Shown: one piece after another, positions 1 to 64,000 of the stretch | Layout of the letters: each line of letters begins with the position of its first letter | Position numbering within the stretch: position 1 is the stretch's first letter | NCBI RefSeq assembly: GCF_006345805.1 | Contig: NC_043000.1 | Span: 100,192,001 to 100,256,000, forward strand | Direction of reading: 5' to 3' | Origin: Octopus sinensis | Taxonomy: Eukaryota | DNA length: 64,000 bases | The notes under the pieces: model-generated | What the model was told of the DNA's origin: nothing | The model's database searches: none | Seen by the model: only the letters and a program-made list of their open reading frames with translations | Position numbers and translations under genes: made by a program

Positions 1-222
1 AGTCGGAACCCAAAATGATTCCGTGTGTCCAAGAACAATAGCATAAGATGTCCGACTGACTTGGCTGACTTTAGCCAAAATAAGGTTAGTGAAATACTGT
101 AATGGAATAATAGAATAATGTAATAATGGAATAATGCTAGGTACGTTATTGATTGGTTCGGTTCGGTCGCTGGCGTAACCAATAAGTTCTTTCTGTCTTA
201 AAACGTGCGCATTCAGTGAGAC

Positions 223-553
223 AATGATGACGGTGGTTGTGGTGATAACAGTGGTTGTTTGTGGTTAAGGATGTGGTGACGGTGTTGATGGTGGTGTTGG
301 TGGTGGTGATGGTGGCAGTAGTGGCCGTAGTTGTTGTTGTTGTTGTTGTGGTGGTGGTGGTGGTGGTGTTAACGGTGACGGTTGCTATTATTGTGTAAAC
401 TGTGTTGTCGGTGTTGGTGGTGGTGATGATGTGGTTGTGAAGACCGTTGTTGCTGTGGTCGTGATTGCTGTTGTTATTGTTGTTGTTTTTGCTGTTGTTG
501 TTGTTGTTGTTGCTGTGGTGGTGGTGGTGGTGTGGTGGTGGTGGTGGTGGTAG
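223..553. repeat. Compound (GGT/GTT/GAT)n trinucleotide microsatellite
   Basis: Runs of gtggtggtg and gttgttgtt seen directly. Confidence 0.9.
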
Positions 554-632
554 TGAAGGTATCAGCTATTTTGCTACGTGTTCTGTGAATATTTTCTTCT
601 AATTCAGTGTAACAAAGTAAAACACGATGGGT

Positions 633-790
633 GCAAGCATGGAAGATGTGATTAATAAGTTCACTTTTAAATTACATGGTTCTAGGTTCAATTCTACCTC
701 AAAGCGCGTAAGCCAACAACTGACGTTTAGTCTTGCCGTGTGTCGACCAAATCCTTATGAGTGAATTTGGGTAGACAGAAACTGGGTGGT
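633..790 (+). mobile_element. Degenerate tRNA-derived SINE
   Basis: B-box-like ggttcaattc. Body gaccaaatccttatgagtgaatttgggtagacagaaactg matches the minus-strand copy at 23413-23583. Confidence 0.55.
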
Positions 791-1371
791 AACGCTGGGT
801 TGAATGTAAAATAGGTACCCAGCTACCTGGTTATAAACCACCACCCAATTTTGTTCACACAAGCATTCATAGTTCACAGGTTACTCACTATCTCAGTGTT
901 TTGATTACTACCTTACCAGCCTGTGATATTTGGTTTCTTCTTTCCTTTCATACTTCATAAATATTGAAGACTTTGTAAACAATCATAACCGCTCGCCCAC
1001 CTATTCTAACTAAATCATTAAGTCAAAAACTCAGGAGTGAGAAAGACTAAGAGAAAGAGCGATAAAGTTAAGATGGAGTGAGAGTTGAAACAGCGAAACG
1101 CTTTTTTTATATTCCCATGTTATTCACCGGACTCAATAATGTCGGGTTATTTTGCACAAAATCTTTAAGCAAAAAGAAGTGGTTGGTTACTTATCGCTAG
1201 CAGGATGGATTATGACTACATATACAAACAGCTATCATATATACTCCTATGTTGTGCGCTGGGCTCTATAAAGCCGAATCAGTTTACACAGAAGTCTTTC
1301 AACAAAATAAGTGGTTAGTTACATAACGCTAATTTGATAGGCTATTACTACATATACAGGTTATATATATA

Positions 1372-1990
1372 CTAGTGTACCCGTGCCATCAGAAATGACT
1401 GCATGAAAATAATATGGAAAATAAATTTTAAATAAAAACATTACAACCTTTATCTCGGTAATTACCTCAATACCACGTTTCTAGTGAAAACCCTACCAGC
1501 AATGAGTTCGCCTTGTTTTCAGTATTAATTAATTCTTACATTCTTCTTCTCAATGTTCTCTCTCTTTCGATTTCTCTCCTTTGTGTTGCTTCCTCTTCCG
1601 TTTTATCTTGTCACCTTTGCGATGCTCTTGTTCTTAGATATTCTCTCCTCACTGCTGCTTGCTCTTCTGTTTCATCTCGGCGCTTTTGTGCTGCTCTCTC
1701 CCTCTCTCTATTTGGATATCTCCCCTTTGTGCAATTTGGTGTTCCTTTTCCTTTTGACGTCTTCGAGCCTGTCTTCTTGCATCTTGTGCTCATCTCTCTT
1801 GTCTCACTTCTTGTGATTGATTTAATAACCTTAATGTATTGTTTAATCTTCTTGCGGCCAGTTCTTCCTGAGCGAGACTGGCTGTTCTTCGCCTTTGTCT
1901 CTCTCTCTCTGGCTAACCGTTGCTTTCTGTCTGATTTATTCTCCATAGTAGGTGGACGAGTATATTTAATACAACAGAACACAAACTTCA
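1372..1990 (-). mobile_element. Helitron remnant: 3' terminus plus decayed STPR-like repeats; 5' end not found
   Basis: Minus strand ends ...gtcat-ttctg-atggc-acgggtaca-CTAG|T (hairpin, CTAG, T target). Minus-strand translation gives ETEEQAAVRREYLRTRASQR*QD-KTEEEATQRRE, a 23-aa period typical of STPR repeats. Confidence 0.6.
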
Positions 1991-2150
1991 AAACAAATAA
2001 ATATATTTGTGTGTGTGTATGTGTGTGTGCACGTGCGTTAGTTTGTTTCTATTTCTATACGTAACCATACAAAGTCTAAAATTACACAGAATTATATTAA
2101 CGGCATACACACTGAGACATTATTTTTTTCCAGCAACGTCTACGCGTTCT

Positions 2151-2168
2151 CTTATCTCTGTCTGTCTG

Positions 2169-2245
<77 letters not shown>

Positions 2246-2250
2246 CTCTC
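2151..2250. repeat. (CT)n microsatellite
   Basis: Long ctctct run. Confidence 0.95.
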
Positions 2251-2670
2251 CCTTTACCACCTGAAACGGCAAAAGATCTTGAAGACAAATTTCACCGCCT
2301 TCTCAAAATTCTTCATTCATAAATATTTACAAACATCACTGTAGCGGCAAGTGTTTGTAAATACTTATAATTACCTTCCTTTTATATTTAGCTTTCTTTA
2401 AACAGACAATATTATCAAGCTTTCTTTCAATAGACAATATTTTAATTTTATGACTTAAAAATGACTACTTATTTACTTATCTTATATTCTATTAACTTTG
2501 CAACTTTTTAAGCAGAAAAATCTTCCAGAATAGTCAAACATCCATAGAGATGCAGAAAAAATAATTTTGAGGTGCAAAAATCTTATTTACTTATTTTATA
2601 TATTGTTATATAATTAATGTTTACCTGAAAAAAAAATCAGCGTTCATCGAATAAGAATGAATATGTTGTT

Positions 2671-3196
2671 GAAGAGAGAGAGAGAGAGAGAGAGAATAGA
2701 GAGAGAATAGAGAGAGTGAGTGAAAGAGAGAGTGAAAGAGAGAGAGAGAGAATAGAGTGAGAGTGAGTGAAAGAGAGAAAGAGAGAATAGAGAGAGAGTG
2801 AGTGAAAGAGAGAAAGAGAGAATAGAGAGAGAGTGAGTGAAAGAGAGAAAGAGAGAATAGAGAGAGAGTGAGTGAAAGAGAGAAAGAGAGAATAGAGAGA
2901 GAGTGAGTGAAAGAGAGAGAGAGAATAGAGAAAGAGTGAGTGAAAGAGAGAAAGAGAGAATAGAGAGAGAGTGAGTGAAAGAGAGAAAGAGAGAATAGAG
3001 AGAGAGTGAGTGAAAGAGAGAAAGAGAGAATAGAGAGAGAGTGAGTGAAAGAGAGAAAGAGAGAATAGAGAGAGAGTGAATGAAAGAGAGAAAGAGAGAA
3101 TAGAGAGAGAGAGTGAGAGTGAGTGAGTGAAAGAGAGAGAGAGAGAAGATGTGAGAGAAAGAAAAAGAGAGAGGGTGTGAGAGAAAGAGAGAGAGA
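2671..3196. repeat. Purine-rich ~35-bp minisatellite (aatagagagagagtgagtgaaagagagaaagagag)n
   Basis: aatag recurs at a 35-nt period (e.g. 2821 and 2856); about a dozen near-identical units. Confidence 0.9.
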
Positions 3197-3574
3197 GGCG
3201 CTATTTGATGCACTCCCTCTCTCATTGTTATTACCATTTTGTCTCCTCTTTTGTTACTCTTACTTACTCTACTACTCCTTTATTGCGTGATTTTGGACAA
3301 ACTTACAAACAAGCTCATTATTATAATAGATTATCCTTACATAAAAAGTAGAACTGACTAACTTTATTAAAAATGTTCATTCATTTTCTTTTACAGTTTT
3401 GTTACTGTGCTGTAAATATTCAATATTGATTACATGCATTTAAAATTTATGTTAACAAAACAAAAACAGCCAGTATGATGTAGTAGCGTATAAAATGCTT
3501 TTGTCACTTAACTTATGTTATATACTTACAAATAACCAATTAAGCAAGTTGCCTCACCTAGATCCGATATTTAC

Positions 3575-3627
<53 letters not shown>

Positions 3628-3628
<1 letters not shown>

Positions 3629-4232
3629 TGACAAATGGTATAAACACCATCCTGAAGCTGTGACTGAGGGAGAAAATGTGTCGATTCTATGGGACTTGCC
3701 CGTACATACCGACAAAATTATAAAAGCTAATAAACCGGATATTATTATAAAAGATCAGACAAAAAAGGTGTGTTTATTAATTGACATGAGTATTCCTTGC
3801 GATCACAATATAGCGGCGAAAGAATTTGACAAGATCAGTAAATATAAAGACTTGCTAATAGAAATTGAAAAAAAAATGTGGCATCTCAAGGCGACTATAG
3901 TACCAGTGATTGTAGGATCACTAATAATGATTTTAAAAAAAGGCCCTGAAACCTATTTGAAAATGATACCAGACTTTCCATCCCTACAGGAAGTGCAAAA
4001 AATCGTGTTAAATGGAACGACTCATGTACTGAGAAGAGCATTATCGCTGTAAAAACAACAGCCATTCATGAATTTATTTATTCAATAATTTTTTAAATGC
4101 ATATTTTTACCTGTGAATTTGCGTGTGTAATCTGGGAATGCATACAATGAGCTTCTCTGCCCTAGGTGTAGGGAAAACACTCGACGAGAAACGGAAGAAA
4201 ATTTGAAGAAAGAAGAAAAAAAAATAATAAAG
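3628..4232 (+). mobile_element. 5'-truncated R4/Dong(NeSL)-like non-LTR retrotransposon: restriction-like endonuclease domain and 3' UTR, following an (AAT)n tract
   Basis: ORF 3660-4052 WDLPVHTDKIIKANKPDIII...LLIDMSIP...KYKDL is an RLE PD-(D/E)xK-type domain. Preceded by (AAT)n at 3577-3627 and ends in an A/AAT tail near 4230. Confidence 0.8.
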
Positions 4233-5130
4233 ATTGCCTTAATGGAAGAATAATACCAGATTGAATGACTAGAGGGAGCATAATACTCCATATGAAAGAT
4301 AAAAACAAGAGTAATACAGCTAGCAATTATAGACCAATCACTTGTATACCATTAGCGAGGAAGCTGTTAACAGGAATGCTTTCAGAAAGCATTAACGAGC
4401 ACCTTGACAACCAGAGTTTACTGCCAGAAGAACAGAAGGGTTACAGGAAAACGGGCTAGAGGAACGTACGATCTATTATACATAGATAAAGCAGTTCTAA
4501 ATTAAGTAAAAGCTACAAAGAAAAATATATGGATAGATTATAAGAAAGCCTATGACATAAGCCCACGCTCATGGATAAGTGAATGTTTGAATATATTCAG
4601 CATAGTAGACAACATACGAGAATTAACTAGCTGTAGCATGAAGAAATGGAAAGTAGATCTCAACTCAGGTGACACAGTCTTAGGAAAAATTAATATCAAG
4701 AAAGGAATTTTCCAAGGAGACTCGTTATTCCCTTTAATATTTGTCTTATGCTTCATCTCCATCAGTTTAGTATTAAGGAAGGCAAAGGTTGGGTATCAGT
4801 TCAGAAATAATACGAGGAAAATTAACCATTTGCTCTACATGGATGATCTGAAGCTTTTTTAGTAAGAATATGAGAAAGAGATAGATTCATTAATACAGAC
4901 TCTTCAGCAAAGATATAGACATGGAATTTGGCATAGATAAATGTGCAATATTAGTCATGAGAAGGGAACAGGTAGAATTATTGAAAGGTGGAGAGAGTTA
5001 TAAGTATCTAGGAGTATTAAAATCTGACAGAGTACTAACTACAGAAATGAAAACGCACAGGAGTACATCAGAAATATCAAGACTGTGGCAAGAAAAAACA
5101 TTGCATAGGCAATACTCCAAACGACCTGAG
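4233..5130 (+). mobile_element. Frameshifted R4/Dong-like reverse transcriptase fragment
   Basis: Motifs NYRPITC, WIDYKKAYD..PHSWI, GIFQGDSL.PL.F and HLLYMDDLKLF are spread across several frames with stops. Confidence 0.85.
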
Positions 5131-5190
5131 GAAGCTGATGTAGATAGGAAAAAAACCCATCAGTGACGGCGGAGTATATATATATATAGA

Positions 5191-5273
<83 letters not shown>

Positions 5274-5489
5274 CAAATAGTGAGAAATTATCAATCCAAA
5301 CAAAATATTTTATAAGCTTTCTGTTGGCACACCAGGCTAACAATATTACTTAGATTAGTGAAGAACTCCATGTAACCTTGTAATAGAGTCCAAGGTTATG
5401 GTTCCTCACAATTCTATATTATAACCAGTTTATACAAATATACACACACACACACACACTTGCTTCTGAATATTGGTGTTTGTCAAATA

Positions 5490-5680
5490 TCCACCGCCGT
5501 TTGCAACCGGTGTTGGTTTGTTTACGTATTAGTAATCTAGCGGTTCGGTTAAAGGGCCCGCTGGAATAAGTAGCAAGCTTAAGAAAAATATTTACTAGTG
5601 TCGATTTGTTCGGCTAAATCCTTCCAGGCGATGCCCTAGTACGGCTGCTTTCCAATGACTGAAACCAATAAGATAAATAA
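5490..5680 (+). mobile_element. Degenerate SINE 3' half
   Basis: Similar to the copies at 12020-12190 and 40550-40760 (gaataagtac...gtcgattt...aatgactgaaac). Confidence 0.6.
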
Positions 5681-6145
5681 TAAAGAAATATACAAATGTG
5701 TGTGTATGTGTGTACGTCTGTGCAACTATGCATATTCATGTATGTATGTATGTGGGTCTGTTTATCTATGCACGATTCAATACTTATCATTCTTGTATAA
5801 TGTTGTTCTTGTTGCTACAAGAACATTATGCAAAATAATAGATAAATATTTAAAAAATAATACATACGAAGTGACAAAAAAGTATTTGGAATATTCATAT
5901 AAACTTTAACTAAGTATGCACACGATGAGATATTGCGTCTCAAATGCCTAATTTCTGTATTTATTTTATTTTTGTTATTATTCATTTTTGTTCCCTCCAT
6001 TCCAAACCAGTAACTCAACTCACTGACTTTTCGGTTTCAAAAGAGCTTTCTATGGAGAAGTCTTTCAGCAGAAAGATTTATTGATTGTTCCCGAATGTTG
6101 GTTCTATATCGAGAAATCCGATCTGCTGCTCTGCTATGAAATATG

Positions 6146-6445
<300 letters not shown>

Positions 6446-6723
6446 CGGACGTGCATATAAATATACAAGTGGGTGGATACAAGAAAGCGGGTACTATCAC
6501 TTTGGGTCACGCAGCGATAACTACGAATAAGTATGTGGCCATAAAAACCGAAAATTTCCTCATCTCACGCAGGCAAAACAGATACACCTATGCGTATGTA
6601 TACGTGCGCGTTTATATATATATATATATATATAATGTACATACATATACATGTGTTTATTCCTCTCTCTCTCTCTCCCACACACTCTTCCACCTGCCTC
6701 TCACACTCCCACTGCCTCTATGA

Positions 6724-6789
<66 letters not shown>

Positions 6790-7317
6790 CTAGAGAGAGA
6801 GATGCAAACATACGTGTGTATTCATCTCTCTCCCTCCCTCTTGCCCTCCCTCTCTTTCTCTCTGTATGTATATATATACTTATAAATATAAATCCCCCTC
6901 TCTCTCTCCTCTCCCCCTCTGTGTCTCAGAGATAGAATGCAAAGAAAAGAGAAAAAAAAACGATAATGTAAGAGTGTGTTGAGGAGAGTGGGTATATCTG
7001 AGTTTTATTATAAGATTAGTGATCTATCTTTATCAACCACATCCACTTCATTCCTATGGAAATTTGCTGCTTCTTCTCTATACTGAAAACCATAAAACTG
7101 TATGTATAGCTAGGATCAAAGTTTATGAATGTAAAAGAGTAATTTTATCACTACATATACACACACACACGCAAAAACACACACAATATTTTACGTAGTC
7201 ATACTAGCATACACACACTCATGCACCCATCTCAATATAAGCGTGAGTGCGTGTGTGTACGCGTGTGTATGCCTGTGAACATTAGCTCCTCTATTATTCA
7301 TAGTGGTGTATGTAAAC

Positions 7318-7377
<60 letters not shown>

Positions 7378-7384
7378 ACATATA

Positions 7385-8636
7385 CAGTGGTTGAACAAAA
7401 TAATGGAAACGCCTTAAAATTCCAAACAAATTTATTTTAATATGGAGTAGGACCGCCTTTGGCAGTAATTACAGCTTGAATTCTATGAGGTATTGAGCTC
7501 GTACAAAGTTTGAATTGTTTCCAAAGGAATTTTGGTCCATTCTTCAGCTAAAACTGTCTCCAGTTCTTGTGGTGATGATAATGAAGGATATCGACTCTTT
7601 ACTTGTTTTTGTAAAATGCACCATAAATGTTCAATAATATTGAGATCTGGGGACTGTGGTGGCCAGATAAGATGTTCAACTTCACTAGAATGCTCCTTGT
7701 GCTATTTAGTAACGGCTTTAGCTGTGTGAATCGGTGCATTTTCATCCTGAAAGATTGCGTTTCCCTCCAGAAACAGGATGAATTTGATCAGATAAAATGT
7801 TTAAATAGTCTTGACTATTAATTCTGCCATGAAGGGAAACCATTGGGCCAGCGGATTTCCAAGATATATCCCCTCAGATCATCACAGATCCTCCTCCATG
7901 TTTAACAGTTTGAAGAAGGCAGTCTGGGTCAAATGCTTCTTTTGGCTGTCTTCACACGTATAGTCGGCCGGTGGTCGGAAATAGGGTAAAGGATGACTCG
8001 TCCGAGAAAATAACATTCTTCCACTGTTCTAAGGAGCAATTCTGTAGGTTTTTACTCCACTCTAAATGATTTGATTTTGAAAGTAGTGGTTTTCTGATTG
8101 TAGCCCTCCCTTGGAATCCGGCTTTGTGCATCTCCTGATGAAGAGTTTTTGTGGAAACTGGGTTCTCGAGATGACCATTAAGCTCTGCAGAAATTTTGGG
8201 ACCTGTAATTTTATGATCCTTCCTAACAATTCGCGTAAGAGCCCGACGGCCCCTATTTGAAAGTTTTGGTTTTCTTCTGGAGTTTTGTTTCGACGAGAAG
8301 GTTTTTTTCCCTCTTTCTCAAAGGCTGTCATTACTTTTGATACAGTACTTCTTGATACACCAAACATTTCGGCTGTTTTCGTTATGCTAGCGCCTACAAT
8401 ACGAGCACCAACAATTTGACCTCTTTGAAAGTCCGATATATCTGTCATTTTAATGAATTTTAATTACCTTTTCCTGGTGATATCTGAAAAGAAGCAGCAA
8501 TTTTAACAAAACATATTAAGCAACACTAATAAAAATAAAAAAACATGAAAATAAACAAGCTTTTGATGGTTTTATAGATATTTCAAGATTACGATGCTAT
8601 GATGTTAGGTGTTTCCATTATTTTGTTCAACTCCTG
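7385..8636 (-). mobile_element. Full-length Tc1-family DNA transposon (~1.25 kb) with a disabled transposase
   Basis: TIRs cag(t/g)(g/a)gttgaacaaaataatggaaac(g/a)cc at both ends, TA on the left. Minus-strand ATG at 8448 (MTDISDFQRGQIVGAR...). Downstream motifs FSDES, KHGGGSVMIWG, WPPQSPDLNIIEHLW and AKGGPTPY, with stops and frameshifts. Confidence 0.92.
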
Positions 8637-10111
8637 TGAATATGCATATATGTATGTATGTATGTATGTATTTATGTATGTATGTATGTATGTATGTATG
8701 TATGCATGTATGTATGTATGTATGTATGCATGTAGAAACGCCCAATAGAAATGCCCAATAATATCCTCTTATAGAAATTCCGAGATGTCTAGCTATCGTT
8801 ACAGGCAGTCATTCATCTCGGGAAATGTTTGGTTTTATATATCGAGCCCTGCAGTACATCAACCTTTGGTCAAGTAATATCCCATAGAATTTAATAGTTG
8901 GAATTTAGGGTTTGCAATATTTTTAACTATGGAAAGTACTTTTACCCTTATCGATAATTAATGAGTAGTTTTACTAGCGGCTTCTTTCACATTTCTTTTC
9001 ATGACACGTATCTAAAGACTTACGCTGTATGTGATTGAATAGCATTATATATGTGTCTGTGTTCATGCATCCGTGCATGCATGCGTGCGCAAGTATGTGT
9101 GTGTTGAGTCGAAACAGGGGCAACTGAAGAAGGGGGATGTTCCTTGTGTTGTTTGTCTTGTACTCTGTTTTTTTTTCGTTGTTAAAAAAGTCCGTTTCCT
9201 TGTTTGGTTTTATGTTTTCGTTTCTCGTTGTGTTCTACGTTTATTTGTGGTGTCCTGTACTCATATATGCATGTATATATACATATAGATGTAGGTATGT
9301 ACATATATGTATGTATGCATATGTTTTATTTATTAAATTGTTATTATATGATCGAACACCACGCATCGTTTTCTTCTTCTTCCAAGTAAGTTATATATAT
9401 ATATATATATATATATATACAAATACATATATAGAATATACAAAAATGGGATAGAATGCAAGACATCCAGACAGTTAGGCGATACAAAAAAAGGGACAAC
9501 AAAACACCCAGACAGACAATACAAGGAAAACAAGGGGGGGTCATTCGGAGTTTTCTATCATCAGTCGAGTTCCCGATTATCTTTTCAATTTCGGCTGGTT
9601 ATACTCAAAACTGCTCCAATCTGGCCAGCCCCAACGAAAAACTAAGCTAAGAGCATTAGATTCCTTGAAAGAAAGCAGCGAATGTATAAGAAAACAAGGA
9701 CGGGAAAAAAACGGAGAAATGTTACACAAATACAAATGCAAATAACAGGACATCACAACAGGCGTAAATTAAGCTGACGTGTGAGGGAGTAAAGCCATAC
9801 GGCAGGGACATACGATTAGACAGGCACAGGGGGGAATATAGATGTTGCACGGATGGTTGTCAAACCAAGAAAGAGAGGTCAGGCTTGGCCGAACATCGGT
9901 CACGTGGAGAGAGAAGAGAGAGATGTTGAGGCAGACGGATAGAAGAATTAAGGAGTGGCGAGAAAAAATAAAAGGGACACGGTGAAGTGAAAGAGGAGGG
10001 AAAGTGAGCATGAAGAGAAGGCCAGGAAATGTGAGAGAGGGGGAACGAAAGAACGAAGAGTGGAATGAACGAAGTGTGAAGGGCTGATAGAAAGAAGGAA
10101 AGAATGATTCG

Positions 10112-10171
<60 letters not shown>

Positions 10172-10226
10172 GCAAATTTACATATGTGTGTATAATTACA
10201 TATATGCATATTTATGCAAATATATA

Positions 10227-10335
10227 TATATAAGAAAAATGGACAGGCAACAGGTTGCTTGACCGCATTGACTGCTATTTCTACTTTTTCGGTATGCGGT
10301 CAAGCAACCTGTTGCCTGTCCATTTTTCTTATATA
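10227..10335. repeat. Perfect 42-bp inverted repeat with a 25-nt spacer
   Basis: 10227-10268 is the exact reverse complement of 10294-10335. Confidence 0.9.
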
Positions 10336-10455
10336 CAATATATATACTGAACTTTACAGAAGTTCCTACTGTTAATCGGCTATATTTACATACCGAATTC
10401 TACCAGTAAATAATTGTGGTCTTTTTTTAAAAACCATTATAGAAATTATTTACTC

Positions 10456-10506
<51 letters not shown>

Positions 10507-11375
10507 TATATATAATATATATATGTACACATACGCGCGTACGTACATACATACATGCATACACACATACATGCACACACACTTTTACACTCGCACACTC
10601 ATTCACACACATACATACACACACAATATCACACACACACACACAAACAAACAAACAAACGGGTATGCGAACAACGCATACATATAACATATATATAGTA
10701 TAGGATTTTGTGTATGCTTGCTTTCCCAAATTATTTCTGCTTTCCGTTCCTTCCTCTCGCAAATTCCCTTACACTACCCCGCAACCCCACCACCACCACC
10801 ACCACCACCATCGATACTATCATATCAAAGATCTGAAAGATCTAAGAGTCTGTGGCGACATGTAACTTGACTGCTAAAAGTCATGGTATCATAGATAAAT
10901 TGATTCTTCTTGGAACATTCTTCTTATAGATATATCTCTACCGCCACCTATGCAAGCCATAATACAAAGCACAAACAACGGAGTGTGTCAATGGCTGCCC
11001 AACCAGTGTGGTTGCATCTCCGTCGCGGCTAGAACTTCTAAAAAAATTAGTCAACGACTGAGCCTTAACATGGCTCCCTCGTGGCTCCTTCGTGTATCTC
11101 TCTTTGTTTACTGTTTGGCTACATATATTCGACCTACGAGAACAGCGGCGAACGGAAGAGAGGGGGGTATCTGGTACGTGACATCTCGACCTGGTAGAAA
11201 TAGCAGGCAAATATGCCCAACATCACACTGTACTCTTAATAAAAAAAAAGTAAAATTTATCCTAGATACATTATGTCTGAGTGAAAGACGGGATGGATAC
11301 AACTTGAATGGTTTTTATCGTAGATCTGCATGACAGCGCTGACCCGAGGCTTAACATTAACCATAACATTATACG

Positions 11376-11444
<69 letters not shown>

Positions 11445-11463
11445 GGATGGATGGATGGATTGT

Positions 11464-11544
<81 letters not shown>

Positions 11545-11546
<2 letters not shown>

Positions 11547-11700
11547 GTTTCTTTATTGGCCACACAGGGCTGCACACAGATGGGACAAGTTACAAGGTAG
11601 AGCTTTTCTTTTGGGGGATGAAAAAATCAAAAAACAAAAGAAACAAAAAAAAGCTGGCGTAGGTTTTCGATCAAAAGGGATCGTAAAAGGGAAAAAGAAG
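11545..11700 (-). mobile_element. Probable 3' end of a Tx1/L1-type LINE abutting (ATCT)n
   Basis: Minus strand ends tgtggccaataaagaaa then microsatellite, like the LINE end at 14918 (tgtggccaacaaagaaa). Confidence 0.45.
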
Positions 11701-11811
11701 AACAAAAAAAATTATAAAAATATAAAAAAATAAAAAATAAAATAAAATAAAAAAAATAAAAAGAAGAAAAGGAAAAGGAACAAAAGAAAAGTGAAATGAA
11801 AAAAGAAGAAA

Positions 11812-11894
<83 letters not shown>

Positions 11895-12019
11895 TAAATG
11901 CATATAAGTATTATAATATGATATAAATGTTAATAAATATAATATAACGTTGTGAGTGGATTATGCTAGACGGAAACTGAAAGGAGTCCGTCTATATATT
12001 TGCCCACGACAACCGCTGC

Positions 12020-12190
12020 TGGTGTGTTTCCTTCCCCCGTAACTTAGCGTTTCGGCAAAATAAACCGATAGAATAAGTACTAGGCTTAAAAAGAATAAGT
12101 CCTGGGGTCGAATTCTTCGACCAAAACCTTTAAGGCGGTGATCCAGCATGGCCGCAGTCAAATGACTGAAGTATGTAAAAGAATGAAAGA
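12020..12190 (+). mobile_element. SINE 3' half
   Basis: aaccgatagaataagtactaggctt...cagcatggccgcagtcaaatgactgaa is shared with other copies in the window. Confidence 0.75.
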
Positions 12191-12209
12191 AAAGTGAAAG
12201 AATGTGGGT

Positions 12210-12328
12210 GAAGTCACGTGGCCTAGTGGCTAGGGTTGCACTCACGATCGCCAGGTCATAGTTTCGATTTCCAGACCGGGTAGTGTGTTGTGTTCTTGAG
12301 CAAAACACTTTATTTCATATTGCTCTAG
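12210..12328 (+). mobile_element. tRNA-head SINE 5' part (CORE/Meta-like central domain)
   Basis: A box tggcctagtggctag, B box gtttcgatttcc, then tgtgttcttgagcaaaacact; matches 49104-49337. Confidence 0.75.
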
Positions 12329-12979
12329 TGTTGTGTGGAGACTGCCAAAGAATAGACCCAATGTTTCCTCCACGTGTGGTAAAAAGCGACTTATAGAGGT
12401 TTGATGTAGGATTTGCACTCCGGCCTCGTAAAGCCCTCACCAACAACGATTGCCCAACCAGACCCATGGGTTGGTGTTTTGTCGCCCGAGTTTCGCAAAA
12501 GTGTTCATCCGCGAGGAGTAGGGAATTGCCAACAAATAGTGAGTGGAGCGACGTGTGTGTGTGTGTGTGTGTGTAAATTTAAATATAACGCATGCGCAGC
12601 GATAACAGGTTTTATTATTTTATTATTGTTTTAAGTAACACTCATTAATTTTGCAGGTCTATTCCCAGAGTTTTGAGATCGATGTGAGTGATATAGGCGA
12701 AACCACTTAATAATAGTTACTAACACAAAGACAAAACCTCACTTGGAAATGGATTGTATTGTGGATTAACTCGATCCTAGTATTTGACTGGTGCTTGTGT
12801 CATTGCATGCGCAGAAAGATGAAAAACATAACTGCCTTTGGTGGGATTCGAACTCAAAACAAAAATGCTAATTAAGCATTTTGAGACATTTAATCCAGAA
12901 GTTTATGTATGGATTCTGCTAGTCACCGTTCTTTAGATAAAGGTCAAATCTTTATATACAAAAGTAAAATGTATGCATA

Positions 12980-13190
12980 TTGGTTTCAAATTTTGGCACA
13001 AGGCAAGCAATTTCAGCAGCGGTGGGGAGTAAATCGATTACATCGACCCCAGTGTTCAACTGATACTTATTTTATCGAACTCGAAAAGCTGAAATGCAAA
13101 ATCAACTTCGGTGGAATTATGTAAAGATGGATAAAATGCCGCTAAGCATTTTTCCCGCTGTACTAACGATTCTGTCAGCTCGCCGCCTTA
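12980..13190 (-). mobile_element. Degenerate tRNA-derived SINE (aaggcggcgagctggcagaa family)
   Basis: Reverse complement of the family head; plus strand ends gctcgccgcctt. Confidence 0.75.
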
Positions 13191-14711
13191 AAATGTATGC
13201 ATACTGTAAGTTGTTTTGCGCAGTTTTGCGCCAAGGTGTCTGCAATTTTTCACAGAGGAACATCTTTGAAAGAGCTCATATGTTATGTGACTTTACTGTT
13301 ATTTTCTAGAAACCCAAGCAAGGTAGGGTACTGCTGCTTGTAATAAAGCAAGCAAAAGCCTCAATGTGTAATTCTTACGTCTGAATTTTTTATCTCTAAA
13401 TTAGCCGATGGGTTGTTAGGGCCGCAGCCGTTTGCAAGCGACGCTCTGATAGAAGAATTCTGAGCTTTATATCTGAGATAAGACAGGTTTATCTTCAAAC
13501 GTGTACCAAGAATCCAAGAACCAAGAGCATTAAGCTAACTACTTCAAGAATACAATTTTAGCGGTGAGATATATGTAGAATCTAAAATTCGAACACATGG
13601 AACGCGGTTTTACTTATTTTAACTTTAGGAAATAATCAACATTGTTTATTAATTAAACTATTTGTTAATTTACTTACGTAATTTATTTTGGGATAAGACG
13701 CGCTAAATTTGCTGTCGACACGTTATGCAAGCAACACTCTTTGTGTGTTTCTCATTAGTTTGGCGCACCCATGTTTTGTTCATCTATTTCTATTATTCAT
13801 TATTTCCTACATCTACTTTCCTTCCAACCAACATATCCCACACCACACACAAGAGTTTAGGTACTTCTCTTTCTATCCGGTTTCTTTGCTTCTTGCGTCT
13901 GCTATTTCAAAAACTATTGAAGTGAGACTAGGAAGTCCAATTATTTTATCAATGGTAGTAAGTAAATTAAAACAACAAAATTAATTTTATTGCTTTAATT
14001 TTCCAGTTTGCAAGTTTCAGCAGATTATATGGATTTGTAAGAACCAGAACCTGCTCTATCCATCATACGAGATACACTAGGCGTGAAAAATGTTTCACAC
14101 GAGAAACGACATCTATGCCAGCAGGAGTTTCCAGCAACTGGGCGGTGAACCAATACCTGGTCATACAGAAAGAATAAACATTAAAAATTCATTTCTATTT
14201 TATTGACTATCGCTGTCAGCAGGATATCTTTGTAATATATTCTTTTTAAAGTCTTAGACAAAGTGAAACTAGAATGAGATTTCGCAGTTATTCGTAGTAG
14301 GTCTTGGGCTAATATAGAGACTTACTATCGCTGTGTTACTATGTCGCGCTCTCTACCGTTTCTGCCCAGGCATCTGTAACGATAAATTCTAACGATTACC
14401 GGAACGAAAATCAATCATTTTTCTACATCCAACTCAACATTTACTTCTGGTGTTTTGCAAGAAGGACTGAGAAACGATTGATGCGTCCCTTTCTATATTA
14501 TAGTTATGCAGCCACCAGAACACATTATTATCAGTAAAGCTGGCTGTATTGCCACTGTGTTATACGCATACGCATATGGCGGTGTTTCACATGAACAGGA
14601 TAAAAAGAAATAGGAATCCGTGACGTTCATAACTACTTTATTTTCTTCTTGTCCTTCTTCGAGGTTATCTGTCTCAAGACTACTTCCCTACCCCTCTATT
14701 TCTCTCTTTTA

Positions 14712-14746
<35 letters not shown>

Positions 14747-14873
14747 ATTTTTGCTCTCTCTCTTCTTTTCAAAAATGCTATGATTGATAACGTGAATATA
14801 TTTCTGGGATATATAAGAACTAGTCATTATAGTCAAATGGATGATACTGATAATAATAATAATAATAATAATA

Positions 14874-14917
<44 letters not shown>

Positions 14918-14918
<1 letters not shown>

Positions 14919-15790
14919 TAATTTCTTTGTTGGCCACAAGGGTCTCAAAAAGTATTTAGGACAATACAAAGACAAACGACAGACTGGATTTGCATAAACA
15001 CGTGTAAACAATGAAAACAATAACAATTAGTAAGGAAATTATAAGAACCAGCTTCCATAACAGGGAAGGGTAACCAAGGGGTTACCAAGGAACCCCATAG
15101 GTCCTCGGTCACCCCAAACGCCAAGAGTACCCTTGAAAAGTGTCCCTCTCCGTTTCGTTCTTTCCATCTTACAGACAGCAGCTTGGAGTAGAAGCATTCA
15201 CTTGGGACGTCTTCGCCACATTCACCCACCTTTAAACAAATTTACTGACGTAGGGGCAGCACATCTTTCTCAATCCTCACATTTTCTTTCAAATGCAACT
15301 TAAAAGGGTCGATGAGGGTTAGCTGAAGAGGATAGTGTCTGTCTTCAACACTTTCCACTACCTCTTTTACCAAAGCTACCCGGCAGAGAACTGCCTGCCC
15401 TTCCGGCCACAGGCAAGATCGGTCCCACAAATAATAGCAGGCATTCGATATAACTCCACAAGTCAATGAGCTCAGGCACTGAACGAATGCTTGCAACACG
15501 ATTGTGTCACTCTGCGCGCATCTCGGACATGCCCAGCTGACAGCACTGCTATGCCTGTAGAATTTATTCTGCAATGCCCTATCCACCCACACCTCGGTAG
15601 CTAGGGATTACTGGAAAGTATCCATACGTACTGGACCAAAAGTCTGGAACAGATGAACCACTTGATTCTCATCAATGCCTAGAGTCTCCCTAACGACATC
15701 ATTGCTTTTGCCCACCACCAATCCCCTATAGAACGTCATAGTGGAGCTTCTACTGACAGCAAACTCCGACTGGCACGTTAGACGCCAGGC
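14918..15790 (-). mobile_element. Tx1/L1-type LINE 3' fragment (ORF2 C-terminal zinc knuckle and 3' UTR) ending at (ATT)n
   Basis: Minus-strand translation WACPRCAQSD.IVLQAFVQC resembles a CCHC knuckle; decayed with stops. Confidence 0.65.
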
Positions 15791-15949
15791 GCCCTGCCTC
15801 GATAGAGGGAAAGACGTTATGCAATTGAATTGTGAACAAGTTAAAAAGTTTGGTATGCGAGTTACTTATATGGAATAAAAGAGTATAACAAAATACTTAG
15901 TAGTGAAAATAACATACAATTGTCACCTGATTTAAATATGGCATCCTAT

Positions 15950-16800
15950 ATTCCTGATAAAGCAATCTCCTTATTTCCGCGCTTTATATTGGTTGTGACT
16001 GAAGATTCGAGAACTCCCATGAGAAGCTCTTGCATTGCAGTGGTCAAGTTAGGGATCACATCCTGTGAATCGTTTATATATAGCACCTCATAATATCTAT
16101 CGGAAATTCGCCATCACATTTTGGTTCTTTCCATATTGTTTGGAATGTGTGCCCACCTCCTTCTCGATCTGGCACTTCGTCTGGAAACAATATAATTTGT
16201 ATAGGTTTCTAATTAAATCCTTGTGGACTGTGCGAAGGGTTGTGAGCTTTGTTTCATTCAAGGAGGAAATATCTTCTTTTTCGCGGAAGGTGAGCTCCTT
16301 TTAATAAGAGAAGTTCTCAACGGAAAGCGTCTCTTTACACAGGAAACGTACCCCACCACGCGCTTTTTTTATTGGCCTTTCCAATTGTTTATTTGGATCT
16401 TTTTCCTTTTTTCGTAAAAATCTACTGATTCTATTTGACTTCAATGGAATGTGGGTGTATTGCTGTGAGGTGGTGCTTCCTGGTCATTTAATCCCCGTTG
16501 TTATCGTTATTCCTGTGGGTGACTTATTTGTCCCCACTAGTTGTGGCTGGAAGGTGGGGCTACTAGAGTCTTTTTGCAGCACAATGTATGTTGCTCTGAT
16601 TTAGTTCTTTCAGCAAAATGTTCCATAGCTAAACTTCTGTCTTTTTTCTTTCGAAAGAACATTTGAAAACGATGGAGTTTTGTTATTATTTGCCAGATTT
16701 TCGTATGTGCTTCTGTATTGTGGTTATTGTTGCCATACGTTTTGTCTGTTATACAACGCTTTTTTGTTGAAATGTATTTTTTCTTTTTTCTGCCATCGTG
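15950..16800 (-). mobile_element. Decayed coding-like remnant, possibly LINE ORF1
   Basis: Broken minus-strand reading with TYENLANNNKTPSFSNVL; lies upstream of the Tx1-like piece on the same strand. Not firmly recognised. Confidence 0.25.
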
Positions 16801-17478
16801 TCATCACGACAATATTGCCAAGGACCAATGCAAGCATGTTTTAGTAAAACATGGATTGAAGTTTTAAACTGTAAATATCGCAGAATATTGATGATAATTA
16901 CTACATTCGCTTATTTGGCTTCTAATTGAAAAGCGCCACCAATTTCTCGTTAACACAACAGGGAATGCTTCTAGTCTCTTAATCTGAATTAATGACTAAA
17001 TGAGCGAGCATTGCACAGATACACTGTACCTTAAAATTAATTCTCAAACAGAATCAGTATCAAAGTGTTAAGAATTATAAGTACAATCTTCCCAACATGC
17101 TTCTTTATAGTTGCATCTCCTCAATTTCAGTTACACATATAGATCGAATAGAGGCTGTAGAAAATGTAGAGGGATCGAACCTAGATCTCATAGTTGTAAA
17201 GCGAACTTTCTATATTTTTGGCCATAATGAGCCTACACTGGCTGTGTAACTGTAATAAATCAACATTTACATTTATTGAGCAGTTGTTTGCTAGGATTGT
17301 TAGAGCTACGACAAAATTCTATACGGTATATAGTTACGTTTTTAAACCACGGGATTTCAATCCCTTTGAGTTTGCTTTTCCCTTTTATCTTTCCGGATCG
17401 ATAAATGTGCCTGTCAAGTAATTGAGATATGTTTATTATGTGTGTGTCTATACATGGATATATACATGTATGAATAAG

Positions 17479-17617
<139 letters not shown>

Positions 17618-17968
17618 CATGTATGTATGTATGTATATACATATACGTACATACACACACATGCAAGGCAAGGCATAGATAATGGCTCTTACATATTACT
17701 TTATGGCAGTAAATGTAACTTACAGCTGTTTCCAGTAATCATTGTAGGTTTGTTATTGATTGGTTTCCTCAATCAGCCCATTGATCGGTTGAGAAAAATT
17801 GAACGACCTAAAGAATTTATTCTATTTTCGACATAGTCCTTTTCGTCACCTTCACACTATATATATATATAAGTCACTGCTGGTGATATCATCAATTTTA
17901 AAATTCATCCACAGATGATATGAGCAATAGTGATATCTGATTTCAAATCTCAGTGTTTGAATGTTTTG

Positions 17969-17996
<28 letters not shown>

Positions 17997-18000
<4 letters not shown>

Positions 18001-19757
18001 ACAATCAAGGAACGGCCATAATAGGCCATTCATCCACTAGAAATAACAGCCAAAGCTTCAACCGCAAATAAAAATCAATTCCGTAAACAGGAGAAAATTT
18101 TAAAAACATTTACCCTGTAATTTCTTATACGATGCACCGTTTCATCTGCTGTTTAATGGCAAACTAACCTGATTAAATTAAATCAAGCCAATCTTCCATA
18201 GGCCCTCAGATTCTTCAGTAAGAAATAGCCCAAGTCGGAACAGATATTTACACGAGGCATTTCCGACCCTGCCAAGGTAATATCTGACCTAAAATTTTCA
18301 AATCATCGCACTCGCGCCAAATTTATCGGCAGCAAATAAATATAAGCCGTCGATTCCATTACGGAATTAACCAGAAAATTCATAATTAATCAATATAGGG
18401 TGGCAAAAAAAAAAAATTTTGTAGAATTTTTTTGCCACCAGCGGCCTAGTGGGAAAAAATTAAATAGTCATAGACCATTTTTAAGTTCAACATCAACAAT
18501 CAAGGAACGGCCATAATAGGCCATTCACCCACTAGAAATAACAGCCAAAGCTTCAACCGCAAATAAAAATCAATTCCGTAAACAGGAGAAAATTTAAAAA
18601 ACATTTACCCTGTAATTTCTTATACGATGCACCGTTTCATCTGCTGTTTAATGGCAAACTAACCTGATTAAATTAAATCAAGCCAATCTTCCATAGGCCC
18701 TCAGATTCTTCAGTAAGAAATAGCCCAAGTCGGAACAGATATTTACACGAGGCATTTCCGACCCTGCCAAGGTAATATCTGACCTAAAATTTTCAAATCA
18801 TCGCACTCGCGCCAAATTTATCGGCAGCAAATAAATATAAGCCGTCGATTCCATTACGGAATTAACCAGAAAATTCATAATTAATCAATATAGGGTGGCA
18901 AAAAAAAATTTTGTAGAATTTTTTTGCCACCAGCGGCCTAGTGGGAAAAAATTAAATAGTCATAGACCATTTTTAAGTTCAACATCAACAATCAAGGAAC
19001 GGCCATAATAGGCCATTCACCCACTAGAAATAACAGCCAAAGCTTCAACCGCAAATAAAAATCAATTCCGTAAACAGGAGAAAATTTAAAAAACATTTAC
19101 CCTGTAATTTCTTATACGATGCACCGTTTCATCTGCTGTTTAATGGCAAACTAACCTGATTAAATTAAATCAAGCCAATCTTCCATAGGCCCTCAGATTC
19201 TTCAGTAAGAAATAGCCCAAGTCGGAACAGATATTTACAGATATTTTGCCACCCTATATTGATTAATTATGAATTTTCTGGTTTATTCCGTAATGGAATC
19301 GACGGCTTATATTTATTTGCTGCCGATAAATTTGGCGCGAGTGCGATGATTTGAAAATTTTAGGTCAGATATTACCTTGGCAGGGTCGGAAATGCCTCGT
19401 GTAAATATCTGTTCCGACTTGGGCTATTTCTTACTGAAGAATCTGAGGGCCTATGGAAGATTGGCTTGATTTAATTTAATCAGGTTAGTTTGCCATTAAA
19501 CAGCAGATGAAACGGTGCATCGTATAAGAAATTACAGGGTAAATGTTTTTTAATTTTCTCCTGTTTACGGAATTGATTTTTATTTGCGGTTGAAGCTTTG
19601 GCTGTTATTTCTAGTGGGTGAATGGCCTATTATGGCCGTTCCTTGATTGTTGATGTTGAACTTAAAAATGGTCTATGACTATTTAATTTTTTCCCACTAG
19701 GCCGCTGGTGGCAAAAAAATTCTACAAAATTTTTTTTTTTTTGCCACCCTATATTGA

Positions 19758-19765
<8 letters not shown>
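17997..19765. repeat. ~495-bp unit in 2.5 direct tandem copies followed by ~1.05 inverted copies, bounded by (TA)n
   Basis: Units start at 17997, 18492 and 18984. Segment 19244-19765 is the reverse complement of about 18383-18904. Confidence 0.92.
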
Positions 19766-19804
<39 letters not shown>

Positions 19805-20097
19805 TACAAACATACAGTGTAAATTTGACGAAAATACAACACTAAAACGAGATAAAAAGTAAACACAGATTTGGTATTAGTCTGATGCTCAGAAAATGGG
19901 GGAAAAGAAGAAAGTGTCTTTAATGTTTTGATTATACACTCTTTTTCTGAAAGATATTATACAGATAGAGAGAAAAATACAGTGAAGGAATATTGGAGAC
20001 TAGAAACACGCGTATATCCAACCGTCATGGCATCGTGAAAGAACGGAAGTAGAAGAGATGACGTTTTAAGCGTAACATGAGGCACAACTGTATCCTG

Positions 20098-20142
<45 letters not shown>

Positions 20143-21100
20143 CGTGTGTGTGTGTGTGTGCGTGCGTGTGTGCGCGCGGTGTGTGAGCGTGTGTTTGCTT
20201 GTTTGTATGTGTGTGTATGTAAGAGCATGAGTGACAGTAATTTGTATGTGTATATTGTTTAAGCGTGATGGTGTGTTTAGTGTAGGTGTTTGTCGGATTT
20301 TGAATGTGATGGCGAAGGCACGATTTTTATATACATGAATGTGTGCATACACTCCCCAGAAATTTGCGTACTCGTGCTTAGGATATAAATCAATTGTCAC
20401 AACGCTTCGATCGGTTCGGTTGTTTCTGATCATCATCAGAGCTATTATTCCCAGATATGTACATAGAAACCAGACAACATTCGAACGAAACATCCATTCT
20501 TTGACTAAGCATATCACTCTTATTCAAGAGGCCGCCTGTACATGTGTACCATGACGAACCGAGATAAACCCGATTGAAATGTAATGTGGATGTAAATACT
20601 GAGTAAATAAAAAGAAAAATAAGACCTTCATCTCTGAGGATGAAATTAGTAATCTAGAAAAACTATAATCTTATTGATATGGTTGTATATTGATATCTAT
20701 TCTTTCTATATTCACTCATCTATTACTAATACACTGACGTAAAATACAATGGCTGACTCTCACTCTTAAAATGGCGTCTTTGTAAGTCGAAAGCTCAACT
20801 TGTAACAACTTAACAATTACCTTATTGTGATATTAAATACATCTCTTCTACCTAATAAAGTGACAAATTATCAGAAAGTACGAGCGAGTTCACAGAGGAA
20901 AAGAAAAGAAAAAGGAATTACTGAAATTGAGTTGCAATCGTGTATTTATATTCACCGATTCAAATGAAAGGCTACTTATTTTTCAAGTTCTTATTTATTT
21001 ATTTTTTCTTGTAATTGTGTATCGGATGATAGTACAAGTACTGAACGTGTGGTTTTTGTTTCGTGAAATGCTTCCTAATACATTGTTATATAAATATATA

Positions 21101-21581
21101 CCGTAAATCCTCGAGTATAGTCCGCCCTTGAGTATAATACGCAGGGGATTTTTAGGGGGCTGTACCTCTGAAAAACCTAAACCTTGTGTATAATACGCAC
21201 CCTTTCTCTAACTTTAGTCAAGGAGGTCTATATAGCGTCCTTGGTTTGCAAAAATGTATACGGTAACGTCCTTTATTATTATTGTATGTATAACATAGTG
21301 CAAACGTGTAGCTTTTTTGTGCATTTTGTCTGCAGAAAATAAAGAAATAACAATAATAACGTTTAATAAATGTTACTAACTGCAAGTTATGGATGATTTA
21401 GGGTATTATCGCGCCCGACATCACAAAATGCGTCTGAATAAACATTGTCGGACAACAAATAGAGACTCGTACGTTGCTTAGAAAATAATTTTCATTTTTA
21501 ACCTCGTATATAGTATGCACTAGAGATTTTGACCTTTAAATTTGGGGAAAAAAATGAGGATTATTACTCGAGGATTTACAG
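21101..21581. mobile_element. Tc2/pogo-like MITE (481 bp)
   Basis: TIRs ccgtaaatcctcgagta / tactcgaggatttacag (1 mismatch), with TA on both flanks. Confidence 0.8.
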
Positions 21582-21592
21582 TACATGTGAGT

Positions 21593-21660
<68 letters not shown>

Positions 21661-21676
21661 GATATATGAATATATA

Positions 21677-21846
21677 CGAAGGGGGTTGAATATGATTTAA
21701 TTCAACATATTCCCCTCTCAGATTCATACACTTCTTGCAGTGGTCCTTCAGTATTTCCAAGCGCTGTAAAAGAACTCAGAAGGTTAGGCCTCTAATCAGG
21801 CCTTTCGCAATAACCTTAAAGCCAGGAACTTTTCAGCAACCTCTCG
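21677..21846. mobile_element. Mariner-derived miniature element (~170 bp)
   Basis: Ends TA-cgaagggggttgaa and ggaacttttcagcaacctctcg-TA; mariner-type TIR, left end partly deleted. Confidence 0.6.
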
Positions 21847-21910
21847 TACGTGTGTATGTATGCATGGATGTATGTATATATGTATATCTGTGTGTGTATC
21901 TGTATATATA

Positions 21911-21963
<53 letters not shown>

Positions 21964-22230
21964 AATGTGTGTGTATATATATATCTGTGCGTGTGTGTAT
22001 ATATACGTGCGCACACGCACACGCATACATACATACATACATACATACATACATACATACATACATACATACACGCTTGCATGCATACATTCATGCATAA
22101 ACAATTCTGACTTTCTGGATACTGCTGGTTTAATTTAGAGTGTGTTGGCCAAGGTGAGAAACTGACTCGGAGAAAATTAGTAATACAAAACGGCTTTGGA
22201 CCAAAGGTTTCATAAAATTGAAGTTGTAAA

Positions 22231-22272
<42 letters not shown>

Positions 22273-22639
22273 TGTTATTTGCACTATGTAACACGTCTAG
22301 GCTAGTTCAGATGCTGGTCGATTTAGTATATGCCATAGAATAACTTCTCCCATTGACACTGACAGTGTTCAACATACTCGGCTCATTCACACACAGCCTT
22401 CTAGCAATGGTGCACTTGTTCTTCGGTCTACAACGTTCCCAGAATGCCATGCACTGATGAGCCGAATATGTTATAAACCCTGTCGTAGAAGTAGGAACCC
22501 AGAAGGACTCTGCATTTCAGAATGACGGATCGGTTTTAGTGTGCTTAGTGCAGTGTCTGAAGCTGGAGACAATAAACTGGATTGAGAACTACAGATTGTT
22601 TTACCAGAGTATCTCCATACTTCCACGAAGTTGGTCCCG

Positions 22640-22835
22640 ACGCTGGAGTCGATGTTGGTCCCGATGTTGGAGTCGAATTTGCTCAAATCTTTGAAATGTG
22701 GAGAAGCAGAACAGGCGCCAAGTCCTGCGTTCTGATGCTTTGTTTTCCCAGGAAGAAAAGGGAGTTACATCGTTTCAGATTGTCTTTTAGTTTATTTTTG
22801 AAGCGCAAGAATGGCCTTCCAACTGACCTTCGTAT
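22640..22835 (-). mobile_element. RTE-clade LINE 3' coding end
   Basis: Minus strand reads RSVGRPFLRFKNKLKDNLKRC...WENKASERRTWR, a typical RTE C-terminus. Confidence 0.7.
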
Positions 22836-22903
22836 ATACATATATATATATAATATATATAATATATTATATATATATATAATAATATATATATATATAT
22901 ATA

Positions 22904-23239
22904 TTACGGAGATGTACTTGCATAGCAAGTGATCTGATCTGAGATCGTGTGCTGGAACGAAAATAATTGCAGCGCGGAAAGTGTTTATAAGCCATTTTAG
23001 AAACACACAAAAACCGTTAGATTCACTTCAACATTTAATTTAATTTGTCAAAATATTTTCGTCGCTTTGAGACCGCGACCTGTTCACTGACAAAATTCCG
23101 TGCAGCACATAATTTTGTCAGTGAACAGGTCGCGGTCTCAAAGCAACGAAAATATTTTGACAAATTAAATTTAAATGTTGAAGTGAATCTAACGGTTTTT
23201 GTGTATTCTTAAATTGCTTATAAACACCTTCCACGCTGC

Positions 23240-23305
<66 letters not shown>

Positions 23306-23368
23306 ATTGCAGCGTGGAAGGTGTTTATAAGCAATTTAAGAATTACACAAAAACCGTTAGATTCACTT

Positions 23369-23374
<6 letters not shown>
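22904..23374. repeat. Fold-back element: ~135-bp inverted arms (22963-23097 / 23111-23245) with a 13-nt loop, plus a third partial arm across (TA)n
   Basis: Direct reverse-complement comparison shows only a few mismatches. Third copy at 23303-23374. Confidence 0.88.
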
Positions 23375-23412
<38 letters not shown>

Positions 23413-23583
23413 GACGACGGGCTTCTTTCCACTTACCGTCTACCAAATCCACTCACAAGGCTTTGGTCGCCCCGAGGCTATAATAAAAGACACTTGCCTA
23501 AGGTGCTACTCACGCAGTGGGACTGGACCCGGAACCATGTTGCTAGGAAGTAAACTTCTTACCACACAGCTACACCTGTGCCT
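23413..23583 (-). mobile_element. tRNA-derived SINE
   Basis: Minus-strand head ggtgtagctgtgtggtaagaag...ggttccgggtccagtccc. Confidence 0.75.
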
Positions 23584-23821
23584 TTTGTATATTATCAGTT
23601 CTCCGATGTGACCTTTAATCGAACATTGTGAAAGTTTAGCAGCTAATAAGAAAGGACACAAGTAGAATAACAGGACTAGAATATACACCTCAAGAAGTAT
23701 AGTGGATGGATAATGATAGCTACTTTTCTTTTTTCTCTTCTGTACACACACGTACTCACACACACATATATAATATATAATATATAATATATATAATATA
23801 ATATAATATAATATAATATAA

Positions 23822-23888
<67 letters not shown>

Positions 23889-24756
23889 TCCTTTATGGAT
23901 AACGTATAGCTGCAATAGTTTGCGTTTTCTGGACCATTAAATTCTTCTTTCGCGTTTCTATCGAAGCACTAATGAAAAATCAAAGAAACCGTACGTAGAA
24001 CGTATATCGGTCATTGACAACCTAAGCAATAAAACTCGAATCAGACTTTAGCCACAATATGGCGGCCATTACTGGAATAAGTTTAAATATAACCTAGATT
24101 TGATGAATGTCGGTTATAAATATATGTGCTTGTGTGCGTGTATGTGTGTGTGTGAGTGCGAATGTTTTTTTCGTCTTTGTATGTGTGTGTGTGTGGCATG
24201 GGGTGCGTCTGCGTGTGTCGTTGTTTGCTTTGTGTCAAACAGGCAGAAGGAAATTTAACTGTTTCCAGAAGAAAAATCAATCCATTCAGTCCGAGGTATG
24301 TTATTCTTACCTTTGTCTTCAATATTTGATTACATACGTATATGTGTGTATGTGTGTGAGTATTAAATGTGCGTATGTGTGTGTCAGTGTGTGTGTGTGT
24401 GTGCGTACGTATAAATGTCTGTGTATGAGTGTCTATGCATCTAGATGCCTGGCCTTTGAGTCCTTAACTCCTGATGGGATGGAAGAGGCGCCGTTTGTAG
24501 CATTTATTATATCTTGAATATGTAAACCTGACAGAGTCCTACTCAGAATTTGAGCATAACCAATGCATTTTCTTCTTTTTTTTTTTTTTACAAAGAACAA
24601 AATCGATTATAGTATTAGATTGATCTTTTATTTATGTACCCCGCGAAAGAATGAAAAGCAAAGTTGACCGGAACGAATGTCATGAAACTTTGTATCTAAA
24701 AGTAAATTAAGTCTGTAACACAATTCGCTGTTATGTTAGTAATTATGTGAGTGTTT

Positions 24757-24799
<43 letters not shown>

Positions 24800-25018
24800 T
24801 GTGTGTGTGTGTATGTGTGTGTGTGTATGTGTGTGTGTGTCTGTACCAGATACGATATTCAACTGTTGCCAAGAGCTGAACTTAATTGTCAAGAACATTA
24901 TATTGCGTCAGAGAAAGGCCTGATCAATGTCTCTTTCTTTCTTGTCCTTCACTTTCCTCTACTTCACTCTTCATTTGTCTTCACTTATGAGCCCGAGCGC
25001 GAGTATATGAGTGTGTGT

Positions 25019-25077
<59 letters not shown>

Positions 25078-25602
25078 CGCGCGTGCATGTGGCTGTGTGT
25101 CTGTGATGGAAAGGATGAGAATAAAAAGTAAAAGTAATGAACTGATTATTTGTAAGCTGTCGTCAAAGTTGAGTAAAACGGTTCAAACGTAATATTACTT
25201 ATATTGAGACAAAATAATCTCGAAAAAATCTCATTCTACTTCACCTATAGTGGGGCTTCAGTGAGGTATTTTGCCCTACCAGAAATAGCAGCCAGATTTT
25301 CCTAAAATCAGATCTCACGTTTTATAAAGGAAATTTACATTGGATAATTTAGTTTTAGGTAAATAAAAGGCGAGATGATCACGTTTTTTGTACCAGGGAC
25401 TGGCCTGGGACGACACAACTACTATATTGCCGCCGAGTCGATAAGTTTGCCTCAGTATGGTCACTCGACTTGGAAGAAATAAAAGCCAAATCTTCCTACT
25501 GTCTTAAAAATAAAGGATACATTCGATAATGTATTCCTTGAGATACATTGTATTCATATAAAAGATACTGGATGGTCATGGGTTAAACATAATGTCTCTG
25601 TT

Positions 25603-25828
25603 GCGTCGGGAGAAACGTTAGCACACCGGGCGAAATGCTTAGCGGTATTTCGTCTGCCGCTACGTTCTGAGTTCAAATTACGCCGAGGTCGACTTTGTTT
25701 TCCTCCTTTCGGGGTTGATTAAATAAGTACTAGTTACACACTGGAGTCGATATAATCGAGTTAATCCGTTTGTCTGTCCTTGTTTGTCCTCTCTGTGTTT
25801 AGCCCATGGTGGGTAGTAAAGAAATAGG
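25603..25828 (+). mobile_element. tRNA-derived SINE (aaggcggcgagctggcagaa family)
   Basis: gaaacgttagcac...ctgagttcaaatt (B box)...gtagtaaagaaatagg. Confidence 0.85.
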
Positions 25829-27224
25829 ATTGGCTTGGAACTATACGTCATTATTACATTATTACATTATTACATTTCTGTTGTCGACAGTTTGACATAT
25901 TTCTTGTGTCATGTGATCCAGTCGTTTAATCGCATGAGTCATGATATTTAGCGAGGCGAGGAATTCGATGTGCGGGCAATTGGGCAGTTGAATCTTGTAC
26001 AACCATGTACCATCTAGATTCAGGTACGTGATTGTACCAGATCGTCGAATATTGTACAACCACGTACTCCGAGGTACGAGTAACTACGCCGTCGAATGTG
26101 GCACAGATATTCATTCATGACTCCAATGAATATCTATACTAAAAGACTTCAATCAAAAAAATTGAACTAACACATACGAGAATCATTATAACCAACCTTA
26201 TTTTTAGTAAGCATCTTTAGGAATTAAGACGCTTGATGTGGATCGAATGGATCAAAGAGAATGTACTATTAATTAATATTGCAAGTTATTCTTGTATTCT
26301 TTCACGGGTTACAGTCATTGAACGTGGCCATGCTGGTGTAGCGTTTTTTATAATGAAGATGGTTGCATTTTCTTTTCTGTCATTTTTGCATCTAATATTT
26401 TAAAGAGCTTGTATTTCGCCCTTAGGTGCTCCTTCCGACTGATATAGAGATAGGATTGTTGATGCATAATAGGCTACCTACGTGAGTGTCACTACTCCAC
26501 TAGCTCACAGCAGTCTGCAGAGCTTATACGCCAGAACCTCTGATTCGCAAAGTTGGCCACTTAGCGTCCTGTGATCTTTGATGACGTCACTGAATTGTCA
26601 ATCTGTCGTCAGTTACATCCACCTTCTTGCAGCCAAAGGCCTAGTTCGAAACCATGGTCACGGAAGCCTTATTAAAAACTGCCAATTAGAGTCTGCTGAG
26701 GTTAGAACACGTAATGACAGAGCCTTTACTTGCTATTCTAGCTAAAACACTACACGCTACCCAATCGAATGACAGTTATTCTACCACTTCGAAAGAATGC
26801 TAGTCAATGTGACCCTGGGCGAGATTCGAACTCAGAATGTAACCAAATACCACAAATTATTTTTTGCGATACTATACCGATTCCGTTCTATATCGACTCA
26901 TATATAATATGATATTTTACTGACTAATTCTTCTTAGTAAACATCTTAAGAAATGAGAAACAACTTAATTAAAATGAGAAATTTATAGATATTAGGTATG
27001 TACTTAATAAGCTTATATTAACTTTTCCAATACGTCTGTAACTCAATTTTTTATACGTTAGTATTGGATGTGTTGGTAAGAATCGCTTCACAATCACATC
27101 GTTTTGGGGCTAGTTCCACTGTCTTCTGATCTAGCCCCAGGCTAACCAATGTTTTGTGAGTGGAAACTGTATAGAATTTCGGTGGGGTGTATAGAATTTC
27201 GGTGGGGTGGAAAACTGTACACAC

Positions 27225-27390
27225 ACACACGTATAGTTTGTGTTTGCTTGTATGCGTGTCTTTGTATGTGTGTTTGTTCTCTAACAGCTTGACAACCAGT
27301 GTCGGTTCGTTTACTTCCTCGTAATCTAACGATTCAGCAAAAGAGAGCGATAGAATTAGTACCAAGCTTAAAATAAGTCCCAATATAGAT
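27225..27390 (-). mobile_element. SINE internal fragment
   Basis: Reverse complement of the family seen at 12020. Confidence 0.6.
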
Positions 27391-27857
27391 TTGTTTGACA
27401 AACCTTACAATACAGTGCTCCAGTATTGAAACTAGAAGAAGTGCCGTCAGAGAAGGGTCATTGACCATAACGTTTACATGTCCTAATCTAACATTAGTGG
27501 GATCAATCAGGCTATTTCAACGAACAGTGCAAATATCTGTAGAACAAACGTCTGCGGGGAAAAATATAGTTGGAGAAGAAACCAGACGTCTGATACTAGT
27601 CACCTCATAATCAATTTTAAATGTATTAGTCTATCAATAGGATTGTTTGCATAGTAAATACATTTGTATTTCTAATATTGATAGTTGTTTTATGAAAGAC
27701 TTCATTTCTTCGCTCAGAAGAACATTATAACCTGTGAAGACATTACAGTTATTCTACTGTCTGTTATTGCAGCCAAATGACATATTTATCTACAAGTACA
27801 CACACGTGCGTCCATACATAGATACAAAGGCGCATAGGTACGTAATACACACACACA

Positions 27858-27912
<55 letters not shown>

Positions 27913-28205
27913 TATATATATATATATATATATGCTTTTATATAAGTAGATATAGACGGATATTAATACACAGCGATACGCACATACAGACATGAATACA
28001 TATCTACTACATATATAGATGTGTGTGCGTCTGTGTGTGTATGTGTGCGTGTGTGTGTGTGATAGTGGAATTATTTCCCATTATTCAAACTGCGTATATA
28101 TTCGCACGAAACTTATGATGTCGGACTATTGAATTCTTTTAAAATAAATTACTTAGCTATTCATGCGATGTTGAGAACTCATTCTTTCGGTTCGTCACTA
28201 ACGTG

Positions 28206-28244
<39 letters not shown>

Positions 28245-28344
28245 TGTGTGTGTGGTGTGTGTGTGTGTGTGTGTGCGTGTGTGTTTAATTCAATATTTTG
28301 GGGTAATAACCTTATAACGTACTTTCAAAAGCCCATCTCCGGGT

Positions 28345-28570
28345 ATCGGCTACCATATGCTATCATACTCTAGGACTTCTCCTTTTACTGGATATACATC
28401 TGGAGCAGCATGACGTCACCCTCACTGGAGACACGCCCAAAGATTATCACTGTCTGGGAGAACTTGGTTTCATGTTGTCCATGTCACGTCTTACAGCCTT
28501 TGCAGCGTTCACAGAGTAGTGAGCAGCAGTCATGATGTTGGCTTTTTGATACCTGGCGCGAATCATGACG
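28345..28570 (-). mobile_element. Internally deleted IS630-Tc1-mariner transposase remnant (maT/rosa-like)
   Basis: Minus strand gives MIRARYQKANIMTAAHYSVNAAKAVRRDMD, then TKFSQTVIIFGRVSSEGDVML. Confidence 0.6.
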
Positions 28571-29273
28571 ATACATATAACCCTTAGCTCCCCGTTCGCT
28601 CACTTATTTTTTTCTCAGTTGCAACTTCAACCTTTATGCTCTCCAACACCGTTGACTGTTTACCAAAACATCAAGCTGCTCCTGAAAAAAAAAAAGGTGT
28701 GACATAAAAGAATTATCAAATTTAGCCCGAAAAGCTTGTGTGTATATTTGCACGTTAGTTTAACAGACAGGTACTCAATATATAAGAAATTCTATGTGCG
28801 TGTATGAGTGGTCGTGGCATCAGTATCATCACTGCTACTGCCCTCAGCAAACATATATCTTCATATAGATTACTATGCAGCATCAATAACTTAATAACAA
28901 TGTTAAACAGTAGTTTTTATTTTTTCAGTTTATCTGAGCTATCGTTTGATAATAATAGATATTTTTATTAACAATATTAAATGAAATATCCGTCACTCTT
29001 GTATTAAACGTTATCAACAATATTGTTAGAGAAAATATGAAAACAGGTGATAATATGTTTTGGGCTATCAACACCTGTCTGCATACAACTGCCAGAACTC
29101 TGAAACAACTCGTAGGGGAAACCAAAAGACCACGTGTTCATGAACTAACTGGACGTAAGCTATCCAGCGAAAATGTTTGCAGAAAATCTTACAACACAAG
29201 CTATTGCCTAACGTCTCTAATTTTTTAAAAAACTTTTAGATTCAAAAACTTTCCCTCCCTTCAGTTCCTGCTG

Positions 29274-29917
29274 TTGTCTTCTTCTTCTTCTTCTTCTTCT
29301 TCTTCTTCTTCTTCTTCTTCTTCTTCTTCTTCTTCTTCTTCTTTTTTTTTTTTTTTTCTTCTTCTTCTTCTTTTTCTTTTTTTTCTTCTTCTTCTTCTTC
29401 TTCTTCTTTTCTTCTTCTTCTTCTTCTTCTTCTTCTTCTTCTAATCAGAACTCACGCCATTAGTCACAAAGAATAATCTCTAATTCGAGCCTATCCTAAG
29501 CTACTAAGAATGCTTGTGGCAACTTGAAGATCCACCCACCACACGCGATAGACTGGCGATTGCATGGGCGCGAAAGCTTCGTTGTTATCTTCATTCCGTA
29601 AACGGTGGCTTTTCACGGGTGGAGAGCTGAACTATCCTGGGCTACAGAGGATTCGCAATCTACACTAGGATCTGAAAGTTTACCACACCATAGTGGATTA
29701 CACCATGGTTCCTCTGTTTTGTGGTAGAAGTAGGAAGAAAGAGTGAGAGAAATTTTTGGTGAAAGAGTACAGTGGGGTTCACCCCATTCCCGACGGAGCT
29801 TCGTGGAGTTTAGGTGTTTTTGCTCAATAAACACTCACAATACCCGGTCTGGGAGTCGAAACCGCGCTCTTGCGACCGTGAGTCTGCTGCCCTAACCACT
29901 GGGCCATTGCGCCTTCA
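29274..29917 (-). mobile_element. ~480-bp tRNA-head SINE with an expanded (GAA)n tail
   Basis: Minus-strand head ggcgcaatggcccagtggttagggcagc...ggtttcgactccc. The body runs into (CTT)n at 29274-29441 on the plus strand. Confidence 0.6.
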
Positions 29918-30099
29918 CTCCTGCTGCTGTTATCCACTTCCAGTGCTTTCTTTCACGGTTTTGATAGCCCACCATCTTTATGTTTCGCACAGTCAAATTG
30001 TTTGGTAGAGCCTTTAAGGCATATATATAAACACCTTGGTGTATGTCGAGAGTTGCTTGATGTAAGGTATCGTATGTACATTAAATATTCCGAGAGGTA

Positions 30100-31010
30100 A
30101 TATTTATCTCTACTTGAACGTGGATGTTCTGTTGGAACAAACTATATTGCTGTAGTTACTATGAGAAAAAACTCTCATATTGGCTTTTGGTGCGAAATGC
30201 ACTCTTGTTAATATCGCTGGCTGGGAGATAAATCTCCGTCACCTACCTCTGTCACTAATAAATATTAAGTATTCCTTCACAAGTTCCTACACCTGGTCTA
30301 AAACTACTTTGCAATTGATTTATTTCTTCATTCATTCTAGATAAAATTCTTTGATGGGAAACTTTTAGTAATATTTTAATCACATGACTCATGAATCATA
30401 TGCTTCTAAACTCTGTGTTGTCTCAAGCTTTTGGTTTCTATGGTATTAGAACAAAAATAGATTGTTTCATATTGGTTGGTATAAATCCACTCCCATATAT
30501 TACATGACATAAGTCAGTTATTAGATATAGTCTTGATTATCTAATGCTTTTAATATTCCGATTGGTATTTCATCTACTCCAGTTGCCCCAATTTTCATTG
30601 CATTTATTGCTTTTTCTACTTCTTTTAAGATTGAGCTTCCATTAGCAGCTTTACAAAATTAAGCATAGGTCCTCTATTCTCTCAATCGTATAGCATTTTT
30701 ATGTATTTAACCTAACTTGATACGTTCACGAGCAAACAGTATGCTTCCATTTTTGTCATTAATGTTTCTGCTTTGTTTGGTCATGCATTTTCTGTTTGTG
30801 ATCTCATCTGTTTTATATATTTCTTTGGCTTGATCGTGCTTACTAAGGTTTTCAACTTCTTGGCATTGATCATCCGACCGTTTGGACTTTGCTGTTTTAG
30901 ATTTCAGAATCAACATTATCAATAAAATATACACCATAAACCCGGATTTCAGAATAGGGACTTTAGCACACCTATTACCTGCATACACAAAAATGTTACC
31001 ACACTCATGT
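30100..31010 (-). mobile_element. Highly decayed RTE-clade LINE fragment (endonuclease-RT linker and RT start)
   Basis: DDQCQEVENL...KNGSILF; SILKEVEKAINAMK.GATGVDEIPIE; QSSFRPGVGTCEGILNI. Confidence 0.6.
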
Positions 31011-31703
31011 TATTATAAATGATTGATAGTCTCATGACTTAAACAGGTGAAACGTGTACTTTTCAAACTTTATTCTGTTTAGAGCTGTAACGAGTTGTCT
31101 TAGGTTTTAAGACACACGCATACACACACACGCATGCATACACATAGGTGCCCATGTGTGTGTGGGGGTGGATGGATGGGTGAGACCCCCAGATGCACTT
31201 CATAGGTTCTGTCGGGAGATATTTTCGCAATTAATCACCACCCTCTACTATATAGGATGGGGAAAACTTGTCAGTCATTTCTACCACTTTCATTACTCCA
31301 ACCTCTAGACAGGCAAACAAAAGCTATGTCGTATTAAGAATCTTAATAATGATGCTCAATGAAACGTCTTCAGCAAATATAAATAAATCCCAACTAATGC
31401 CGTCTAAACTCAAACATAATTTATCCGTTTAACAAATATGTGTGGTCTGTTATTCAAGCATGGCTGTGTTTAAGTATTTTGCTTCTTAACCATGTGGTCA
31501 AATGTCATCTGTCATTGCTTCGATTTAATTAATACCTTGAGAAAGGAAGTTGGTTGAGGGGAAGTGCATGGAACAGTGTTATATATACGTAACACAGATT
31601 TCTTTATTATCGTGGATTACTATGATTATCCGATCAGAGTAAACTTAGTATATATATATGTGTTTGTATGCGTACATTTGTATGTCTGTACGTGAGTATA
31701 AAA

Positions 31704-31749
<46 letters not shown>

Positions 31750-31974
31750 GTATGTGCGTGTGTATATATATATATATGATTGTGTGTGTGTGTGTGCGTG
31801 GTGTGTATGTGCGTGTATATATATATATATATATATATAATTGTGTGTGTGTGTGTATGTGTGTGTGTGTGTGCGTGTGTATGTACGTGTGTATATATAT
31901 ATGATTGTGTGTGTGTGTGTTTATACATATAACACGGATTATCACGTCGTTAGATGACGTATAAGGGTTCTGCA

Positions 31975-32232
31975 ATTTCTTGTCGAACAACTACATAGAT
32001 GTTTTGTTTATAATGATCAAATGTTTGTGTTCACGTGAGCTCACTCCCACCATCAAATCGACATTACCTGTACATGTGCACGACTTGCCACTTGTAAGAT
32101 GATGAAATGATCGTAGAGCAATGTGAAAGGAAGTATTTTGCTCAAGACCACAACGCAACGTCCGACTAGGAATGGAAACCACGCTCTCGTAGCTGTGAGT
32201 GCGACACCCTAACCACTAAGCTATGCACCTTC
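31975..32232 (-). mobile_element. tRNA-head SINE (CORE/Meta-like)
   Basis: Reverse complement of ttagtggttagggtgtcgcactc...tgtggtcttgagcaaaatact. Confidence 0.75.
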
Positions 32233-33693
32233 ATACACACACACCCACACACATGAATGATGTATATCTTTCAGTGATTTACGTCAGATATGAAACTGTA
32301 AACCGAAGTTTTTCGAAGGAACTCCCTTGTGATATCTATTACATTCGAATTGCCCCCAAAGATTTTTTCTTACTCTCGATATAGAAAATATAACACAGAT
32401 GAGTGATTGAACAGTTGGAAATCTATAAGCAGCGATACTATTGCTTACAAAAATACCATATAAAATATAAATAAGCAATAAGATAAGTGTGACCTTCCTT
32501 AATATTAGTGTTAACCTGCGAAGCAGAGACCAGGTGGTGAGAGATATATAAATAAAATATCAAGCATGAATATAAAACGTGGGGTCATGATGACCGAAAA
32601 GCGTTGATGATATGATAACAAGGCCCGTGAATATTTTGATATTTGATATCCACAGCAGGGATAAAAGAAAAAACAACACACAAAATAACCGACGAACTAA
32701 AAATGAAAGAAAACTCGGAAATAGGTGGGGGCGGAAATCCACATTTCATGGGAGATTTATCATTATAATACTCTTACTCTAAGTTTATATGTAAATGTAC
32801 ATATGCACATGCATGCATGTACATAAACACATGCATATGCATATGTATATGCATATAAATACACATACATATATAAATGAATGTTTGAATGTGTGGAGAG
32901 AGAAAGAGAGAGTAAATAGATAGATGCAACTCTGTGTGTGTGTGTGTGTGCGCGTACGTGCGTGCATGCGTGCACGCGTGTGAGTGTATAAATGGTTCCT
33001 ATTACTGTCTTTGTTAGTGAATATCACTCCAAGAATCATTGCATAAAATAAGCTAGGGATAAACGGGATTCCGATTTCCTATCGTTCATCTCTAGAATTT
33101 TCTTTATACTGTTTTTAATGCGTAGGAGGTGCACAGGGATTTGTATGTATGAGATAAAGATATTGCATAACTTCGACAGCGTTTCATACCGTCGGTTAGC
33201 AAAACACTTCAGCAGAATGGAAAGTCATGGTCAGACTCTATATGGTGTAAAATCCAGTAGATTACTGATTATAGTCTGTCACACGATAACCAGTAATCTA
33301 TGAAGCGCTTATTCAGTTTGAATTTCTTGAAGAGTAATTTAGGCTTGAGTTGGCAGACCGAAATTAATTTTTATCTGAGACTTGTTTCAGTCATTGGACT
33401 GCAGCCATGCTGAGATACCGCCTTGCAGGGTTTAGCCTAACAAATAGACTCTAGTACTTATTTTTCAAAGTTTGATAGTTCTTTTATCAGTCCGTTTAGT
33501 TTGTATGTATGTATGTCATTATTCAGTTTATTTCAAGATTTTTTGCCAAGATAGGAAGAATCGGTTTCTATCCCAGATCTAAGGCTCCTTCATTGGAATT
33601 TCGACATCAACAACAGGGTATTTTTGTTCGTATGTATGTATTATGTATGTATTTCTACAACACTTTATGGCTGTTTCTTTCGTCTATTTCCAG

Positions 33694-33813
33694 ACCGTAC
33701 CCGGAGTTAGTGGTGAGATTAAAGAAATCAATGGGTTGATGGTCGATGTTCAAGATAATTGTGACCCGGGGAACAAAGACTCGTGCAGTCCAGGCTATTG
33801 TTGTGTCAAAGAG
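33694..33813 (+). CDS. Internal coding exon of a prokineticin/astakine-like secreted Cys-rich protein: TVPGVSGEIKEINGLMVDVQDNCDPGNKDSCSPGYCCVKE
   Basis: Pyrimidine-rich acceptor tttctttcgtctatttccag|, 120 nt open, donor GAG|gtaact (phase 0). Supplies Cys1-4 (C-X7-C-X4-CC) and a signal-peptidase-like site VSG|EI. Confidence 0.85.
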
Positions 33814-34014
33814 GTAACTGAAAACTTTTCTAATTACATTTTCTCACACATTCATGCACAGGCATAAGCACGCGCACGCACACAATGTATGTATGTATAT
33901 AAATATGCTTATATGCACTCCATCGACGAGTGTTCCAGTTGATCCAATGAACGGAATAGTCTTCTAGTAACATTAAAGTAAATGTGACTGAATACTCCAC
34001 AAACACAAGTACCC

Positions 34015-34228
34015 TTAATGAAGTTCTCAAGGAGATTCAGCGTGACACAGAATGTCATAAAGCTGGCCCTTTGAATTGTAGCTAATACTCATTTTTTGCC
34101 AACTGAGTGAACTGGAGTAACGTGAAATAAAATGTCTTGTTCAAGGACACAATGCGCCACCAGGAATCGAACTCACGACATTACGATCGTGAGCCGAATA
34201 CCCTAACCACCAAGCCACGCGCCTTCAC
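34015..34228 (-). mobile_element. tRNA-head SINE (CORE/Meta-like)
   Basis: Minus strand gaaggcgcgtggcttggtggttagggtattcggctcacgatcg...gagttcgattcc...tgtccttgaacaagaca. Confidence 0.8.
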
Positions 34229-34373
34229 ATGTAGATTTATTCTCCAACAGAAGCCCGTCTCTTTCATGTTTTAGATTACTGAATCGACAATCTAAAGCCT
34301 GAAAGAGACGAGTTTCTGTTAGAGCCCCACGAAATTGTAAGTCGCATGGCGCCGAATCAAACTGTTTAAATAG

Positions 34374-34436
<63 letters not shown>

Positions 34437-34439
34437 CCA

Positions 34440-35081
34440 GAAGCTGAATGCAGTTTTCATGAAGAAATCTCACCTCATCTTCTGGCAGTGAATGAAGCCA
34501 TTGAAAGTTACTTCCCAGGATTGGATGACCGCTGTACTGATGCATGGATCTGTAGACCCTTTTCTGCGAAGGACAGTGCCAACTGATGTTGCTGTGAAGG
34601 TAGAATTTCTTCAAACTCGTGAATATACTCCGTTGAAAGTCAATTTTTCTGAACAAGAGCTTCCGACATTTTGAGCGAAACTGAAGGACGACTAACATCT
34701 TCTTTCAATGTGTACACTGACCTTGCTGATCCAGTCGCCTTCGACCTATCGCTTAGGGCTGGATTCTCAATAATGATGGCCCTGAAAACGAAGTAGGCTT
34801 ATGATTGACGCCGATATGAGGTGTTGTCTATCAATCATTGCTCATCGCTTTGGATGTACTTAAGGCTGCAAAACAATATCAACCCTCCCACTAAGTGAAT
34901 GAGTAGGTTTTGTATGATGTTTAGTAGTTATTTATAACATTTTCTATAAACTAGAATCATATAGTTTTGACTTATCTCACCATTACGCAATGTTAATCAT
35001 TGCAAAATTTATTATAGGGGTCACGGTAATACCCTGGAGAGTCTCAGTGGGTAAGACGATGGAAAAGTTTAAGAACCACTG
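34440..35081 (+). mobile_element. hAT (Buster/Charlie, ZBED5/FAM200-like) transposase 3' remnant with right TIR
   Basis: NEAIESYFPGLDDRCTDAWICRPF; MMALKTK..DADMRCCLS..KQYQPSH*. Terminal aagtttaagaaccactg is the reverse complement of a CAGTGGTTCT-type TIR. Confidence 0.8.
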
Positions 35082-36394
35082 ACTTAGATGATAGGTTCCG
35101 TGAGCATTTATGAGTGACAATAACAATGCCCGGATTGATCTCGAACCCATACCTTGTCACTTTAACTTGTCTGGTCATTTTACTGTCCACCTCCCTGTAG
35201 CTGCAAGAAAAATCTCAAAATATCTTCTCTGCGATGAATGAATATTTGCCTCAACTTCCTATGATTTTTTTTTTCCCTTTTCCCAAGCTCACTTCAGAAG
35301 TCGCAATCATTCAATTCTTTTAATTACGAATATTCTATATGTACTATATGAATATATGTATATATGGATGGTTACATAAGCGTGAGTATATGTTCGCAGT
35401 GGTGTTTTGAGTATATATCTCTATATATGCATTTGTGCCTATCAACATATGTAAATGCGTATTCGCGTACACATGATCGCATTCCTTCTTGGTGCATCAG
35501 CTGCATTTGTATACATTTATGTGTGTGTGTGCGTGCGTGCGTGTGTACGTGCGTGTGTGTGTGTGTGTGCACGCGCGCGTATTCACAATCTCTTTTGCTA
35601 CATCTGGTTAGATATTTCATTTATTTAAAATTACGTTTCAAATATTACACTTTTATAGGATGAAAATGACAGATTGAAAGTTTGGACGAGCTCTCAAGAT
35701 TCTTTACGTTTGAACATTATTGCAAGTAATTTAAAATAACCAGCTGTTCTTGCAACTTTTCTATGGTTTAGACTTATCTATAAAATCTTTTGCGCATACT
35801 GGGCATTGTAGGGTTAAAAATATTCGTTAGCTGTCTTTCTGCTGAAGTAAATCTATTTACGGTTTCTCTTTGTTTCCCGATTGTCCGTCCTCTCTTTACT
35901 TGAAGACATAACCTTTTCTGTTCACCTTGTCCTTGTCATTGTTTAGTCTCATGTCAACTTTGGTGGAGCAGATTAATTATTAAAGACGTTCCAGATGTAA
36001 CCCTCTCGTCTGTTTTCTCTCTTTGCAAGGAACTCAGGATCATATCAGATAATGTGGGTTGTTCTAGGGCAGTGGGGTGTGGTTTGAAGGAGATTTGGCA
36101 GCTATTTCCAACAAATCGAGTAACCGCATAAAAAGTTCCCTCGCTGTTTATGTTTACCTTGTTTGAAACGCCCACACTTTCTACTTTCTACCAAATTCAT
36201 AACTTCTCCCGCTTTCATTCAAAGTCGATCTCGGCGGAATTTGAACTCAGAACGTAAAGATAGACGAAATACCGCTAAGCATTTTCAAACTCCTGATACT
36301 TTCACACTCCTCGTGGCCTCTTCCTTCATTCCTCATATGAACTTTAACACGCCTCCCTCAGTTCAACTCCATGGTTGCCATTTTCTAACCAAGA

Positions 36395-36950
36395 GTCCAC
36401 GTGTCACCGAGAATAATGAGTACAAGTTCTTGTGGGATTTTACAATCCAGTGTGATTCAGAGATTGATGATCGGAGACCAAACATCGTTTCGGTTTATAA
36501 AATGATGAAGGAAACCGAGATCATATTCTTTTCTACTCTAACCACAAGGCCCGAAATGTTGTGGGCCTTGTTGTGAAGGGGCCAGTCGATTAGATCGATC
36601 CCTGTACGCAAGTGGTACTTAATTTATCGACCTCGGAAGGATGAAAGGCAAAGTCGACCTCGGCAGAATTTGAACTCAGAACGTAAAGTCAGACGAAATA
36701 CGCTAAGCATATCGCCCGGCGTGCTAACGTTTCTGCTAGCTCGCCGCCTTCGAGATCATAGATATTGAATGTACGACTGGATGATAAAGAATTGGAAAAG
36801 ATTGAGAAGCATAAGGCACTAAAAGATGAGATTGTACGAATGTGTTTGTAGGAGTATTAGGAGCATTAACAACCAGGTTTTGAGAAATTTGTTGGAAAAA
36901 GTGGGAAGCACATGAGAGTAGAACATGCCTAGAAAACTGCTTTTATTGAG
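36395..36950 (+). mobile_element. R4/Dong-like RLE endonuclease fragment interrupted by a SINE
   Basis: ENNEYKFLWDFTIQCDSEIDDRRPNIV...KETEIIDI...EKIEKHKAL; the reading resumes after the SINE. Confidence 0.7.
36526..36750 (-). mobile_element. Full tRNA-derived SINE with a 10-bp TSD (cgagatcata)
   Basis: TSD at 36516-36525 and 36751-36760. Minus-strand head aaggcggcgagctagcagaaacgttagc. Confidence 0.9.
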
Positions 36951-37697
36951 GACAGCAGGTTGTTGCTCACTCTTACAGAATTAGCGGGAGCAAGTGAAAT
37001 CGAAAGCTCGGTGAGGGGAAATATATAAACTGCTATAACAATAATAATAATTACAGATGACGATTGCTGCTTCGTTACTAGGGGTGAGGCACGTTAACAT
37101 TACATGATTTCACTAGGTCAGACAAATATTTTCCAATGTGCCACACGCACACACACACACACACACACAAATACACACCCACGCGCTATCATCAAATCAC
37201 ACACTGCTACTGCCACCCGATGAAAGCCTGTATAACACTAGATCTCAAATAGACGTTTGACGTCAGTTGTCATTAAGAGATATCGTACACCACGTGAAAG
37301 AGAATTTTCGGTATTGAATGACATCGGTGAATTATTACAATATTTGATCAATTATAAATCGATTTCTCTTTGAACTGATTCAGACAGTCTCCTCATCCTT
37401 TTGTGATATGTCGTTCAATGTCTAATGAGATGCTATGCAAATCAGCAATAATAATACCAATATTGAAAACAACAGCATCAACATCAACGGTTGTGGCAAC
37501 AACAAAAGTTATAACGGTGACCACGACAGATATAAATGACAAGCGGATAATAACGACAGCAACAAGTGGCCTTTCAAATCCTCGTAATATTCCAAGATTC
37601 ATACATATATATTAATCAACCTATTCATTTCTATGTCTGATTCTTCACACATACACACATAATACACACACACAACAACAACAACAGCAACAACAAC

Positions 37698-37728
<31 letters not shown>

Positions 37729-37757
37729 TAATAATAATAATAATAATAATAATAATT

Positions 37758-38313
37758 ATGCCCTGATGCAGTACCAGGCAGTGGCTCTCATGGCTTCTGA
37801 TCTTAACTGATTGGAAGTTTTATCATGTACATTGTTTTGTCTTGGTATAAAAGATGGGCTACAGCAAATATTCTGCTCAATACCACAGATTTGCTTGTCA
37901 GTTGTTTGACCTTAACCAGTTGAGCATGTCCCTTAGTGGCTGACGATATGTGCATCTCTGATCACGAGCAGAAGTAGTGGGGGAGCATCATAGCCATGTG
38001 TTGAGAGGGATTCTTTGGGGTTTGAATAATTCACCTCTGGAAACATGGGTGGTTCTTTCAACATCCTTAAACAATCCTTATTCAGGGACCTTTTGAGCGG
38101 GATGGGCTACTCAACCTGAAGAAATTTCTAACTGGGCCCCACCTGCAAGGTCATGTGCTGTTTATCTTGATACGAGATCACCATGTCGCGCACATATGGT
38201 TGTGATGCATGTGCCTGGTGTACCTTTATCAGACGGGTAGTCATGATGGGTATATTGGGCTTCGTATATTTTACCCCAGTGTCACTTTGATGGCAAGCAC
38301 TGCTCTCTCACTC
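37758..38313. mobile_element. ~555-bp non-coding interspersed element embedded in (AAT)n
   Basis: Higher-GC unique block bounded on both sides by (AAT)n, with no ORF in the track. I recall it as a common octopus repeat (not verified). Confidence 0.5.
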
Positions 38314-38356
<43 letters not shown>

Positions 38357-38386
38357 GATATTATTATTAGTATTATTATTATTATT

Positions 38387-38424
<38 letters not shown>

Positions 38425-38592
38425 TATTATTATATGGATATTTGCATGTTTATATATGGGTGTATGTGTACGTGTATATGATGTTTCTGTGTGTTTATAT
38501 ATATATATATATATATATCAATCTATCTATATATAATATACACTCACACACAAAGTGATACAGTAAGATACATATACATGCTTATATGTATG

Positions 38593-38644
<52 letters not shown>

Positions 38645-38911
38645 ATATATATATACATACATATATATACGCACACACACACACATATATATACAAACAT
38701 ATATATGTATACATATATATACACATATATATACATTTATATATGTGTATGTACTTAACTTTGTGTGTGTGTGTATATTATATATATTTCGACAGTTTAG
38801 CATTTATGTGTTTACCTGTGTTCACACACACACACACACATACATACATACATACATACATACATACATACATACATACATACATACATACATACATACA
38901 TACATACATAC

Positions 38912-39720
38912 AAAAGTCTCTCAGAGGATACAAGACACTGGAAACATTGCGTGTCTGCAGCGGGAATTGAACGCAATATACAGGTGGGCTGAGGAAAATA
39001 ACATGCAGTCTAATGCCGGAAAATTCCAAACACTGCGCTACCAGCATGAGAAACTCAATGAAAAGCAGACAGGATGTACTAACCCAAGAGAGACTGCGAT
39101 TCATAAACCAAAATCAGTGCGCGAATTGGGCATCGACAAGCTGGCAACAAAATGCAGACAGTTGGCTGGATTGATCTTTCGAACTTTCAGAACGAGAGAA
39201 CAGGAAACCCTGATGGTCCATTTGTCCTCAGCCGTTTAAATTACAGCTCCCAGCTATGGTCACCACACAGTGTAAAATTAACGACGTAACTCGAAGCAAT
39301 CCAGTGAAGCTACACAAAGAAGATCATCTCAATGCGACATGTCAGTTTTTGGGAGAGACTTACTAAGTTAAGACTCTACTCCCTAGAACAAAGGCGGGAA
39401 AGATACGCAGTAATATATATCAGGAAAATCCTAGAACTGATACCAAACGTTGGCATTGTCAATTGCACAACCAACAGGACGGGGCGTCACTGCATAGTGC
39501 CAAACATCCCAATATTGCCACCAAGGTACAGAATCAGACACTGCAACAGCTCTTTAATATCCGCCCACAAAGCCTAAGAGACTTACATGGGATCGATGTA
39601 GGTGTCCTCAAAACAACTCCGGGTCCCCTTCTGTCAAGAGCCCCGGATGAATCTACCTCGCGGCAAGTAACGCAGATGAGAGCAGCAACATCAAACTCCC
39701 TCATTGACCAAGTGTAGCGA
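38912..39720 (+). mobile_element. CR1/L2-group LINE RT C-terminal fragment
   Basis: LQRELNAIYRWAEENNMQ.NAGKF; SVRELGI; YSSQLWSP; WERLTKLRLYSLEQRRERY. Confidence 0.8.
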
Positions 39721-40007
39721 AGCAAACGGTGATACCCAAGCATTGCCGCAGGTCTCGGACTGCAACTAGAAAAGGCATAAAAATCCATCCACCCATCCAT
39801 ACATACATATATACACACATACACACGCACACACACACACACACACGCATACACACAAACACACACACGCCCGCACACAAATAACCACACGGACAGACAC
39901 ACACACACACAAGCAGGCACGCACACACACACACACGCACACACAAACACACACACATATGCATATATATATATAAATATATATATATATTCGCATTGTG
40001 CATGTAT

Positions 40008-40079
<72 letters not shown>

Positions 40080-40199
40080 CAGATAGATAGACAGACATAC
40101 ACACACACGCCCGCACAGAAATAACTACACGGACAGACACACACACACAAGCAGGCACGCGCGCACACACACACACGCACGCACGCACGCGCACACACA

Positions 40200-40238
<39 letters not shown>

Positions 40239-40549
40239 TTATATTTATAAATAAGGACTTCATTATGTTTCTGGGAGATGACGACATAGATATATATATA
40301 TGCATCTATTCCCTTTATCAGCAGGCTGGTGGAAAGAAGCGGTTCAACATTTTCTATTTCACATCCACCTGCAGCTGCCATAAAGCAAAATATGAAGTAT
40401 ATTATATGCAAAGACGAAATACAAATTTTCAACACAAAATTCCCAAAGATTAAATCATCTACATCAAAGTTTTCTCTAAATTTGAATTTTAAATTAAAAT
40501 TTTAGAAATATCTTATTTTTAGAAATAATTTAATTTTAGAAATATCTTA

Positions 40550-40760
40550 TTTTTCACTTGTTTCAGTCTGCGGCCATACTGGAGTAGCGCCTTGAAGACT
40601 TTTAGTCGAATGAATAGACCTTTCCCCCAGTAATTATTATTTTTTTTTTCAAGCTTTTTCGGTCTATTTTACAGAACCGATAAGTTACGGGAACGTAAAC
40701 ACACGAACACCGGCTGTCAAGCGGTTACGGAGTGTGGTGACGAGCACAAACACAAAGACA
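40550..40760 (-). mobile_element. SINE 3' half
   Basis: Reverse complement of the family at 12020. Confidence 0.65.
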
Positions 40761-41267
40761 CATAGATACAATATATATATATTGAGAAAAAAAGTAAACT
40801 AAGTTGGCATCTCAACGACTGTAATAAACAAAATTCTTTGGACTGGAAAATTGTCAAGATCGTTCCCTTATGATAATGGTAAATCATTCTGCTCTCTTTG
40901 TACGGACGAACAATTTTTTATCCATTTTTCCAAACAAACACTTGTTAACACCTATAAACAAAGTGTTTACAGGTGTTTACATTGGAAAAAAACAATTTCA
41001 GCCATTTCAAATAATATCTGCTCCCTTTTACCTAATAACATCAGTAACTTTCACTTTATTAATTTCAATCCATACATCCCATTCGTTTCTTTAACATTTC
41101 TATCCATCTGTCATTCACCTTTCTATTTGGTTAGTCCTTCATTACTTCTTTATTTTCCTTTCTCTCTTTCCTCTCTTCCGCTCTCGTCTTATGACGTCAA
41201 ATTTCTTAACGGTTTTTAAAAGTTACTAGCGTTCTCTATCCACCTTTTGCTTTTTTATATATTATAA

Positions 41268-41780
41268 CTAGCAGTATCGCCCGGCGTAGCTCGGGTTTGT
41301 AAGGGAAATAACTATATAAGCATTTTTAGAGAGTTACTTCCCTTATAGATGCCAATTCGGGCTTTCTTAGCCATTTCTGTTTTGGTGTCTTCAAGCCATG
41401 AAGTCGTTGTTCTAAAAGAACGCTGGTCTCCTTGACAACGCTTTACGACGTTGATTTCCTTACACTCCCTTCCCCACAGCTTCACGAGGGAGGGAAGAAG
41501 GGGGAGAAGCAAACAGGTGCAGGTGTGACCATGGACGCCAACTCCGCCGCCATCGACACACGAAAAATTATGCATTAAAATGGAATAAAAAATGATGTTA
41601 AATTATTTTTTAAATCGTAGACTCATCGTAGACGCGCGCTAATAGCCAGACGGGCTCGATATTAATCACGACTATAAGATACCCGAATTTGGTTAAACTG
41701 CACCGCAAAATGTGGGAGTAGTTAGGAATCTAAATCGAAGGGGACAGACACTCACACAACTACAGTTTTATATATATAGA
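41268..41780 (-). mobile_element. Complete non-autonomous Helitron (513 bp)
   Basis: Minus strand: A|TC start (tctatatatataaaac), 3' hairpin cccg-agctacgc-cggg, 8-nt spacer, CTAG|T end; A/T insertion site without a TSD. Confidence 0.85.
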
Positions 41781-42733
41781 TAATTTCTTACATTTGTAAA
41801 AAAGGCTTTTTAATGAGCACTGTTATTTATAATCTCCTCTCTGATAAGATCGATACATTATTCCACATTATTTTTTCTCCCGGATTAATTTTAATGTATT
41901 CATCGAAACATATGTCGGTGATATAAATGATTAAAATAACATCTTGTGTGTTTGTCTCCATTTACCATTTGTCTTATAGTCACCAAAACACGTCTCACTT
42001 CTTCTTGGAATTATTACCCTTATACGTGTGGTTGCTAATATTTAAAAATGCGTATGTGACATTTGGCTACCCTGGTAACTATTTCTCCGGATCTTTCATT
42101 AAAAATTATATATATATATATATATATATTGATATATCTTGGCTGGTTTTTCAGTTCATGATATCTATATATACATATGTATATTGTACACTTATATGCA
42201 TGCATGTTTTTATGTATGTATCTATGTGTCCGTGAATGTCCATATCCATATATGTATTTAAGTAACTATGTATATCACAAGCTAGTTGTCATATTCCCTT
42301 TCAATGAAAGCAAAACTTCACATTGTAAACCTCACCTAGTAAAAACACTTACACGCGGACGTACGCATGCTCAGACACATTTACATATACACATACATTA
42401 CATATATAGAGAGAGGGGGGAGGCCAAAGAGAGAGGGGGAGAGAGAGAGTTATTAAGTCACTATAAATGGGGGTTGACTATGTCTAAGTTTTGCCACGCA
42501 AACTTAATAAAAATGGAAAAGTTTCAGAAAATATTTCGAGCGAGGAGAAATTTCTTTATGCTAGATGAGTTGAAAACTTTGGACCTAATTAGAGTCATAC
42601 AAACATACATACATACATACATACATACATACATACATACATACATACATACATACATACATACATACATACATACATACATACATACATACATACATAC
42701 GAACGTACGTACGTATGTACATATATGAATGCA

Positions 42734-42765
<32 letters not shown>

Positions 42766-42827
42766 CATACATACATACATACATACATACATACATGCAT
42801 ACCTGCATACATACATACATACATACA

Positions 42828-42861
<34 letters not shown>

Positions 42862-43482
42862 CATACATACAGACAGACAAACTGATTGACAGGTACGTAG
42901 GTGAGTCTACAGATATACCAATAGATACGCAGATAGAGATACATCAATAGATTTACCAACAAATTTGTAACTGAACTGAAATGAAATGAAAAGAAAGGAA
43001 AATAATCTCAATTGGACCGAGTTTTGGTGTTAGTTGGACCGCAAAGCGTATAGTTTGATTATATGTATATGAATCAGTTTTATCATTTTAATTCATATTT
43101 TATTTCCTTAAGCTATAAAGTACATCGTATCTGTGAAACATATCAAAAGAAGGTAAAATAAGCAATATCTTTTAAGTTCATTTCGGTTATATCTAAAAGT
43201 ACAGTTTTGATAAAATGGTGGTATTTCAAAAGAATTTTTTGAATATCTTCGCTTGTTTTTAAAGTATTAATGTTTTCAAATATACCGATTCGCACTGTGC
43301 AATTTTCACTAGTCTCGCTAGTAGTAGGTAATTTGCAGAGAAATGTGGTTTAATTATTAGATATTATGTATATATGACCCGTACTTATACTTGACACTTA
43401 AAGGTCATTAAAGATCATTTAAACTTAATCCTCATTTAAATTTGAAAGAAGTGGGAAGTCATGGTGGAAGGGGTATGCCAAA

Positions 43483-43541
<59 letters not shown>

Positions 43542-44042
43542 GTGTGTGTGTGTGTGTGTGTGTGCTGTTTACTATATAGATATGTGTATATGTAGTGCGT
43601 AAAGGGTTTTTTTTTAATTATTAGTATGGCGATTTGGCTGTGTACGTATTAGTAGTAGAAATTCGAAAATTTTATAGTAAAAAATAGTAGGAACGTCTAA
43701 AATAAAATATCAAACAAAACAGAATGAATCTAAGGTTGAAATGTTAAAACCGGAATCCCTGTATAAGTACTCTAAAAAAAAACAAGAATTGAAATTAAAC
43801 AAAAATAAAGTTAAATATAATTCCATGTACATGACCGAATATACATACATGCTGGCATATGCATTACTCCCCTGGTCATTTACAGATTTTATATTTACGC
43901 GTGCGCACATACACACACATAGACACACATACACATACACACGCATACACACACACCTGCACATGCACACACATACACCCCATCTCTTCTACTATGTTGT
44001 CTCCTCGACAATCTTACGTACAGCAGCACACTCACACTCATA

Positions 44043-45204
44043 CGAGATGGTATCAAAAAGTTCCCGGACTAGTTCTGTAGCACACCAACTGTTGGCAGCA
44101 CGCGGTCGCGTGCGCCATGTGACCTAGTAGTGACCTTCATAAGACAATGTGTCGAGTGACATCACTGTGTATGCTGCAGTCTGCGTTCTTGTTATGGACA
44201 AAAATCCAACAACAACATTTTGCGTTAAACTTGGGAAGTCTACTACAGAGACGTTGAGCATGCTTCAGCAAGCTTACAGCGACGAGGCAATGGGTCGTAC
44301 GCAATCTTTCGTGGCACGGGCGCTTCAAAAGCGGAAGAACGTCTCTGAAAGACGGTGAGCAATCTCGAAGACCCGTCACAAGAGTCACTCCCGGAAATGT
44401 GGAAGAAATTCATCAGATTTTGCATGAGGATCGTGGGAGGACAATCAGCGACATTGCTGATGTTGTTTCTGTCATATGGGTCCGTGCAGGCAAACCTAAC
44501 GTCTGAATTGAACATGTGGCGTGTTAAATTTGTCCCCCGCTTGCTGAGCAGAAACAGCATCACGTCGAAGTCTGTCAAGATCTCTGTCAGTGTGCCGCTG
44601 ATGACCCATCCTTCATGTTGGGGATCATCACCGGTGTCAAGAATTGGGTCTACGAGTACGACCCTGAGACAGAACACCAGTCGTCACAATGGAAGAGCCC
44701 TTAATCTCCACGACCGAAGAAGGCACGCCAGAACCGCAGCACAATCAAGAGCATGTTCATAGTTTGTTTTTACATCCGCGGTATTATGCATCGACAATTC
44801 GTCCCTCCAGGGCCAGACGATCAATCGAGAGTTCTACTGTGACGTTTTGAAGCGTTTGAGGGAGGGCATTCGGCGAAAACAACCGGATCTGTGAAGAGCG
44901 AAGAATTAGATTCTTCACAACGATTATGCACCCTGTCACCGAGCTCTCCTCACTCGTGAGTTTCTCGCCAAAAACAACATGGTGTTCGCCCTATTCCCCA
45001 AGATCAAAATACAGCTCAAAGGTCGCTGTTTTAACACCGTTGCCGATATCCAGAGCGAATCACAGAAGACCCTCGACTCACTTATGGAAAACGACTTCCA
45101 GGCCGGATTTCAAAAGTGGCAGGAACGTTGGGACCAGTGTATTGCTGCGCACGGTGACTATTTGGAAGATGGCTAGTCCGGGAACCTTTTGATACCCACA
45201 CACA
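44043..45204 (+). mobile_element. Near full-length mariner (DD34D-type) with a disabled transposase
   Basis: TIR ggtatcaaaa(a/g)gttcccggactag at both ends with flanking TA. Motifs FCVKLGKSTTET, EFYCDVLKRLR, LHNDYAPCH and FQKWQERWDQCIAAHGDYLE. Confidence 0.9.
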
Positions 45205-46467
45205 TACCGTGCTGACATACGCATGCTCATATAAATCTATCTTCTGCACACATACTCACGCATACATATTGCCATTCCTCGAGCGTCTTGTCTCCCTGAC
45301 ACATACACACATATTCATTTGCTCTCTCAAAGTCTATTGCTTTCTTTTTCCCTTTATTTTTTTCATCCACATACATACATTCACGCACGCGCACACATCC
45401 ACTCTTCTTTTGGCATATTCTTCTAATCCTTTCACTGCCCTTTCTAATCACTTATCTGTTAAAGAGGTTTCCTGTCTCTCTACCAATTTTTCTCGTCCAC
45501 GTGTTGTACCAAATCTTTCAAGTCACGTACTCGAACTAAACTATCATCGGCTGAATTTTCCAAAGTTTTGTTTCTTTGCGAGTGTTACCACTTTTACCAA
45601 CTTTGGATTCTCATGGCATTCTCATTTTCTTCCCGTCCATTATTAACGCCTTAAATTCTGTCACGTATTTATACATCTATCACTTGCCCTTCTATGTGCA
45701 ATTAATTTTCGTTTCTAAGCTGCTCACTGTACTATCAGTATTTCTGTCTTCCCGACTTTAGACTAGATGGGTACCTCTCCGGATTTTTCACTAGTGTTGC
45801 ATTTTTATTTACATATTTATTTAGTTGTTTATTTATTACCTTTTATCCGTATTTTATTATTTTTAATTTTCCTTCAATTTTTCTTTTAAATTTCTCTCAC
45901 TTCTCTCCCTGAATTCGCTTGTTCCTTTTTCATTCTTTCCCTTCTTTCTTCTTATTTTTCTCTTTCGTATTTATATGCTTTGGGTTCACCACTGTCACAT
46001 TCGTCTTGCCCTTTCATATGCCTCACTAATATTTTTCCCCTCTCAGAACTATATTTTTTTGTTTGACCAGTAATGCTTTGAACCCTTTTTCTCCTTTCCA
46101 TAACTTTCTTCCACATCATAGTAACTCACTTCCATACCCTTGCTCTTCTACTCCACCACATTTCACTCGCCTTCCTTTTTATTTCACACCCGCTCCCGCT
46201 CCTAAACTCTTATTTCCATGTTTTTCGTACGTATACTTAACGATTACTCTCACATACACCAATACACCATATCCCCACTAACCTACGTCACTATACTTCC
46301 GTACATACACACATACATATTCACATAAACAAAACCACATGCACAGCTCCCCACCACACACACATCGTTTTTATACTTTGCAGAATTGTGTTGAAACAGA
46401 AATTGCTGTATATTGGGTAGGTAATTTTTTCCTAATAGAAACATATACACTTTTATACTTCGTACTT

Positions 46468-46492
46468 TCTTCTTCTTCTTCTTCTTCTTCTA

Positions 46493-46561
<69 letters not shown>

Positions 46562-46601
46562 ACTACTACTACTACTACTACTACTATTATTATTATTAGT
46601 T

Positions 46602-46634
<33 letters not shown>

Positions 46635-47100
46635 ATGGTGGTGGTGGTGGTGGTGGTGGTGGTGATGGTCATGGTGATGGTAGTGGTGGTAGTGAGGGGT
46701 GATGGTGATGGTGACGGTGGTGGTAATGGTAATAGTGGTGCTGATGGTTGTGTGGTGGTGTTGTTGTCAGTGACGATGATGGTGATGATGATGATGATGA
46801 TGATGATGCAGGTGTTGATATTGTTGTTGGCGGTGATAGTGGTGATGGTGATGTTGTTGGTGATGGAGTTGATGTTCGTGACGTTGTTGTTGGTGATTGT
46901 GGTGGTTGTGATGATAATAGTGATGGTGGTGGCATTGCTGATGATGATGATGATGATTTTGCTGATGTTGGTGGTGGTTGCCGTTGGTGTTGTTTTTACT
47001 GGTATTGTGATTGCTGGTGGCGGTGGAATGATGGTGGTACTATTGTTGTTAGTGTTGTTGTTGTATGTGGTGCTATTGGTGGTGCTGCTGTTGTTGTCAG
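46468..47100. repeat. Compound trinucleotide microsatellite (TTC/CTA/CTG/GTA/GGT/GAT/GTT)
   Basis: Seen directly; source of the poly-V/T/S ORFs. Confidence 0.9.
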
Positions 47101-47329
47101 CAAACCTTATTATCAGTAGCATTCTATCCATGATCATTCCGTCTTTCACTCTGTGTTAATGTATTTAAAACTAGATTATCCAATTTGTCATTCCTTTCTA
47201 TTAAGATGGTTGGATGTGATTAAGAGAAAGTGAAAGAAAAATACCCAGAAAATGATTTATTCATTAATTTTGGCAAAAAGTGAATCGATAATCACCTGAT
47301 GAACATAATGATCACAATAATCCTCTAAT

Positions 47330-47760
47330 AATAATTAATAATCACACTGTCAAAGTGGTGTATGAGTTCTGATGTCATGGAGGTATTATTACAAATCAAT
47401 GTGATGGTGGCAAAGAGATAAAAAGAGGAATTGCCATAACAAAATCTGCTGTAATCTTTTTAAACCGCATTTGGAAAAGAAAACAAAATCTAAAGACGAA
47501 GTTGATGTAGCTGTACACTTTGATATTTCGGATTGTAATGCTTGGATCTGAAAGCTGATGGGAGAAGATAGATAGCTTCTATGTTTGATGTTATAGAAAA
47601 AATGCTAAGGATTAGCTGAATTGAAAACAAAGAACAAATTTGTGTGTGTTGAAAAACAGTGAGATTGAGTTGAATTCTGTAAAAGAAATGAACAATAAAA
47701 CCTTATGTATTTTGAATTTGTCGTAAGAACTCATAGTCGACAAAAATTATTGGTCAGAGG
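47330..47760 (+). mobile_element. Decayed RTE-clade LINE post-RT region
   Basis: DGGKEIKRGIAITKSA...IWKR...CYRKMLRIS. Confidence 0.6.
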
Positions 47761-47823
47761 AAAAGTCCCTGGGAAAATGCCGTAAGAAAGCACTAGAGAA
47801 AAAAACAGAGTGTATAGATCAGA

Positions 47824-48055
47824 AAGGCGGCGAGCTGGCAGAAACGTTTACACGCCGGGCGACCTGCGTAGCCGTATTTCGTCTGTCGTTACGTACCGAG
47901 TTCAAATTCTGCCGAGGTCGACTTTGCCTTTCATCCTTTCGGGGTCGATAAATTAAGTACCAGTTACGCACTGGGGTCGATGTAATCGACTTAATCCCTT
48001 TGTCTGTCCTTGTTTGTCCTCTCTGTGTTTAGCCCCTTGTGGGTAGTAAAGAAAT
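47824..48055 (+). mobile_element. Full tRNA-derived SINE (aaggcggcgagctggcagaa family)
   Basis: A box tggcagaaacgtt, B box gagttcaaattc, tail gtagtaaagaaata. Confidence 0.9.
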
Positions 48056-48980
48056 ATATATAGATCAGTCACGGGCAAACTGTGGCTCGTAGAGCTTTCT
48101 GAGTGGCACACCTAACAAAAAATTATCTTCAACTTTTTATAGTAATCTGAGGATTTTTATAGTAATATAGTAATATAGTACTATAGTAAGATAGTAATAT
48201 AGGATTTTTATAGTAATCTGAGGATTAGCTGTCTCATGCGGCCCTCTTTTCGATAAAGGCTGCCCGTGTCTGATATACATGAATAGAGAAAAATCGTCAG
48301 ACGAACCACCCTCACATTCAAAGAGATGGAAATTGTAGATGATGATGACGATGCTAATTCTGGCTGGTTAGCTCTGTTAAAAATTTCTGTGTAGCTAGGA
48401 AAAAGACAACAGTATATATGTGTATGTATGAATATGTTCACATACGCATTATATATGTATAATAGTAGTTTGACTCAGTTCCATGTGACTTAAAGTTTGG
48501 TAGGTGCGAAGGACATGTCCTCCTTAATAGCTATCTGATGGAATAAACGTGTTCTACGCGCCCACGAAACTTTAAAGTTATTTGAAGATGAGTCAAACAG
48601 TTGTTAAAGATATATATGTATCTCCTACCAAATGTGTTGAATGCCAAAAAAACAAACAAACAAAAGAAAGCAGCATGCTACACATTTCATGAAACATACA
48701 TACATACATACATACATACATACATACATACATACATACATACATACACAAGTACGATTCAACACTGCATATCTAAGTATGCCGGGTAGCCGACGGCGAA
48801 ATGGAGACATTGTATAACTGAGGCGATGCATCGAGCTTGGTCGCTCTACAGCCTGTCCGCCCGCCACAGGATTGTTTGACATGAGCTGAACTTAGAATAT
48901 ATATATCATTATCATCATCATTATCATTGTCATCATAATCATCATCACCATCATCATCATCATCATCATCATCGTCGTCG

Positions 48981-49026
<46 letters not shown>

Positions 49027-49103
49027 TATCACCACCACCACCACCACCACCACCACCATCAACAACAGCAACAACAATATTAACTCATGCAATGCATTAA
49101 CAT

Positions 49104-49337
49104 GTGGAGGCGCGTGGCTTAGTGGTTAGGGTGTCAGCATCATGATCGTAAGATTGTGGTTTCGATTCCTGGACCGGGCGACGCGTTGTGTTCTTGAGCA
49201 AAACACTTCATTTCACGTTGCTCCAGTCCACTCAGCTGGCAAAAATGGGTAGCGCTGCGATGGACTGGCGTCCCGTCCAGCTGGGAAACCGGGCCCATGG
49301 GCTTGGCTAGGCTTTAAAAGGGCGCATTTATTTTTTT
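49104..49337 (+). mobile_element. tRNA-head SINE (CORE/Meta-like) with a 13-bp TSD aatgcattaacat
   Basis: TSD at 49091-49103 and 49338-49350; A and B boxes present. Confidence 0.9.
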
Positions 49338-50023
49338 AATGCATTAACATAACCGTTGGCAGCAACAGTAGTATACAAAATAATACATAAAACAGAATAA
49401 TATGAGCAAAACGCTACTATCGTCACTATCACCCCTTCCACCACCACGGCCGCCGCCGTCGCCATCATCACTTCCACCACCGCCACCACCACCAATAATG
49501 ATCATTTCTATTCTAGACACAAGGCTCGAAATTTTGGGGGTGGAGAGCAGACGATTAGATCGACCTCAGTACGCAACTGGTACTTAATTTATCGATTTCC
49601 GAAAGGTTGAAAGGCAAAGTCGACCTCGGCGGAATTTAAATTCAACCACCACCAATGATAATAAACATCACCATTACAAGCTCTGTGAATTCGTTCGACT
49701 TGCTAGAAATAGCAAACAAATCTCACTCAAATCGAACCCTACTGTCTAAAGAGGAGACAGTAAGGCCGGACCAATGCTACTTTCACTATCAGCATAGCCA
49801 CCACCACCACCTCACAGTCACAGCTACAATCACCCCCCCACCCCCACCACCGCCGCCGCCGCCGCCGCCACAGTACCACTATAATCACTGCCACAATCAC
49901 TATAACCACTACCACAACCACAACCACAACCATTAGCAGTGCCGACACCACCACCATCATTGCTATTAACAGCTGAAGATGTAGCTTTCATGAATAACAG
50001 CGACAACAGCAATGCTCTGAGAC

Positions 50024-50444
50024 ATACCTATTTCTTTACTACCCACAAGGGGCCAAACACAGAGAGGACAAACAAGGACAGACAAACTGTTTAATCGATT
50101 ATATCGACCCCAGTGTGTAACTGGTACTTATTTAATCGACCCCGAAAGGATGAAAGGCAAAGTCGACCTCGGCGGAATTTGAACTCAGAACGTAGCGGCA
50201 GACAAAATACCTATTTCTTTATTACCCACAATGGGCTAAACATAGAGGGGACAAACATGGACAGACATAGGTATTAAGTCGATTATATTGACCCCAGAGC
50301 TTAACTGGTACTTAATTTATCGACCCCGAAATGATGAAAGGCAAAGTCGACCTCGGTGGAATTTGAACTCAGAACGTAGTGGCAGACGAAATACTGCTAA
50401 GCATTTCGCCCGGCGTGCTAGCGATTCTGCCAGCTCGCCGCCTT
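50024..50444 (-). mobile_element. Head-to-tail SINE dimer (full unit plus a 5'-truncated unit)
   Basis: The second unit begins at the internal ggtattt near 50205-50211. Confidence 0.85.
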
Positions 50445-50618
50445 AGACTCATACCGACTGATCCAGTCGGTCAGCGAACATTAAAACGGAAGTCTTTTGT
50501 ATTAACATTTGCACACACGTGTAAATACATGTATGCTTGGAATCATGTAAGCATTCTCTGACTGGTGTTTACACTGTTGTATGAAAATTCAGTCGAATCA
50601 TGCAGACGGCTGCTACTA

Positions 50619-51530
50619 CGAGGTGGTATCAAAAAGTACCCGGACCAGTTTTGTAGCGCGCCAACAGATAGTAACTCACTGTTGCGTGCGTAGTGAGAGC
50701 TAGCAGTGACCTTCATGAAAGCGCTGTGATTACTTCGCGAGTTGCGAAATTTGTGTTTTTGGGATCACGTGCATGCTGTAGTCTGCGATTTTTTGTTTAT
50801 GGACAGGAAGTTGGAACAAAGAGCCAACGTAAAATTTTGCGTTAAACTTGGGAAGTCTGCTACAGAGACATTGGGCATGCTATGGCAAGTTTACAGCGAC
50901 GAGGCAATGGATCGTACGCAATTTCGAGTGGCACGGGCGCTTTAAAGGGCACGACAGAGCCGCAGCTCAATCAGGAGCATGCTCATCGTCTTTGTTGATG
51001 TCTGCGGTATTATGCACCGATAATTCGTTCCCCGGGGCCAGACCGTCAGTTGAGAGTTCGTTGCCCAGGACAAGACCGTCAGTTGAGAGTTCGTTCCCCA
51101 GGGCAAGACCGTCAGTTGAGAGTTCTGCAGCGACGTTTTGATTTGAGGGAAGACATTCGACGAAAGCAATCGGATCTGTGGAGTGCGAAGAATTGCACCC
51201 TGTCACCGAGCTCTCCTCACTCGTGAGTTTCTCGCCAAATAGTACCGCTTCCGTACCCATCCTATTCACCAGATATAACATCTGCAAACTTCCGTCTATT
51301 CCTCAAGATGAAAATGCAGCTCAAATGTTGCCGTTTTAACACCGTTGTCGAGATCAAGATCGAATCGCAGAAGGTCCTCGACTCGCTTACGGAAAACGAC
51401 TTCTAGGCTGGATTCCAAAAGTGGCAGGAACGCTGGAACCAGTGTATTGCTGCGCAAAGTGACTATTCGGAAGGAAATGATGTTAAAACTTACGTGAATA
51501 ATTTATATTAAACATAATTAGTCTGGGTAC
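50619..51530 (+). mobile_element. Second, internally deleted copy of the same mariner family
   Basis: TA-cgaggtggtatcaaaaagtacccggac left TIR; RKLEQRANVKFCVKLGKSATET; right TIR truncated. Confidence 0.85.
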
Positions 51531-51569
51531 CAGAATGTCCACAAGAAATATTTCAGAAGACTGGATACT

Positions 51570-51960
51570 CTAGAAACATATTCTAGAAACATATTGACCG
51601 AGTCCAAGAAAACCTGTGCGATCAGCAAGTTGTTAGCTTAAAAATTTCAAAATTAAGCGTCCGTCGCGTTTTGAGGCACAGTCATTAGAAATGTTACATT
51701 CCAAGAACAGTCTTAGCTCTCAATGAAGATGACCCGAACTGAAAAGTAGAATTTTGTGAGCAGTTCTTGGAAAGATGTTTAGAAGATACACGCTTTCCAA
51801 CAAAGAGTGTTTGCAGTGATGAGGCTACGATGAAATTACATGGCTCAATTAACAACTTCCACAGTTGCATCTACTGCAGATCTGGAAATCAGCATATTAC
51901 GAAGGAACATCGTGTTAATTTCATCAGGAGTTATAGTATGGTGCAGCTTATCAAAAAGAT
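51570..51960 (+). mobile_element. IS630-Tc1-mariner transposase fragment (DUF4817/rosa-like)
   Basis: LNEDDPN*KVEFCEQFL...CSDEATMKLHGSINNFHSCIY. Confidence 0.65.
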
Positions 51961-52059
51961 TAATATGACGGTTATCTTCAAGTCTTCGGGAAACGTATCC
52001 ATTCATAGTTTTTTTTTTTTTGTATGGTGAGCATTTCACATTAAAAGTCTTTGAGGTAT

Positions 52060-52555
52060 GTTAGCTCAGCTGTTTTGGGGTTGTATGTAAGTTCATCAGA
52101 AAGAGAGTATTTCCTGAGGAGCTCACTGTCGACACGTAGTATGTTGTTCTCTACAATTTTCAGCACATGGTCTGTATATTTATTTTTGCTGCTTTTGTTT
52201 AGTAAGTACTGTCTGAGAGAGGCTATACGACATTCAAATGCTGTCTATACTAATCTCAAGCTTCTGCTTCCTTCAACTCTTCATAAGTAGAGCCTATTGA
52301 TGATACTGTTTCTGTGGAAATTTCAAGTTGATGTCAAGATTTTGCGTAATTTAATATCTAAGGAGTGAATTTCGTCTACAGACCAGTTAAGTGTCCTAAA
52401 TGTTGGGATCAGCACTGGTATTACAAATGCATTGTGGGATATTCTCTGTTGTAAGAGTAGAGTTCCGACTGCCATATTTTCCGAATTCCGGTGAGATATT
52501 CTCGAGTCACAGCACCTTCGTATAACGTTTTTATCAGCGCCAAGGTATTTTTATC
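52060..52555 (-). mobile_element. R4/Dong-like LINE post-RT fragment
   Basis: EYLTGIRKIWQSELYSYN; NAFVIPVL; LDIKLRKILT; RLYL..EGSRSL. Confidence 0.7.
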
Positions 52556-52592
52556 ATTCTTATGTATGTATGTATGTATGTATGTATGTATG

Positions 52593-52623
<31 letters not shown>

Positions 52624-52710
52624 GAATGAATGTATGTATGAATGCATGCATACATGTATGTATGTATTTATGTATGTATGTATTTATGCATATGTATATA
52701 TGTATGTATG

Positions 52711-52744
<34 letters not shown>

Positions 52745-53215
52745 TGTATGTATGTATGTATGTATGTACGGATGGATGGATGGATGGATGGATGGAATGG
52801 ATGGGGAAATAGATGGAAGAACGGATAAATGGATGGATCGGAATTAACTGATTTCAACGGTGAGTATTGAAATGTTTAACAAAGCAAGCTACCTAATCAT
52901 TGACTTAGATTGTAAGGAGATGAACAATCCACTGACAAGCAACCCATTCTCGTAAGTCTCATGAAAAAAAGTACGTGCCTTTGACCGTGACAAGGTTAGA
53001 CCTTTCATTTAGATGTAAAATCCATCTCTACGATCTCCAAGCCATTTCCGTTTTTTCGGTTTCAGTCAGAAGGGTTCGTTTGACCCAAGCCTGTAGTAAA
53101 AAGACACCCGGTTAAAATGTCACGCAATGAGACCGAACTCGGGACCTCGCGATTGCGAAGCGAACTTGTGAGCTTCTTATCAAATCAACCATGACGCTTC
53201 TTTTGTCTCTCTCTC

Positions 53216-53287
<72 letters not shown>

Positions 53288-53791
53288 ACACTTTCGTTTA
53301 TGCTTAAATGCACGCAAACACTCCCGTACATGCGTACACATATATAGACCCATACATATAAATACATTTTCAGACAAAGGGGAGAAAGTGAGTGACAGAG
53401 AGAAAGGAAGACCTCGATTAACCTAAAAATCTACACCATGCTGTATTTCCTGCTAATTCAAAAGATTCTTTGTTTTCTACGTAATTTATTTCCTAAAACA
53501 TTGGCATCAATATCAAAGAAGACGCCAGAAATCTTAACTAATAATTAAATCTAATATTAAAGTTTAAATTAGCTTAATGAATATGATTTTATTAAATTAT
53601 ATCCCACCAATGCCATGACCACCTCCATTGCCGCGACCAGCCACCTACTATCAACATTACAATAGACTGAAATACATGAATATAGATCGTAGTTAATTCA
53701 TAAATTTTCACCATATAAACTATGCAGTATACATATACATACATGTGTGTGTGTGTGTGTGCGTCCATGACTCTAAGATGTCGTTACATTT

Positions 53792-53827
<36 letters not shown>

Positions 53828-53924
53828 CGGGAAGCTTTATGAAAATAAACAAAAGACGAAGGCAGGTGGAAGACAAACGAACAATTGTATTAGTATGGCG
53901 CTCAGGAAATATAAATAAAACAAG

Positions 53925-53962
53925 TCTTTAACGTTTCGAGCCTACGCTCTTCAACAGAAAGA
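53925..53962 (-). ncRNA. Minimal type-I hammerhead-like motif (one core substitution) in a (TA)n-flanked repeat
   Basis: ucuuu-CUGUUGA-a-gagc(guag)gcuc-GAAAC-GU-U-aaaga: stems I and II pair, and stem III is the palindrome ACGU. Confidence 0.5.
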
Positions 53963-54401
53963 TACACAGAGAGAGAAAAACACAGAAAGAAGGAGAGAAA
54001 AAAAATGCGTGCAGTAGCTAACGAAGTCTGGGGAGATTAATTCTCTTCTAGTGTCTTATAATTTAACACACTCACCGATAAAATTTTCACTCATTTACTT
54101 ATTTAGAGGAAATTTTATCGGTGAGTGTGTCAAATAATAAGGCACTAAAAGAGAATGACTCTCCCCAGATACAACATAATATACTTTAATACACGCACTC
54201 ACATAATGAATCTTGCAAACTAAGATATATATATATGCATGTATGTATGTATGTATGTATGTATGTATTATGTATGTATGTATGTATGTATGTAAGTATG
54301 TATGTATGTATATATATATATTATATATATATATATGTATATATATGTGTATATATATACATATATACATACATACATACATACATATATATATATAATA
54401 T

Positions 54402-54446
<45 letters not shown>

Positions 54447-54544
54447 AATCCCAAAAAGAAGAACAAACTAAAAAAACAACAATAACGCGAGGTCGTGATA
54501 CAGGTAAAGTATTAGAAGAAAGCTAAGGGAAGGAAAGAAAGATG

Positions 54545-54580
54545 GCTTAACGTTTCGAGCAAACGCTCTTCTTCTGAAAC
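54545..54580 (-). ncRNA. Second minimal hammerhead-like motif (one core substitution)
   Basis: guuu-CAGAAGA-a-gagc(guuu)gcuc-GAAAC-GU-U-aagc. Confidence 0.4.
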
Positions 54581-55667
54581 AGAGGAAAATCCAATAGAAA
54601 GGAAGACAGAGGGAGAAAATCACCAACGATTCACATGTTACATTTTGATATATATATATATATATATATACCAACGCATGAAACTCTTGGCCCTTGAGTC
54701 ACTCTGTTGTTTCTGTTAAGTATTAATAAAATATGTGTGTGTGTGTGCATAAATGTATGTGTACAAAGGAAGGAAAGAACACTCAGCACATTGTGAGTAG
54801 AATTTATACTTGTAGGTTAAAAAAATAGAACGGCGTTGCAGGCTATGCCTGTCTGAGAAAGCAATCCACAGTGTTCCTTTCTGAGAAATCGGAAGCAAAT
54901 TTAAATTACCGTGACAGATGGACATTTCTACAACGTCATTTTCAAGCGATTGACTCTGAAAATAATGCTAGACAAAACCATGAAGAAAATCCTTTGCTAA
55001 CGAAAATAACTATCGGCTGTCTTGCTTCCATTCTATTATTTTAATGTTATATTCTTATAATGTCATTACCTTCTGGTTAGTCTCTGTATTGAGTATACTA
55101 TCAATGAGAGTGAAACATACTAATAAACAAAAAAGAACTTACGTTTCAAGTTGCATGCGGCTAAAGTCTCATTCATATTAGACTCCCGAATGACTAAAGA
55201 CGTGGTTTGCTGGTCGATGAAAGTCCAAGTAAAGGACATTTTGTCAGCAACTCTTTATTTACAAATACATATACATAGATTCATACATGAATACACACTC
55301 GTTGGTTTTAACACACATGTATGCATGATGTGAGTTCAAGTCTCAAACGTCACCTTCGATTTTTTCTATCCAAAGGGGTTTTTTAACCCAACATTTACAC
55401 GCTACTATCAATAACTTTTTCTGCTTCGAGTTTCACCGTTTTCAAAAGAATTATTTCACGCTCTCTGGAAGTTTCTAAACTTGGAAAGATTATTGATACA
55501 TAATGGAGGTGTACTTTCATTGTATCCGTTTTAAAATTTTGCATGTTACTTTTAATTGATAATCTAAATCAGACTGATAGTATCAATATTATGTGATAAC
55601 ATATACGGTATATAATTCTCACAATAACAAAAAATACAATGCATCTTGTTTTTCTATTTCTTATTAG

Positions 55668-55892
55668 GTTATTGCTTATAGGCCTCAGTACAAAGGGCAG
55701 AAAGCAGCATATAAGCAAGCTTGCCGACGCATGCGCAGAGAAGGTGAATTCTGCATGCCTGAAGATGCACTTCATATTTGTCCATGCAATAAAGGGTTTG
55801 AATGTCAAGCAGAAGAAGAAATGGACTATGGCCACTGTCGAAGAATCAAGAAACCAGAAAATGATGCTGATGTTCTCGGATTTCGAGTGTGA
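55668..55892 (+). CDS. Last coding exon of the prokineticin/astakine-like protein: VIAYRPQYKGQKAAYKQACRRMRREGEFCMPEDALHICPCNKGFECQAEEEMDYGHCRRIKKPENDADVLGFRV*
   Basis: Acceptor ttgtttttctatttcttattag|, phase 0 matching the exon-2 donor. Supplies Cys5-10 (C-X9-C-X8-CPC-X5-C-X10-C). REGEFC resembles prokineticin GREGEEC. TGA at 55890-55892. Confidence 0.88.
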   Translation, partial: VIAYRPQYKGQKAAYKQACRRMRREGEFCMPEDALHICPCNKGFECQAEEEMDYGHCRRIKKPENDADVLGFRV

Positions 55893-55992
55893 TTTTATGA
55901 AATGATGTTTTTTTTCTTTTTCATTCCATGTTTTTTCAAAAAATATTTTGTATTCTTTTCTATTACAACTTTTTATCTTTCTTTATATTTGA

Positions 55993-55998
55993 AATAAA
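55993..55998 (+). promoter_or_regulatory. Candidate polyadenylation signal AATAAA
   Basis: Lies 100 nt after the stop codon; AT-rich context makes a chance match possible. Confidence 0.35.
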
Positions 55999-56164
55999 AC
56001 TATTTATCTAGTAGTACCTAATATATTTCTGCAGGATTATGGAAGAAAAGAAAATTAAAACTTGAAAATTGTTTTATATTTAATCCCTCAAACAATTATC
56101 TTCTCCCATCGTTACCTTTAATAGACCTATATGTATGTGTGTATACTCTCTCTCGTTTAATATA

Positions 56165-56229
<65 letters not shown>

Positions 56230-56249
56230 TGTATGTATGTATATGTATG

Positions 56250-56305
<56 letters not shown>

Positions 56306-56519
56306 TACAGATACATACATATAAAACAAATACGCATGTATATCTAATATACAGTAATAGATAAGTGAAATAGTATGATATATGTGTGTATGCATACAAG
56401 CATACACACATACCTACCTACCTATATTCATACCCTAAATACATGTATATTATATATAACTTAAATGTATAATAAATATACATTTATGCGTTATGTAATT
56501 TATGCAGATGTAACATGTA

Positions 56520-56621
<102 letters not shown>

Positions 56622-56715
56622 TATATATATATACATACACACATACATACATACATACATACAGACAGACAGACATACATACATACAGACAGACATACAT
56701 ACATACATACATACA

Positions 56716-56782
<67 letters not shown>

Positions 56783-57620
56783 TTTACCTTTTATTAGTAT
56801 TTTTACATATTTTCGTAGGCGATCCCTCCTCAACAAACACGATGCATAGTGAAAACTTATTTATAACAATACCTAATGCTAAAATGAACACACCACACAA
56901 CTATATACACCAGTTTAGGGTTTGCCAGTTTAATGTTAGGGGTTACAAGCGAAATATACGATCGTCATACAGATCTGACGTTCATATTTCGATAACGTTT
57001 CAATTAGAATTGACGACGTCGAAACAGATTCGAGCCATAAACTCTACAAAAATTACCTTTGCCTACGAATAAGATGGTGCAATTATCTCACACCCACAAC
57101 GCCTCTTATGCTGGCGATGGGGCTATGACAGTCTATATATGTTGGTGATAATGCTGAGGATGATAATAATGATAAGGATGAATTTAAAAGGGACTCATGT
57201 GCAAGAACTAAACAAAAAAGAAATCAGTTAAAACTGGAACATATTTGTTTTCAGTAAAACATTACGTATACATACCCACCTGCATAACTACCTACCTACC
57301 AACCTATCTACCGACCTACCTACCTACATACATACATACATACCTACATACATACATACATACATACATACATACATACATACATACATACATACATACA
57401 AACATAGTTCCATAAATACATATAAGAATATCTGTGCCTATGTACATATATATATACATATATATACCTATATATGGACATTTATATGTATATATATGCA
57501 TGCATAACACATTTCCTATCTTATGGACACACATATACGTATACATATATAGATATCTATCGATCAATATATATATTAATTATATTATTATATGATTGAA
57601 CGCCACGCATCCTCTTTCAA

Positions 57621-57693
<73 letters not shown>

Positions 57694-58235
57694 GCAAAGT
57701 AATTTATTTTACTAAGCCCTTTATAAAATATATATATATATATATATATATATGATTTTATCAAGTAGCTACCATGCAAAACCTTTTCGGTATACATTAA
57801 TACAAAGTACAAAGTATATAATGTTATGATAAGAGCAACTACATGGTAGAGCCACATGCTAGAAGAAGATGTCAAATTACTCTAAAACTACTTTATTTAT
57901 CACTTAGACACGCGCTTGAAGTGAGGGAAATGAGCGAAAAAGATTTTTTTTTAACATTTAGCCATAGATCAATTGATTTCTAGTTCAGAGGTATACCTTC
58001 CTTTACCGTCATCAGTATGGCGTAACTGAATGTACATAATTATAAACATTTAAGCATACCATACGAACACAAACGTATTCCCAGTGCATTTACAAATGTT
58101 CACACTTATATACATTGTTTAAATCTAGATCGCTCATCTCAGCCACGTATGAGTAACCAAAATACTTCAGCAGTGAATAAATTGATTTAAGTAAATTCAT
58201 AATTATTACAATAATCAAGGATAAAATCTATATAA

Positions 58236-58576
58236 CTTTTTGGTTATCTCACCCCCCATTAAAAAATTGCCATTAAAAAATTGGGTTATCTCCCCACTAG
58301 AAAGTCGAGTTAATGTGGCGACAAGAGGTTGGATTAAAAGAGTTAGATTCTTTTTATTCTGGCCTCCTCAATAGGCATGGTATGATTTGTTATAAAAATG
58401 ATATCAGATTCAAGATGTTTAATTTTTTCAGTTTTCATGTTTATTAATTTTTCATTTCTTTTTTTTTTTTTTTTTTGCTTTATTGAGGGTTAAACAATTT
58501 TTATATAAACAAAATTCATTTTGCGGACTGACAGATGTCAGCCCGCTTTTTAATGGGGGTAAAGATAACCAAAAAG
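58236..58576. mobile_element. ~340-bp MITE with ~30-bp TIRs
   Basis: ctttttggttatctcaccccccattaaaaa / tttttaatgggggtaaagataaccaaaaag; TA on the right flank. Confidence 0.7.
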
Positions 58577-60683
58577 TACCCCTTTTAGGCATAAATTAAT
58601 ACAGAGTATATAATTTTTTAATAATAATTATAAGGGCAACTACATGGTAGGGCCACATGTTAAAAGATGTCAAATGACACTAAACCTACTTTATTTATAC
58701 GTGTCTATATATACAATTAAAGAAATTGGAGTCAATAGGGAATAGGGTTCGACAGTTATGTTTTAATCACTACAATTGTTTCCACCCAGTTTTTTTTCCA
58801 ATTTTATATTCACACGCGACGAATACCCAAACATAACCCCGTAAGTATATAATAATGCTACCGTATAGTATTGGATAATTCTGAGAGTGGACGAGCTCTA
58901 TACGGTACTCTGCCACGTTCCTAACGGAATATACCATAACATATATATATTCATAGCGGTGCTCCAGCATAGCCACAGTCAAATGACTGAAAGAAGTAAA
59001 GGAATATAGAACATACATACATACATACATACATACATACATACATACATACATACATACATACATACATACATTAAAATTCGTAAAATACGGTTTGTGT
59101 TCCAACAGAGCACTTATTGAAAGGAAAGAAAAGTGTGCCGGAAGGATATGGCATGTATGCGTATGCATCTAACTGTTCGTGTTATTCTCAGTGTGCGTAT
59201 AAAATCTGGACAAGATATGCCTTCATGCTATAAAGTAAGACGTGTTCTTGTATTTTGGAGCAGTGTATCCTCAGTTATTGACAGATGGGCTCAACTCAAA
59301 CATCTCTACTTACCTCTCCTCAAGGCATATCGGTTTATCTATGTTTCAGATTTATTAATGAAATAGCATCTTAATTCTGACAACCTTCCAACTCACTGGA
59401 CCTTACATAACGCCCACATGACAATGTTGACTAGACTGGTGTATAACCAACTGAATCCCTAAGCTCAGCCTAATATGGCACGTTCTCAGTTCTTCCACAT
59501 TTAACCGACAAAACATTAAAATATAAGTGTCCAATGTTAAAGAATAGATTTTTAAATTTAGTTTTCTTCCGGGCCATCCTTCTGGCCAAACCTCATAACA
59601 ATATTATTTATTTATTATCTATTTATTTATTTATATTATTCAATTTAAACGTCTTTGAAATGCTGGTAAGCTATGACGGACTGAAAAAGGTATAGAATAC
59701 CTTACATATATATATAAAGCAAAAAAAAAAAATGAGTGAAAAGAATGGGAAATGCTGATAAAGTACAGTTATGTACGAATATATGTGTTGTTAAATCTTT
59801 TTGTTGCCTCCATGAATTGGAAGTTCTTATTACAGTTGTTGGATCTTAAAAAATATATTGAGCCTCCAGTTTTGGTGGTCGTCATTTTACGACCAAATTT
59901 AAAATGTCCTCTCTTTCACGAGTGGTAAATTTTGCAAAGAAACAAACAATATCATGAAATATAACTTGTTTTTAATTGTATCTATTTTACCCTAAATGGT
60001 AGTGATATGGGTAAATTATTTACTTATAATGAAGGCAACATGAAAAAAATGCAACGTTTTTTTCAATTTTCGATGTTTTAATCATTAAATTGACGGAAAA
60101 AAGTTATTCTCTTCCATTTGCACTTTGGTAAACCTGACAATGAAAACAGTTCTGTGGTGCTGCCTTTCCTCTGGTGCCCTTAGTATGTGTTTATATTATT
60201 TAATGTGTTTTTTTTATTGTTTAATCAGGGAGGGAAGAGCAGCCCCAATGACCATTTTTTTTCACGACCTTAGACACTCAGAGACTGATCGAAGGTAGAA
60301 AGACAGTTATCTTCAAACCAGAGACCTGGCTTGATTACTTGCAAGAAAATGAACTCCAATAAAAAGAAAGAAAAGGATGAGAGATCAAGCCTTCTACGGA
60401 AACACTCAGGATGCAAGAAATCCTGGGGAACAAAAACCACAAGATGTCTCATCTGATGCTCTACTAATTCCGTCACCCTCCCCACACACTTTTACTGAAA
60501 GGTAAAGGTGATGTCAACAGAATTTGAACACAGAGCGAAGAAAGAAGAAAACCGAACATCTAAATCCAATCCTGCAATCAGGTCATCGATTATAAGGAAA
60601 TCTTGTTGGCTTTAATATATACACTATATTTCTTTCAGTTTATTTATTTGTTGTGGGCCTTATTTCTCTTCTCTCTCTCACGC

Positions 60684-60733
<50 letters not shown>

Positions 60734-60889
60734 TGTGTACGTGTGCGTGTGTGTTTGTATATATATATGAGAAATTGTTAACAACGCCCTTTCGGTTTGA
60801 TAGAAAGTAGAAATGCTGAACTCCAAGAAGCTAAGTCATCTTCCAGTATCAAATCACTACAAAAATCCATTGCTAATTTGTTGTTGTTG

Positions 60890-60949
<60 letters not shown>

Positions 60950-60960
60950 TTATTATTATT

Positions 60961-61140
60961 AAGGCGGCGAGCTGGCTGAATCGTTAGTGCGCCGAGCGAA
61001 ATGTTTAGTGGTATTTCATCTGTTTTTTTACGTTCTGAGTTTAAATTCCGCCGAGGTCGACTTTGCCTTTAATCCTTTCGGGATCTTTAAATTAAGTACC
61101 AGTGAAAAACTAGGGTCGATGTAATCGACTAGTACCCTTA
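60961..61140 (+). mobile_element. tRNA-derived SINE inside (ATT)n
   Basis: aaggcggcgagctggctgaatcgttag head. Confidence 0.85.
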
Positions 61141-61328
61141 TTATTATTATTATTATTATTATCATTATTATATTATTATTATTATTATTATATTATTATT
61201 ATTATTAGTCAAGACGAAGAACGCAATTCGATACTGTCGAAATATCGTTCAGCCAATAAAATACTTATTACAATCGAATCGCGCTCTTCATCTTGACTGT
61301 TTACCTTTGTTACACCAATTCTTTTAAA

Positions 61329-61361
<33 letters not shown>

Positions 61362-61479
61362 GTTATCATTATCATTATTATTATTCTCGCCGTCTTGACT
61401 CAAGATTGGTCTTATTCATGGTAGAACTTTTGTGATTAGCGGGTTACTCCCTATGACTTTAGATATCCATACGATTTCA

Positions 61480-61745
61480 ATAAGATTTCAAGTATTCAAA
61501 GCCCTTTTAGTGGGTTTTCCTGTTCCTAAGAAGCAAACCTTCTGTAAAAGCTGTATAGGATATTCTATTTCAATCTTCTTTATCCATTTGTTTATTTCAT
61601 CATCCACCACTTAAGTACAATTTTTACAGATTTCATGTTTTAAATCCTCGCATTCTAACATTTTATGGAATTGTAGCTTTTCAAATCTTTATCTGCTTTC
61701 TTCACTGTCCTGGAATCATATGGACACGATAGATCAATAGGTATG
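61480..61745 (-). mobile_element. R4/Dong-like RLE C-terminal fragment next to (ATT)n
   Basis: PIDLSCPYDSRTVKK...EYPIQLLQKVCFLGT...RALNT*. Confidence 0.65.
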
Positions 61746-61876
61746 CAAATTATTAATATGCAAAATTATTATTATTGTTATTATTATTATTATTATCATT
61801 ATTGGTTATTATTCTTACAATTTTGTTACAATTTCTTGCCGAATGTCTTCCCGACTCCTAGGGCATAGAATTATTA

Positions 61877-61908
<32 letters not shown>

Positions 61909-61909
61909 G

Positions 61910-62100
61910 AAGGCAGCGAGTTGGCAGAATCATTAGCACGCCGGGTGAAAAGCATAACGGTAAATGCCACCGGAGTCGACTTTGCTTTTCATCCTTTCAG
62001 GATCGATAAATTAAGTACTAGTTACACACCTGAGTCGATGTAATCGACTGGTCCCTTCCCCAAAAATTTCAAGCCTTGTACCTATAGTAGAAAGGATTAT
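61910..62100 (+). mobile_element. tRNA-derived SINE
   Basis: aaggcagcgagttggcagaatcattagcacgccggg head and the shared body. Confidence 0.8.
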
Positions 62101-62715
62101 TATTTTATTATTAACAACAACAACAATAATAATGGTTTCTGATTTAGACACGAAGACAACATTTTTGAAGAGAGATAATTTGTCGATATCATAGTCTCCA
62201 GTGCATGTCTAGTTCTTCATTTGATCGACTCCATAGAGATGAGAGGCAAAGTTGCTGGTCTTGTACCTAAATTAGAAACATTTATCTACGCTGACTCCGT
62301 AGATAATCCAGAGTTTATTTAGAAACAACCACCAAGTATCAAAGATCAATATGGTATTTTAAATGTTTCAATGGTTCGTGAGGTGACTGCTCCATAGAAT
62401 GGTTGATTAATCGATCAAGTATGTACACCATAGTGTGTAACGGATACATCTCACTGAATCATCTAAATAAAATATCATACGAATATAATTCTTCATTCTC
62501 TATTTGACTACAGTGGTACTTTGTGATTAAAACACCAAATTATTAACCGGATATGTAATTTGCACCTGTCATATGGCATAAATAACCTAAACAGATTGTT
62601 CTATTCTTTAGTTGTACATTAGCCGTGTTATTATATGAAATGCTTACCGAGGTATTCACCTGGATGTATTGAATAATTATTTTCCTTCATTATACACACA
62701 CACACACATACATAT

Positions 62716-62778
<63 letters not shown>

Positions 62779-64000
62779 TATATACCACAGAAAAACAGAA
62801 TGGAATAAGCATAGCAAAAGCACATACGAGGACGGAAAGTGTCGCTGAGGAGGTCACAGATGTGTAACGAACAACTGTGTCCCCCACTAGACTTTTTATC
62901 CTCATAATGTTCAGAAAAATGTTTTTTTTTTCTTTTCGATGAAAATTTCTCCAAATAAGCTTCAAAGGGTGTAGATAACTCTTATATCGAAATTTATTCC
63001 GAAACATTTATTCTAAGGCCGGCGAGAGGATTTTCGGAGAATTCATACAAGTCAGGTTTGTTTCCTCACAACTTTCTGGAAAAATGGAAATTTGTTATGA
63101 AATTTTCTACCAATACTTTTCAGGTGGTATAGCTTACGATTACATCGGAATTTAATGTGCAAAGTAAAACTGTTGTGCCCGTACACATACAGACAGGCAT
63201 CACACTTTTTTTCGATATGATATTTGTCTGTATGTAAGTGTGCGAACTCACAATTTTTTCTCTCTTTTTCTTTCATATTAAATTCTGATGTTTTTGTAAT
63301 CACACTATCTGAAGCGTATTTGTAGAAAATTTCGTTAAACAGTATCTATTTTTTCTGCAAGTTATGAGAAAACAAAGTTGATATGTGTGTCACATTTGTG
63401 TAGGTAAACTATCTGTACATACATACAACACAACATACGTACAACAAAACGACAAAATAAATCGAATTAGATAAACGACTGAAATAACCCAGATAGAATA
63501 TTTTACTGATTTATATCTCGAAGATTATATTTTTCCAAAAAGTCCTCTTTTAGTTCCCACATATGCGAACGCCAATGGCTTGCACGCACATACACAAATC
63601 CCTAATCTCTCACACACGTACATGCAGCTAATTGTCATCTGCGCACACGGTTGTGTCAGTTGAGTTGTGTATGTGAATGAGGATGAAGTTTGTAGATGCT
63701 AGGAACGTTCGTTTAGATCTCTCTGTCTCTTTCACAGTCTCTCTACATCTGTCCCTATCATTGCCTGTCTTCAGTCTCTCTTTTCTTCCCTTTCTATCAC
63801 ACAGACTTTTACCACCCTCTTTTCACAGGGTGAAAGCTTATTTACACCACAATTATTTACCATTAGAACTTTAACATATATAGAGCTGTAGGTTAGCAGA
63901 ATCGCCAAGAGTGTCTAGAAACAGCTATTTCCACCCCCTTACTATGATACTAATCGTAACCTATAATATGCCCTCCCACCTCATCTTACACCTTTCGTCT

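Follow-up and report, generated by a model that had tools for sequence, protein, structure and literature searches.

Prokineticins, Bv8 and MIT1 consist of one secreted domain with ten cysteines in the order C-C-CC-C-C-CxC-C-C. The disulfides of MIT1 are C1-C4, C2-C5, C3-C7, C6-C9 and C8-C10. Prokineticins signal through GPCRs of the PKR1/PKR2 type. Pancreatic colipase likewise has five disulfides, arranged in a three-finger beta architecture, and the colipase fold is also that of the CRD2 domain of Dickkopf (Dkk) proteins, in which an extra CRD1 domain precedes it on the N-terminal side. Among protostomes, peptides of the prokineticin/astakine-like kind have been recorded throughout the molluscs (PMC8398477, PMC6425005). 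Astakine is a haematopoietic cytokine of invertebrates that stimulates the production of haemocytes and is expressed in these cells or in haematopoietic tissue. The astakines of crayfish and shrimp, the oyster CgAstakine and Cragi-prokineticins 1–5, found in protostomes including molluscs, are secreted ten-cysteine proteins without AVIT, as is predicted for the octopus protein described here. Orthologues of PKR are absent from protostomes (PMC8398477, PMC8557429), no receptor is known for protostome prokineticin-like proteins (PMC8557429) and the astakine-type receptor is unknown or not a GPCR (PMC8398477, PMC8557429).

The window analysed was a stretch of 64,000 nt of Octopus sinensis DNA (contig NC_043000.1, positions 100,192,001 to 100,256,000). 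A preliminary description had joined two segments of it into a ‘hidden two-exon gene’ for a ten-cysteine secreted protein. Reading of the sequence confirmed both exons and their in-phase join through a GT-AG intron (Table 1), with the donor GAG/GTAACT (slash at the exon end) at 33814 and an acceptor made of a long pyrimidine tract with AG at 55666–55667. The gene is neither hidden nor limited to two exons: RefSeq and ENA annotate it as LOC115211073, with a gene range of 198–211 kb and three or more coding exons, the final pair being the segments described here. The range exceeds 100 kb both for this gene and for its octopus paralogue. Position 33694 is preceded by a pyrimidine tract and AG, without a start codon, and every isoform in the annotation, whether X1, X2 or the third model from O. 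vulgaris, parts company exactly before the T at this position. None of the signal-peptide exons of these three models was found within the window; the one or more exons encoding the signal peptide are located upstream, outside it.

Table 1. Features of the octopus gene within the window (positions from the first letter of the window)
Feature	Position	Strand	Details
3′ splice site of the upstream intron	33670..33693	+	pyrimidine tract ...tttcgtctatttccAG, read in sequence
Internal coding exon, 40 codons, peptide TVPGVSGEIKEINGLMVDVQDNCDPGNKDSCSPGYCCVKE	33694..33813	+	120 nt; N-terminal beta-hairpin arm and Cys1–Cys4
Phase-0 GT-AG intron	33814..55667	+	21,854 nt; three codons past the CC doublet; sequence reading
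Last coding exon, 74 codons and TGA	55668..55892	+	basic C4–C5 loop, Cys5–Cys10, RRIKK motif, 12-residue tail
Cephalopod-specific C-terminal extension	55839..55889	+	conserved RR[IV]KK, then a tail that differs between Octopus and Sepia; alignments
Putative 3′ UTR	55893..56020	+	AATAAA at 55993–55998; end of UTR putative

The statement that the ORF track shows the first exon only, and the second just in a wrong frame, is true at the default cut-off of 60 aa: the first exon sits within ORF 33643–33867, and the sole ORF over the second exon is a wrong-frame one of 88 aa (55639–55905). At a cut-off of 20 aa, however, the correct frame of the second exon does appear, from an internal ATG (55731–55892). 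The intron between the two exons contains microsatellites and degenerate repeat ORFs only; a Pfam scan of the longer ORFs within and around it found no family, and an Rfam scan of the window gave zero matches.

The joined peptide (114 aa) is 100% identical to annotated proteins of O. sinensis and O. vulgaris, named ‘uncharacterized’ in octopus; for the upstream exon the identical entries are XP_029635822/23 and CAI9721189-91, and the last exon (222 nt followed by TGA, frame 0) was matched by tblastn at 100% identity with E 1e-47. Orthologues were found in O. bimaculoides (LOC106876164), Argonauta and Sepia esculenta; tandem paralogues were absent from the window. The exon junction, VKE/VIAYRP, is contiguous in spliced mRNA contigs of the S. 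esculenta orthologue (~950 nt, 36 RNA-seq assembly blocks); three run accessions behind these contigs were traced to S. esculenta RNA-seq from whole larvae or juveniles. An exact look-up of isoform X2 among assembled contigs returned no record, and a literature search by locus and protein accessions found no paper. Between Octopus and Sepia pN is 0.077 and pS is 0.925 (94 codons), with 52 of the 67 nucleotide differences at third codon positions. Given the identity to annotated proteins, the contiguous Sepia junction and the third-position differences, the evidence is far above chance: both exons belong to a real gene.

The cysteine pattern of the joined peptide, C-x7-C-x4-CC-x21-C-x9-C-x8-C-P-C-x5-C-x10-C, agrees with the one first described. 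The N-terminus of isoform X2 is signal-peptide-like; the mature N-terminus, TVPGVSGEIKEINGLMVDVQDN-C, lacks AVIT, as had been noted. The modelled product is a secreted, ten-cysteine protein of ~110 residues with the prokineticin/colipase fold. Its core is identical between Octopus and Sepia, and alignments show 100% identity of the basic C4–C5 loop, VKEVIAYRPQYKGQKAAYK.

When the octopus and Sepia proteins served as queries in word-indexed homology searches, two cephalopod clusters were all that came back. An exhaustive HMM search yielded 18 proteins at E<1e-3, every named one from a mollusc; these are small, secreted proteins with cysteine spacing 7,4,0,19-21,9,8,1,5,8-12. Family members have a single domain in proteins of 95–156 aa, with 10/10 cysteines invariant at nearly constant spacing and, in almost every full-length member, a hydrophobic N-terminus. 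In the set of 25 members, drawn from cephalopods, gastropods and bivalves, all 25 share the N-terminal arm, a C4–C5 loop of 19–21 residues and a C6–C7 loop of 8 residues, and AVIT occurs in no family member. The arm listed earlier as unusual is therefore common property of the family; the loop differences from prokineticins are real, but on these alignments the ‘unusual’ loops are family traits rather than peculiarities of the octopus gene. Members from outside the cephalopods end 1–4 residues past Cys10. The intron occurs at the identical site and phase in Haliotis (854 nt) and Dreissena (1,112 nt), the site being kept in three mollusc classes. The signature found combines a signal peptide, the pattern C-x7-C-x4-CC-x19-21-C-x9-C-x8-C-x-C-x5-C-x8-12-C, the motifs CCVKE and G-H-C, and the phase-0 intron three codons past CC.

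The octopus protein has C2-x4-CC, C5-x9-C6 with G-E-x-C, CPC and C8-x5-C9 in common with MIT1 and Bv8. MIT1 and prokineticins carry AVITGA immediately behind the signal peptide and 6 residues before Cys1, whereas the octopus protein has a beta-hairpin of at least 16 residues there and no AVITGA. The C4–C5 loop has 19–21 residues in the molluscan family (21 in octopus) versus 11 in MIT1/Bv8, while the C6–C7 loop has 8 versus 17. The octopus intron lies in the C4–C5 loop, and an intron of human PROK genes follows Cys6.

Membership in the Pfam Prokineticin family proper did not hold. The joined peptide gave just a chance-level match to Lustrin_cystein and no Prokineticin match at E≤10; neither the window protein nor any relative reached the gathering score of any Pfam family. 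The best Prokineticin (PF06607) score among relatives, over profile positions 29–89 of 97, was 13.9 bits (E 0.069) versus the required 21.6, so the molluscan family stays below the gathering score. Relatives had weak full-length matches to Pfam Prokineticin, MIT_LIKE_ACTX and Colipase_C, and UniProt labels the octopus paralogue and one scallop member ‘Prokineticin domain-containing protein’. As a lone query in phmmer the peptide found nothing in PDB; a profile search of PDB gave, at E≤1, solely Dkk2, MIT1, Bv8 and Dkk1; the six strongest matches, all to these four proteins, had marginal E-values of 0.002–0.9. Comparison by hhalign with an arachnid ‘venom protein 164’-like protein (of the MIT-like atracotoxin type, PF17556) gave E 8.9e-5 and a probability of 60%, with C1–C9 in register; relative to the molluscan family the arachnid protein has a 12-residue gap in the C4–C5 loop and a 9-residue insertion in the C6–C7 loop. 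It comes nearly to the Pfam thresholds (26.8 of 27.5; 20.5 of 21.6), unlike the molluscan family. A sequence relationship to colipase-fold members is detectable by both the PDB profile and hhalign.

The AF2 model that we used was built from the alignment of 25 sequences and had pLDDT 85.4 and pTM 0.69; an earlier run with a four-sequence alignment had been discarded (pLDDT 60, Foldseek matches meaningless). Strands were predicted at model residues 2–6 and 9–13 (pLDDT 88–92), and the C-terminal tail (residues 98–107) had pLDDT <50. The best Foldseek matches were colipase 1lpb_A (probability 1.00, TM 0.51) and MIT1 1imt (probability 1.00, TM 0.58), followed by additional chains of colipase and by a spider toxin of the MIT-like type; the top set of 1lpb_A, 1imt, 1lpa_A, 2n8k and 1eth_B had probabilities of 0.82–1.00. 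By its predicted 3D fold the protein belongs to the colipase-fold superfamily, and the superfamily call of the preliminary description stands. Profiles and model together place the family in the prokineticin/astakine/colipase-fold superfamily, as a molluscan subfamily that has diverged.

The reading that we prefer, with a probability of roughly 0.7, is that this annotated, real octopus gene encodes a secreted colipase/MIT1-type protein of a diverged prokineticin/astakine/Dkk-CRD2/colipase branch, likely a ligand. Alternative upstream exons beyond the window would supply the signal peptide; the secreted product would consist of a short N-terminal beta-hairpin followed by a five-disulfide colipase/MIT1-type domain and would most likely act outside the cell, as a ligand in the manner of an astakine-like cytokine or a peptide hormone. 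Contact with a cell-surface partner could be made by the strictly conserved basic C4–C5 loop together with the adjacent RRMRREGEF loop, and the vertebrate-type AVIT/PKR mechanism would presumably not be used. As regards astakines, a signal-peptide-like N-terminus is seen in isoform X2 and most relatives, AVIT is absent, and a prokineticin domain is discernible at the superfamily level only. In scallop, the ‘prokineticin’ of PMC8398477 (XP_021370383) and the member of the octopus-gene family (XP_021347731) are two distinct proteins; judged from these accessions, the family is therefore probably a paralogous clade.

A stronger version, which we regard as rather unlikely, would make the family a functionally distinct class of colipase-fold ligands with its own receptor, and not a mere paralogue of astakines. 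If true, such a class may form part of the missing receptor–ligand logic of protostome ‘prokineticin-like’ peptides, or may modulate LRP/Wnt by means of a single domain. Its marks would be the beta-hairpin at the N-terminus and the basic C4–C5 loop of invariant length.

Wnt modulation through LRP5/6 or Kremen is also what a stand-alone domain similar to Dickkopf CRD2 would imply. The strongest single PDB sequence match is indeed Dkk2 (E 0.002) and not a prokineticin; Dkk1 chains match too, the matches fall in the C-terminal domains of Dkk2 and Dkk1, and the motif C-[KR]-P-[LV]-x-x-x-G-[EQ]-x-C ... C-x-C-x-x-G-L-x-C is common to both sides. Dkk genes are, moreover, present in protostomes (PMC6425005). 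However, the octopus protein and its family have a single domain, without the CRD1 that accompanies CRD2 in Dickkopf proteins, and loop lengths differ, with 8 residues in the C6–C7 loop versus 17 in Dkk2; Foldseek puts colipase and MIT1 first, with no Dkk chain among the top 50 matches. We consider this explanation improbable.

The prokineticin-type fold is shared with MIT1 and the MIT-like spider toxins, and NCBI automatically named two bivalve members ‘venom protein 164-like’, which could suggest a salivary-gland venom component used on prey. Against this, bivalves without venom and gastropods that graze also have the family, whole larvae of cuttlefish express the gene and no tandem paralogues accompany it in the window; the very strong purifying selection, with an identical Octopus–Sepia core, is unlike that of fast-evolving toxins. 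A role in venom is accordingly quite improbable.

Scarcely better placed, and if anything slightly worse, is a digestive-gland protein that works in the way of colipase, as a cofactor or at a lipid interface. Foldseek ranks colipase first, three relatives have weak Colipase_C matches and oyster prokineticin-like transcripts occur mainly in the digestive gland (PMC8398477). Yet these Colipase_C matches are confined to a stretch of ~15 residues that surrounds the CPC motif; the window protein shows neither a Pfam match to Colipase nor significant sequence similarity to pancreatic colipase, and its loops are charged and basic where colipase has hydrophobic finger tips. The structural match to colipase implies no lipase partner.

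A chance pairing of two cysteine-rich ORF fragments, or a pseudogene, for which the lack of a start codon and signal peptide in the window might speak, is effectively refuted by independent annotation in four cephalopod genomes, the spliced Sepia mRNA, a pN much lower than pS and an intron position shared by three mollusc classes.

With the gene already annotated and the family mollusc-wide, the finding otherwise adds only incrementally to a superfamily that is already known. It provides a fold and superfamily assignment for ‘uncharacterized’ mollusc proteins, including two cephalopod paralogues, that present Pfam models miss. It also yields a clean signature by which they can be annotated, made up of the conserved intron site, the cysteine spacing and the motifs CCVKE and GHC. 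Protostome prokineticin/astakine-like peptides are without a known receptor, and this cephalopod member, very strongly conserved and with an identical core in octopus and cuttlefish, is a sensible choice of bait with which to attempt receptor deorphanisation.

A protein search with the 114-aa window peptide retrieved a cluster of annotated cephalopod proteins (listed in the table), every one of them labelled uncharacterized or hypothetical; it matched those of O. sinensis and O. vulgaris with 100% identity. LOC115211073 is a real gene whose annotation is already public, as it is in related species (CAI9721189-91 and LOC106876164), so that the preliminary description of a hidden gene does not hold. 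Reading of the sequence did confirm the phase-0 joining of both exons across an intron of 21,854 nt, as well as the Cys pattern of the joined peptide, C-x7-C-x4-CC-x21-C-x9-C-x8-C-P-C-x5-C-x10-C. A pyrimidine tract and AG also stand directly 5′ of 33694, and both a start codon and a signal peptide are missing from the peptide, so that it represents the 3′ portion of a larger gene and not the product of a two-exon gene as had been proposed.

Features of the window (forward-strand positions) and related loci and proteins
Feature	Position or accession	Strand	Description
Exon	33694-33813	+	40 codons; 3′ end GAG/GTAACT
Last coding exon	55668-55892	+	74 codons, TGA stop; long pyrimidine tract and AG just before
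C-terminal extension	55839-55889	+	17 residues beyond Cys10, in cephalopod members alone
AATAAA	55993	+	101 nt downstream of stop
ORF fragments	3660-4052, 36163-36576, 38586-39239	+	e.g. ...LWDLPVHTDKIIKANKPDIIIKD..., ...FLWDFTIQCDSEIDDRRPNIVSV...
Repeats	42596-42879, 52561-52794, 54225-54443, 56160-56780; 50024-50394		long tetranucleotide microsatellites (CATA)n, (TATG)n, (ATAT)n; tandem 184-bp unit, x2
O. sinensis cluster member	LOC115211073		isoforms X1 (156 aa), X2 (142 aa)
O. vulgaris cluster member	CAI9721189-91
O. bimaculoides cluster member	LOC106876164
Argonauta hians cluster member
Octopus paralogue	LOC115214763 / LOC106870902		another chromosome; 51% identity, acidic, pI 4.4
Haliotis locus	L011 1001-21054		homologous intron 854 nt
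Dreissena locus	L012 1001-3342		homologous intron 1,112 nt
Gastropod members			Haliotis, Patella, Gigantopelta, Aplysia, Lymnaea, Physella, Littorina, Nucella, Babylonia, Bradybaena
Bivalve members			Mizuhopecten, Ruditapes, Dreissena, Mya, Solemya

Differences between isoforms are confined to the region upstream of the T at 33694. The annotations contain three alternative first coding exons (proteins P0003, P0004 and P0005) located upstream of window position 1, and a search for them within the window found none. One of these exons encodes MSNFCLLLLGVLVFHIQ and another encodes ...WVSVWLELLLYSNLILACHPQRQ, the latter kept in Argonauta; we infer that both are signal-peptide-like hydrophobic segments. 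Argonauta shares the X1-type leader, and Sepia has a loosely conserved version of it. As annotated, the gene extends over 198 kb in O. sinensis and 212 kb in O. vulgaris, so whatever intron or introns precede 33694 must be longer than the window.

The repeats are located within the intron and just beyond it, and explain a large number of the spurious Cys/Tyr/Ile-rich entries among the listed ORFs. The three ORF fragments resemble degraded parts of retroelements; none of the three had a Pfam match at E<=0.1.

Expression and splicing were observed in a cuttlefish. The protein cluster P0002 (145 aa, 76% identity over the mature part) derives solely from ~950-nt contigs that occur in 36 blocks of assembled sequencing runs. 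Its contig represents spliced mRNA, carries UTRs at both the 5′ and the 3′ end, and has ...CCVKE/VIAYRP... (slash at the junction) uninterrupted. Three run accessions (SRR25097172, SRR25114243 and SRR19578104) were traced to Sepia esculenta larval/juvenile RNA-seq (PMC10571815, PMC10442824, PMC9538352). These mRNA contigs cross the junction, so the cuttlefish orthologue is expressed, and its splicing takes place at the corresponding position. Over 94 aligned Octopus and Sepia codons, pN was 0.077 and pS 0.925, with third codon positions accounting for 52 of the 67 nucleotide differences; both exons are under strong purifying selection.

A profile of four mature cephalopod sequences, searched against 1.84 billion representative proteins, matched 18 proteins at E<1e-3; names of members came from one more profile search and from looking up clusters, and every named member is a mollusc. 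Protein length ranges from 95 to 156 aa, with a hydrophobic N-terminus in nearly all. The ten Cys are invariant and their spacing (7,4,0,19-21,9,8,1,5,8-12) is almost fixed; conservation extends to the motifs CCVKE, G-E-x-C, CPC-x-x-G-L-x-C and G-H-C, and many members share the pre-Cys1 segment [IV]-[ND]-G-x-L-V-[DE]-[IV]-x-D-[ND]-C. The N-terminal arm, long C4-C5 loop and short C6-C7 loop, earlier regarded as unusual, are all signatures of this molluscan family. The octopus paralogue (P0009/P0032; O. bimaculoides LOC106870902, O. sinensis LOC115214763) has unchanged Cys spacing and a gene of >100 kb; it is strongly acidic, its pI of 4.4 comparing with 5.7 (Octopus) and 9.1 (Sepia) for the studied orthologue. 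P0024 (271 aa), with the family domain C-terminal to a long unrelated part, is probably a mis-merged gene model.

In Haliotis and Dreissena, a phase-0 GT-AG intron splits the domain exactly three codons past the CC doublet; the Octopus intron at the identical site is 20- to 25-fold longer. The first Haliotis intron, which interrupts the signal peptide, is likewise long (~18.8 kb). In P0018, P0039 and P0040, from ENA/JGI environmental contigs, the gene calls appear to run on past CCVKE through the conserved intron and to pick up again at GIAYIPEATG, as would be expected if mollusc DNA in environmental assemblies had been called with a prokaryote-style gene finder.

Within the cephalopod extension, Octopus and Sepia have RR[IV]KK in common, while the tail after it is not conserved (PENDADVLGFRV vs SSNKSTKMGVGI) and has model pLDDT below 50. 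Speculatively, RR[IV]KK may be a convertase/dibasic processing site, or the extension may be a disordered tail.

Pfam matched no family to the window protein. In its relatives, Prokineticin remained sub-threshold (best 13.9 bits vs a cut-off of 21.6, spanning the whole domain), as did MIT_LIKE_ACTX, Colipase_C and the Dkk C-subdomain. The six strongest matches of the family profile among all PDB sequences were Dkk2 CRD2 (E 0.002), MIT1, Bv8 and three Dkk1 chains; MIT1 and Bv8 Cys spacings were read from this alignment. An arachnid 'venom protein 164'-like sequence (PMC9881743), itself just short of the MIT_LIKE_ACTX and Prokineticin cut-offs in Pfam, aligned by hhalign with E 8.9e-5, probability 60% and C1-C9 in register; the C4-C5 loop contains a gap of 12 residues, and C6-C7 an insertion of 9. 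At the sequence level, evidence for the superfamily is weak, though consistent. Database names point the same way: 'Prokineticin domain-containing protein' is what UniProt calls both the scallop member and the octopus paralogue, and NCBI names two bivalve members 'venom protein 164-like'.

An AF2 model from four sequences was discarded (pLDDT 60, random Foldseek matches). With the deeper alignment of 25 sequences, model quality rose to pLDDT 85.4 and pTM 0.69; an N-terminal hairpin and beta-fingers were predicted. The best Foldseek matches in PDB were colipase 1lpb_A (prob 1.00, TM 0.51) and MIT1 1imt (prob 1.00, TM 0.58), followed by further colipase chains and an MIT-like spider toxin. The proposed prokineticin/colipase fold thus agrees with the predicted structure, while the Pfam Prokineticin threshold is not reached and the family lies outside Pfam Prokineticin as currently defined. 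We conclude that it is a diverged molluscan subfamily of the colipase-fold superfamily, with either prokineticin/astakine or Dkk CRD2 as sister.

The studied gene encodes a hydrophobic leader and a single small ten-Cys domain under strong constraint. By analogy with prokineticins, astakines and Dkk CRD2, the protein would be secreted and act as an extracellular ligand. The VKEVIAYRPQYKGQKAAYK + RMRREGEFCMPED stretch, identical in Octopus and Sepia and strongly basic, is for these reasons the likely candidate binding surface. Judged from the sequence, AVIT-dependent activation of a PKR-type GPCR is excluded; protostomes are reported to be without PKR-type receptors, and no receptor has been established for their prokineticin-like peptides (PMC8398477, PMC8557429). 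Compared with such a ligand, an LRP binder resembling Dkk, a venom component and a cofactor resembling colipase are all less likely.

Prokineticin/astakine-like proteins are documented throughout molluscs (PMC6425005, PMC8398477); our literature search found no paper on the LOC115211073 locus or on a cephalopod family member. What the present analysis adds is the fold assignment for an 'uncharacterized' gene, the recognition of a well-defined subfamily across molluscs that Pfam had missed, and the conserved intron position within it.
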